Assembly (NCBI GenBank): GCA_035644015.1 | Contig: DASQPJ010000281.1 | Coordinates: 1 to 39,680 of the forward strand | Origin: Sporichthyaceae bacterium | Lineage (GTDB): Bacteria; Actinomycetota; Actinomycetes; Sporichthyales; Sporichthyaceae | Direction of reading: 5' to 3' | Length of the DNA stretch: 39,680 nt | In this document: positions 1-39,680 of the stretch, one piece after another | How the letters are laid out: the number at the start of each line of letters is the position of its first letter | How positions within the stretch are numbered: position 1 is the first letter of the stretch | The notes under the pieces: model-generated | The model's database searches: none | Seen by the model: the letters and a program-made list of their open reading frames with translations, nothing else | What the model was told of the DNA's origin: nothing | Translations under genes and position numbers: made by a program

Positions 1-178
1 GCGCACCGGTGACGGCGGCGTTCATGTCCATGCCGGAGTGCTCGGTCGTGGTCGACGCCGCGGTGTCGGTGGCCGGAGCCACGGCGGTGTCGCTCTTGCT
101 GCTCCCGCAGGCGGCGAGGCCGGCAATGAGGACCGCGGCCAGTGAGGTAGCCGCGGCGGTGCGAGTGGGCAGACGCAT
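1..178 (-). CDS. putative secreted lipoprotein, N-terminal fragment (gene runs off the left edge)
   Basis: Not in the ORF track (too short). The reverse strand from ATG at 178-176 reads MRLPTRTAAATSLAAVLIAGLAACGSSKSDTAVAPATDTAASTTTEHSGMDMNAAVTGA. It has a basic n-region, a hydrophobic h-region and the lipobox LAAC. An AAAGGA Shine-Dalgarno-like motif lies at about 187-192. Function unknown. Confidence 0.45.
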   Translation of the reverse strand, partial: MRLPTRTAAATSLAAVLIAGLAACGSSKSDTAVAPATDTAASTTTEHSGMDMNAAVTGA

Positions 179-362
179 CAGAAAAATCCTTTGGTGGGAG
201 GCGCGGTTCTCGCGCCGTACGAGGCTGCGGGCACGCCGAACGGCGGCCGCGCTTACCGATCCACGGAGTCGCGACTGTTGCCAGTGCGCGCTGCTCGGGT
301 CGACTGCCCCCTATTCGGCAGCCCGCCCGGGGTGGACTGGTCGGACTGGCGAGGAGTTTCCG

Positions 363-2189
363 TCAGCCTTGCGGGCCCCGGCTGCGCGCGAGGCGGTCGA
401 CCACGTCCACCGTGACGTCGATCTCCTCGTGGGTGTTGTAGAACGCCAACGAGGGCCGCACCGTCGTCTCCACACCGAGGCGGCGCAGAATCGGTTGGGC
501 GCAGTGGTGCCCGGTGCGTACCGCGATGCCCTCGCGGTCGAGTTCGCGGCCCACCTCTTCGGTGCTGAACCCTTCGAGCACGAACGACACGACGCTGGCC
601 TTCTCCGCCGCCGTCCCGACCAGGCGCAACCCGGGGATCTCCCGCAGGCCGGCGGTGAGGTGCTCGACCAGGGCGTGCTCGTAGGCCGCGATGTTCGCCA
701 TGCCGAGGCGCTCGACGTAGTCCAGCGCGGTGGCCAGGCCGATCGCGTCGGCGATGTTCCCGGTGCCGGCCTCGAAGCGTCCCGGCGGCGGTTGATAGAG
801 CGCGCGTTCCAGGGTCACGTCGGTGATCATGTTGCCGCCGCCCTGCCACGGCGGCATGTCGGCGAGGGCCTGCCTGGTGCCGTACACCGCACCAATGCCG
901 GTGGGGCCGAAGACCTTGTGGCCGGAGAATACGAAGAAGTCCGCGCCCATCGCACTCACGTCGACGGGGGTGTGCGGGACGGACTGGGCGCCGTCGATGA
1001 CCGCGATGGCACCGGCCCGGTGCGCGAGCTCCACGATCTCCTCGACGGGGGTGACCGTGCCGAGCGCGTTGGAGACCTGGGTGACCGCGACGATCTTCGT
1101 GCGATCGGAGAGCAGGTCCGCGTAGTCCTCCATCAGCAACTCGCCCGCGTCATTCACCGGGATGACCTTGATGATCGCGCCGGTCGCCTTGGCCAGCATC
1201 TGCCACGGCACGATGTTCGCGTGATGCTCCAAGTGGGAGATCACGATCTCGTCGCCCTCGCGCACGTGGCGCCCGCCCCAGGCCTTCGCGATCAGGTTGA
1301 TGCCCTCGGTGGTGCCCCGGACGAAGACGATCTCCTCGGCGGAGCCGGCCCCGAGGAAACGCGCCACGGTGTCCCGGGCGTTCTCGAAGGCCTCGGTGGC
1401 CCGGGCGGCCAGGGTGTGCGCGGCGCGGTGGATGTTGGAGTTCTCGTGGGCGTAGAAGTAGGACAGCCGGTCGATGACGGCTTGCGGCTTCTGCGTGGTG
1501 GCGGCGTTGTCGAACCAGATCAGCGGCTTGCCGTTGACGATCTCGGACAGAATCGGGAAGTCCCGACGCACCGCGTTGACGTCGAAGGCCGGATGCGGGT
1601 CGTCGGGGAGGTCGGCCAGTTCCGGGATCTCCACCGGCCGGTCCACGGCGAACGGACCGCCCGCCCGGAACGCACTCTCGTCGAGGAAGTAGAAACCCGA
1701 CGAGGTGGGCTCTAGCGACAGCGGCGCGAAATCAAGTGACGCGGTGTCAACTGCCGGCACATCCAGCACCGGCAGCTCGTACGGCGACCGCCCGGGGCCT
1801 GCCGCGGACGCGCCCGGGTTGAGGCCCGGCGGGCTGCCGAGGAAGTAGAACGGACCGGCGGTTGGGTCCAGATCCGGGCCGGGTGACGGTAGGTCAGGGA
1901 CGCCCGGTGCCATGTCGGGGACAAACGGCATGGCGCTGCCGGCCGCGGAAGCGCCGCTGGTGGCACCCAGGCTGGTCGGCGGTGGCCCGGTCGGCGGGGC
2001 CGGTGGGGTGGTGATGCCCGGACCGTCCGCCGCCGGTAGGCCTTGCGGTAGCGGCCAACCGCCGCCCGGCTGCTGCGCCCCGCCGGGGAGCGCGGCAAAG
2101 AACTCCCCGGCCAGGCGATTCAGCGTCGCTTCGTCCGGCAGCGGGAACGGCGTGTCCGGAACCTCAGCGGTAGGTGGGGGCGTAGTCAT
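363..2189 (-). CDS. cysteine desulfurase (SufS/CsdA-like, class V aminotransferase) with a ~200-aa disordered N-terminal extension; predicted encapsulin cargo
   Basis: ORF track 363..2231. I prefer the ATG at 2189 (MTTPPPTAEV), which overlaps the upstream shell gene by 26 nt. The catalytic part starts near FDVNAVRRDFPILS...LIWFDNAATTQKP. It has the PLP-lysine motif SGHKVFGPTGIG and the catalytic-Cys motif RTGHHCAQP. The first ~200 aa are Pro/Gly/Ala-rich with no fold-like pattern. Confidence 0.9.
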   Translation of the reverse strand: MTTPPPTAEVPDTPFPLPDEATLNRLAGEFFAALPGGAQQPGGGWPLPQGLPAADGPGITTPPAPPTGPPPTSLGATSGASAAGSAMPFVPDMAPGVPDLPSPGPDLDPTAGPFYFLGSPPGLNPGASAAGPGRSPYELPVLDVPAVDTASLDFAPLSLEPTSSGFYFLDESAFRAGGPFAVDRPVEIPELADLPDDPHPAFDVNAVRRDFPILSEIVNGKPLIWFDNAATTQKPQAVIDRLSYFYAHENSNIHRAAHTLAARATEAFENARDTVARFLGAGSAEEIVFVRGTTEGINLIAKAWGGRHVREGDEIVISHLEHHANIVPWQMLAKATGAIIKVIPVNDAGELLMEDYADLLSDRTKIVAVTQVSNALGTVTPVEEIVELAHRAGAIAVIDGAQSVPHTPVDVSAMGADFFVFSGHKVFGPTGIGAVYGTRQALADMPPWQGGGNMITDVTLERALYQPPPGRFEAGTGNIADAIGLATALDYVERLGMANIAAYEHALVEHLTAGLREIPGLRLVGTAAEKASVVSFVLEGFSTEEVGRELDREGIAVRTGHHCAQPILRRLGVETTVRPSLAFYNTHEEIDVTVDVVDRLARSRGPQG

Positions 2190-3093
2190 GGAACTTTTCC
2201 ACCTCGACGTCGTCGAGCACGGCCAGCGCATCCGGGGTCAGCACCACCAGCGAGCAGTACAGCGACACCAGGTACGACGCGATGGCGCTGCGGTCGATCC
2301 CCATGAAGCGCACCGACAGCCCGGGGCCTTGCTCGCCGGCCAGGCCGGGCTGGAACAGCCCGATGACGCCCTGGCGCGCCTCCCCCACCCGGATCAGCAG
2401 GACCTTCGTCTTCCCGCCGACCAACGGCACCTTGTCCGACGGGACGATCGGAATCCCGCGCCAGGTGAGGAACTGCGAGCCGAACATGCTGATCGTGGGC
2501 GGCGGCACACCGCGCCGGGTGCATTCCCGGCCGAACGCGGCGACGGCCGCCGGGTGGGTCAGGAAGAACGCAGGCTGCTTCCAGACCAGCCGGAGCAGGC
2601 TGTCCAGGTCGTCCGGGGTCGGCGGTCCGGCTACGGTCGGGATGCGCTGGTCGGGGTGGGTGTTGGCGAGCAACCCATAGTCCCCGCTGTTGATCAGCTC
2701 GCCCTCTTGATGCTCCTTGATGGTCTCGATGGTGAGCCGGAGCTGCTGGGCGATCTGGTTGTGCGGGCTGGAGTACAGGTCGGAGATCCGGGTGTGCACA
2801 TCCAGGATCGTCTGCACGGCCTTGAGCCGGTACTCCCGCGGGTCACGGTCATAGTCGACGAACGTATTCGGCAGCGGCGCCTCGTCGTAGTTGCTGCACT
2901 GCACCTCCACCGACTCCGGGTGGATCACCTGGTTCAGCCGGTAGATGCCGGCCTCGACCGGAACCCAGGACAACAGGTGCGTCAACCACCGCGGGGTGAT
3001 CGTCGACATCTGCGGAACGGATTTGGTGGCGTTCGCCAGGGTCCTCGCGGCATCGTCCCCAAGAGAAACGGCCGCTGGTGACGTGGTGGTCAC
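2164..3093 (-). CDS. Family 2A encapsulin nanocompartment shell protein (HK97-fold, no cNMP-binding domain)
   Basis: 309 aa with a GTG start at 3093, preceded by AGGAG 7 nt upstream. From memory, the sequence closely resembles the SrpI-type Family 2 encapsulin, for example ANATKSVPQMSTITPRWLTHLLSWVPVEAGIYRLNQV, VDYDRDPREY, DVHTRISDLYSSPHNQI, AFGRECTRRGVPPPT, GKTKVLLIRVGEARQGVIGL, LSVRFMGI and YLVSLYCSL. The length fits subfamily 2A. It lies directly upstream of, and overlapping, a desulfurase with a disordered N-terminus. Confidence 0.82.
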   Translation of the reverse strand: MTTTSPAAVSLGDDAARTLANATKSVPQMSTITPRWLTHLLSWVPVEAGIYRLNQVIHPESVEVQCSNYDEAPLPNTFVDYDRDPREYRLKAVQTILDVHTRISDLYSSPHNQIAQQLRLTIETIKEHQEGELINSGDYGLLANTHPDQRIPTVAGPPTPDDLDSLLRLVWKQPAFFLTHPAAVAAFGRECTRRGVPPPTISMFGSQFLTWRGIPIVPSDKVPLVGGKTKVLLIRVGEARQGVIGLFQPGLAGEQGPGLSVRFMGIDRSAIASYLVSLYCSLVVLTPDALAVLDDVEVEKFHDYAPTYR

Positions 3094-3196
3094 AGTCCCA
3101 CTCCTGACCTCGATGGTGCGCCGCTTCCGGCGACGTAGGACACGCTACGAGTGAGGCGGCCGGGGCTCGCAACCGGGACCCGGGGATGATGAGCAG

Positions 3197-4504
3197 GTGC
3201 GAGCCGTCCACGCCCTCACCCATGCGCTGACCATGACCGGCAACATGACCTGGCAGGTGACCTGGTCGTTGATCCTTGGGTTCGCCCTGTCAGCGGTCGT
3301 GCAGTCGCTGATCCGCAAGGACACCATCGTCCGACTGCTGCCCGATGACCGGCCGCGCAGCCTGGTCACCGCGGCGGGGTTGGGGGCGGCCTCGAGCTCG
3401 TGTTCCTACGCCGCCGCGGCGCTGTCCCGCTCGCTGTTCCGCAAGGGCGCCAACTTCACCGCGGCGACCGCGTTCCTGTTCGCCTCCACCAATCTGGTGG
3501 TCGAACTCGGGCTGATCCTGGCCCTGCTCATCGGCTGGCAGTTCACCGTCGCGGAGTTCATCGGCGGCCCGATCATGATCGTGTTCCTGGCGTTGTTGTT
3601 CCGGCGATTCCTGACCAGCCGTCTGGTATCCGCGGCCCGGGAACAGGCCGAGCTCGGCCGCGCCGGGTCGATGGAGGGTCACGCCGCGATGGACATGAGC
3701 GTGGCGGGAACCGGGAGTTTCTGGTCGCGGCTGGCCAGCCCGGCCGGGTTCACCTCGATCAGCCACAACTTCGTCATGGAGTGGGCCGCGATCCTGCGCG
3801 ACCTGGTCGGTGGGCTGTTCATCGCCGGCGCCGCCGGGGCCTGGATCCCGGACAGCTTCTGGCAGCACCTGTTCCTCGCCGATCACCCCACGTTGGCGAA
3901 GCTCTGGGGGCCGATCATCGGCCCGCTGGTGGCCGTCGCGACGTTCGTCTGTTCCATCGGCAACGTGCCGCTCGCAGCGGTGCTGTGGAACGGCGGGATC
4001 AGCTTCGGCGGGGTGATCAGCTTCATCTTCGCCGACCTGATCATCATCCCGTTGCTGCTCATCTACGCGAAGTACTACGGCCGGCGCATGGCCTGGTTCA
4101 TGTTCGGCACCTTCTACCTGACCATGGCCGTGGCCGGGTACGCGATCGAGCTGCTGTTCAACCCGATCGGACTCATCCCGGACGGTCCACGGCACGCCTC
4201 GGAGGGGGACGACGGAATTCGGTGGAATTACACCTCCGTACTCAACGTTGTGTTCCTGTTGCTCGCCGCCGTGCTGGTGTGGCGCTTCCTCACCACCGGC
4301 GGGCGGGCGATGCTCGCGATGATGGGCGGCAGCCCGGGAGACATGGACCACTCCCACGCCGAACACCACATGGCGGGGGCGGACCCGGGAAATGCTGCGA
4401 TGATGGAAGCCCATGGACTGGCCCTGCATTCGGGACCGGCCACAACCGAGCAGGGAGAAAACATTGTCGGTGAAGATGAGGGCGGTCAAGGTCGCCCGGA
4501 ATAA
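3197..4504 (+). CDS. predicted permease (PF03773 / ArsP-YraQ-like) with a C-terminal His/Met-rich tail
   Basis: Polytopic membrane protein with two internally related halves that carry conserved Cys motifs (GLGAASSSCSYAAAAL and ATFVCSIGNVPLAAVLWNGG). The tail is DMDHSHAEHHMAGADPGNAAMMEAHG. The start is uncertain: GTG 3197, or ATG 3233 or 3245. It is divergent from the encapsulin operon. Confidence 0.75.
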   Translation: MRAVHALTHALTMTGNMTWQVTWSLILGFALSAVVQSLIRKDTIVRLLPDDRPRSLVTAAGLGAASSSCSYAAAALSRSLFRKGANFTAATAFLFASTNLVVELGLILALLIGWQFTVAEFIGGPIMIVFLALLFRRFLTSRLVSAAREQAELGRAGSMEGHAAMDMSVAGTGSFWSRLASPAGFTSISHNFVMEWAAILRDLVGGLFIAGAAGAWIPDSFWQHLFLADHPTLAKLWGPIIGPLVAVATFVCSIGNVPLAAVLWNGGISFGGVISFIFADLIIIPLLLIYAKYYGRRMAWFMFGTFYLTMAVAGYAIELLFNPIGLIPDGPRHASEGDDGIRWNYTSVLNVVFLLLAAVLVWRFLTTGGRAMLAMMGGSPGDMDHSHAEHHMAGADPGNAAMMEAHGLALHSGPATTEQGENIVGEDEGGQGRPE

Positions 4505-4658
4505 GGACTCGAACAAGCCGGTGCGGACGCCGCCGTTCGACGCCAGCACGATCAAGCCGCACAAGCACGGCACCGGGTTCAGCAGCTGCGCCCCCTGCAA
4601 CGCTGCGGGCCTGGCCAGCACCTGCGCGCACGTCGAGGACTGGGTCAAGGAAGCCTGA
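4470..4658 (+). CDS. hypothetical small basic Cys-containing protein (~60-62 aa), candidate unannotated gene
   Basis: This is the distal part of track ORF 4413..4658. GGGAGA at 4453-4458 precedes GTG 4470 and ATG 4476. Translation: (VK)MRAVKVARNKDSNKPVRTPPFDASTIKPHKHGTGFSSCAPCNAAGLASTCAHVEDWVKEA. Third-codon positions are almost all G/C, and all Lys codons are AAG. It overlaps the permease 3' end by ~30 nt and is followed by a GC-rich hairpin. I recognise no family. Confidence 0.4.
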   Translation: MKMRAVKVARNKDSNKPVRTPPFDASTIKPHKHGTGFSSCAPCNAAGLASTCAHVEDWVKEA

Positions 4659-4671
4659 CCGAGCATCAAAT

Positions 4672-4701
4672 CGGGCCGGCTCGGAACCTCGGGCCGGCCC
4701 T
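4672..4701 (+). terminator. GC-rich hairpin / direct repeat downstream of the permease and small ORF (possible U-tract-less terminator)
   Basis: TCGGGCCGGC occurs twice (4671-4680 and 4689-4698). GGGCCGG (4673-4679) can pair with CCGGCCC (4694-4700). There is no U-tract. Confidence 0.25.
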
Positions 4702-4762
4702 GGGTATGTCCCGCCGGCCCGGTCACTGACCCCAACGGCGCAGCGCCGCTACCGTTGGCGCC

Positions 4763-5629
4763 GTGACCGCCGGGCCGAGGAGACGCCGCGCTGACCCGCC
4801 CGTGGCTCCGCGCCCGCTGGACCGCGGCTCGGACGAACCGTTGTGGGCCCAACTGCGCGCCGAGCTGCTCCGCCGGCTCGAGGCCGGCGAGTTCGGCGAA
4901 CGCCTCCCCGGCGAGCACGCCATCGCCGCGCAGTACGACGTCAGCCGGTACACGGTCCGTGACGCGGTGGGCAAGCTGCGGGCCGAGGGCATCCTCAGCG
5001 GGCAGCGCGGCCAGCAGGCCCGGCTGCCCGTCGCGCCGGCGCAGCCCACCACGCACCTCTACACGCTCTCCGCGGTGCTGCAACGCACCGGCGCCGAGCC
5101 CTCCGCCGTGGTGCGGGAGTTGGGCATCCGCACCGATCCCGCCATCGCCGAACGGCTGGGCCTCGACCGGGAGGCGCCGTTGGTGCACCTGGAGCGGGTG
5201 CGACTGGCCGACGGTGCACCGTTCGCGCTGGAACGGGTCTGGCTGCCGGCGGTGCTGGCCGCCCCCCTGCTCGAGGTCGACTTCAGCCGAGCCTCCCTCT
5301 ACGACGAACTGCGCCGCATCGGCGTGCACCCGTGGATGGGCTCCGAGCGCCTCTCCGCGATCGTCCCCACCGCGGCAGAGGCGGCCCTGCTGGGCATGGG
5401 ACGGCGCCGCGAAGCGGCCCTGCTCATCGAGCGGCAGGCGTGCGCGGGCGACCGGTTCTGCGAGGTCCGGCACACGCTGGTGCGTGGTGACCGGGTCGAG
5501 GCGTATGCCGAGTTCACCGACCGCCCCGGCTACGAACTGCTGCTCGACGGCGAGGAGCCCACCGGCGCGGTGAGCCGGCCGCCGGCCCGGCCGCTACGCC
5601 TCGCGGCCCGTCGCGCCGACTCGAGCTGA
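4763..5629 (+). CDS. GntR-family transcriptional regulator, HutC/UTRA subfamily
   Basis: N-terminal winged-HTH region: PLWAQLRAELLRRLEAGEFGERLPGEHAIAAQYDVSRYTVRDAVGKLRAEGIL. C-terminal UTRA-like effector domain: LVHLERVRLADGAPFALERVWLPA. GTG start at 4763; the true start could be further downstream. Confidence 0.85.
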   Translation: MTAGPRRRRADPPVAPRPLDRGSDEPLWAQLRAELLRRLEAGEFGERLPGEHAIAAQYDVSRYTVRDAVGKLRAEGILSGQRGQQARLPVAPAQPTTHLYTLSAVLQRTGAEPSAVVRELGIRTDPAIAERLGLDREAPLVHLERVRLADGAPFALERVWLPAVLAAPLLEVDFSRASLYDELRRIGVHPWMGSERLSAIVPTAAEAALLGMGRRREAALLIERQACAGDRFCEVRHTLVRGDRVEAYAEFTDRPGYELLLDGEEPTGAVSRPPARPLRLAARRADSS

Positions 5630-6826
5630 TCAGCGGGACATCTGCTGGACCGGACGCGCTTGAAACTGCGCGATGGTGCCCGGGGTTTGCACGTCGAGCC
5701 AGTCGGTGAGCTCCTTGAAGGACACGCACCGGGTGCCCGGGTTGTGGCAGGTCTCCAGCAGGAACTTCGACAGCGCGTCCAGGTAGATGCCGTCGTTGAA
5801 CCGGTCGAAGTGATCGCCGAGGATCAACGGCGCGCGGTTGCCGTTGCGCAGCGCCTGGTAGGCGTGGCGGTAGGTGTCGAGCGTCTGTCGTTCCAATCCG
5901 TCCTGCAGCGCGCCACCGAGGTCGCGGCCGCCGCTCTGGGCGAGGAAGAAGTTGTAGTCCATGGACAGCACGCTGGAGTTGGTGCCGGCCAGGCGGAGTT
6001 CCTGCATCGGGATGTCCCACATGCCGTTGGCGAACTTGTGCGGCCAGCGCAGGTCTCCGTCGCCGCTGCTGTCGTAGCGGAAACCGTGGGCGGCGAGCAC
6101 GGGCAGGAAGGCGTCGCGGCGGCCCTCCAGGCAGGGCGTGCGCTCGCCCACGATGGCCTTGTCCCCGAAGGGCATGGGCGCCGCGTCCGGGGCGTCGGCG
6201 TTGGTCCGCCAGTTGTCCAGGAACGAGTAGAACTGGTCGAGTTCATTCGACCACTCGGCCGTGTTCCAGGCGGCACCACCGACCTGGCCGCAGAAGTGGC
6301 CGTTGTAGTGCGTCCCGATCTCGTTGCCGGCCATATACGCCCGGCGGACGAATTCCATGCGCTTCTGAATGTCCGCTTCATTGCTGAAGTTGATGTCCGC
6401 ACTGCCGACCGGGTGTCCCGGCGGGTGGTAGAGCGTGCGCTTGTCCCGGGGTACCAGGTAGGGACCCGACAGGAAGAAGGTCATCCCGGCGTCGGCGCGT
6501 CGGGAGACGTCCAGCCAGCGCTGCCATTCGTCCAGGCTGCCCGCGCCGTCGAAGGAGGTGACGATGAACTGGGGCGGGGTCTCGCCGGGCTTGAGTGGCA
6601 CGGGCGCGAGGTCGGAGTCGGGTGTCGGGGTGGCGGTGGTGGATGGGGTGGCGGATGGGGTGGCGGTGGTGGTGCTCGCGGGCTCCTGGATCTGCGGCGC
6701 GGATTCGGCGGCCATGCCGCCGGTACACGCCGCGAGCACGCTGACCGCGGCCACCGCGAGCGTGGCTCTGCTGAGCACGTCGCGGGCACGGAGGCCTCGG
6801 ATCCTCACGGCCGCAACGGTAAGCAC
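5630..6826 (-). CDS. secreted lipoprotein, polysaccharide deacetylase (NodB/CE4)-like
   Basis: Signal peptide with lipobox VLAAC, then a Thr/Pro/Ser linker (TTTATPSATPSTTATPTPDS). The following domain carries FIVTSFDGAG and GNEIGTHYNGH motifs reminiscent of NodB motifs 1 and 2. The functional call is tentative. GTG start at 6826; internal GTG alternatives exist. Confidence 0.6.
   Translation of the reverse strand: MLTVAAVRIRGLRARDVLSRATLAVAAVSVLAACTGGMAAESAPQIQEPASTTTATPSATPSTTATPTPDSDLAPVPLKPGETPPQFIVTSFDGAGSLDEWQRWLDVSRRADAGMTFFLSGPYLVPRDKRTLYHPPGHPVGSADINFSNEADIQKRMEFVRRAYMAGNEIGTHYNGHFCGQVGGAAWNTAEWSNELDQFYSFLDNWRTNADAPDAAPMPFGDKAIVGERTPCLEGRRDAFLPVLAAHGFRYDSSGDGDLRWPHKFANGMWDIPMQELRLAGTNSSVLSMDYNFFLAQSGGRDLGGALQDGLERQTLDTYRHAYQALRNGNRAPLILGDHFDRFNDGIYLDALSKFLLETCHNPGTRCVSFKELTDWLDVQTPGTIAQFQARPVQQMSR
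6621..6676. repeat. short imperfect tandem repeat (GGGGTGGCGG core x3) encoding the Thr/Pro-rich linker of the lipoprotein
   Basis: The GGGGTGGCGG core occurs at 6627, 6645 and 6657, with units of 18, 12 and 18 nt. It lies in-frame within the coding sequence. Confidence 0.7.
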
Positions 6827-6938
6827 GCGGCCCCGGGTCAGGGACGAAGTTGGGCCAAACCCCCCTGACGCATCGCCAGATTTGACTGTCCGCTCACCAC
6901 TAAGGGTGGTGACGCACGCGTACGGCGAGAAAGACGGC

Positions 6939-7733
6939 TCAGACGTCCTGGCGAAGAAAACGCACTGTGGCGGCGCCGAACAGCAACCCGGACCAGGCGG
7001 AGAAGACCCCGAGGGCGACGGCGCGGGAGCCGATGTGCCAACCGAGCGGGTGGCCCCACATGGCCTCGCCGGCGGCCGCCGGTAGATAGGGCGCGAACCA
7101 CCGGGTACCCGACCCGGGCAACAGGAAAATCATGATCGGCACCACGTAGAACATCGCCACCAGGGCGCTGATCGCGGCTGCGGTGCCGCGCAGCAGACCA
7201 CCCAGGCTCAATCCGATCACCGCGACGAGCACCATGTACATCGCCGCCCAGCACCCCGTCGTCCACGGACGGGGATCGGCCAGCTCGATCGTCCAACCCC
7301 GGACGCGCAGTTCACCGACGCCGACGAACACCGCAGCCGGAATCGCGACCAGGGCAACGACAGTTACCACCGCGACCACCGCGACCAGCTTCGCCCAGAG
7401 CACCGGCATCCTCCTCGGCGTGACGGTCAGCGCGGATCGCATTACCCCGGTCGCGTAATCCGCGCTGATCACCAGGACCCCGAGTACGCCGAGTGCGAGC
7501 GGGCACAGCCCGACCCCGAGCAGCACGTCGATGCCGGGGTTGAAGCCCAAGTACCCCCACCCGTCCGGCGGCGCTTGGGTGGTCGCCGCAATCTGGAAGG
7601 CCGACCCGACAACCACCACCACGATCAGCAACGGCGCGACCCCGTTCGAGCGCAGCGACAGGAACTTCGTGCACTCCGCCCGCGTCGCGCGCGCTTGTGT
7701 CGGACCGAGTCGGGGCGCGGCGGACGACCTCAT
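6939..7733 (-). CDS. ABC-2 type transporter permease (DrrB-like)
   Basis: Six-TM ABC-2-like protein. The N-terminus MRSSAAPRLGPTQARATRAECTKFLSLRSNG matches the usual AEWxKLRS-type start of these permeases. The same frame stays open and codon-biased up to a TTG at 8036, which overlaps the upstream TGA, so the protein may be ~100 aa longer (see findings). Confidence 0.8.
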   Translation of the reverse strand: MRSSAAPRLGPTQARATRAECTKFLSLRSNGVAPLLIVVVVVGSAFQIAATTQAPPDGWGYLGFNPGIDVLLGVGLCPLALGVLGVLVISADYATGVMRSALTVTPRRMPVLWAKLVAVVAVVTVVALVAIPAAVFVGVGELRVRGWTIELADPRPWTTGCWAAMYMVLVAVIGLSLGGLLRGTAAAISALVAMFYVVPIMIFLLPGSGTRWFAPYLPAAAGEAMWGHPLGWHIGSRAVALGVFSAWSGLLFGAATVRFLRQDV

Positions 7734-8032
7734 CTGGGCCGCTGCGGCCAGGGCCGTCCGCAGTCGGTGCGCGGATGCGCCCACTCTGGCCCGCAGGCCG
7801 GCCAGCCGCGTCGGGCCCGGAACGCGAAGGACCCCGGCTCGCAGTACGGCGCCAACCCCGATCACCTCGCACAGCAGCGCGTAGGCCGACCATGCACTGG
7901 CCCGCGGACCCGCCGCCAACAGCACGGTGGCCGCGCTGACCAACGCGGCGCCGTACCAGCCGAGGATCCGGTTGCCCGAACGCGACGGATCACCCGACGG
8001 TTCGGCCGGCAGCCCGCTCAATCCCGAGGCGC

Positions 8033-9199
8033 TCAAGCCACGGCCTCGATGTACTGCGCGGCCGCAGCGGCGCCCCCCGCGGCCTGGAACGCGTCCCCGA
8101 CATGCTGGGCGGCCTTGCGGTGCCGGGGCTCGTCCAACACCAGGTCGAGGGCCTCGCCCAATCGCTCGGGGGTGATGCCGCCGAAGGGCACCCGGATGCC
8201 CACGTCGGCGGCAACCACCTGGTTGGCGACGACGGGTTGGTCGTCCCGCATCGGCGCCACCACCAACGGCACGCCGTACCAGAGCGCCTGGCAAACGGTG
8301 TTGTGGCCCGCCTGGCAAACCACCGCCGAGCACCAGGGCAGCAGTTCCAGCTGCGGGACAACCGGCAGCACGAGGACCGAGGAGCTCGACGCGGCATTCT
8401 CGAGGAGGTCCGCCGGGTCGACGATGATCCCCTGCAGTCGATCCCGCCGATCCCGCAGCGCCGCGTGGGCGGCGGCCAGGAAGACGGCCCCGGCATCGGC
8501 GTTGGCCGCGCCGAGGCTGACCAGCACCAACTTGCGATCATCGAGCCACTCCCAGAGGAAGTCCCCGAACGCGGGACGAGGGTGGATCGACGGGCCCACG
8601 AAGCAGATGGGACCGGACGGTGCCGACACCGGGCCGGTCAACTCCGGGGTGGTGAACGCGATGATCAAATGCGGAGAGAACCGCGGGTCCTTTCCGCCGA
8701 GGGGATCACCCGTACGGGACCGCAGATCGTCGAAGCGTTCGTTCAACCAGGCGTCCACCAACGGCATACCGTCCAGTGCCCCGGGGAATTCCGCCGACGT
8801 TGTCGCGGAGGTGATCCACGGGATGCCGAGCCGCTCGGCGATCAGCGCGCCGGCCACGGCCTGCTGGTCGACCACCATGACGTCCGGACGGAATTCCTCG
8901 ACCGCCGCGAGCACGTCCGGCGCCATCACCTCGCCGAGTGGGATCAGGAAGTCCTCCCAGAGGAACTGCAACGCGGACAGGCCGCACGGCGGCGCCGGGC
9001 TTTCGAACGGCTCGCCCTGCCTGCCGCGGGGCAGCGCGCACGGGTAGATCTGCGCGGTACGGCCGGCCAGCGCCCCGACGATCTCCGGCATGCCCGCCCA
9101 GGCGACCTGGTGGCCGCGCGCGGTCAGCTCGGCGGCCACCCCGACGGCGGGGTCGACGTGGCCGACCAGCGGTGGCACGACGAACAGGTATCGGGTCAT
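8033..9199 (-). CDS. GT1-family glycosyltransferase (MGT/UDP-glycosyltransferase-like), paralogue 1
   Basis: N-terminus MTRYLFVVPPLVGHVDPAVGVAAELTARGH. C-terminal nucleotide-sugar motif VVCQAGHNTVCQALWYGVPLVVAPMRDDQP. ATGA overlap with the upstream ATPase gene. Confidence 0.9.
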   Translation of the reverse strand: MTRYLFVVPPLVGHVDPAVGVAAELTARGHQVAWAGMPEIVGALAGRTAQIYPCALPRGRQGEPFESPAPPCGLSALQFLWEDFLIPLGEVMAPDVLAAVEEFRPDVMVVDQQAVAGALIAERLGIPWITSATTSAEFPGALDGMPLVDAWLNERFDDLRSRTGDPLGGKDPRFSPHLIIAFTTPELTGPVSAPSGPICFVGPSIHPRPAFGDFLWEWLDDRKLVLVSLGAANADAGAVFLAAAHAALRDRRDRLQGIIVDPADLLENAASSSSVLVLPVVPQLELLPWCSAVVCQAGHNTVCQALWYGVPLVVAPMRDDQPVVANQVVAADVGIRVPFGGITPERLGEALDLVLDEPRHRKAAQHVGDAFQAAGGAAAAAQYIEAVA

Positions 9200-10113
9200 G
9201 CCGCACCCACGTCCACTGATCGGAACTCCACCGAATCCCGGGTCAGTCCGAGAAACGCCTCCTCCAGCGACATCCGATCAACGCGCAGTTCGTTGATCCG
9301 AATGCGGTGCTCCCAGGCCAGATCACCGATTTGCTCGGCGCTGTGCCCACGCACCGTCAGCACACCCGGGGCGGGCGCGCTGATGTCCACCCGGGGCCCC
9401 GCCAGCACCATGGTCAGGCGAACCGCCTCCGGGGTGCACACGTGCACCTGCGCCGGCGCGGCGGTGGCGATGAACTCCTCGACGGTGGTGTCCGCGACCA
9501 GCCGACCGCGGCCGATCACGATCAACCGCTGCGCGGTCAGCGCCATCTCCGAGAGCAGGTGGGACGAGACGAAAACGGTCCGGCCCTGCGCGGCCAGGTG
9601 CCGCAGCAGGCCACGGACCCAGCGGATGCCCTCGGGGTCCAGGCCGTTCACCGGCTCGTCGAGCATCACCGTCGCCGGGTCGCCCAACAGCGCGGCGGCG
9701 ATGCCGAGCCGCTGACCCATGCCCAGCGAAAACTCCCCGGCGCGGCGGCGCGTCACCCCGGCCAACCCCACCAAGTCCAGGACCTCCCCGACGCGACGTC
9801 GACCGATGCCGTTGGTCTGGGCGAGGGCGAGCAAGTGGTGGTAGGCCGGACGCGCGGCGTGTACCGCGCGGGCGTCCAGCAACACGCCCAGTTCGGCCAT
9901 CGGCACGGCGGCACTGCGGTAAGGCTTTCCGTTGACCCGCACCGACCCCGAGGTCGGCCGGTCCAGGGCCGCGATCATCCGCATCGTGGTCGACTTCCCG
10001 GCCCCGTTCGGCCCCAGGAACCCGGTCACCACGCCGGGCGCAACCGTGAACGACAGGTCATCGACCGCCGTCGCGTCCCCATAGCGTTTGGTCAGCCCAC
10101 TGACCTCGATCAC
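9196..10113 (-). CDS. ABC transporter ATP-binding protein (DrrA-like, ABC-2 subfamily)
   Basis: Walker A GPNGAGKST, signature FSLGMGQRL, Walker B VMLDEP. GTG start at 10113 overlaps the upstream stop (GTGA). Confidence 0.93.
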   Translation of the reverse strand: MIEVSGLTKRYGDATAVDDLSFTVAPGVVTGFLGPNGAGKSTTMRMIAALDRPTSGSVRVNGKPYRSAAVPMAELGVLLDARAVHAARPAYHHLLALAQTNGIGRRRVGEVLDLVGLAGVTRRRAGEFSLGMGQRLGIAAALLGDPATVMLDEPVNGLDPEGIRWVRGLLRHLAAQGRTVFVSSHLLSEMALTAQRLIVIGRGRLVADTTVEEFIATAAPAQVHVCTPEAVRLTMVLAGPRVDISAPAPGVLTVRGHSAEQIGDLAWEHRIRINELRVDRMSLEEAFLGLTRDSVEFRSVDVGAA

Positions 10114-11981
10114 GCCGGCACTTCCAGCGGGGCACCGGCCGCCGCCCGCTCGTTCGCGAGCGTCAGCAGTTCCTCGAGTGCCCGGTGCATACCGTCGATG
10201 AGCTCACGGGGCTGCGGTACTGCGGCCTCGACGCACAGGATGGTGAGGAAGAGTCGGTCCCCGTGACTGGCGACCACGAAGTTGACCATCGTGCCGCCCT
10301 CGTCGGCCGGCCCGATGAAGTGGGCGGTCTCGACCGGCGATCCGGCCAGGGCACCCATCGGCCGCTGCTCACGGACGTGGGACACGATGAGGTTCCACTT
10401 GCGCTCGCTCCGCTGGCGATCGTGGCGCATCCGATGCAGTTTGTAGTGCTGCAGCGAACGGATTACCCACGGCGGTATCTGGTCCAGCCAGTCGTCGAGC
10501 AGGTGCGGGCCCCGGACGACCAACACACGTTTCGCCCTAGCGGTGACGGCACCGATCGTGATCAATCGCTGCCACGGGTCGGTGAGGTCGGTGCCCAGCG
10601 TGGTCTTCAGGAACCCGACCCGGTTACCGAACGTACGACGTGGCGCATTCGCCCGATCCAGGCCCACCGGCACGTTCGCCACCAGCGACGGCGTGGGCAG
10701 GCTGTCCCGCGCGGACAGATACGCCCGCATCGCACCGGCGACGAGCACCAGCACGACGTCGTTGATCGTGACCCCGGCCGCGTCCTTGATCCGCGTCACG
10801 TCGGCCATGTCCAGCGTGGAACTGGCGAGGGTCTTTCGTCCGGTGAACGGTCGGTAGGGCCGGCACATCGCGGTGTCTCTATTGCTCGGCAGGACGACCG
10901 CCGAGGCTGCCATGGCTGCCTTCGCCGCGGCCGAACTGGTTCGCGTGGCGCGCACCAGGGCGGGCAGCCGGTGCGCTGCCCTGGCCTGGTCCGCCAGCCC
11001 CTCGACAAGCAGCCGCCGCGCGCTCGGTACGGGCTGCGACTCCGCTGTCTGCGTCGGCTCGGACCCGACATCGCTCACCAGGATCTGCAGTGTATTCAGC
11101 AGTGCGAACCCGTCAGTGACACAGTGATGGACCGTCAGCACGACGGTCTGCCGACCATCCGCCAGACCGTGGACCAGGGTCAACCGCCACAGCGGCCGCC
11201 GTCGGTCCAGGCCACGCCCGGCCTGCTCGGCGCAGAAGGCGTCGAGCACGTCCGCCGTGCCCGGGGCAGCGATGGTGTGCTCCTCCACGTGATGGGTGAT
11301 GTCGAAGTCGGCATCGTCGACGTACACCGGATGACCGAGCCCGAACGGAACGCCCACCACCCGCCACCGGAAGGCAGGCAGGGCACCCAGCCGCTCCGCG
11401 ACGTGGTGGCGCAACTGCGCCACGTCGAGCAGGGTCGACGATCCGTCCGCGGCGACCCGCGGACGCAACCGCAGCACCGCAAGACAATTCGCCGTCGTGC
11501 CGGAGTACTCGCCGGAATAGAAGGCGGAGTCGAGCCCCGACAATCGTCGGGCTGCGCGCCGGCGAGCCACGACTGCCTCGGCCCTGCTGTCCGTTTCGTG
11601 CCGGCCGGTCATCAGCACAGGGACCAGGATGCACAGCAAGAACACCGCGCCCAGCGCGAGGTGTCCCGATCGGTGCTCGCCACGTTCGACAGCCGCTACA
11701 GCGGCGGTCGTCCACATGGCGGCGTTGGCCGCACCGGCAAATCGGCCGCTCACCCCGAGCCGGCGCCACCGACCGCCGCGAGGCGCGGTGAACGCCGCGA
11801 GCGTAGCCACGGCCAGGCCGGCTCCGATGGCCCACCGAGAGACCCACCAGGACGGTCGATCGAGTTGCAGCCACACCAGGGTGCCCAGCAGCCCGACGAG
11901 CGCACCGACGACCAGTGCGATCTTCTGCTCACGCGTGGGCGGCGGGTTGAACCGCCGGAACGTTCGGCTCAGCGTTTTCAC
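10110..11981 (-). CDS. WS/DGAT-family acyltransferase (HHxxxDG) fused to an N-terminal ~130-aa four-TM domain
   Basis: Track ORF 10110..12497. I start it at GTG 11981, which overlaps the GT stop (GTGA). Residues 1-130 contain about four hydrophobic segments. From LSGLDSAFY onward the sequence is WS/DGAT-like, with the active-site motif HHCVTDG encoded at 11109-11129. Confidence 0.8.
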   Translation of the reverse strand: MKTLSRTFRRFNPPPTREQKIALVVGALVGLLGTLVWLQLDRPSWWVSRWAIGAGLAVATLAAFTAPRGGRWRRLGVSGRFAGAANAAMWTTAAVAAVERGEHRSGHLALGAVFLLCILVPVLMTGRHETDSRAEAVVARRRAARRLSGLDSAFYSGEYSGTTANCLAVLRLRPRVAADGSSTLLDVAQLRHHVAERLGALPAFRWRVVGVPFGLGHPVYVDDADFDITHHVEEHTIAAPGTADVLDAFCAEQAGRGLDRRRPLWRLTLVHGLADGRQTVVLTVHHCVTDGFALLNTLQILVSDVGSEPTQTAESQPVPSARRLLVEGLADQARAAHRLPALVRATRTSSAAAKAAMAASAVVLPSNRDTAMCRPYRPFTGRKTLASSTLDMADVTRIKDAAGVTINDVVLVLVAGAMRAYLSARDSLPTPSLVANVPVGLDRANAPRRTFGNRVGFLKTTLGTDLTDPWQRLITIGAVTARAKRVLVVRGPHLLDDWLDQIPPWVIRSLQHYKLHRMRHDRQRSERKWNLIVSHVREQRPMGALAGSPVETAHFIGPADEGGTMVNFVVASHGDRLFLTILCVEAAVPQPRELIDGMHRALEELLTLANERAAAGAPLEVPA

Positions 11982-13147
11982 GCCAACACCTCCATGTGAT
12001 CGGCGGCGGTGGCGGCGCCACCCGCGGCCCGAAAGGAGTCCCCCAGGTACTCGGCACACTTGCGGTACATCGGGTCGTCGAGGACCGCGTCGATGGCCTC
12101 GCCCAGTCGCTGGGCGGTGATCCGCCCGAATCGCACCCGCATGCCGGCGCCCGCGGTGACGACCTGACCGGCCACCGTCGGCTGGTCGTCCACGATCGGC
12201 GCCACCACCAGGGGAACGCCGTGCCAGAGTGTCTCGCAGACGGTGTTGTGCCCGGCGTGACAGACCACCGCCGAGCAGTGCGGAAGCAACTGCACCTGCG
12301 GCACCGCCGCCAGCACCAGGACGTCGTCGGTGACCGGGGCGCCCGCGAGGAGGTTGCCGGGGTCGACGATGACACCTTGCAGGCGGTCGGCGCGGTCGGT
12401 GAGGGCGGCGTGAGCGGCCGTCAGAAACGCCGAACCCGCGTCGGTGTTGACCGTACCCAAGCTGACCAGCACGAGCCTGCGCGTGGCGTCGAGCCATTCG
12501 ACGGGGAACTGCCCGTAGCCCGGCCGGGCCGCGATCGACGGACCCACGAAGCGGAGCGGTCCGCCCGGGGATACCGCACAGGCGGAGAGTTCCGGGGTGG
12601 TGAACGCGATGATCAGGTGCGGGGAGAACCGCAGGTCGGCGCCACCCGGCGGGACACCCATACGGTCATGCAACGCGCGCAGCAGGTCGCGCACCCAGGC
12701 CTCGACCAGCGGCATGCCATCGCGGGCCGCGACGAATTCCGCGGACGTCGTCGCGGACGTCACCCAGGCAATGCCCAACTGCTCGGCCACCAGCGCGCCC
12801 GCCACCGTCTGTTGGTCGACGATCAGGACGTCCGGACGGAACTGCTCCGCAGCCGTGCGCACACCCGGCACCATCGCCTCGCCGAGTGGGATCAAGAACT
12901 GCTCCCACAGGAACTGCAACGCGGCCGGGCCGCGGAGGCCCGGAGGGCGACCGACCGGTGCACCGGAGGCATCCCGGGGCACCGCGCAGTCGAAGACCTC
13001 GGCGCTCGGACCTGCGAGGCGGGCGATGATCTCGGACTGCCCGGCCCAGGCCACCCGGTGGCCACGCGCCGTGAGTTCGGCGGCCACGCCGACCAGCGGG
13101 TTGATGTGCCCGACCAGCGGGGGCACCACGATCAGGAACCGGCTCAT
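11978..13147 (-). CDS. GT1-family glycosyltransferase, paralogue 2
   Basis: Track ORF 11978..13576. The real start is ATG 13147 (MSRFLIVVPPLVGHINPLVGVAAELTARGH), which overlaps the upstream stop (ATGA). It is collinear with paralogue 1 over its whole length (roughly two thirds identical by eye) and shares the motif VVCHAGHNTVCETLWHGVPLVVAPIVDDQP. Confidence 0.9.
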   Translation of the reverse strand: MSRFLIVVPPLVGHINPLVGVAAELTARGHRVAWAGQSEIIARLAGPSAEVFDCAVPRDASGAPVGRPPGLRGPAALQFLWEQFLIPLGEAMVPGVRTAAEQFRPDVLIVDQQTVAGALVAEQLGIAWVTSATTSAEFVAARDGMPLVEAWVRDLLRALHDRMGVPPGGADLRFSPHLIIAFTTPELSACAVSPGGPLRFVGPSIAARPGYGQFPVEWLDATRRLVLVSLGTVNTDAGSAFLTAAHAALTDRADRLQGVIVDPGNLLAGAPVTDDVLVLAAVPQVQLLPHCSAVVCHAGHNTVCETLWHGVPLVVAPIVDDQPTVAGQVVTAGAGMRVRFGRITAQRLGEAIDAVLDDPMYRKCAEYLGDSFRAAGGAATAADHMEVLA

Positions 13148-13974
13148 GAGGCGGCCCGCAGTCCGGGAGTGGTCGGCAGCGTGACGGCAACCCCTTGCTC
13201 GGCCAGCCAGTCCAGGATCAGCGCGCTGATCTGTTCGGGGGCCCCGGAGAGCACGAAGTGGTCCTGCTCCGCCACCACGGCGGTGCGACAGTCGGGCAGC
13301 GCGTGCGGCAGCCGATCGGCCAGACCGACCAGGTCGGAATCGGCGGCGTACACGGCGAATACGGGGCAACGAATCTGCCAGAACTCCATGGGATCCAGCA
13401 GCAGCTCGCTGGCCAGGATGTCCCGGGCCAGGGACGTGGTGCGCAGCATGCGGGCCGCCCGCAGCGCCAGGCGACCCATGTGTGAACCGTGCTCCGCGGT
13501 GATCGAGGCGATGGACTCCTCGAGGTTCGGATCTGTTCTGCCGTGATGCAGGCTGGGGGCGAGTTGGATCGCCCAATCCGGCGTGGCCGGCTCCGATTCG
13601 ATCGCGAAGATGCTCGCCACCCGGTCCGGGTGCAGGACGGCCATACCGAACGCGACCATGCCGCCGAAGCAGTTGCCCACGAGGTGCACCGGACCAGCGA
13701 TGCCGAGTTCGTCGAGCAGGGCCGGGAGATCCTCGACGAAACGTTCCAGTTGATAACCCGAATCCGGCCGGGTGGTGCGGCCATGACCACGCTGGTCGTA
13801 CATGACGACATCGAGGCCCGCCTCCGCCAAGGCGGGGGCCACCGTGAAGTAGTAGGTGGCCAACGTGTCGGCCGGGAAACCGTGCACCAGCACCACGGTC
13901 GCCGCCGGCGGCCGATCGGAGGGACCGAGACGCTCCACGTGGAAACGCAACCCGGCGACCTCGTGGAAGGTCAT
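13144..13974 (-). CDS. alpha/beta-fold hydrolase/acyltransferase with a Cys nucleophile (GNCFG)
   Basis: HG oxyanion motif (VLVHGFPAD). The nucleophile elbow VGNCFGG has Cys102 (codon at 13669-13671) where Ser is usual. Candidate acid and His residues (YAADSD, EQDHF) sit near the C-terminus. Confidence 0.85.
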   Translation of the reverse strand: MTFHEVAGLRFHVERLGPSDRPPAATVVLVHGFPADTLATYYFTVAPALAEAGLDVVMYDQRGHGRTTRPDSGYQLERFVEDLPALLDELGIAGPVHLVGNCFGGMVAFGMAVLHPDRVASIFAIESEPATPDWAIQLAPSLHHGRTDPNLEESIASITAEHGSHMGRLALRAARMLRTTSLARDILASELLLDPMEFWQIRCPVFAVYAADSDLVGLADRLPHALPDCRTAVVAEQDHFVLSGAPEQISALILDWLAEQGVAVTLPTTPGLRAAS

Positions 13975-14294
13975 CGACGACTCGCCTGGGTCACGGCCAG
14001 GCCATCGACCACGTGGTAGACGAGCTCCCCCACGGTGAGCGCGATCAATTCGTCCAGGTGCTTACCGGCAACGAACTCGGCGAAATTGACCCGCTCGCCC
14101 CACCGCGCGTTGAGCAGGACAGCGAGCGAGACCATGTCGATGCTCTCGAACTCGAGGTCGTCGTTGAACGACGTGCCCATGGCGATCTCGGCGCTGTGCG
14201 GCCCGATATCGGCAAGCACGTCCGCGAGCATCGCGGCGATCTCGGCGAGCACCTGCTCGGTGGTGGGGTTCACGGTGATGGTGGTCGCAGTCAT
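13971..14294 (-). CDS. discrete acyl/peptidyl carrier protein
   Basis: 107 aa. Four-helix ACP-like pattern with the phosphopantetheine-site motif DDLEFESIDMVSL (Ser51). ATGA overlaps on both sides. Confidence 0.8.
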   Translation of the reverse strand: MTATTITVNPTTEQVLAEIAAMLADVLADIGPHSAEIAMGTSFNDDLEFESIDMVSLAVLLNARWGERVNFAEFVAGKHLDELIALTVGELVYHVVDGLAVTQASRR

Positions 14295-17200
14295 GCTGGG
14301 ACCGTCCTTTCGCGATAATGGCCGGGACTGAGTTCCGGCAGCATGGGTCCGTCGGCGGCGAGGGCCACCACATAGGTGCGCGGTGGCAACCCGGGCCGGT
14401 TGGTGATGCAGCTGATGTCCACTCGGTAGATCAGCGGACTTTCTGAGCCTTCGTCAGTGACAGCCACTGAGATCTGCCGTTCCTCCGCGGCCACCACGGC
14501 GAACTCCCGCGGACGCCCCTGCAGTCCGGTCCCGCGCGCCTTCGCGACGGCCTCCTTGGCGGCCCAGAAGCGGGTGAACCACAACTCGGGTGAGCCCCCC
14601 GTGGCGAGGCAGGCCGCCAAGACCTCGCGTTCCGCGGGGCCGAGCGCGAACTCCACCGTGCCCGGCGGGCGTTCTGACACCTGCTCGATGTCGATGCCCA
14701 CGCCGAAGCCCGCTGCGGGCCGGGCGACCGCGACGGCCGTGTCGGCGCAATGCGCCACGGAGACCTCGAGATCCGGCAGCACCCGACCGTGCATCCCGCT
14801 GACCCGCGGCTTGCCGCTCTCGTCGTTGCCCACGAAAATCTCGGCCGGCCACAGCGGGCCCTCGCCATCGGCCCACAGCAGGTGACGCACCGCGTCCTTC
14901 ACGGCGACGCGCCCCAGCGCCCAACCCCGGCGCCGACGTGGCGGCTGCCGCTCGGCCAACTCCCGTTCGGCCGCGCTCAGATAGCGACGCATGACGATGT
15001 CCCTGGTGGCCAGGTCGTCACAGTGATCGACCATCAGCACCCAGTCGCCGGGCTGCAGCGCGCCGTGCGCGTTGTGCTCCACGCAGCGCTCCACCGCCAG
15101 TGAGGCCGCGTCGGAGTCGAACCGCCGGTCGCGCCAGCCCGACACTTCCGCCCACACCACGTCGCGCCCGCCGGGTCCGGGCACGCACAGCTGCACGTCG
15201 GCGGCCAACGTCGCCTCGGAGCACTCGACGATCCGGATGTGGCAGCTCACCTCCACGCCGGGCATCGGGGCCGGCCCGTGGAACCGGATCGCGCGCATAC
15301 CGATCGGGAACACCAAGGTGCGGTCCACCCCGCGCGCCATGATCCAGCAACCGAGGATCTGCCCGACGTTGTCCAGCAGTGCGCCCGGCGCCGCGGGCGC
15401 GGTGATGACCCCGCGAATATGCGCCGGGCCGATCGCCGACAGAGCACTGACCGCCTGGAAGGCCGGCCCGTGGAACATCCAGCGCCGGGCATACATCTGA
15501 CTGGCGGTCAGCGGTGGCGATTGTTCGGCCGCATCGATCGGCCACGGGTCGGGCTGCGGCGGGTAGGCCACGGCGAGTTCCAGATTGCCCCGGGCGCAGC
15601 TGCCGAAGGTCGCGGCCAGCCGACCGTCCCCGGTCGGCTCGAGGCCGATCTCGACGCTGCTCTCGGGGATCACCGGTACCCATCGCTCGAACCGCAGGTC
15701 GTGCAGCGCCACCACGACCTGACCCGGGTTACTCGCCCGGGCGGCATCGGCCAGGTGCTCGATGATCGTCGTCGCCGGGATGACCGGGAAGCGGTCGGAG
15801 GCGTCGGGCCAACCCGGACGCTGGCTGAAGAAGCAGTGGTCCCGCAGGTACGGCATGGCGTCCAGGGACACCGTCAACGCGCGGTTCGATGGGACCGGGG
15901 GCTCCGGTCGGACCGGTAGCGCAGGCTGCGTCACGCGCGGCGGGATCGCCCGACGGATGACCGCGTCGCGGCCGGCCATGAGCAGCTCGAGCGCGGAGCG
16001 CTCGGCCTCCCCCATCAGCGCCTCGAACTCGGCCACCGCCGGGAAGTGCTCGGCCAGTTCCCGAAGATCCGTCCGGCCGGCCGCCGGCGGACGCGCACCC
16101 ATCCCGGCGCGCAGCGCGGGTAGTTGCTCGGGGTCCAACGAGAGCAACGAGCCGCCCAGATCAAGACGTACCCCGACCGCCCGCGGCCGGACCGCGGGGG
16201 CCAGCGCGGCCAGGTCGACCTCGGCACCGGCGGACCACAGCGCCGTGGCCGCCAGTCGGAGCTGGGCCAGGCCATCGCGTCGCGCGGATCCCGCCGCCGT
16301 GCTCAGGTGGTCCTGCTCGCGCAGGGTGTCGGCGACCAACGCCGTCAACTGGCCGACCCCGACCTGCACGAAGGCCCGGAAGCCTGCGGTGTACATGGCC
16401 GCCAGCATCGGCCGGAAGCGCACCGGCTCCAGCAGATGACGGGTGTGCAGGGTGCGCACGGCCGCGGCATCGGCGGGGAATTCCGCAGCCGTCGTGGCCG
16501 ACCAGACCGGAACGTTCGCCGGGTGGATGTCGAACAAATCGGCACTGCGGCGGATCGAGTCGAGATAGGGCTCCAGCATCGGGGTGTGGAACCCGGACCG
16601 GAACGGCAGAACCTGGCCGAGCACGCCGCGGGCCCGCAGCGCCAGGACGAACGCGTCCACCTCGTCCTCGGGGCCGCACACGATCGTCTGCTGCGGGGCG
16701 TTGTCGTGCGAGAGGACGATCCGGGTCCCGGCCGGGGACGCCGCCAGGGCGGCGAGGTGGTCGAGCACGAGGTCTGCGCCGGCGCCCAGGGCGGCGAAGG
16801 CCAGGCCGGGCACCTGGACCGCGTCGGGGTCGTAGGTGGCCAGGAACTTGTCGATGTCCTCCTGGGAGTAGAGGCCGCCGGCGAGCATGGCGCTCCACTC
16901 ACCGACGCTGTGCCCGGCGACGGCGTCCGGCACGATTCCGACCCGGCGCAGCGCGCTGTCCAATAACCGGCCGACGGTCATCACCCCGACCATGTGCCGG
17001 CCGACGTCGCCGACGACATCAGCCCCGTCGAACAATTGCGGTGAGGGCAACCGGAAATGTGTCGCCACGTCGGACACTTGCGGCGCGAAGGTGTCCTCCA
17101 AGCCGGGGAACAGGAACGCCACGCGGCCGCGGCCCGGGCCGAGCAACTGCTCCGGGGAGAACCAGACCTCGTTGCGGCCGCGCCAGGCCTGGCCGCGTTC

Positions 17201-18865
17201 GACAGCCCAGCGGGCGAGCGCGAGCCGCTTCTCGGTCGGATCGACAATGCCGAGCCGGCACGGGGGCGCATTGCGTGCGTCCGGCGGCAGACCTGCCGCG
17301 ACCACGGCGGCGTCAGGTGCGGTGAGCATCCGCGCGAGCTCGGCCGGCGAGGATGCCGCCAGGCGCAGCACGCGCTCGGGCTCCTGCACCCGGGCCGCTG
17401 CGCGGGGGGTGGGCCGCGTGCTCGGCGCGATGGGCGCGACCGCCCCGGGGGCCTCCTCCAGCACGACGTGGGCGTTGATGCCACCGAAGCCGAAAGCGTT
17501 CACGCCGGCCCGGCGCGGGCCCTCGCACTCCCACGGCGCGGCCGTGGAGATGGTGCGGAACCGGGTGCCGGCCAGTGCCGGATGCGGTTGGTCGCAGTGC
17601 AGCGTCGGCAGCAGCACCCCATGGTGGATGGCCAACGCTGCCTTGACCAGCGAGGCCACCCCGGCGGCCGGCATGGTGTGCCCGATCATCGATTTCACCG
17701 AGCCGAGCACGGCGCGCTCCCGATCCTCCTCGGGTCCGCCGAACACGTCCTGAAGGGTCGTCAGTTCCGCCGTGTCGCCGACCGGCGTGCCGGTGCCGTG
17801 GGCCTCGAGCAAGCCGACCGAGCCGGGCGCAGCGGGATCCAGACCGGCCGCCGCCCAGGCGGCCCGCACCGCCCGGGTCTGCCCGCCGGGATCGGGGTTG
17901 GCCAGCGCCGCGGTGCGCCCGTCGCTGGCCACACCGGTGCCACGGATCACCGCGTACACGCGATCGCCGTCGCGCTCCGCATCAGCCAACCGCTTGAGGA
18001 CGACGATGCCGGTGCCCTCGCCCATCAGCACACCGTCGGCATCGCGGTGGAACGGCCGGATCCGCTGGCTCACCGACAGCGCGCCCAGCTGGGTGAAGAC
18101 GCTCCACATCGTGATGTCGTGGCAGTGGTGCACGCCGCCGGCCAGTACGACGTCGCAGCGTCCCCGGGTCAACTCCGCGACGGCCGCATCGACCGCCAGC
18201 AGCGAGGAGGCGCAGGCCGCGTCGACCGTGCTGGCCGGACCGCGCAGGTCCAGACGATTCGCGATCCGCGACGCCGCCAGGTTGGGCACGAGCCCGATGG
18301 CGGACTCGGGACGGTCCGGGCCCAGCTGGGCCACGAAAGCGTCGCGGATGGCCCCGAGTTGCTCGGCGCCGAGCTCCGGTGCCAGCTGGCCGAGGGTGCG
18401 CAGCATTTGATGCACGGTGCGCACCCGCTGATCCAGCCGGACCAGACCGGGCGTCAGATAGCCGCCCCGGCCGAGGATCACGCCGACCCGGTCGCGGTCG
18501 GGCAGCCACTCCGGGCCGCCGGCATCGGCGATGGCCGCCTCGGCCACGTGCAGCGCGATCAGCTGATCCGGTTCGATCGCGGACACCGAACTGGGCATGA
18601 TCCCGAATCGAGTGGGCTCCACCACGGCGTGTTCGTCGACGAACCCGCCTCGGCGGCAGTAGATCCGATCCGGCGCGCCCGGCCCCGTGGCGGCGGTCGG
18701 GTCGTAGTAGGCGGGATCCCACCGGTTCTCGGGTACCTCGGCGATGGCGTCGACGCCCGCCACCAGGTTGCGCCAATAGGTACTCAGATCGGGGGCACCG
18801 GGCAGCAGCACGGCCATGCCGACGATGGCGACGCCATCCGGGCGGTCCCGGCCGACGGCGTCCAT
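14291..18865 (-). CDS. type I PKS, KS-AT-DH-PPTase (C-terminal Sfp-type phosphopantetheinyl transferase domain)
   Basis: Track ORF 14291..19624. The real start is ATG 18865 or GTG 18868, overlapping the upstream TGA; the product is 1524 aa.
- KS, about 17456-18832: DAACASS Cys218, EAHGTGT, GHTMPAAG.
- AT, about 16316-17122: FLFPGLEDTF, GHSVGE Ser653, unusual GFHT specificity motif.
- DH, about 15116-15883: LRDH...P, HGPAFQ, LLDNVGQ.
- PPTase, about 14366-14998: GVGIDIE, FWAAKEAVAKA. Confidence 0.92.
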   Translation of the reverse strand: MDAVGRDRPDGVAIVGMAVLLPGAPDLSTYWRNLVAGVDAIAEVPENRWDPAYYDPTAATGPGAPDRIYCRRGGFVDEHAVVEPTRFGIMPSSVSAIEPDQLIALHVAEAAIADAGGPEWLPDRDRVGVILGRGGYLTPGLVRLDQRVRTVHQMLRTLGQLAPELGAEQLGAIRDAFVAQLGPDRPESAIGLVPNLAASRIANRLDLRGPASTVDAACASSLLAVDAAVAELTRGRCDVVLAGGVHHCHDITMWSVFTQLGALSVSQRIRPFHRDADGVLMGEGTGIVVLKRLADAERDGDRVYAVIRGTGVASDGRTAALANPDPGGQTRAVRAAWAAAGLDPAAPGSVGLLEAHGTGTPVGDTAELTTLQDVFGGPEEDRERAVLGSVKSMIGHTMPAAGVASLVKAALAIHHGVLLPTLHCDQPHPALAGTRFRTISTAAPWECEGPRRAGVNAFGFGGINAHVVLEEAPGAVAPIAPSTRPTPRAAARVQEPERVLRLAASSPAELARMLTAPDAAVVAAGLPPDARNAPPCRLGIVDPTEKRLALARWAVERGQAWRGRNEVWFSPEQLLGPGRGRVAFLFPGLEDTFAPQVSDVATHFRLPSPQLFDGADVVGDVGRHMVGVMTVGRLLDSALRRVGIVPDAVAGHSVGEWSAMLAGGLYSQEDIDKFLATYDPDAVQVPGLAFAALGAGADLVLDHLAALAASPAGTRIVLSHDNAPQQTIVCGPEDEVDAFVLALRARGVLGQVLPFRSGFHTPMLEPYLDSIRRSADLFDIHPANVPVWSATTAAEFPADAAAVRTLHTRHLLEPVRFRPMLAAMYTAGFRAFVQVGVGQLTALVADTLREQDHLSTAAGSARRDGLAQLRLAATALWSAGAEVDLAALAPAVRPRAVGVRLDLGGSLLSLDPEQLPALRAGMGARPPAAGRTDLRELAEHFPAVAEFEALMGEAERSALELLMAGRDAVIRRAIPPRVTQPALPVRPEPPVPSNRALTVSLDAMPYLRDHCFFSQRPGWPDASDRFPVIPATTIIEHLADAARASNPGQVVVALHDLRFERWVPVIPESSVEIGLEPTGDGRLAATFGSCARGNLELAVAYPPQPDPWPIDAAEQSPPLTASQMYARRWMFHGPAFQAVSALSAIGPAHIRGVITAPAAPGALLDNVGQILGCWIMARGVDRTLVFPIGMRAIRFHGPAPMPGVEVSCHIRIVECSEATLAADVQLCVPGPGGRDVVWAEVSGWRDRRFDSDAASLAVERCVEHNAHGALQPGDWVLMVDHCDDLATRDIVMRRYLSAAERELAERQPPRRRRGWALGRVAVKDAVRHLLWADGEGPLWPAEIFVGNDESGKPRVSGMHGRVLPDLEVSVAHCADTAVAVARPAAGFGVGIDIEQVSERPPGTVEFALGPAEREVLAACLATGGSPELWFTRFWAAKEAVAKARGTGLQGRPREFAVVAAEERQISVAVTDEGSESPLIYRVDISCITNRPGLPPRTYVVALAADGPMLPELSPGHYRERTVPA

Positions 18866-21800
18866 CACCAGCCCGACGCGGTGTAGACCACCGACCGCAG
18901 CGACTCGGGTCCCCAGGCGAGCTCGCGCAGCAGGGCGCCCGTGCCGGCCTCGGCATCGATCAGTCGGATCCCGCGGCGTGCGTAGTCCCGGGCCAGGTCC
19001 TCCGACACCATGCCCCCGTGGATTCCGTGGGGTGCCCACGGGCCCCAGTGCACGGTCAGACACCGGCCCCCGGTACGCCGCGACCAGCGCGCGCCGAGGG
19101 ACTCCAGGGCGTCGTTGGCCGCGGCGTAGTCGACCTGACCACGGTTGCCCAACGCGGCGGCGATGCTGCCGAACAGGACGGTGAACCGCGGGCCATCGGG
19201 CAGCTCGCCCAACGTGTCCAGGAGGGCGCGCGCTCCATCCGCCTTGGTGGCGAATACCCGCGCGAAGGAGCGCGCGTCCTTCTCGGCGAACATCTTGTCC
19301 TCGATGACGCCCGCCGCGAACACCACGCCGTCCAGCCGCCCGTACGTGGCGTGGACTTCCTTGGCCGCCCGGCTCAGCGCCGTCGGATCCGCGGCGTCCA
19401 CCGCGCGGTAGTGCGCCGCCGAACCCAGCGCGGTCAACTCGGTGAGAGTCGCGGTCACCTCCCGCGCAGCCAACAGGGCACCTGCGGCCGCGTCGACCTG
19501 CGCCATGGGGATGCCCTGGCGGGCGAGCACGGCACGCAATTGGGCCCGGTCCCGCGCCACGGCCGTGGCCGGGTCCTCCGGCTCGGTGGGCAACGTGGTG
19601 CGGCCCAGCAACTCCAGCCGGCACCCGGACGTGGCGGCGAGCGTCGCGGCGAAACGGGCGGTGATGCCCCGGGCACCACCGACCAGCAGCACGACGGCGT
19701 CCCGATCCAGGCCCAACGCCGCGGCCTCCGACGCGCCCTCACCGGCCGGTCCGGCGCCGGTATTCGCCAGCACGCCGAGAGCGGATTCCACCAGGGTCGG
19801 AGCGCGGCGGCCCGTGGCGCCCCACAACACCACGGGCTCGCGGCCCCCGGCCAGGAGCTCCTCCACCAACACCCGGCCGACGTTCTCCCCCGTGGCGTCC
19901 TCGATCTCGATCAGCCGTACGAGCATGTCCGGGTATTCACGGGCCAGGCTGCGGATCGCCCCGCGCAGACCGTCGGCGCGCCCCGACTCGGCGCCCGGGA
20001 AGTCCGCGGCCGGCCGGACCGTGAGCAGCAGACGTGGACGAGCGCGCAACGCGGCCTGGAGGGCGGGAACGCAGGTCGGCAGAACATCCGGGCCCTCCTC
20101 ACAGAGCGGGTCGAGCAGCAGCACACCGTCGATCGCACCGTCCGCCGCGCAGGCCTCGTGGGTTGCTTCACGCAGCAGCGCCTCGGCGCCATGCCCGCTC
20201 AACCGGGCGGCGACCTCAGCCGCGACGACACCCCCGCCCAGTACCAGGAACCGCGTCCCGGCAAGGGTTTCGGCCCCGGCACCTCCGGCGGGCAGCAGCG
20301 TCTCGACGTGCACCAGGCGGACCGGCGGGTGCCCGGTGATGGCCTGTTGCGCAACCGGCGCCGGTTCGGCGGACGGGCCGAGCAGTCGAGCGGCGAGCAA
20401 ATCGCTGAGCGCCAGGGCGGTGCGGGCCCGGGACAGCTCCTCGAGCTCGGCATCGCTGAGCGAATCCAGACCCGCCTGCCCACCGGTGGCGAGACGCTGG
20501 GCCAGCAGGCCCACGATCTCGGTGCGTTTGATGGAGTCGATCGACAGATCGCTCTCCAGGTCGAGGTCGGGCTCGATCATCTCGGGGGGATAGCCGGTGC
20601 GTTCCGCCACGATCTCGATGACGATGCGCAGCACCCCGTCGTGGTCGAGCGTCTCGACGGTCGGCGACTCGAGGGTCGGGGCGATGGCCGACGCCGCGAC
20701 GGAGGCCGGCGACCTGACGGGTGTGGGCGCCGCCAGTGCCGGGCCGGGCAGCGGAGCCGGGGAGGGCCGCGGGACGAACGATCCGTCAGAACCTAGATGG
20801 GCCAACAGAACGTCACGCTGCGCAGCCAACATCTCCCGGCCCGCGCGCAGGAAGTCCGCGATCAACGCATCCGTCGCGGCTTGGAACGAGTACCCATCAG
20901 CCGGCGTTGCCACCAACGGCTCTTTGATCGTGTGGGTCGGCGCCAGCGCACCGGGCAAGTAGTTACCGTCGGCGGTACGGACGAGGTGCCCGTCCACGGT
21001 CCAACCGGGGCAACGCGGGGCCGGCGCCGCAATGGCGTCGAGGGCATCGCGTCCACGCAACAGCCGTCCCGGGTCGACCTCGACGCCGCATACGGCCAGT
21101 GCGGCCAGCGCATCGAGAAAACCGGCGATGCCATCCCGCCGGTCCTCCAGTGCAATGGCCCGGTGGGGTCGGTCGCCGAGCACGGCCGATACGCAGCGGG
21201 TGAGTACCGCACCGGGCCCCGCCTCGACGAACACCCGGGCGCCCGCCGCATACATGGCCTCGATCTGGTCCACGAATCGCACCGGCGACACGAGCTGCGC
21301 CGCGAGCTCGGTCCGAATGTGGGCGGGGTCCGCCGGGTAAACCGCGGCGGTGCGGTTGGCGAACACGGGCAGTTCCGGGGAGCGGATCTCCCGGGTGGCC
21401 AGCACCTGCGCGAACAAGGAGCCCGCGTCGGCCACGACGGGGCTGTGGAACGCGCACGCGACCGGGATCCGCTTGACCGAGAAGCCGGCCGCGGCCAGCT
21501 CCCCGATCGCCCGCTCGATCTCGTCCGTGCCACCGGAGATCACCGTTTGCCGTGGGGCATTGAGATTGGCCGCGACCACGTGCCCGCACAGCCCGGCGGC
21601 GGCCAGCACGGCCTCGACCTCGGTGGCACCGGCGATCACCGCGGCCATGGCGCCGGGGTCGGCGCCCTCGCCGATCGCCTCGAGGATCACCCGGCCGCGT
21701 TCGTGGCTGAGCAACGGGAGGTGCTCGGCCGCCAGCACGCCGGCCGCACACAGCGCGACCAGTTCGCCGTAGCTGTGCCCGCCGACCAGATCGGGATACA

Positions 21801-24800
21801 CGCCGGCCATGGCCAGCAGGTCGGCAGCGGCCAGGCCGACCATGCCCAGGACCGGTTGCGCAATCCGGGTATCCACCAGTCGCGCCCGCGCCGTCGCGGC
21901 GGCCTCCGGCGTGAACGTCGCCGCCGGGAACAGTACCTCGGCGTACTCCGCACCCCACTGCAGGTGGCGCTGCAGCGGGGGGAAAGCCGCGAACAACTCG
22001 GCGAACATCCCGACCCGCTGACTGCCCTGTCCGGGGAACAGAAATGCTACCCGCGGCGACTCTGACTTATCGTCAGCCAGTTCACCGGTCGGTTCAGCAC
22101 TGGCGAGGTGCAGTCCCGCTGACGGTGTGGGCTCGCCCGCCAGCGCGCGGCGGAGCAGCACGATGAGTTCCGCGAGGTCCGTGGCGACGATCGCGATCTG
22201 GACCGGGCCGTGCCCGGATTCGGCCCGATGGGCCGCCGCCAACGCGAGGTCGCGCAGGCGCCAGGGATTGGGCTCGAGTTCGGCCAGGCGCAGCACTTCG
22301 GTCACGCCGGCTTGAGCCCGGGCGGAGTCCGCGCCGCGGAACAGGAACAACTCCGCGGGCCAAAGGTGGCGTCCGTGTACCGGGGCCGGGCTCTGGTGGG
22401 CCCGCAGCACGGCATGGAAGTTGGTACCGCCGAAGCCGAACGAGCTGACCCCGGCGACGCGTTGCGCGGCCGGCGCCGCCCACGGACGGGCCTCGGTGTG
22501 GAAAGCGAATGGACTGGTCGCCGCCTCCCAGGCGGGGTTCGGCCGGGTGAGGTGCAGCGTCGGCGGCTTGACGCCGGTGTGCAACGCCAGCGCCGCCTTG
22601 ATCGTCCCGGCCAGGCCGGCGGCACACTTGGTGTGGCCGATCTGCGATTTGACCGACCCGAGCGTGCAACTGCCCGGTGCCGCTCCCCCTTCGGTGAACA
22701 CCTCGGTCAGCGTGGTGAGTTCCGTGCGGTCGCCCACCACGGTGCCGGTGCCGTGCGCCTCGACCAATCCGACGTCCCCTGGCCCGATGCCGGCGCTGCG
22801 ATACGCGCGTTCCATCGCCGCCCGTTGGCCCTCGGGGCGGGGCGCGGTCAGACCCAGTGACCGTCCATCACTTGCACTGCCGACCCCGGCCACCACCGCG
22901 TAGATGCGGTCGCCGTCGCGTTCCGCGTCCGCGAGGCGCTTGAGCACCAGGCACGCCGCACCCTCCCCGAGCGCGATGCCGTCGGCTCCGGAGTCAAACG
23001 GCCGAGAGCGTCCGGTGGGCGACAGCGCCTGCACGGAGGCGAAGAGCAGATAATCGGTGATCCCGTTGTGCATGTCGGCACCGCCACACAGCACCATGTC
23101 CGCGGTCCCCGCGACGAGCTGGCTGCAGGCCACGTCCAGCGCCGCCAGCGACGAGGCGCAGGCCGCGTCCACGGTGAAGTTCGACCCGCCGAGGTCGAGC
23201 CGGTTGGCGATCCGTCCGGCGATGACGTTGGACAGCGTGCCGGGGAACGTGTCCTCGGTGACGGTCGGCAACTGCGCCGCGATCCCGTCCGGAATGCCAC
23301 CGAGGTAGCCGGGCAGCAGCGCTCCCACCATTCCCGCGCCGGACAGGTCGCTGCCCGCTTCGGCACCGAAGATCACGCTGGCGCGGGACCGGTCGAACGG
23401 ACGTCCCGCGGCGCCGGCACCCGGCTGACCCAGTGGGTCATAACCGGCGTCGAGCAGAGCCCGGCGGGCGACCTCGAGGGAGAGCAATTGGACCGGCTCG
23501 ATACTGCCGAGTGCGGTCGGCGGTATCCCGTAGCTCAGCGCGTCGAAGGGCACGGGTGAGATGAATCCGCCCCACTTGGACGGGGTGGTGCCCGAAGCCC
23601 CGTCCGCGGACCAGTAGATCGCCGGGTCCCAGCGTTCGGTCGGCACCTCGGTGACCGCGTCGACACCGGCGACGATGTTGGCCCAGTACGAGGCCAGATC
23701 CGGCGATTGCGGGAAGACGCAGGCCATGCCGACCACGGCAATGTCCAGCGGGGGCGCCGGTGCGTCTTCGGCGGCCGTCGCCTCGATAATCTGACGCCAC
23801 TTCAGTCCACGCTTGGCAAGGAGTTCGGCGGCACCCACGCTGACCGCGCCGTGCAGGTCGGCGATCGTGGTGATGTCGTCACGCAGGACCGCTACCTGAC
23901 CGGCCATGAACATGCCGCGGGCGAGCTGCCCGTCCTCGTCGATCTCCACCAGTTCGTCACCGACGCGCTCCAAACCCTTGCTGGCGATGCGCAGCCGCCC
24001 GACGTTGAGGTGCTCCAATCGCTCCCAGATCTCCCGCTCGGCGACCCCGGCGGCCCGCAATTCCTCGCGCAACCCCTCGAACTCGGCGGTGAACCCACTG
24101 TGCAGACACCGGGTGACGTGACCGGGCGCCGTCTGCAGCAGCGCAGTCCCCCGCGCGCGCAGCACCTGCCGCTGGAACTCCGGGAGCACCGCGCCGCAGG
24201 ACACCGCCTCAGCGCTGAACAGATAGGCGGTGCCCATCAGGCAGCCCGCCAACAGGCCGCCGGCCCCCGCCGCGGGTGGCGCCAACGGTGCGGCCATCGC
24301 GGCGACCAGCGCGGCCGACCGCTCGTCGTGAATGCCCCCGGCAAACAGCACCTCAACCCGCTCCGTGCCCTTCGCGGCGGCGAGGAAGTCCTCCAGGACG
24401 GCCAGTTGCGCCTCCCACAGGGCGAAGCTGTGCCGCGGCCCGATGTGCCCGCCGCATTCGGCGCCCTCGAAGATGAAGCGACGCGCCCCGTCGGCGAGGA
24501 ACTGTTGCAGCAGCCCCGGCGAGGGGACGTGTAAGAACGTGGTGATCCCGGCGTCCTCGAGTGCGCGAGCCTGTGACGGGCGACCGCCGGCGATAATCGC
24601 GTGCGTCGGGCGGGCGGTGAGCACCTCGGCGAGTTGCGCGGACCGCACTTCCTCCGGCGCGAAGCCGAGCACCCCGACACCCCAGGGCGCGTCACCGAGT
24701 TCGGCCGCCGTCTGGGCGAGCATCGCGCGGGTCTGTTCCGGCCCGGCCAGGGCCAGCGCGATGAACGGGAGCGCTCCCCCGGCGGCCACTGCGGCGGCGA

Positions 24801-25743
24801 AGCGCGGCTGATCACTGACCCTGGTCATGGGTCCCTGCGCCAGCGGCAGTCCGGTGCGCAGCACCTGGCACAACGGTGCGTCCGGGCCGAGCCAAGCGGT
24901 CGGCGCGCCCGGAACCGCCGCTGCCTCCATCAGGTCCGAGATCGACTCGTGCAGGGCGTGCACTGCGCGCTGCGCGGTGCCCCACCGGTTGGCGAAGATC
25001 GTGGCCAGCGAGCCGTCCTGGCCCACCGGCACTTCGATGCCCGCACCGCCACGACCACTGCGGCCGCGCAACACCCGTCGACCGTCGACCACCACTGTTT
25101 CCGAGCCGTCCATCCGGCGGATCAGGGCGGCGACCTCACCGGGGATCGATGACTCGGCAAGCAACGCGAGCTGGCTGTCGAGCACGACGCCGGCGGCGCC
25201 GACGGCCACCGCGGCAGCAGCGGTGCGCGGGCCGATGCCACCCGCGGCCCAAACCGGGACGGTGATCTGCGGTGCGTCCAGCAATTGCTGCAGCAGCACG
25301 AATGTGCCCAGCTCACCGACGCGTCCGCCGCTATCGGCACCCCGGGCGATGACGCCGTCGGCACCTGCCCCGACGGCGTCAACCGCCTCGGCCAGGTCGG
25401 TGACCTCGACCAGCACACGGTGCGCCCCGCGCAGGCGCCCGGCATCCCAACCGGGCACCTGCGCGGTGGCCAGCACGATGGTGTCGGGAGGTGCCCCCGC
25501 ACCGGCGGACAGATCGGCCGGGGTCAGCGAACAGCCGGGCGCGACCCGTACGCCGTAGGGACCACGGACCTCCGCAGCCAGGCGGGTCAGCGCCTCGCGC
25601 GCGGAGCGGTCCCCGGATCCCAGGTCCAGCACGCCCAGTGCGCCCGCGGCGCACAGCGCCGCGGCCAGGCCCGGATCCGGCGCGGCGAACGGTGTAATGC
25701 CGATGACGGTCTCGGCCCGGGCCCTCCGTAATTGCATGCCCAT
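18865..25743 (-). CDS. type I PKS, NMO-like / PfaD-like ER - KS - AT - ACP - KR
   Basis: 2292 aa; the second ATG at 25737 has better SD spacing.
- NMO-like domain 1, about 25099-25710: GADSGGRVG where EAGGH is expected.
- PfaD-like FMN enoyl reductase, about 23824-24855: LAQGPMTRVS, FEGAECGGHIG.
- KS, about 22396-23745: DAACASS Cys862, EAHGTGT, GHTKCAAG, PUFA/HglE-like VPxERWDP start.
- AT, about 21154-22050: FLFPGQGSQ, GHSYGE, AFHS.
- ACP, about 20389-20655: LESDLSIDSIK.
- KR, about 18889-20256: GGARGITA, catalytic Tyr in GQVDYAAAN. Confidence 0.93.
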   Translation of the reverse strand: MGMQLRRARAETVIGITPFAAPDPGLAAALCAAGALGVLDLGSGDRSAREALTRLAAEVRGPYGVRVAPGCSLTPADLSAGAGAPPDTIVLATAQVPGWDAGRLRGAHRVLVEVTDLAEAVDAVGAGADGVIARGADSGGRVGELGTFVLLQQLLDAPQITVPVWAAGGIGPRTAAAAVAVGAAGVVLDSQLALLAESSIPGEVAALIRRMDGSETVVVDGRRVLRGRSGRGGAGIEVPVGQDGSLATIFANRWGTAQRAVHALHESISDLMEAAAVPGAPTAWLGPDAPLCQVLRTGLPLAQGPMTRVSDQPRFAAAVAAGGALPFIALALAGPEQTRAMLAQTAAELGDAPWGVGVLGFAPEEVRSAQLAEVLTARPTHAIIAGGRPSQARALEDAGITTFLHVPSPGLLQQFLADGARRFIFEGAECGGHIGPRHSFALWEAQLAVLEDFLAAAKGTERVEVLFAGGIHDERSAALVAAMAAPLAPPAAGAGGLLAGCLMGTAYLFSAEAVSCGAVLPEFQRQVLRARGTALLQTAPGHVTRCLHSGFTAEFEGLREELRAAGVAEREIWERLEHLNVGRLRIASKGLERVGDELVEIDEDGQLARGMFMAGQVAVLRDDITTIADLHGAVSVGAAELLAKRGLKWRQIIEATAAEDAPAPPLDIAVVGMACVFPQSPDLASYWANIVAGVDAVTEVPTERWDPAIYWSADGASGTTPSKWGGFISPVPFDALSYGIPPTALGSIEPVQLLSLEVARRALLDAGYDPLGQPGAGAAGRPFDRSRASVIFGAEAGSDLSGAGMVGALLPGYLGGIPDGIAAQLPTVTEDTFPGTLSNVIAGRIANRLDLGGSNFTVDAACASSLAALDVACSQLVAGTADMVLCGGADMHNGITDYLLFASVQALSPTGRSRPFDSGADGIALGEGAACLVLKRLADAERDGDRIYAVVAGVGSASDGRSLGLTAPRPEGQRAAMERAYRSAGIGPGDVGLVEAHGTGTVVGDRTELTTLTEVFTEGGAAPGSCTLGSVKSQIGHTKCAAGLAGTIKAALALHTGVKPPTLHLTRPNPAWEAATSPFAFHTEARPWAAPAAQRVAGVSSFGFGGTNFHAVLRAHQSPAPVHGRHLWPAELFLFRGADSARAQAGVTEVLRLAELEPNPWRLRDLALAAAHRAESGHGPVQIAIVATDLAELIVLLRRALAGEPTPSAGLHLASAEPTGELADDKSESPRVAFLFPGQGSQRVGMFAELFAAFPPLQRHLQWGAEYAEVLFPAATFTPEAAATARARLVDTRIAQPVLGMVGLAAADLLAMAGVYPDLVGGHSYGELVALCAAGVLAAEHLPLLSHERGRVILEAIGEGADPGAMAAVIAGATEVEAVLAAAGLCGHVVAANLNAPRQTVISGGTDEIERAIGELAAAGFSVKRIPVACAFHSPVVADAGSLFAQVLATREIRSPELPVFANRTAAVYPADPAHIRTELAAQLVSPVRFVDQIEAMYAAGARVFVEAGPGAVLTRCVSAVLGDRPHRAIALEDRRDGIAGFLDALAALAVCGVEVDPGRLLRGRDALDAIAAPAPRCPGWTVDGHLVRTADGNYLPGALAPTHTIKEPLVATPADGYSFQAATDALIADFLRAGREMLAAQRDVLLAHLGSDGSFVPRPSPAPLPGPALAAPTPVRSPASVAASAIAPTLESPTVETLDHDGVLRIVIEIVAERTGYPPEMIEPDLDLESDLSIDSIKRTEIVGLLAQRLATGGQAGLDSLSDAELEELSRARTALALSDLLAARLLGPSAEPAPVAQQAITGHPPVRLVHVETLLPAGGAGAETLAGTRFLVLGGGVVAAEVAARLSGHGAEALLREATHEACAADGAIDGVLLLDPLCEEGPDVLPTCVPALQAALRARPRLLLTVRPAADFPGAESGRADGLRGAIRSLAREYPDMLVRLIEIEDATGENVGRVLVEELLAGGREPVVLWGATGRRAPTLVESALGVLANTGAGPAGEGASEAAALGLDRDAVVLLVGGARGITARFAATLAATSGCRLELLGRTTLPTEPEDPATAVARDRAQLRAVLARQGIPMAQVDAAAGALLAAREVTATLTELTALGSAAHYRAVDAADPTALSRAAKEVHATYGRLDGVVFAAGVIEDKMFAEKDARSFARVFATKADGARALLDTLGELPDGPRFTVLFGSIAAALGNRGQVDYAAANDALESLGARWSRRTGGRCLTVHWGPWAPHGIHGGMVSEDLARDYARRGIRLIDAEAGTGALLRELAWGPESLRSVVYTASGW

Positions 25744-25916
25744 CCCCTTGCGGTGCCAGTGCGAGCGGCATCAACCGCCGGACATGGAGGGGCCCTTGGT
25801 GGCGGAGCCCTCGCGTCGGAGGTCGATGAAGCGCCGGGTGGGCGCGACCGTCGGCAGATATTGGTCGGTTGTTCATCAAGGTCATTTCCGCGCGTCACGA
25901 AAACGCATCGCTTTTT

Positions 25917-25959
25917 CGCGGAAAAATGGCGGGCGAATCGAGGTTTGCCCTCGCCATTT
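25917..25959 (-). terminator. intrinsic-terminator-like hairpin plus U-run on the minus strand, inside the leader region of the PKS operon
   Basis: The minus strand reads AAATGGCGAGGGC-AAACCTCGATTC-GCCCGCCATTTTTCC. This is a GC-rich imperfect stem (7 + 4 bp with a 2-nt bulge), a 12-nt loop, then TTTTT. It lies ~175 nt upstream of the PKS start codon and in the same orientation. Confidence 0.3.
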
Positions 25960-26261
25960 CATGATCAACATACAAGGTGATGAATGCACGACGTCAAGTA
26001 ACGGCGTCGTCAAGAGACCTTGATCAACTTCCAAAGGATTCATTTTTGGAAAGCACTCTAGATAACTCTGCAAAGTCAATTTTTTGAAATATTCGCGATG
26101 CTCTGTGGCAGAATCCGCGGCGACCCGTTGCCCGTTTCCGCAGCGCTGCAACGCATCGCGACCCCGACAGTGGGACGCACCCACGCCGTAGGGATCTGGT
26201 GCGTGTCCGCAGACCGAGACAACTCTGAGCCGACATTAATCTTTTCGTAATAGATCGGCCT

Positions 26262-26296
26262 TTGACTGCTGACTTAAGTCACACGTATTTCTCGTG
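26262..26296 (+). promoter_or_regulatory. promoter-like element with an embedded perfect 12-bp palindrome (candidate operator)
   Basis: TTGACT (26262-26267), an 18-nt spacer, then TATTTC. The spacer contains the perfect palindrome TGACTTAAGTCA (26270-26281). It lies ~245 nt upstream of the multicopper oxidase start. Confidence 0.3.
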
Positions 26297-26538
26297 GTTA
26301 TCCGCATCGGTAAACCTCCAGCAACCACCCAGGTTATGGAAATCAACTGGAAACGTCGCCGAGCGTTGCCGGCCGAATACTGCTGGTCGCCGAAATTCAT
26401 CCGCTGCCGACCGCGCCATTCGCCGAGACGGATTGATGTGTTTCACGCCACAGCGAGCAATTTCGTCGTGCTCGCGTATTTCGACGGTTCCCGAAGCCGG
26501 CCACTACGGGTCGCCTCCGTGCGGCGCTAACCTTTGCC

Positions 26539-28035
26539 ATGACCGACATCAGTCGCCGCGGCGCGATCGCGCTGGGCGGGCTCAGCGTGGCCGGCCTCAT
26601 TGTTGCCGCGCCCGAGCGGGTCGCCGGCCAGGTCCGGGCAACCCCACGACAACTGACCGGCGAGGTGTTGCGCCAGCCGCGGGTGCTGGCCAGCCGCGGC
26701 GGTCGGCTTCGGGTCGAGCTCGTCGCGGCGCCGCGCGGGCCACGGGCGGGGCACGCCACCGGCAAGTTGGGCTTCAACGGCACCTCACCCGGACCGACCC
26801 TGCGGATGCGCCCCGGTGACGAACTTGCGCTGCACCTGACCAACCACCTCGACCAGCCGACCAACCTGCACACCCACGGGCTGCGGGTTTCCCCGCAGCA
26901 CAACAGCGACAACCCCTTCGTGCAGGTGGATCCCGGCACGTCGTTCGACTACCTCATCCGGCTCGCTCCCGATCACCCGACCGGGACCTTCTGGTACCAC
27001 CCGCACCACCACGGGACAGTCGCCGACCAAGTCTTCGGGGGATTGTTCGGTGCGCTGTTGGTCGAACCGCGTTCCGGGCACGGCCCCGACCTGGCCACCG
27101 CCGAGGATCGGGTGCTAGTCGTTTCCGACATCACCCTGGACGCCCACGGTCGGGTCGCCCGAGCCGGCGGCATGGATAAAATGATGGGCCGTCAGGGCGA
27201 GCTGGTGCTGGTCAACGGCGCGCACCGACCCACCATCCCCGCGGCCCCCGGTGCGCCGCAGCGCTGGCGCATCATCAACGCCTGCGCAAGCCGGGTGCTG
27301 GCGCTGCGGCTACAGGGCCACGAACTCGGGCAGATCGCGGCGGACGGCACCTTCCTGCCCGCCCCGGCAATCAAGGATCGCGTGGTGCTCGCGCCCGGCA
27401 ACCGGGCGGACGTCATCATCCGTCCCACCAAGGCCGGCTACTACGACCTGACTGCCGAGCCGTTCCAGGATCTCGTCGACACGGCGCTGAGCCTCGGGGA
27501 GCCGGTCAATATGGTCACCCTGGCCACCATGGCCGTCGCGGGACCACCCGCGACCGCGCCGCGGCTCCCGCTCACCCTGCCCGCCGAGCCGCCTTCCACC
27601 GCACCCGCCACCGTCCGACGCCAGATCACCATCCAAATGGGCATGGGCGGGATGGGCGGCGGCGGCATGGGCCACGGGATGGCCAGGGGTCATGGCGGCG
27701 ACGACGACATGGCCTTCACGATCAACGGGCGCAGCTTCGACCCGGCACGCGACGATGAGACCGTCACGTTCGGCACCGTCGAGGAATGGACTGTCATCAA
27801 CGACAGCCCGCTGCCGCATCCGTTCCACCTGCACACCTGGCCGTTCACCGTGCTGGCCAACAGCGACCTCACCCCACCGTCCGGGGTGGCGCAGGACGTG
27901 GTGCTGATCCCCGCCCACGGCTGGGTCACCCTGAAGATCCCGTTCACCACGCACTCCGGGCGCAGCGTCTTCCACTGTCACACCCTCGATCACGGCGACG
28001 GCGGAATGATGGCCACCGTCAACGTACGCCGCTGA
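26539..28035 (+). CDS. Tat-exported multicopper oxidase with a Met/His/Gly-rich insert
   Basis: Twin-arginine signal MTDISRRGAIALGGLSVAGL. Copper-ligand motifs HTHGLRV, WYHPHHHG, HPFHLHTWPF and HCHTLDHGDGGMM. Met-rich insert QMGMGGMGGGGMGHGMARGHGGDDDM at about 27634-27712. Confidence 0.92.
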   Translation: MTDISRRGAIALGGLSVAGLIVAAPERVAGQVRATPRQLTGEVLRQPRVLASRGGRLRVELVAAPRGPRAGHATGKLGFNGTSPGPTLRMRPGDELALHLTNHLDQPTNLHTHGLRVSPQHNSDNPFVQVDPGTSFDYLIRLAPDHPTGTFWYHPHHHGTVADQVFGGLFGALLVEPRSGHGPDLATAEDRVLVVSDITLDAHGRVARAGGMDKMMGRQGELVLVNGAHRPTIPAAPGAPQRWRIINACASRVLALRLQGHELGQIAADGTFLPAPAIKDRVVLAPGNRADVIIRPTKAGYYDLTAEPFQDLVDTALSLGEPVNMVTLATMAVAGPPATAPRLPLTLPAEPPSTAPATVRRQITIQMGMGGMGGGGMGHGMARGHGGDDDMAFTINGRSFDPARDDETVTFGTVEEWTVINDSPLPHPFHLHTWPFTVLANSDLTPPSGVAQDVVLIPAHGWVTLKIPFTTHSGRSVFHCHTLDHGDGGMMATVNVRR

Positions 28036-28118
28036 GGCCATCGACCTTGCTCCTCATGTGAACAGCCGCTAGTCTGGAAGTGAATCCTCACTAGTGCACG
28101 TTTGCGAGGGAGATCGCC

Positions 28119-29258
28119 GTGACGCACCCCTGGGCCGACGCCGAGACCGCCGCGCTCACCGAGATGGCGCGCAAGTTCTTCCTCACCGAGTCAGTGCCGC
28201 ACCGGGAGAAGGCCGAGGCGCGCAAGCACGTCGACCGCGAGTTGTGGCGCAAGGCCGGGGCAGTCGGGCTGCTGTGCGCCTCGATCCCCGAGGAGTACGG
28301 CGGCGGTGGCGGCACCCTGGCCCACGAGTTCGCGATCCTCAGTGCGCAGGCCTCGGTCGGCGAGACCGGGTTCGGCAACCAGGTGCACAGCGGGATCTGC
28401 GCCCACTACATCAACGCGTACGGCAGCGAGGAGCAGAAGAGGCGCTGGCTGCCCGGCATGGCCTCGGGCGACCTGGTCTGCGCAATCGCGATGACCGAGC
28501 CGGGGTGCGGGTCGGACCTCAAGGCGCTACGCACCACCGCGCTGCGCGAGGGCGACGACTTCGTGATCAACGGATCGAAGACGTTCATCACCAACGGCTC
28601 GCAGGCCGATCTGGTCATCGTGGTGTGCAAGACCGACCCGGCGGCGCCCGGCGTGCACGGGGTTTCGCTCGTTGTCGTGGAAACCGCTGCGGTCACCGGT
28701 TACACCGTGGGCCGAGTGCTGGACAAGGCAGGCATGCACGCCTCGGACACCGCGGAGCTGTTCTTCGACGACGTGCGCGTGCCGGTGGGCAACCTGCTCG
28801 GCGAAGCAGGTAAGGGCTTCATCCAGACGATGAAACAACTGCCGCAGGAACGGCTGATCATCGGCGTGTGGGGCGTCGCGGTGATGGAGGCCGCGCTGGC
28901 CGAGACCGTCGCCTACGCGAAGTCCCGCGAAGCCTTCGGCGGCACGCTGTTCGACCTGCAGAACACCCGCTTCGTGCTCGCCGAGTGCGCGACGCTGGCG
29001 CGCATCGCGCGGGTCTTCGTCGACGACTGCATCGTCAAGCACATGCGCGGTGAGCTGGACAACGCGACCGCCTCGATGGCCAAGTACTGGGTGAGTGAGA
29101 CCCAGGGCCAGCTCGTCGACAAGTGCCAGCAGCTATTCGGTGGGTACGGGTTCATGTGGGAGTACCCGATCACCCGGATGGCCGCGGACGGCCGCGTGCA
29201 GCGCATCTACGGCGGCGCCAATGAGCTGATGAAGGAGCTCATCGCCCGCTCCCTGTAG
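28119..29258 (+). CDS. acyl-CoA dehydrogenase
   Basis: 379 aa. GTG start preceded by GAGGGAG. ACAD-like throughout (AMTEPGCGSDL, FITNG, YGGANELMKELIARSL). Confidence 0.92.
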   Translation: MTHPWADAETAALTEMARKFFLTESVPHREKAEARKHVDRELWRKAGAVGLLCASIPEEYGGGGGTLAHEFAILSAQASVGETGFGNQVHSGICAHYINAYGSEEQKRRWLPGMASGDLVCAIAMTEPGCGSDLKALRTTALREGDDFVINGSKTFITNGSQADLVIVVCKTDPAAPGVHGVSLVVVETAAVTGYTVGRVLDKAGMHASDTAELFFDDVRVPVGNLLGEAGKGFIQTMKQLPQERLIIGVWGVAVMEAALAETVAYAKSREAFGGTLFDLQNTRFVLAECATLARIARVFVDDCIVKHMRGELDNATASMAKYWVSETQGQLVDKCQQLFGGYGFMWEYPITRMAADGRVQRIYGGANELMKELIARSL

Positions 29259-29310
29259 CTCTACCACGACCACTGGATTCGATCGCCTGGTCCGGGGTAG
29301 CCCGCCCGCC

Positions 29311-30165
29311 ATGACTGCACTGGCGTGGGCCGATCGACTGGGGAACATGGACCGCCTCGACGGGGCGGTGCAGCGACTGCGCAAGGTCGTGGATCGGTTG
29401 CCGCCGGGCGCGGTCAAGGACGCCCTGCACGGGGTGCCACTGGGCCATCCGCTGCACCCCATGCTGGCGCAGGGAGCGCTGGGCGCCTTCGTGTCCACCG
29501 GCGTACTGGACGCTACGGGCCGCCACGACAGCGCGGCCCGTCTCTTGATCGCCACCGGCTTGGTGGCCTCGCTGCCCGCGGCCGCGGCCGGGGCGGTGGA
29601 CTGGGCGGATCAGCACGAACAACAGACCCGCGTGGGCCTTGTGCACGCGCTGGGGAATGGCGTTGCCCTCGCCTGCTACGCCGCCTCGCTGGTCGCGCGC
29701 GGGCGTGGTCGTCCGGGTGTGGGTCGGACGCTGGGGTTCATCGGCCTCACGGTGGCCGGTGGTGGCGGCTACCTCGGCGGCCACATGGCATTCCGGCAGG
29801 CGTCAGGCGCGAACCACGCGGAGAGCGTGCCGCACCTGGTATCGCCGGGTTGGCACCGCGTGGGCCTCATGTCCAAGATCCCGCAACACGAACCGGTCAA
29901 GCGCCACATCGGTGACGTGCCGGTGTTGGTGCATCGGGACGGGGAGCACGTCGACGTGCTGGCCGACGCATGCCCCCACCTGGCCGCGCCGCTGTCCGAC
30001 GGGAAGATCAGCGACGACGGATGCATCGTGTGCCCATGGCACGGCAGCGCATTCCGGCTGGACGATGGAGAGGTCGTCCACGGCCCGGCGACCGCCCCCG
30101 CCCCGCGCTTCCGCACGAGAATCACCGACGGGATGCTGGAGGCATGCCTGCCGGGCGCGGGCTGA
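29311..30165 (+). CDS. membrane-anchored Rieske [2Fe-2S] protein (DUF2231-like N-terminal domain plus Rieske domain)
   Basis: The N-terminal half has HPLHPML and TM segments typical of DUF2231. The C-terminal Rieske motifs are CPHLAAPL and CPWHGSAF. Confidence 0.8.
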   Translation: MTALAWADRLGNMDRLDGAVQRLRKVVDRLPPGAVKDALHGVPLGHPLHPMLAQGALGAFVSTGVLDATGRHDSAARLLIATGLVASLPAAAAGAVDWADQHEQQTRVGLVHALGNGVALACYAASLVARGRGRPGVGRTLGFIGLTVAGGGGYLGGHMAFRQASGANHAESVPHLVSPGWHRVGLMSKIPQHEPVKRHIGDVPVLVHRDGEHVDVLADACPHLAAPLSDGKISDDGCIVCPWHGSAFRLDDGEVVHGPATAPAPRFRTRITDGMLEACLPGAG

Positions 30166-30712
30166 TCCGACCGGCGCGATCCGGCCCGGGACGCCGCCCC
30201 AGACGGTGCACGGTCCACCCGATCACCGCACCGAAGGCAGCGCCGGCCAGGACGTCGCTGGGCCAGTGAACACGGGTGCGGGCGCGACCGTAAGAGACCA
30301 CCGTCGCCAACGGCGCCACCGCTATGCCCATCCCGGGGCAGCGCAGTGTCACGGCCGTCGTGAAGGCGGCTGCAGAGGCCGCGTGGGAGGAGGGAAAGGA
30401 GGAAGAACGTACCCGCTCCGGCAACGCACGCCGGGCCGGCACCAGCGCCGCCCGCGGGCGGGAACGGTGCACGAGCGTCTTGATGGTGTGCGTCGCGACG
30501 GTGCTCAATGCGACGGCTCCCAATCCCTGCGCAGCCGCCTGCCTCGGCGCACCGTTGCGGGTCGCGGCCAACGCAGCAATCCCGATCCACAGGCCGCCGC
30601 CGCGCGCCGCTGTGGTCAACCACACCACCGCACGAGCAGGAGGTCGGCGTGGCAGCCACGGGGCCAATGCGACCGCGGCGCTCTCCACCCGTTGCGCCGG
30701 CTCGGGATGCAC
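30122..30712 (-). CDS. PAP2-superfamily phosphatase (membrane)
   Basis: PAP2 motifs KTLVHRSRP, PSSH and ARTRVHWPSD. Its 3' end overlaps the convergent Rieske gene by 44 nt. Confidence 0.8.
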   Translation of the reverse strand: MHPEPAQRVESAAVALAPWLPRRPPARAVVWLTTAARGGGLWIGIAALAATRNGAPRQAAAQGLGAVALSTVATHTIKTLVHRSRPRAALVPARRALPERVRSSSFPSSHAASAAAFTTAVTLRCPGMGIAVAPLATVVSYGRARTRVHWPSDVLAGAAFGAVIGWTVHRLGRRPGPDRAGRISPRPAGMPPASRR

Positions 30713-30876
30713 GCGACTTCTCCCCCCAGCTCCCGATGGACGACGCCTTCACAGGCGGTATGCACCTGACGGGCAGACACCAAACGGCGGCGCGGTGGCT
30801 CGATCGCGCATAAGGCCGAGCTGACTGGGAAGTGTCTGGGTGCGCGGCGCCTGCCGGGCGGTGACGAAAGAGCCCG

Positions 30877-30984
30877 ATGAGGTGCCGTTCGGTGACCGAA
30901 GGACTGGCTGTACTGGCGGGTTGGCTGGAGTTCGGCGCCCTGCTCGGCATCCTGGCCGCCTTCCTGCTCCGACGAAGCCGGTGA
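30877..30984 (+). CDS. candidate 35-aa single-TM micro-protein
   Basis: Not in the track. ATG 30877 to TGA 30984 reads MRCRSVTEGLAVLAGWLEFGALLGILAAFLLRRSR. Its stop overlaps the GTG start of the next gene (GTGA). GC3 is about 80% by hand count. Speculative. Confidence 0.25.
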   Translation: MRCRSVTEGLAVLAGWLEFGALLGILAAFLLRRSR

Positions 30985-31418
30985 TCAGCCGGGCGGCGGC
31001 CGTGCTGGCTGCGCTGTTGGTGCTGACCGGCTGTGTGAGTCCGGCGCTGGGTAATGGTTCCTACCGGGGCAAGGGCCAGGCGTCGGTTCAGGCTGCTCTC
31101 AGCGAGGTGGAGACCGCAGCCCTGGTGGTCGAGCAACTCCGCCGCGATCGCATCCCGAAGGCCTACGCCGACGAGACCGTCAGTGCGAGCGAGCAGGCCA
31201 TCGGGTCGATCTCCGAGTCCTTCGGTTCGGTGCAGCCACCCCCGCAATCCGATCAGGTCCACGACGAGGTCACCGCGCTGCTCGACGATGCCGACAGCGC
31301 GATCAGCGCTGCCCGGATCGCCGTGCGCCGCGTCGATCGGCCACGGCTCGGGGAACTCCAGGAGCAGTTGCGTCAGCTCGCCGACCGGCTTCGCGATGCC
31401 GAGAGTCGGCTGTCGTGA
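30981..31418 (+). CDS. putative lipoprotein, helical
   Basis: Track ORF 30840..31418. I prefer GTG 30981, giving (M)ISRAAAVLAALLVLTGC with lipobox LTGC. The stop overlaps the GTG start of the transporter gene. Confidence 0.6.
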   Translation: MISRAAAVLAALLVLTGCVSPALGNGSYRGKGQASVQAALSEVETAALVVEQLRRDRIPKAYADETVSASEQAIGSISESFGSVQPPPQSDQVHDEVTALLDDADSAISAARIAVRRVDRPRLGELQEQLRQLADRLRDAESRLS

Positions 31419-32644
31419 AACGCGTATTCGCGCTCATGCTCGGGGTGCTCACCGCGATCGGTGGGTTCGTCGACATCGGCGACCTGGTCACCAACGCCGT
31501 CGTGGGATCGCGGTTCGGGCTCGGGCTGGCCTGGGTGCTGCCCGTTGGCGTGTTGGGAATCTGCGTGTTCGCCGAGATGAGCGGACGGATCGCGGCAGTG
31601 AGCGGTCGGGCGACCTTCGACCTCGTCCGAGAACGCCTCGGGCCGCGGGTGGGCCTGGTGAACCTCGTCGCCTCCATGGCCGTCACGTTCCTCACGTTCA
31701 TCGCCGAGATCGGCGGCATCAGCCTGGCCCTGGAACTCGCCACCAGCGTCAACGAGTTCTTCTGGGTCCCGGTGGTCGGGGCCACGGTGTGGCTGGTGCT
31801 CTGGCGGGCGTCGTTCTCCCTTATCGAGAACACCTTTGGGCTGCTGGGTCTGACGTTGATCGTCTTCGCGGTCGCGGTGTGGCGCCTGCACCCGGACTGG
31901 TCCGCGTTGGTGCACGAGGCGAGCCACCCCGCCAACACCCACGGGGAGGGCTTGCCCACGTACTTCTATTACGCAGTAGCGCTTTTCGGTGCCGCGATGA
32001 CGCCCTACGAGGTGTTCTTCTTCTCCTCCGGAGGGGTCGAGGAACGGTGGACCGAGAAGGACATCGGCACTATGCGGGCCAACGTCTTCGTCGGGTTTCC
32101 GCTCGGCGGCATCCTCTCGCTGGCAATCGCGGCCACGGCGGCCCTTGTCTTGAAACCCCTCGACATCAGCGTGGAAACCCTCGGTCAGGTCGGGCTGCCG
32201 GTCGGGGTGGCCCTCGGCAAAATCGGCTTGGTGGTCGTGCTGGTGGGCTTCTTCGCCGCCACCTTCGGTGCCGCCTGCGAGACCGGCCTGTCCACCGGGT
32301 ATTCCTTCGCCCAATACTTCGGCTGGCAGTGGGGTAAGTACGTGCGCCCGCGCCAAGCCGCCCGGTTCCACCTGGTGGTGCTGCTGGCGACGATCGTCGC
32401 GGTGGCGACCTTGCTGACCACCGTCGACCCGATCAAGGTCACCGAGTATTCGGTCGTGTTCTCCGCGCTGGCACTGCCGTTGACCTATTTTCCCATCCTG
32501 GTCCTGGCCAACGATCCGGACTACATGGGCGAGCATGTGAACGGGCGGATGGCGAACGCCCTGGGCACCGTGTACCTGGTCGTGGTGGTCGTGGCAGCCG
32601 CTGCGGCCCTACCGCTGATGTTCATCACCAAGGCGGGCCAATGA
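31415..32644 (+). CDS. NRAMP (SLC11)-family metal transporter, divergent, with non-canonical metal-site motifs
   Basis: About 11 TM segments with NRAMP-like TM1 and TM6 regions. TM1 reads DIGD (31472-31483) where canonical MntH has DPGN. TM6 reads GAAMTPY (31988-32008) where canonical is GA(T/I)VMPH. Confidence 0.82.
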   Translation: MKRVFALMLGVLTAIGGFVDIGDLVTNAVVGSRFGLGLAWVLPVGVLGICVFAEMSGRIAAVSGRATFDLVRERLGPRVGLVNLVASMAVTFLTFIAEIGGISLALELATSVNEFFWVPVVGATVWLVLWRASFSLIENTFGLLGLTLIVFAVAVWRLHPDWSALVHEASHPANTHGEGLPTYFYYAVALFGAAMTPYEVFFFSSGGVEERWTEKDIGTMRANVFVGFPLGGILSLAIAATAALVLKPLDISVETLGQVGLPVGVALGKIGLVVVLVGFFAATFGAACETGLSTGYSFAQYFGWQWGKYVRPRQAARFHLVVLLATIVAVATLLTTVDPIKVTEYSVVFSALALPLTYFPILVLANDPDYMGEHVNGRMANALGTVYLVVVVVAAAAALPLMFITKAGQ

Positions 32645-33429
32645 ATACGAACGCGCACCCGCCGGAGCGGGTCGACGCGCGCTATCACCTGCTGGACCGT
32701 CAGATCCTTGACCGGGACGGCGGGATGGTGGCCAAGGTCGATGACCTCGAACTCACCGAGCAGGACGGATCCCTGACCGTGAGCGCACTCCTGCTCGGCC
32801 CCGGTGTACTGGGGCCTCGCCTCGGTGGTCGGCTCGGCGCCTGGATGGCCGCGGTCTGGCGCCGCCTGCACCCGGCGGAAGACCCACGACCGGGCCGGAT
32901 CGACATCAGCAGGGTCAGCTGCGTGGACAGCGCGGTGCACCTGCTCGACTCCCGCGCCGAGATCGGCATCGACGGATTCGAGCACTGGGCCCACACCAAG
33001 GTCGTCTCTCGCCTCCCGTTGGTTGGCCCCGGCGAACCGCCGCCGCAACGGCCCGACTCACCCGGCCCGCCCGCGGGCGCGGTCACCCACCGCGCCTCGG
33101 ACCTGCTCGGCCGACGGGTGTCGGGCCCCGGCGGGGTCCCACGTGGTCATGTCAGCGATCTGCGCCTGCGCACCCACTTCGTCGCCCGGGGCCCGAACTG
33201 GCACACCGCGGGAATGACGGTGACCGATCTGATCCTGAATCAGAAAGCGACCGCCACGCTGCTCGGCTACGAGCGGCGCAACGACCAGGGCCCGTGGGTG
33301 CTACGCGCCGCACTGCGGACCTTCCGGCCCACCATCGCGGGCACGATTCCGTGGCGCGATGCCGACGTCGACTGGCCCGGGCAGACCATCGCCCACGCGG
33401 GGCAGGGCCTCGACGAGTTCGTGCTCTGA
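32641..33429 (+). CDS. hypothetical protein with two PRC-barrel-like repeats
   Basis: ATGA overlap with the transporter gene. YHLLDRQILDRDGGMVAKVDDLEL...VSALLLG and DLLGRRVSGPGGVPRGHVSDLRL resemble PRC-barrel consensus strands. Confidence 0.55.
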   Translation: MNTNAHPPERVDARYHLLDRQILDRDGGMVAKVDDLELTEQDGSLTVSALLLGPGVLGPRLGGRLGAWMAAVWRRLHPAEDPRPGRIDISRVSCVDSAVHLLDSRAEIGIDGFEHWAHTKVVSRLPLVGPGEPPPQRPDSPGPPAGAVTHRASDLLGRRVSGPGGVPRGHVSDLRLRTHFVARGPNWHTAGMTVTDLILNQKATATLLGYERRNDQGPWVLRAALRTFRPTIAGTIPWRDADVDWPGQTIAHAGQGLDEFVL

Positions 33430-33476
33430 CGGGGCCCCGCTCGTTTGCGCCCGCGGAGCCGGGGAACTCCCGGGGT

Positions 33477-35036
33477 ATGACCTGCGACCATTCACGTGCC
33501 CCGGTGCTGGAGGCGCTGCTGGAGTTCCGCCGGCGGGGCGACGTCGTGTACGGGCCGCCGGGGCACAAGCAGGGCCGCGGGGTCGACCCGGAGGCGCTCG
33601 CGATCCTGGGCGAGTCCATGTTCGCCGCGGACGTGTTGATGCTCAACGGACTCGACGATCGGCTGGAGTCGCGCGGGGTCCTGCAAGCCGCGGAGGACCT
33701 GCTCGCCGACGCGGTGCACGCCGACCGGACCTTCTTCGCCACCTGTGGCAGCTCGATGTCGGTCAAGACCGCGATGATCTCCGTGGCCGGACCCGGGGAG
33801 AAGTTGCTGCTGGCCCGTAACGCTCACAAGTCGGTGATGGCCGGGCTGATCATCAGCGGCATCGAGCCGGTCTGGATCCCGGCCCGTCATGACGAGCACT
33901 ACCAGCTGACCCACCCGCCGGGGCCCGCCGAGATCGGTCCCCTGCTCGACGCCCATCCCGACGCGAAGGGCGTGCTGGTGGTGTCGCCGACGGACTGGGG
34001 CAGCTGTGCCGACCTGCCCGCGATAGCCCGCCTCTGCCATGAGCACGGCGTGCCGTTCATCGTGGATGAGGCGTGGGGCGCACACCTGCCGTTCCACGAC
34101 CGGTTGCCCTGTTGGGGCATGGACGCCGGCGCGGATGTCGTGGTGACCAGCGTGCACAAGATGGGGGCCGCAATCGAGCAGAGCTCGACCTACCACCTGC
34201 AGGGAGACCTGGTCGACGCGGAACTGCTGGCCCGGCGGGCCGACATCTTCGGCACCACGAGTTCCTCTGCGCTGGTCTACGCCAGCATCGACGCGTGGCG
34301 GCGCCACATGGTGCGCGACGGCAAACGGCTGTGGGGCGAGGCACTGGCCCGCGCCGATCGAGTGCGCGCGGCGCTCGTGCGGCTGTCCGGTCTGGAGTTG
34401 ATGGATGACCGCGCCATCGGCCCCGCCGCCGCCGCGGATCTCGACCCCATGCGGATCACCATCGACCTGGGCGCCCTCGGGATCACCGGCTACACAGCGG
34501 CGGACTGGCTGCGCGAACAGCGACACCTGGACGTGGGCAGCTCCGACTCCCGCCATCTCGGGATCCAACTCGGCGCCGCCGATGATGACGAGTCGGAACA
34601 GTCGCTGATCACCGGGCTGGGCCAGCTTCAGCGAGCGGCCGGGACGCTGTCACCGGCGCCCGACCTGCCCCTGCCCGGCCCCGAGCTCTTCACCCTCGAG
34701 CAGGCCATGACCCCGCAGCAGGCCTTCTTCGCCCCCGCAGAACACATTCGCACGGACGAGGCGCTGGGCAGGATCTGCGCCGAGATGCTCAGTCCGTACC
34801 CGCCGGGCGTCCCGGTCCTGGCGCCCGGCGAGGTGATCAGCGCTCCCACCCTGGACTACCTGGTGGCCGGCGCCGCAGCCGGCATGCACATCCCCGACGC
34901 CGCCGACCCAACAATGCGGACCATCCGCGTCGTCGTCGATAATGCCTGCCATGACTACGGAGCCGACTCCGCTCGGCGCCGGGCGGCCCGAACGGCGCCG
35001 CCAGGCCACGACAGCTCTGCGGGTGATCCTGGCTGA
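33477..35036 (+). CDS. Orn/Lys/Arg decarboxylase-family PLP enzyme
   Basis: Track ORF 33294..35036. The likely start is ATG 33477 (MTCDHSRAPVLEALLEF). Motifs: GPPGHKQG, FATCGSSMSVKTAM and the PLP-lysine motif TSVHKMG. Confidence 0.85.
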   Translation: MTCDHSRAPVLEALLEFRRRGDVVYGPPGHKQGRGVDPEALAILGESMFAADVLMLNGLDDRLESRGVLQAAEDLLADAVHADRTFFATCGSSMSVKTAMISVAGPGEKLLLARNAHKSVMAGLIISGIEPVWIPARHDEHYQLTHPPGPAEIGPLLDAHPDAKGVLVVSPTDWGSCADLPAIARLCHEHGVPFIVDEAWGAHLPFHDRLPCWGMDAGADVVVTSVHKMGAAIEQSSTYHLQGDLVDAELLARRADIFGTTSSSALVYASIDAWRRHMVRDGKRLWGEALARADRVRAALVRLSGLELMDDRAIGPAAAADLDPMRITIDLGALGITGYTAADWLREQRHLDVGSSDSRHLGIQLGAADDDESEQSLITGLGQLQRAAGTLSPAPDLPLPGPELFTLEQAMTPQQAFFAPAEHIRTDEALGRICAEMLSPYPPGVPVLAPGEVISAPTLDYLVAGAAAGMHIPDAADPTMRTIRVVVDNACHDYGADSARRRAARTAPPGHDSSAGDPG

Positions 35037-35661
35037 CGACGACGTCCTGCTCCGCGAGGGACTGGCCAGCCTGCTCGAGGGCTCGGGGTTCCACGTGGTC
35101 GGGCAGGCCGGCGACGGAGTGCAGCTCCTCACCTTGGCCCGCGCCGAAGCACCCGACCTCGTGGTGACCGACATCCGGATGCCTCCGACTCATACGGTCG
35201 AGGGTCTGGACGCAGCCAGGGTGATCCGGGAGGAACTGCCCAAGACGTCGCTGCTGGTCCTGTCGGCGCACGTCGAACTCGAGCACGCGATGGAACTGCT
35301 GGCCGGCGGCCGGGGAATCGGCTACCTGCTCAAGAGCCGCGTGATCGACGTGGACGACTTCATCGACACGCTCGAGCGGGTCGCGAACGGCGGTTCGGTC
35401 GTGGACCCCGCGCTGGTGCAGGAGTTGGTGGCCGCGCGTCGTCGTGACGATCCGCTCGGGGTGCTGAGCGCGCGCGAGGCGGAGGTCCTGGCGCTGATGG
35501 CGGAAGGCCGCTCCAACGCGGGCATCGCCCGTCAGCTGTGGATCACCGAGGGAACCGTCGAGAAGCACGTGCGCAGCGTTCTCGCCAAGCTCAGCCTGCC
35601 CGAGACCGACAACGACCACCGCCGCGTCCTCGCCGTGCTCACGTTCCTCGAGGCTCGCTGA
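34942..35661 (+). CDS. NarL/FixJ-family response regulator (REC plus LuxR-type HTH)
   Basis: REC domain: RVILADDDVLLREGL, phospho-acceptor in DLVVTDIRMPP. HTH domain: LSAREAEVLALMAEGRSNAGIARQLWITEGTVEKHV. The start is ambiguous: ATG 34942 or 34951 gives an 86-95 nt overlap with the decarboxylase gene, and GTG 35023 gives 14 nt. Confidence 0.88.
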   Translation: MPAMTTEPTPLGAGRPERRRQATTALRVILADDDVLLREGLASLLEGSGFHVVGQAGDGVQLLTLARAEAPDLVVTDIRMPPTHTVEGLDAARVIREELPKTSLLVLSAHVELEHAMELLAGGRGIGYLLKSRVIDVDDFIDTLERVANGGSVVDPALVQELVAARRRDDPLGVLSAREAEVLALMAEGRSNAGIARQLWITEGTVEKHVRSVLAKLSLPETDNDHRRVLAVLTFLEAR

Positions 35662-36496
35662 CGCAAAGCCGATCGCGAGCGGGCACCCGCTCCGGACGCG
35701 AGTACAGGTTGAACCCGCCGCCCCGCACGAAACCGGCAAGCGTGAGGCCTGCCTCCTCGGCCAGCTCGGCGGCGAGGCTGGACGGTGCCGACACCGCGGA
35801 GAGGACCGGGATGCCGGCGACCGCGGCCTTCTGCACCAGCTCGAACGACGCCCGACCGCTGACCTGCAGCACGTGGCCCCGCAGCGGGAGAAGTCCTTCG
35901 CGCAACGCCCAGCCGATCACCTTGTCCACCGCGTTGTGCCGCCCGACGTCCTCGCGTACGCACAGCAGATCGCCGTCGGTGGTGAACAAGCCGGCCGCGT
36001 GCAGGCCGCCGGTGTGGTCGAAGACCACCTGCGCCGCGCGGAGCCGGTCGGGCAGTGCGGCGAGCAGCACGCCGTCGATCTCCAGGCCGTCGGCGGCCAC
36101 GTCGTACGGCGAGGCCACCCGCACCGACTCCAGGGACGCCGCGCCACAGATGCCGCACGCGCTGCTCGCGAACGTGGTGCGCGGCGCGCGACCGCTCTCG
36201 CGGTCGTCGGCGAGGACGACCTCGATGACGTTGTAGGTCTGGCGGCCGCTGTCGTCGAGCCCGGGACAGTAGGACATCGAGACGAGGTCGCCCACCCTGC
36301 GCACCAGACCCTCGCCCACCAGCCAGCCCGCGACCAGGTCGAAGTCGGCTCCCGGCGTGCGCATGGTGACGTTCATGACCTCGCCACCGCCGCGGATCTC
36401 CAGCGGCTCTTCCACCGCGAGCGTGTCGACGAGCGTCCGGCGCGCGCCGTCCCACCGCGTTTGCACGACCTTCCGTCGGGACGTGACCCTGCCCAT
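35639..36496 (-). CDS. fdhD: formate dehydrogenase accessory sulfurtransferase FdhD
   Basis: Track ORF 35639..36682. The start is ATG 36496 (MGRVTSRRK), preceded by AGGAGA. FdhD hallmarks: SSACGICG and DVGRHNAVDKVIG. The 3' end overlaps the convergent regulator gene by 23 nt. Confidence 0.88.
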   Translation of the reverse strand: MGRVTSRRKVVQTRWDGARRTLVDTLAVEEPLEIRGGGEVMNVTMRTPGADFDLVAGWLVGEGLVRRVGDLVSMSYCPGLDDSGRQTYNVIEVVLADDRESGRAPRTTFASSACGICGAASLESVRVASPYDVAADGLEIDGVLLAALPDRLRAAQVVFDHTGGLHAAGLFTTDGDLLCVREDVGRHNAVDKVIGWALREGLLPLRGHVLQVSGRASFELVQKAAVAGIPVLSAVSAPSSLAAELAEEAGLTLAGFVRGGGFNLYSRPERVPARDRLCVSEPRGT

Positions 36497-36723
36497 CGAC
36501 TCTCCTACGTTCGGCTCGCGCTCTGCGCCGGCTGCGCCGTGATTCAGGATCAGATGTCGACAAGGCCCGTGTCTTCGCAGGTAGCGGCCGTTGCGACCTG
36601 CCGGCCAGCAGGCATCCCGGCACCCCGCCCGCTGCAACGCGGAACGACGGCTGGCCGGGGCGACAAGGGCGGGTGGCTGCACGACGCTGATATCGGGGGC
36701 GGAGCAAGGGGAGGTGGTCAGGT

Positions 36724-37503
36724 ATGGGCGCCGGCGGATTTCTGGTGCTGTCCGTGTTCCTGGCCTGTTGTGTGGAGTCGGTGGAGGCCTTGACGGTCAT
36801 CCTGGCGACCGGGGTGACGCGGGGTTGGCGCGCCAGCCTCTGGGGTGCGGCGGGCGCCGTCGCCGTCCTGGCGGTGATCGTCGCGGTCATGGGTCCGGCG
36901 GTCACCCGGGTACCGCTTGACTGGCTGCGTCTGCTGGTCGGCGGATTGCTGTTGGTGTTCGGATTGCAGTGGCTGCGTAAGGCCACGCTGCGCGCGGCGG
37001 GGTTGAAGGCGCTGCACGACGAGGCGGCGGTCTATGACCGTCAGATCGCTGCAGCCAACGCCGCGGGTGGGAAACCGACGTCCGGATTGGATCGCTACGC
37101 GTTCACGCTGTCCTTCAAGGCGGTGCTGCTCGAAGGCCTGGAGGTCGTGTTCATCGTGCTGACCTTCGGCGCGAATCAGGGCAGCATCCCCCTCGCCGCG
37201 GTGGGCGGGATCGCCGCCGTTGTCCTGGTCAGCGCGGCCGGTTTCGCGGTGCGGGCACCACTGACCCGGGTGCCGGAGAACACCCTGAAGTTCGTGGTCG
37301 GGGTCATGCTCACCGCCTTCGGGGTGTTCTGGAGCGGGGAAGCAGCCGGCGTCAACTGGCCCGGCGCGGACGGGGCATTGCTCGCGCTGATAGCTGTCAT
37401 CGGCCTGGCTGCCCTCGGTCTCGCGCGGGCCGCCCGACCGGCCCTCGCCGACCCGGCCCTCGCCGGCCCGGCCCTCCCCGACCCGGCAGAGGTGATCCGG
37501 TGA
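36724..37503 (+). CDS. integral membrane protein, function unknown (two Glu-containing TM repeats)
   Basis: Six or more TM segments. There are internally similar acidic TM motifs (CCVESVEALTVILATG and LLEGLEVVFIVLTFG). The C-terminal tail is repetitive (PALADPALAGPALPDP). Confidence 0.7.
   Translation: MGAGGFLVLSVFLACCVESVEALTVILATGVTRGWRASLWGAAGAVAVLAVIVAVMGPAVTRVPLDWLRLLVGGLLLVFGLQWLRKATLRAAGLKALHDEAAVYDRQIAAANAAGGKPTSGLDRYAFTLSFKAVLLEGLEVVFIVLTFGANQGSIPLAAVGGIAAVVLVSAAGFAVRAPLTRVPENTLKFVVGVMLTAFGVFWSGEAAGVNWPGADGALLALIAVIGLAALGLARAARPALADPALAGPALPDPAEVIR
37436..37487. repeat. 15-nt tandem repeat x3.5 (GACCCGGCCCTCGCC-like), encoding a (P-A-L-x-x) repeat at the C-terminus of the membrane protein
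   Basis: Units lie at 37436-37449, 37450-37464 and 37465-37479, with a partial unit at 37480-37487. The unit length is a multiple of three, so the repeat stays in-frame. Confidence 0.75.
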
Positions 37504-37712
37504 AGGCCCTGCGCGCGGTCCTGGCGGTCCTCTCCGATCTCGTCATCGGGGATGACTGGCGCATCACCGCCGGGATCATCGCCGTCCTCGGGCTGACCGC
37601 GGTGCTCGCCCACCATGGCCTACCCGCGTGGTGGCTCCCGCCGCTGGCCGTCGTCGCCCTGCTGGCGGGCACGGTATGGGCCGCGAGGCGTCGCGCCGGC
37701 TCAGTGCCCTGA
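37500..37712 (+). CDS. small two-TM membrane protein, translationally coupled to the preceding gene
   Basis: GTG 37500 overlaps the TGA of the upstream gene (GTGA). 70 aa with two hydrophobic helices. Confidence 0.55.
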   Translation: MKALRAVLAVLSDLVIGDDWRITAGIIAVLGLTAVLAHHGLPAWWLPPLAVVALLAGTVWAARRRAGSVP

Positions 37713-37777
37713 GGCCCCGGCACAGCAACGCCTGATCGAGCCGATCTGAGCCTACGTCAGTCACAAGGAGGTATCCC

Positions 37778-38752
37778 GTGCGCGCATTGCGATTCGACCG
37801 GTTCGGCGGTCCGGACGTGCTCGAGGTCGCAGACGTCCCCGATCCGGTGGCCGGGGACGGCTTCGCGGTGATCGCCGTCAAGGCCGCCTCGGTCAATCCC
37901 TCCGACGTGAAGAATGTCGCCGGTGCGATGGAGTGGACCATCCTGCCCAGGGTGCCCGGACGGGACTTTGCGGGGGTCGTGGTGGCCGGTCCACCGGAGT
38001 GGGTCGGCCTGGAGGTCTGGGGAACCGGCGGCGATATTGGGTTCACCCTGGACGGCTCGCATGCACAGCTGCTGCGGGTGCCGGTCAGCGCGCTGGCCCG
38101 TAAGCCGGCCGCGTTGAGTTTTGATGAGGCGTCGGCGGTGGGCGTGAACTTCGTGGTCGGTTGGGTCGGCGCGGTCGAGACCGCCGCCGTGGCCAAGGGC
38201 GAGACCATCGCAGTCTTCGGGGTCTCCGGTGGCGTGGGCGGCGCGGTGGCCCAGATCGCCCGGTCCCTCGGGGCACGGGTGATCGGGGTCGACCTGGTGG
38301 CGCCGTCAGCCTCAACCCCGGCAGCGGCGGCCATCGACGAGTTCGTGCCCTTCGATGCCGAGACACCCGCGACCGGGGCGGAGATCAGACGGTTGACCGC
38401 CGGGCGAGGGGCGCAGGTGGTCTACGACGCGGTGGGTGGGGTAACCACCCCGGCTGCGCTGGCCTGCTTGGCTCAGCGGGGCAGGCTGGTCGTGATCAGC
38501 GCGGTGGGTACCCGGACCGTCGAGATCGACCTGGTGGACCTCTACCACCGGGAGCTTCGGGTCTTCGGGGCGGACAGCGGCAAGCTGGACGCGAGCGCTT
38601 CTGCCGCCCGGCTCTCGCTCATGGCCCCCAGGTTCGAGACCGGTGAGTTCCGTCCGCTGCCGGTGGCCCGCCACTTCGAGCTGGCCCAGAGCGATCGCGC
38701 GTACCAGGCGGTCGCCGAGCACACTGCTGGCCGCGTCGTCATCCGGCCGTGA
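37778..38752 (+). CDS. NADPH:quinone oxidoreductase / zinc-type alcohol dehydrogenase-like (MDR superfamily)
   Basis: AAGGAGG lies 7 nt before GTG 37778. Motifs: MRALRFDRFGGPDVLEV, AASVNPSD and the nucleotide-binding motif AVFGVSGGVGGAVAQIA. Confidence 0.88.
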   Translation: MRALRFDRFGGPDVLEVADVPDPVAGDGFAVIAVKAASVNPSDVKNVAGAMEWTILPRVPGRDFAGVVVAGPPEWVGLEVWGTGGDIGFTLDGSHAQLLRVPVSALARKPAALSFDEASAVGVNFVVGWVGAVETAAVAKGETIAVFGVSGGVGGAVAQIARSLGARVIGVDLVAPSASTPAAAAIDEFVPFDAETPATGAEIRRLTAGRGAQVVYDAVGGVTTPAALACLAQRGRLVVISAVGTRTVEIDLVDLYHRELRVFGADSGKLDASASAARLSLMAPRFETGEFRPLPVARHFELAQSDRAYQAVAEHTAGRVVIRP

Positions 38753-39680
38753 CGTGGCTCGGGACGATGCGGACCTTGAGGTGCTTCGTGAGCGGTTGTT
38801 CGCTCTGGGTACTGAAGTCGCCGATCGGGCACAGGACATTCAGCTCCGGCATGTAGCCGGCCGCATTCCCGGCCGGGATGTCGTAGGCGACCGCCCGGTA
38901 GCCGTAGACGTGTCGTGTTGTCCCGTCCTTCGCGAAGCTGGTGATGTCCACCGACCCGAAGTCGGCCACGCCACGTTCGGCCATGTCACGGGCGTTCATG
39001 AAGACGAGGGTGCGCAGGTTCTTGACGCCCCGGTAGCGGTCGTCGTTGGAGTAGATGGTGGTGTTCCACTGGTCGTGCGAGCGCATCGTGCCGAGCATCA
39101 GATAGCCCTTCGCGAGCTCGTCGTCATGCAGCGCCGCGGTGGAGAACTCGGCCCGACCCGATTCGGTGAGGAAGACGAGTTCGCGCGCCGGCTGCCGGAT
39201 GCGGAACCCGAACCTGGTGTGCACGCGACGGTTGAAGTCCTCGAAGCCGTCCAGGACCTCGGCCATCTTGTCGCGGATGTTGTCGTAGTCCTCGACGTAG
39301 CGCTCCCACGGCGTCGAGGTGGCCGGCAGGCTGGCCCGGGCCATCCCGGCGATGATGGCGGGTTCCGACCTGAGCAGCGGCGAGGCGGGCCGCTTCATGC
39401 CCCGCGACAGGTGGACCATGCTCATCGAGTCCTCGACGCTGACCGCCTGGACTCCGGACCGCTGCTCATCCTTCTCGGAGCGGCCGAGACACGGCAGGAC
39501 CAGCGCCTCCTTGCCGTGCACGAGATGGCTTCGGTTGAGCTTGGTGCTGACCTGGACCGTCAGATCGCATTTCCGCATGGCTTCGAACGTGTACGCGGTG
39601 TCCGGAGCGGCCATGACGAAGTTGCCGCCCATCCCGATGAACACCGTGACCTCACCGCGCTGCATCGCCTCGATCGTCGC
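38739..39680 (-). CDS. FdhF/YdeP-family molybdopterin oxidoreductase, C-terminal part (gene continues beyond the right edge)
   Basis: The frame is open to the window end. The sequence (GGNFVMAAPDT, VSTKLNRSH, LPCLGRSE, VAYDIPAGNAAGYMPELNVL, PLTKHLKVRI) is typical of the YdeP-type C-terminal half and molybdopterin-dinucleotide-binding domain. Confidence 0.85.
   Translation of the reverse strand, partial: ATIEAMQRGEVTVFIGMGGNFVMAAPDTAYTFEAMRKCDLTVQVSTKLNRSHLVHGKEALVLPCLGRSEKDEQRSGVQAVSVEDSMSMVHLSRGMKRPASPLLRSEPAIIAGMARASLPATSTPWERYVEDYDNIRDKMAEVLDGFEDFNRRVHTRFGFRIRQPARELVFLTESGRAEFSTAALHDDELAKGYLMLGTMRSHDQWNTTIYSNDDRYRGVKNLRTLVFMNARDMAERGVADFGSVDITSFAKDGTTRHVYGYRAVAYDIPAGNAAGYMPELNVLCPIGDFSTQSEQPLTKHLKVRIVPSHVTAG

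Follow-up and report, generated by a model that had tools for sequence, protein, structure and literature searches.

The locus near the start of the window (the whole 39.7-kb stretch of DNA analysed here) raises the question of whether two overlapping minus-strand open reading frames encode an encapsulin and its cargo, what such a compartment would hold, and whether the genes around it belong to the same system. The host is a high-GC actinobacterium whose nearest genomes are those of Pseudonocardia and Nocardia. An earlier note on this DNA had placed the two frames between 363 and 3093, and both are present there, with the following features.

2164..3093, minus strand: Family 2A encapsulin shell gene (309 aa, GTG start; matches to NF041162, PF19307 and PDB entries)
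3101..3105, minus strand: AGGAG, Shine-Dalgarno-like, 7 nt 5' of the shell GTG (read from the sequence)
363..2189, minus strand: encapsulin-associated cysteine desulfurase cargo gene (608 aa; matches to NF041166, TIGR01979, PF00266 and 8KG1)
2164..2189, minus strand: overlap of the shell and cargo genes in different frames (26 nt; read from the sequence)

A profile search with Family 2 shell models, as the earlier note had proposed, placed the product of 2164-3093 above the cut-off of NF041162 (encap_f2a), an NCBI curated equivalog model, with 511.6 bits against 380 (E=5.3e-154; residues 11-304, model positions 1-295 of 295). In the Pfam scan, the SrpI-like family PF19307 scored 337 bits (cut-off 22.8; E=6.8e-101). 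Comparison with PDB sequences gave 72% identity over 305 aa to 8T6R from Acinetobacter (E=3.2e-156) and 69% identity to 9KSL; 9KSL, 8WOL and 6X8M likewise match the shell at E<=1e-140. Given the 72% identity to 8T6R, a 1.78-Å cryo-EM structure, assignment of the protomer to the HK97 phage-capsid fold of the SrpI/Mmp1 family can be regarded as settled at the level of sequence. By analogy with the solved homologues 8T6R, 6X8M and 8WOL, the protein would be expected to assemble as a 60-mer with T=1 symmetry and a diameter of ∼24 nm.

No match to PF00027, and hence no cNMP-binding domain, was found in the 309-aa shell protein at E<=0.01 in the Pfam scan, and the best stretch aligned to the 2B model covers only model positions 211-449 of 450. 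Given that the cNMP-binding domain is absent, the shell is assigned to subfamily 2A and not 2B. Family 2B encapsulins (PDB 9BJE, 9BHU and 9BIX) carry a cNMP-binding insertion and take terpene cyclase or polyprenyl transferase as cargo; their HK97 core is homologous to the shell (E ∼1e-83 to 1e-92), but they measure ∼470 aa and enclose terpenoid enzymes, whereas the protein here has 309 aa and is paired with a desulfurase. The earlier proposal of an SrpI-type Family 2A shell without the cNMP insertion is thus borne out by the curated models, the homologues of solved structure and the lack of PF00027.

The longest open reading frame for the cargo runs from 363 to 2231 on the minus strand (622 aa), within which a conserved ATG at 2189 gives a protein of 608 aa beginning MTTPPPT. 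A start of the form MT(T/I) overlapping the 3' end of the shell gene recurs in relatives from both the Actinobacteria and the Proteobacteria, and given this conserved N-terminus the cargo start was assigned to 2189 rather than 2231. The sequence GAGGTGGA lies 5' of this ATG. An overlapping cargo start (26–29 nt) is kept in related loci, and the 26-nt overlap observed here suggests translational coupling of shell and cargo. Third-position GC is 0.90 in both frames, which is what genuine coding sequences should show in a genome of 70% GC.

The cargo protein scored 838.6 bits (E=4.8e-252) on NF041166 (f2_encap_cargo1), the dedicated model for Family 2A cysteine desulfurase cargo, which has a cut-off of 800 bits; the curated models for shell and cargo are of the equivalog and exception types, and both proteins pass their cut-offs. 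Scores of 548 bits on TIGR01979 (sufS) and 487.8 bits on PF00266 were also obtained, and the protein falls under the cut-off of the SufS equivalog (488 against 661) and under that of CsdA. Its best PDB match is 8KG1, the Mycobacterium smegmatis Enc-CD (E=1.7e-201). The cargo can be divided as follows, all on the minus strand.

1575..2189, minus strand: N-terminal cargo-loading domain, residues ∼1-205, of low complexity (from composition and the lack of a Pfam domain)
2097..2123, minus strand: loading motif 1, LNRLAGEFF, residues 23-31 (fits the published LARLANEFFS; PMC8049743)
1839..1850, minus strand: loading motif 2, copy 1, (AGP)FYFL(G), residues 114-117 (fits the published AASPYYFLDG)
1683..1694, minus strand: loading motif 2, copy 2, (SSG)FYFL(DE), residues 166-169 (fits the published AASPYYFLDG)
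363..1574, minus strand: type II (SufS-like) PLP-dependent cysteine desulfurase domain (from motif positions and alignment with SufS/CsdB structures)

Residues 1-205 consist of 53% Pro, Gly, Ala and Ser, as compared with 31% in the catalytic domain. No Pfam domain was found over this stretch and, among the family models, only NF041166 reaches into it, from residue 176. On the basis of this composition and the absence of a Pfam domain, the ∼205-residue N-terminal domain is predicted to be disordered. Both loading motifs published for the N-terminal domain (NTD), LARLANEFFS and AASPYYFLDG (PMC8049743), have counterparts here, and the first is kept as LPDEATLNRLAGEFF in relatives of both phyla. 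The desulfurase domain can be aligned over its whole length with structures of the SufS/CsdB type, e.g. 1JF9 and 6MR2, and contains HHAN (residues 322-325), the PLP lysine K425 in SGHK and the catalytic cysteine C563 in GHHCA; as judged from these motifs, lysine and cysteine are both intact. NF041166, the NTD motifs, the catalytic residues and the gene order all uphold the earlier description of an overlapping SufS-like desulfurase with a long N-terminal loading domain. The remark that such loci are annotated only as a hypothetical protein plus an aminotransferase is outdated, in that NF041162 and NF041166 name both proteins.

Gene order was compared across 80 related encapsulin loci, including flanks of 10 kb. 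The shell gene is followed by the desulfurase gene in every locus that extends far enough past it (78 of 78), and across these the desulfurase directly after the shell is 69–76% identical. Neither a rhodanese nor a serine O-acetyltransferase was found within the 39.7-kb window (no match to PF00581 or PF00132). These two genes are present in about half of desulfurase encapsulin operons, and a two-gene Enc-CD operon type has been described alongside the four-gene type (PMC10836720). In two proteobacterial relatives (L055 and L073), a hexapeptide transferase lies upstream of the shell. The gene upstream of the shell here is a divergent ArsP_1 permease, so the locus is not of the four-gene R-AT-Enc-CD type, and by gene content it is assigned to the minimal two-gene type (Enc + CD).

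Given that the curated models, solved homologues, NTD motifs, catalytic residues and gene order agree, it is very probable that the locus is a two-gene Family 2A desulfurase encapsulin operon of the sulfur store type, with shell and cargo identified by sequence and with assembly, packaging and sulfur deposition taken by analogy. Nothing in the sequence runs counter to this reading. The type of system is already known: its structure has been solved and its storage of elemental sulfur demonstrated.

The closest parallel by shell identity (72% over 305 residues) is the desulfurase encapsulin of Acinetobacter baumannii 118362 (Enc J517_0527 and CD J517_0528; PDB 8T6R; Benisch et al., Sci Adv 2024, PMC10836720), in which the shell likewise precedes a CD whose N-terminal loading domain is long, disordered, rich in Pro, Gly and Ser and marked by short conserved motifs. 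As in that system, a T=1 shell of 24 nm that stores elemental sulfur would be expected here. The A. baumannii operon comprises four genes (rhodanese, serine O-acetyltransferase, Enc and CD), whereas the window holds Enc and CD with an unrelated divergent permease upstream, and the excluded thiol in the actinobacterial host would presumably be mycothiol and not glutathione. The M. smegmatis Mmp1 encapsulin with its Enc-CD (PDB 8WOL/8WON and 8KG1; Tang et al., Commun Biol 2024, PMC11659603), known in M. leprae/M. avium as "major membrane protein I", belongs to the same phylum; its shell matches at E=1.1e-142 and its desulfurase is the best PDB match of the cargo catalytic domain. Loading in M. 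smegmatis relies on the N-terminal disordered region (IDR) via multiple motifs (PMC11659603); this region has ∼155 residues there as compared with ∼205 here. The founding member of Family 2A, SrpI with CyD of Synechococcus elongatus PCC 7942 (PDB 6X8M/6X8T; Nichols et al., eLife 2021, PMC8049743), matches the shell at E=1.3e-140, and counterparts of both its loading motifs occur in the cargo NTD of the window.

The mode of action proposed here is drawn from these three homologues, S. elongatus SrpI/CyD, A. baumannii Enc-CD and M. smegmatis Mmp1/Enc-CD (PMC10836720, PMC8049743 and PMC11659603). Sixty shell subunits would form a ∼24-nm T=1 shell, and the disordered N-terminal domain of the desulfurase would bind its luminal surface via several short motifs, such that the enzyme is packaged. 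L-Cysteine would then pass the ∼6-Å fivefold pore and be converted to L-alanine and an enzyme persulfide. With an acceptor protein absent inside, sulfane sulfur would build up there in elemental form, protected from the reductants of the cytosol, and the compartment would thus both store and buffer sulfur, with sulfur limitation as its probable inducer. Sulfur starvation induces SrpI (PMC10836720), and such induction has been shown only in one cyanobacterium and one Acinetobacter.

Two other origins for the gene pair were weighed against the operon reading. PF19307 and the HK97 fold are common to phage capsids, and published surveys had to filter out a phage background, such that the 309-aa protein might be the capsid protein of a defective prophage instead of a cellular encapsulin. 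This is almost inconceivable: the protein exceeds the Family 2A equivalog cut-off by a wide margin, a dedicated cargo gene follows the shell here and in all relatives extending far enough, and the GC content (0.69–0.70) is in line with the surroundings. Furthermore, Pfam scans of the main ORFs across the 39.7 kb, a few of which gave no match, revealed no terminase, portal, protease or tail gene. It is extremely unlikely, too, that the desulfurase acts unpackaged, as a housekeeping SufS in Fe-S cluster assembly, and lies next to the shell by coincidence. The 548-bit score of its catalytic domain on the SufS subfamily model TIGR01979 fits such an enzyme, but the protein stays under the true SufS equivalog cut-off while exceeding that for encapsulin cargo, and it bears a ∼205-aa loading domain with conserved motifs. 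Pfam scans of window ORFs revealed no sufBCD, sufE or sufU nearby, and both the shell-to-CD synteny and the overlapping start are kept across phyla.

A different question is posed by the neighbouring genes, which the earlier note had taken as a hint at the substance sequestered. The divergent Cys-motif, His-tailed permease and the same-strand downstream lipoprotein frame that it described were both found.

3197-4504, plus strand: ArsP_1 permease, divergent from the shell (Pfam)
from 178 off the window end, minus strand: lipobox ORF (LIAGLAAC), 184 nt downstream of the cargo stop
4479-4658: small Cys-containing ORF without a Pfam match

The permease has the single-Cys motifs SSCSY and VCSIGNVP and a His/Met-rich C-terminal tail (DHSHAEHHM...). 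Candidate assignments to SaoE, which is tied to organometallic selenoprotein systems in the literature, and to SO_0444 were rejected, both scores (56 and 58 bits) being far under the cut-offs of 325 and 300. Neither the His-rich tail nor the small ORF has a Pfam match or is conserved in related loci. The divergent intergenic region contains a single 8-nt inverted repeat (3164-3171 / 3198-3205). An operator-like palindrome that might be shared does not stand out there and no sigma-70-like promoter was found, nor was there a terminator between the cargo and lipoprotein genes.

It is conceivable that the encapsulin operon and the permease form one module whose role is to sequester or detoxify a thiophilic metal or metalloid and not to store sulfur, and that this module perhaps also takes in the small Cys-containing ORF, a GntR regulator and the lipoprotein downstream. 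The two genes are divergent and lie ∼100–140 bp apart, the permease carries Cys motifs and a His/Met-rich tail, and HMA copper chaperones adjoin two of the three close permease homologues with annotated neighbourhoods; at one of these two loci, a P-type ATPase and a CsoR-type repressor are present as well. A 4.5-kb metagenomic contig (L081) shows the same pairing of permease and encapsulin as the window. By contrast, tblastn detected the permease, the GntR regulator or either lipoprotein within 10 kb in none of the 80 related encapsulin loci, and no Family 2A shell or cargo was found at 83 loci with 62–83% identical permeases (of these 83, the sequence upstream of the permease extends for at least 1.5 kb in 53 and at least 3 kb in 33). 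These reciprocal tests rule out the permease as a conserved encapsulin partner and give no support to the hint drawn from permease and lipoprotein. The three Pfam-annotated permease neighbourhoods represent contexts other than encapsulin, and the published table of neighbourhood enrichment (supplement text) does not list PF03773. Contig L081, the only other place where permease and encapsulin adjoin, encodes an identical shell protein and therefore represents the same lineage and not independent conservation. Together with the intergenic region, in which no shared palindrome stands out, these data make the module very unlikely. An equally slim chance is given to a lineage-specific recruitment, in which a sulfur-storing encapsulin has come to lie beside an ArsP/YraQ-family permease, likely with a copper or thiophilic-metal function, under a shared divergent control region, and in which encapsulated sulfane sulfur would precipitate or buffer a thiophilic metal. 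That reading draws solely on the adjacency and on the copper-type genes next to two of the three permease homologues with annotated neighbourhoods.

Were the encapsulin coupled to a metal permease, this would be a feature unseen in other Family 2A loci; the negative permease result guards against over-reading a chance adjacency. As a two-gene desulfurase encapsulin operon, the locus is a further actinobacterial member of a compartment family for which over 1,400 operons have been catalogued, three systems characterised and dedicated annotation models built. Its contribution to new biology is small, and its practical value lies in annotation, for which we recommend the name "Family 2A encapsulin shell protein" for the first product and "encapsulin cargo cysteine desulfurase" for the second, with the cargo start placed at 2189.

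Both open reading frames described in the earlier note are present, on the minus strand, in a window whose GC content is ~70% from end to end. The elements of this gene pair are as follows.

2164-3093, minus strand: shell ORF, 309 aa, GTG start
7 nt upstream of the shell GTG at 3093, minus strand: the sequence AGGAG
363-2231, minus strand: longest cargo ORF, 622 aa counted from the first ATG
Cargo residues 23-31, minus strand: first loading motif, LNRLAGEFF
Cargo residues 114-117 and 166-169, minus strand: second loading motif, FYFL, in two copies

The third-position GC content of each ORF is 0.90, consistent with real genes in a ~70% GC genome. Among relatives, the cargo has a conserved N terminus, MT(T/I)..PT, the equivalent of which in the window lies at ATG 2189; thus, ATG 2231 is probably not the true start. 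The sequence GAGGTGGA precedes ATG 2189, from which a 608-aa cargo would be translated in a different frame from the shell gene and with a 26-nt overlap. Given that such overlapping starts (26-29 nt) were also found in actinobacterial and proteobacterial loci, the arrangement points to translational coupling of shell and cargo.

Profile searches were performed to establish the identity of the shell. An end-to-end match to NF041162, the NCBIfam equivalog for the family 2A encapsulin nanocompartment shell protein, was obtained with a score of 511.6 bits (cut-off 380 bits); PF19307, the Pfam family of SrpI-like Type 2A encapsulin shell proteins, also matched, with 337 bits (E = 6.8e-101). Against the Family 2B model, the best stretch spanned only the C-terminal half of the model, from position 211 to 449 of 450, and profile searches detected no cNMP-binding domain in the shell. 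The Family 2A assignment and the absence of the cNMP insertion, both proposed from the sequence alone, therefore stand. The top solved-structure match was 8T6R, the desulfurase encapsulin shell of A. baumannii (PMC10836720), with 72% identity across 305 residues (E = 3.2e-156), followed by the mycobacterial Mmp1 shells 9KSL and 8WOL/8WON and then by SrpI (6X8M). At this level of identity, the HK97 fold of the shell follows from homology, and T=1 architecture is predicted on the same ground.

The C-terminal ~400 residues of the cargo correspond to a class-V aminotransferase/SufS-type desulfurase (PF00266, 487.8 bits; TIGR01979, 548 bits), in which the active-site motifs are intact: the PLP lysine in SGHK (K425), the catalytic cysteine in GHHCA (C563) and HHAN. 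The whole protein scored 838.6 bits with NF041166 (family 2A encapsulin nanocompartment cargo protein cysteine desulfurase; cut-off 800 bits) and fell under the thresholds of the housekeeping SufS and CsdA equivalogs. Among solved structures, its closest relative is M. smegmatis Enc-CD, for which a crystal structure is available (8KG1, E = 1.7e-201; PMC11659603). The long N-terminal loading domain that had been described was also borne out. Residues 1-205 are of low complexity, with a Pro/Gly/Ala/Ser share of 53% (enzyme domain, 31%); the region has no Pfam domain, and NF041166 is the only model to reach it, covering the last 30 residues from residue 176. The SrpI-associated desulfurases carry two motifs, LARLANEFFS and AASPYYFLDG (PMC8049743), to which LNRLAGEFF and the two FYFL copies correspond. 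In M. smegmatis, the N-terminal loading region is required, and any single motif is insufficient (PMC11659603).

Scanning a single genome per species yielded 521 relatives, of which the best 80 were taken for locus comparison. These are 72-82% identical and derive from Pseudonocardia, Nocardia, Streptomyces, Kribbella, Actinospica and many Betaproteobacteria. A desulfurase directly follows the shell gene in all 78 of these loci with sufficient downstream sequence, with a catalytic domain 69-76% identical to that of the window cargo. The gene upstream of the shell differs among actinobacterial relatives (LysR three times, TetR, ROK, methyltransferase); the proteobacterial relatives have a hexapeptide serine O-acetyltransferase, joined in one locus (L055) by a PALP cysteine-synthase-like gene. 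Such neighbors agree with published Family 2A surveys, which distinguish four types of operon and report PF00132, PF00581 and LysR as enriched. Given that Pfam scans of ORFs found no rhodanese or serine O-acetyltransferase gene within the 39.7-kb window, its locus is, on gene content, of the minimal two-gene Enc-CD type.

The genes flanking the pair were considered as possible partners.

3197-4504, plus strand: ArsP_1/YraQ-family permease (PF03773, 235 bits), divergent from the shell gene
4763-5629, plus strand: GntR/UTRA regulator
5630-6826, minus strand: predicted lipoprotein, 398 aa, with lipobox LAAC and then a Thr/Pro-rich linker
178-1, minus strand: lipoprotein N terminus, 184 nt downstream of the cargo stop, running off the window end

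The single-Cys motifs and His/Met-rich tail attributed to the permease are present; the tail (DHSHAEHHM...MMEAH) is not kept by homologues, and resemblance to the SO_0444 Cu/Zn efflux and SaoE models is sub-threshold only. The sole Pfam match of the 5630-6826 lipoprotein is a marginal, sub-threshold polysaccharide deacetylase (E = 0.048). The 178-1 fragment (MRLPTRT...LIAGLAAC, a Thr/Ala-rich linker, then HSGMDMNAAV) is too short for classification. Permease and lipoprotein had been read as a possible hint to the sequestered substance, the only possibly new element of the locus, but this link was not borne out by conservation, whether tested from the encapsulin or from the permease side. No homologue of the permease, the GntR regulator or either lipoprotein was found within 10 kb in the best 80 of the 521 encapsulin loci, and neither shell nor cargo occurs in any of 83 loci bearing 62-83% identical permeases, 53 of which have at least 1.5 kb of upstream sequence. 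The window's arrangement was found elsewhere only on a 4.5-kb ENA metagenome contig (L081), the shell protein of which is identical and hence of the same lineage. PF03773 is absent from the published Family 2A neighborhood table as given in the supplement text, and the region between shell and permease contains nothing evident except an 8-nt inverted repeat. The adjacency is thus most likely incidental. Two of three close permease homologues with annotated neighborhoods (78-84% identical) adjoin an HMA copper-chaperone gene, and one of these two loci also carries genes for a P-type ATPase and CsoR-type repressor; the third homologue adjoins a thioredoxin-like gene. A role for this permease clade with copper or another thiophilic metal, independent of encapsulins, is therefore plausible.

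A small ORF just after the permease (4479-4658, plus strand, ~59-60 aa, third-position GC 0.89) encodes a CAPC motif as well as a third Cys. On contig L081, a gene is called at the equivalent place; the ORF had no Pfam match and no homologue in 163 related loci.

Further along the window lies a large PUFA-synthase-like/polyketide lipid cluster (14291-25743, with 8033-13974, both minus strand). One protein (2292 aa) contains NMO-type enoyl reductase, KS, AT, ACP and KR domains, and another (~1520-1777 aa) KS, AT-like, DH and PPTase domains. Given the overlap of the listed ORFs (18865-19624), the second gene probably begins near 18862 instead. They are followed downstream, on the same strand, by genes for an alpha/beta hydrolase, two EryCIII/UDPGT-type glycosyltransferases, an ABC transporter (ATPase and ABC-2 permease) and a WS/DGAT acyltransferase (795 aa) whose ~318-aa N-terminal extension lacks a Pfam match. 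In its gene content, the region resembles a secondary-lipid gene cluster of the glycolipid or wax-ester kind. Between its end and a three-domain multicopper oxidase gene (26539-28035, plus strand), GC falls to 0.63 (26001-27000) compared with ~0.70 elsewhere. Scattered metal/redox-related genes, none of them a known encapsulin partner, occupy 29311-39665.

29311-30165: Rieske/DUF2231 membrane protein
31415-32644: Nramp transporter
33294-35036: Orn/Lys/Arg decarboxylase
34942-35661: LuxR-type response regulator
35639-36682, minus strand: FdhD sulfurtransferase
38739-39665, minus strand: molybdopterin enzyme, partial

The window encodes an intact shell and an intact desulfurase with its loading domain, as a conserved, coupled pair. 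By analogy with the three characterized systems (PMC10836720, PMC8049743, PMC11659603), from which the assembly, packaging and sulfur-storage steps are carried over, 60 protomers would form a 24-nm T=1 shell, with the disordered domain anchoring the desulfurase at hydrophobic patches by the threefold axes. L-Cysteine would enter via a ~6-Å fivefold pore, and persulfide sulfur without an acceptor would accumulate as elemental sulfur, out of reach of glutathione-sized reductants. Encapsulation may also stabilize the enzyme and shield it from oxidation. Sulfur starvation induces the systems of S. elongatus and A. baumannii (PMC10836720).

In summary, the combination of model scores, solved homologues, motifs and conserved gene order upholds in detail the identification of a Family 2A encapsulin with a desulfurase cargo. 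With 1,281-1,462 operons catalogued, 193 of them in Actinobacteria, the known family of which this system is a textbook example has dedicated annotation models and has already been solved structurally in three organisms, one of them an actinobacterium.

Follow-up and report, generated by a model that had tools for sequence, protein, structure and literature searches.

The nine intact genes on the minus strand at positions 6939-25743 of the window (the whole stretch of 39,680 nucleotides analysed) are read from their sequence as one translationally coupled operon of an uncultured soil actinobacterium that belongs in or close to Sporichthyaceae. Genes 1 to 5 are assigned to a widespread, conserved PfaA-like "secondary lipid" synthase cassette; what is unusual is confined to its back half, genes 6 to 9 being taken as a lineage-specific add-on. 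It is considered somewhat probable that cassette and add-on together make an exported, glycosylated and acylated lipid.

All eight gene junctions were 4-nt NTGA overlaps. On three independent soil-metagenome contigs (L001, L002 and L003) the proteins were identical and the gene order was unchanged, and the start codons set there by gene callers agreed with the open reading frames of the window. Coordinates (Table 1), Pfam domains and overlaps were thus in agreement with the nine-gene string, the domain orders and the single operon described in the sequence-only reading. The spacer upstream of PKS1 had a GC content of 0.63, compared to about 0.70 elsewhere, and is likely the promoter or regulatory region of the operon; neither a sigma-70 consensus site nor an Rfam match was found in it. 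The window contained neither a FAAL/FadD loader nor a thioester reductase nor an MmpL gene; the absence of the first two, noted earlier for the operon, extends to the checked flanks. Enediyne accessory genes, also reported as absent, were not found in the operon.

Table 1. Positions of the operon genes, synthase domains and upstream spacer in the window.
Feature	Position	Strand	Description
PKS1	18865-25743	-	2292 aa; ER1-ER2-KS-AT-ACP-KR
PKS1 ER1	~25087-25677	-	FabK model TIGR03151
PKS1 ER2	~23818-24876	-	FabK model TIGR03151
PKS1 KS	~22549-23745	-	Pfam
PKS1 AT	~21178-22044	-	Pfam
PKS1 ACP	~20488-20622	-	Pfam
PKS1 KR	~19033-19698	-	Pfam
PKS2	14291-18868	-	1525 aa; KS-AT-DH-PPTase
PKS2 KS	~17594-18832	-	Pfam
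PKS2 AT	~16265-16963	-	Pfam
PKS2 DH	~14999-15871	-	Pfam
PKS2 PPTase	~14423-14704	-	Pfam
Free-standing acyl carrier protein (ACP)	13971-14294	-	107 aa; PP-binding
Alpha/beta-hydrolase	13144-13974	-	276 aa; Abhydrolase_1
GT1a	11978-13147	-	389 aa; GT-B family-1, macrolide-GT-like; UDPGT + EryCIII-like
WS/DGAT-family O-acyltransferase	10110-11981	-	623 aa; WS_DGAT_cat + WS_DGAT_C
ABC transporter ATPase	9196-10113	-	305 aa; ABC_tran
GT1b	8033-9199	-	388 aa; UDPGT/EryCIII-like
ABC-2 permease	6939-8036	-	365 aa; ABC2_membrane_2
Non-coding spacer, ~0.8 kb	25744..26540	.	between PKS1 and divergent multicopper-oxidase gene

In the core, the reductive set is complete, with KR, PS-type DH and a pair of FabK-type ERs beside two KS-AT pairs with active-site motifs. 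An Sfp-type PPTase is built in, and of the two ACPs one is in-line and the other free; the hydrolase and a GT1 complete the core. The Pfam domains of PKS1 were NMO, KS, AT, PP and KR. Residues 23-219 and 290-642 each matched the FabK model TIGR03151 and solved FabK structures, by which the proposed tandem ER order was borne out. The earlier assignment of these domains to the PfaD type was not, as the NCBIfam search returned the FabK model instead and reported no PfaD-family model. The match of ER1 stops roughly 90 positions short of the end of the FabK model, and this domain may have only a structural role. Further motifs of PKS1 were DAACASS, HGTGT and GHT in the KS, GHSYG in the AT, and LSIDSIKRTE, with the PUFA-type IDSIKR motif, in the in-line ACP.

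For PKS2, the Pfam domains KS, AT, PS-DH and ACPS were obtained. Its AT motif is GHSVG, and across both synthases two Cys-His-His KS triads and two GHSxG AT motifs were counted. In a 16-sequence alignment (A1), DH residues His1011, FHGPAFQ and DxxxQ and the PPTase motifs GIDIE and FWAAKEA were invariant. Among the solved KS structures listed, only the PfaC-type chain 6riw aligned over nearly the whole PKS2 KS. This domain retains the active Cys and is therefore no chain-length factor. The PfaA model TIGR02813 was the best-scoring NCBIfam model for PKS1 (842 bits, under the cut-off of 1010) and also for PKS2 (471 bits), and on this basis both were placed among the Pfa-like "secondary lipid" synthases (PMC3098273).

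PKSE enzymes characteristically end in a DH-PPTase pair. This pair, taken together with two PfaA-like KS domains that both carry EVPxxRWDP, would fit a split enediyne-type (PKSE-like) synthase or a true PUFA synthase, the polyene or polyunsaturated acid being glycosylated later. Such an identity is regarded as highly improbable. The fused FabK-type ER pair of PKS1 is kept across relatives of the cassette and argues for reduced chains. PKSE enzymes share with PKS2 the self-activating DH-PPTase didomain and a KS akin to the PUFA-synthase type, whereas the architecture here is split and includes ERs, ACP and KR sit on the other protein, apart from DH-PPTase, and enediyne accessory genes are missing. 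None of the nine products matched a hotdog thioesterase, every operon gene having a family match, and among the best 150 DH-PPTase relatives only two exceeded 1650 aa, neither with the PKSE order. Against a PUFA synthase stand the PS-DH type of the dehydratase with no FabA-type DH/isomerase, a second KS that is followed by a GHSxG AT and is not a chain-length factor, a lone in-line ACP where a tandem array would be expected, and the sub-cut-off TIGR02813 score.

Synteny of the core was compared in the best 80 of at least 522 genome loci confirmed by tblastn. PKS1, PKS2, ACP and a GT1 were syntenic in all 80, the hydrolase in 78, and the whole five-gene core accordingly in 78, at 41-68% identity; the hosts were Streptomyces, Kitasatospora, Amycolatopsis and a few other genera. 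More distant metagenome relatives also contain the core (41-43% identity over the DH-PPTase region). In a representative library, the DH-PPTase half matched 425 clusters (50% identity) at E<=1e-30; full-length members of the best 150 of these were mostly about 1400-1600 aa long and matched at the C-terminus, and two members that were checked (1583 and 1842 aa) were both KS-AT-DH-PPTase. The sequence-only reading had stated that the operon fits no nameable cluster type, which for this core was overstated. A literature search for a product assignment of the core cassette gave none.

Pfa-like "secondary lipid" synthases, including uncharacterised actinobacterial types L and M, were surveyed by Shulse & Allen in 2011 (PMC3098273). 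They share with the cassette the iterative type I FAS/PKS organisation, with KS-AT-ACP-KR on a PfaA-like protein, DH on a second KS protein, an ER that depends on FMN and an associated PPTase, and they likewise occur alongside primary fatty-acid synthesis in actinomycetes with the product not assigned (PMC3098273). Unlike them, the cassette has its ER as a tandem FabK-type pair joined N-terminally to the PfaA-like protein, its second protein has the order KS-AT-DH-PPTase instead of KS-CLF-DH2(-AT), a single in-line ACP is combined with a free one, and hydrolase and GT1 are regular members of the gene set. Streptomyces genome reports list recurrent regions labelled "hglE-KS, T1PKS, hexacosalactone A 13%". 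Regions with the antiSMASH label "hglE-KS, T1PKS" in Streptomyces are probably of the same kind as the cassette, on circumstantial grounds.

The small ACP scored 20.9 bits against Pfam PP-binding (cut-off 20.8); all 83 aligned sequences had Ser51 of its motif D-L-E-x-E-S-I-D. The hydrolase matched Abhydrolase_1 (E=8.5e-25) and, weakly, Thioesterase, and is presumed to be a chain-release thioesterase or transacylase. Its His239 and its nucleophile motif GN(S/C)xG are conserved. The Cys nucleophile named earlier is present in the window (GNCFG, Cys102), L004, L039 and L046; as a family trait it did not hold, the residue being lineage-specific and Ser in 75 of the 79 aligned sequences. GT1a is, judged by sequence, the ortholog of the glycosyltransferase of the core cassette: it is 86% identical to the sole GT1 of L085, its catalytic His14 and C-terminal DDQ are conserved, and OleI, Kcn28 and YjiC are among its closest relatives of solved structure. 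Against the MGT model TIGR01426 it reached 168 bits (cut-off 260).

A core of this content might also make a secreted bioactive glycolipid instead of an envelope lipid, for example a macrocyclic acylglucose dilactone of the fattiviracin, cycloviracin or glucolypsin type, with the hydrolase forming the sugar-acyl ester bonds and the ABC-2 pump serving secretion or self-protection. These compounds combine C17-C33 hydroxy fatty acids with glucose, in some cases 2-O-methyl-glucose, in rings closed by sugar-6-O-acyl esters, and are produced by Streptomyces, Nocardia and Kibdelosporangium (PMC4365757). Their chemistry resembles the expected output of the core, which offers a long-chain synthase, a glucosyltransferase-like MGT-group GT1 and an ester-handling hydrolase; a SAM-dependent methyltransferase followed GT1 in 25 of the 80 loci, the top model of the ATPase was a lantibiotic-protection (immunity) model, and gene clusters for the dilactones were not found in a literature search. 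The link is one of resemblance only, the best 80 loci being from hosts other than S. microflavus and Kibdelosporangium. This origin is judged unlikely: the cassette is far commoner than reports of dilactones, and it accounts for neither the iso-branching nor the 2-methylation of glucolypsin chains.

The add-on had a much narrower range. Beyond the window, WS/DGAT and the ABC pair were found only in Sporichthyaceae-like relatives, the order core-WS/DGAT-ABC ATPase-permease recurring in L085, L004 and L086. In the diverged locus L088, a WS/DGAT 40% identical to that of the window directly follows the core GT1; LCM-type methyltransferases occupy the accessory position in L088 and L089. Accessory methyltransferases would fit a product that is modified after its release. 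Translational coupling and the position of WS/DGAT beside the core in L088 argue that the add-on functions with the core. Separate phylogenetic distributions, named earlier as evidence against a common locus, were therefore observed only in part: the ranges of core and add-on differ, yet coupling and L088 link them.

WS/DGAT matched PF03007 (E=3.7e-47) and PF06974 and carries HHCVTDG at residue 285. Its N-terminal anchor of about 145 aa places strong hydrophobic helices (21-39 and 108-126) before the catalytic domain. Full-length relatives were few, all from metagenomes or MAGs. Members of the WS/DGAT family are known above all as synthases of wax esters and TAG; the full-length matches to both Pfam domains and a TIGR02946 score of 290.6 bits, just below the cut-off of 309.95, would suit a storage-lipid enzyme that transfers the synthase acyl chain or an ordinary acyl-CoA onto a fatty alcohol or diacylglycerol, unrelated to the GT1s and the pump. 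This is considered very unlikely, since the gene overlaps each neighbour by 4 nt, its placement after the core GT1 recurs as described above, no fatty-acyl reductase gene was found in the operon or the checked flanks, and the anchor and adjacent exporter would be unlike a cytosolic storage-lipid enzyme.

The gene of GT1b lies between those of ATPase and permease, a position without a gene in L085 and L004. Outside the window, only the identical metagenome contigs had GT1b, which is 64% identical to GT1a and 65-68% to the sole GT1 of L085 and L004. The best NCBIfam models of the ATPase were lantibiotic-protection ATPase (179 bits), DrrA TIGR01188 (167 bits, cut-off 312) and GldA (162 bits), all below cut-off; of the proposed DrrAB-type exporter, a broad DrrA-likeness was retained and the specific DrrA assignment was not. 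The C-terminal ~250 aa of the permease form an ABC-2 domain (NosY/ABC2_membrane_2/4-like; PF12679 27.9-28.3 bits, cut-off 27.2), preceded by a lineage-specific extension of about 110 aa. Homologs named ABC-2 permeases in their sources (34-41% identity) span only its C-terminal 60-72%.

On architecture and gene content, the operon was set apart from true PUFA synthases, enediyne PKSs, Hgl islands and PDIM/PGL loci alike. The mycobacterial PDIM/PGL locus comprises Pps/Mas, FadD26/28, PapA5, DrrABC, MmpL7 and GT1 enzymes; as proposed for the operon, it unites a polyketide lipid of the outer envelope with GT1s, an HHxxxDG acyltransferase and an ABC-2 exporter. Here, in contrast, the synthases are iterative and Pfa-like instead of modular Pps plus Mas, the acyltransferase belongs to the WS/DGAT and not the PapA family, there is one permease gene with an ATPase far below the DrrA cut-off, and FAAL loader and MmpL are absent. 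In the cyanobacterial Hgl/HglT/DevBCA pathway of heterocyst glycolipids, very long hydroxylated chains come from an iterative Pfa-like synthase, are glycosylated and are exported by an ABC system to form an envelope layer (PMC13291983, PMC3098273). The logic proposed for the operon is the same overall. The operon differs in its host phylum, in the added WS/DGAT acyltransferase and in its ABC-2 exporter pair, which lacks a partner of the membrane-fusion or TolC type; as a thioester-reductase domain is absent, its product would not be a fatty-alcohol glycoside.

The general scheme of iterative synthesis, glycosylation, acylation and export set out in the sequence-only reading was retained as the best-supported interpretation, and its PDIM/PGL comparison as an analogy. 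Several points count against an exported, acylated glycolipid: the operon has no thioester reductase or acyl-activating enzyme for a released acid entering the WS/DGAT reaction, neither the GT1s nor the ATPase reach the curated cut-off of any named subfamily, and immunity is a further role of ABC-2 pumps of this type. We infer chain length, hydroxyl position, sugar and WS/DGAT acceptor alike, because no member of the cassette has a known product.

In the proposed pathway for the acylated glycolipid, the PPTase would prime the ACPs, and PKS1 and PKS2 would work iteratively, the two KS domains probably being used for early and late elongation. The two synthases are predicted to build a long chain, saturated for the most part but with one or more hydroxyls retained, which the alpha/beta-hydrolase would free. 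GT1a would put a hexose, probably glucose, on the lipid, and GT1b may add a second sugar or glycosylate a second site. At the cytoplasmic membrane, the anchored WS/DGAT would esterify a hydroxyl of the glycolipid or, alternatively, esterify the PKS acyl chain to an alcohol. The ABC-2 pump would then carry the product out of the inner leaflet, either to the envelope or into the medium.

The region 6939-25743 comprises nine intact genes, all on the minus strand, in a window of about 70% GC; the operon and the domain orders described in the sequence-only reading were confirmed. Three soil-metagenome contigs from different samples encode proteins identical to those of the window in unchanged order, and the gene callers used there had picked the same starts. 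With these starts, each of the eight gene junctions is a 4-nt NTGA overlap. The first gene, PKS1, is preceded by about 0.8 kb of non-coding DNA of lower GC, and the permease gene, which is the last, is followed by a gap of 112 nt. The nine genes are one translationally coupled operon, for which the evidence is as strong as sequence alone can give. Consensus scans for promoters and terminators at both operon ends yielded no sites, and an Rfam scan of the whole window returned no match.

The operon is flanked by an encapsulin/cysteine-desulfurase pair, an ArsP permease, a GntR regulator, a multicopper oxidase, an acyl-CoA dehydrogenase and other genes. Loader, reductase or MmpL genes were found neither in the operon nor in the searched flanks; for the FAAL/FadD loader and the thioester reductase this agrees with the sequence-only reading. 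The lipoprotein-like ORF beyond the 112-nt gap was excluded from the cluster, as it is missing there in relatives and gave no significant match in Pfam, NCBIfam or PDB (top hit Polysacc_deac_1, E=0.048). Its N-terminus is signal/lipobox-like (…VLAACTGG) and is followed by a Thr/Pro-rich linker. The acyl-CoA dehydrogenase gene was also rejected; it lies beyond a divergent multicopper-oxidase gene, and nothing was found tying it to the operon. The Family 2A encapsulin shell gene (SrpI-like, PF19307, E=7e-101) is located directly upstream of the cysteine desulfurase gene. The Aminotran_5 domain of the desulfurase begins at residue 238, so the enzyme carries a long N-terminal extension. The two genes look like a standard encapsulin-cargo pair (363-3093) with no relation to the lipid operon. 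Pfam gave no match for two further long ORFs, one of which (29769-31262) may be no gene, since it overlaps plus-strand ORFs and failed the GC3 filter.

Features of the operon and its surroundings in the window
Feature	Coordinates	Strand	Length (aa)	Domains or residues
PKS1		minus	2292	ER1-ER2-KS-AT-ACP-KR
Tandem ER pair of PKS1	23818-25677	minus		N-terminus of PKS1
PKS2		minus	1525	KS-AT-DH-PPTase
Free-standing ACP		minus	107	Ser51, invariant in 83 aligned sequences
Alpha/beta-hydrolase	13144-13974	minus	276	
GT1a		minus		
WS/DGAT acyltransferase	10110-11981	minus		
ABC ATPase		minus		
GT1b	8033-9199	minus		
ABC-2 permease	6939-8036	minus		
Lipoprotein-like ORF	5630-6826	minus	398	
Encapsulin shell	2164-3093	minus		
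Cysteine desulfurase	363-2231	minus	622	
Acyl-CoA dehydrogenase	28119-29258			
Long ORF	29769-31262	minus		
Long ORF	32641-33429	plus		

Relatives were sought with the DH-PPTase half of PKS2 as query. The nearest named source was a Sporichthyaceae MAG (86% identity), followed at 40-56% by many Streptomyces, Kitasatospora and Pseudonocardiaceae and some Myxococcales. A genome scan with one genome per species gave at least 522 confirmed loci, of which the best 80 were fetched (64 from Streptomyces, eight from Kitasatospora, five from Amycolatopsis and one each from Wenjunlia, Actinokineospora and Sporichthyaceae). The nine window proteins were compared with these best 80 of at least 522 loci by tblastn. 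All 80 have PKS1, PKS2, ACP and a GT1 in the order of the window (41-68% identity), contig ends excepted, and 78 have the hydrolase. WS/DGAT, ABC ATPase and permease were found in the Sporichthyaceae locus only, and in 25 of these loci a SAM methyltransferase gene comes after the GT1 gene. The closest relative is the Sporichthyaceae-like locus L085, with PKS2, ACP, hydrolase and GT1 83-93% identical; its core is followed by WS/DGAT, ATPase and permease, and it contains one GT1 only. Distant metagenome relatives (41-43% identity) retain the five-gene core; their accessories are a second hydrolase and methyltransferases of the SAM and LCM types. In one of these, L088, a WS/DGAT gene directly follows the core GT1, its product being only 40% identical to that of the window.

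In a representative library, the DH-PPTase region was found in 425 clusters (E<=1e-30). Full-length members of the best 150 of these were mostly about 1400-1600 aa long and matched C-terminally. Three members were checked with Pfam: P0172 (1583 aa) and P0241 (1842 aa) have the order KS-AT-DH-PPTase, and the longest, P0300 (1912 aa), has the order ACP-KR-AT-DH-PPTase and is not a PKSE.

The window holds a Sporichthyaceae-lineage variant of this cassette, to which an acyltransferase, a second GT1 and an exporter have been added. The earlier view that the operon fits no cluster type has to be given up: its core is a Pfa-like orphan cassette of wide occurrence, probably for a glycolipid. A literature search for a characterised homolog or a product of the cassette found none. 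The label 'hexacosalactone A 13-18%' recurring in Streptomyces genome reports was discarded, being a low-similarity ClusterBlast match and no evidence of relatedness.

The N-terminus of PKS1 consists of a tandem pair of FabK-type FMN enoyl-reductase regions, ER1 (residues 23-219) and ER2 (residues 290-642), joined to a PfaA-like synthase. The sequence-only reading spoke of PfaD-type reductases; as regards the model matched, this is corrected, since at E<=0.01 both regions gave only the FabK model TIGR03151 and no model of the PfaD family. FabK and PfaD are, however, related to each other, both being FMN TIM-barrel reductases. ER1 is truncated (model positions 24-220 of 307). Its identity of about 61% with the counterpart in a relative's locus (L084) suggests retention under selection. 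The in-line ACP of PKS1 is a single PP-binding stretch (aa 1708-1752) with the PUFA-type motif IDSIKR at aa 1736, and the PPTase of PKS2 is of the Sfp type. Sequence searches against solved structures with PKS1, PKS2 and the PKS2 KS gave generic type I PKS matches, by which PfaA-like and modular KS domains were not separated; the exception was 6riw, which aligned nearly end to end with the PKS2 KS.

The operon fails the defining features of the PUFA synthase, the enediyne PKSE, the Hgl island and the PDIM/PGL locus. The PfaA model TIGR02813 was the best for both synthases (842 bits for PKS1, 471 bits for PKS2), but both scored below its curated cut-off of 1010. The PUFA synthase (PfaABCDE) has a tandem ACP array, whereas the operon has one in-line and one free-standing ACP. 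Instead of the KS-CLF pair of PfaC, a second KS with Cys-His-His residues and a retained active Cys (DAACASS) is followed by a GHSVG acyltransferase, without a CLF. PfaC carries a FabA-type DH/isomerase; the DH of PKS2 is of the PS-DH type (PF14765, with His1011, FHGPAFQ and DxxxQ), without a FabA-like match. The enediyne PKSE is a single KS-AT-ACP-KR-DH-PPTase polypeptide, whereas the operon splits these domains over two proteins and adds ER domains. Furthermore, the PKSE is combined with a hotdog thioesterase and specific accessory genes; the release enzyme of the operon has an alpha/beta-hydrolase fold, and neither such accessory genes nor unassigned accessory ORFs are present inside it. 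A polyene or PUFA as product is highly improbable, since the ER pair is conserved and features of both PUFA synthases and PKSE are missing.

In the Hgl island, a terminal thioester reductase leads to a fatty alcohol or diol aglycone, whereas no reductase-type release domain occurs among the nine operon products or the flanking genes. The Hgl exporter is of the DevBCA type, made up of a membrane-fusion protein and a MacB/FtsX-like permease and partnered by TolC; the operon instead has an ABC-2 permease and lacks genes for membrane-fusion or outer-membrane proteins. The PDIM/PGL locus contains FAAL loaders (FadD26/28), MmpL7 and the modular synthases Pps and Mas. The window is without any AMP-binding or MMPL domain, the synthases of the operon are Pfa-like, and its WS/DGAT differs in family from the PDIM/PGL acyltransferase.

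Secondary lipid synthases, as defined by Shulse & Allen (2011, PMC3098273), are encoded in pfa-like clusters and have KS, ACP and KR domains, at least one of each, along with AT, DH, ER and PPTase in varying combinations. All of these domains were found in the operon, which does fit this broad class. Two uncharacterised actinobacterial types are distinguished in that paper, and Frankia, S. avermitilis, Actinosynnema and Renibacterium are named there as members of Type M. The best 80 loci include none from these four.

Among solved structures, the hydrolase had matches only to generic folds of epoxide hydrolases, dehalogenases and esterases. The Cys nucleophile noted in the sequence-only reading is present in the window, but it is lineage-specific and replaces a Ser found in 75 of 79 aligned sequences. 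Apart from the window, Cys occurs in one Sporichthyaceae locus (L004) and two Streptomyces loci (L039 and L046), so the switch apparently arose more than once. Judged from sequence, it might make the enzyme less of a hydrolase and more of an acyltransferase.

GT1a and GT1b were identified as GT1/GT-B enzymes by Pfam. With the MGT model TIGR01426 they reached 168 and 151 bits (cut-off 260), and their nearest solved relatives include OleI, Kcn28 and YjiC; they belong to a group glycosylating lipophilic aglycones. GT1a is 86% identical to the sole GT1 of L085 and is its ortholog. The GT1b gene separates the genes of the ABC ATPase and the permease, which lie next to each other in L085, L004 and the Sporichthyaceae-like locus L086. 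GT1b stands about as far from GT1a as from the GT1s that two other Sporichthyaceae-like lineages carry (64-68% identity); it is therefore an older duplicate or an acquisition and not a recent tandem duplicate.

The acyltransferase belongs to the WS/DGAT O-acyltransferase family, with the HHxxxDG motif as HHCVTDG at residue 285, matches to PF03007 (E=3.7e-47) and PF06974 (E=1.4e-15), and a TIGR02946 score of 290.6 bits, slightly below the cut-off of 309.95. Its N-terminal membrane anchor of about 145 aa contains at least two hydrophobic helices. This extension is missing in L004 and in 40-56% identical relatives, whose matches span only about 75% of the query. In the permease, the N-terminal extension is about 110 aa long; ABC-2 homologs of about 270 aa lack it. 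Both extensions are confined to the sub-lineage of the window. A role of the WS/DGAT in storage lipid formation is quite improbable, with translational coupling and recurrent synteny counting against it.

The permease is of the ABC-2 type (PF12679, PF12730-like relatives), a family assignment settled by named homologs. The description of the exporter as DrrA-type needs correcting: the ATPase is only loosely DrrA-like and scored 167 bits with the DrrA model TIGR01188 (cut-off 312) and higher, 179 bits, with a lantibiotic-protection ATPase model. One permease gene is present, versus two expected of DrrABC.

The operon encodes a complete reductive domain set, two active KS-AT pairs, a built-in PPTase for self-contained priming and two carrier proteins, together with a hydrolase, GT1 enzymes, a membrane-anchored HHxxxDG acyltransferase and an ABC-2 pump. 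The synthases would act iteratively and form a long, mostly saturated chain that keeps a hydroxyl. The chain would be freed by the hydrolase and receive one or two hexoses from the GT1 enzymes; the product would then be O-acylated at the membrane by the WS/DGAT and exported via the ABC-2 pump. The accessories at this position vary, being methyltransferases elsewhere and an acyltransferase with a pump in the window, which is consistent with a released glycolipid whose decoration differs between lineages.

It is tentatively proposed that the five-gene core makes actinomycete very-long-chain hydroxy-fatty-acid glycosides never tied to genes, either a new class or the orphan fattiviracin/cycloviracin/glucolypsin dilactones, and that the Sporichthyaceae version yields an acylated, actively exported envelope glycolipid. 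By analogy, the product may instead be a secreted bioactive glycolipid, for example one of the orphan macrocyclic acylglucose dilactones (PMC4365757), which is considered rather unlikely.

The cassette is shared by hundreds of actinomycete species, among them many cultured strains of Streptomyces, Kitasatospora and Amycolatopsis, and only a handful of products of the Pfa-like synthase class are known (2026 survey, PMC13291983). The system does not represent a new kind and conflicts with nothing in current understanding. The added acyltransferase and exporter hint at the product of the core, a hydroxylated, glycosylated lipid open to further esterification, and at its destination. An anonymous genome-mining label thereby becomes a concrete hypothesis that is testable in cultured relatives. 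If the proposed acylated and exported envelope glycolipid is indeed formed, it would be a Gram-positive counterpart of the heterocyst glycolipids.
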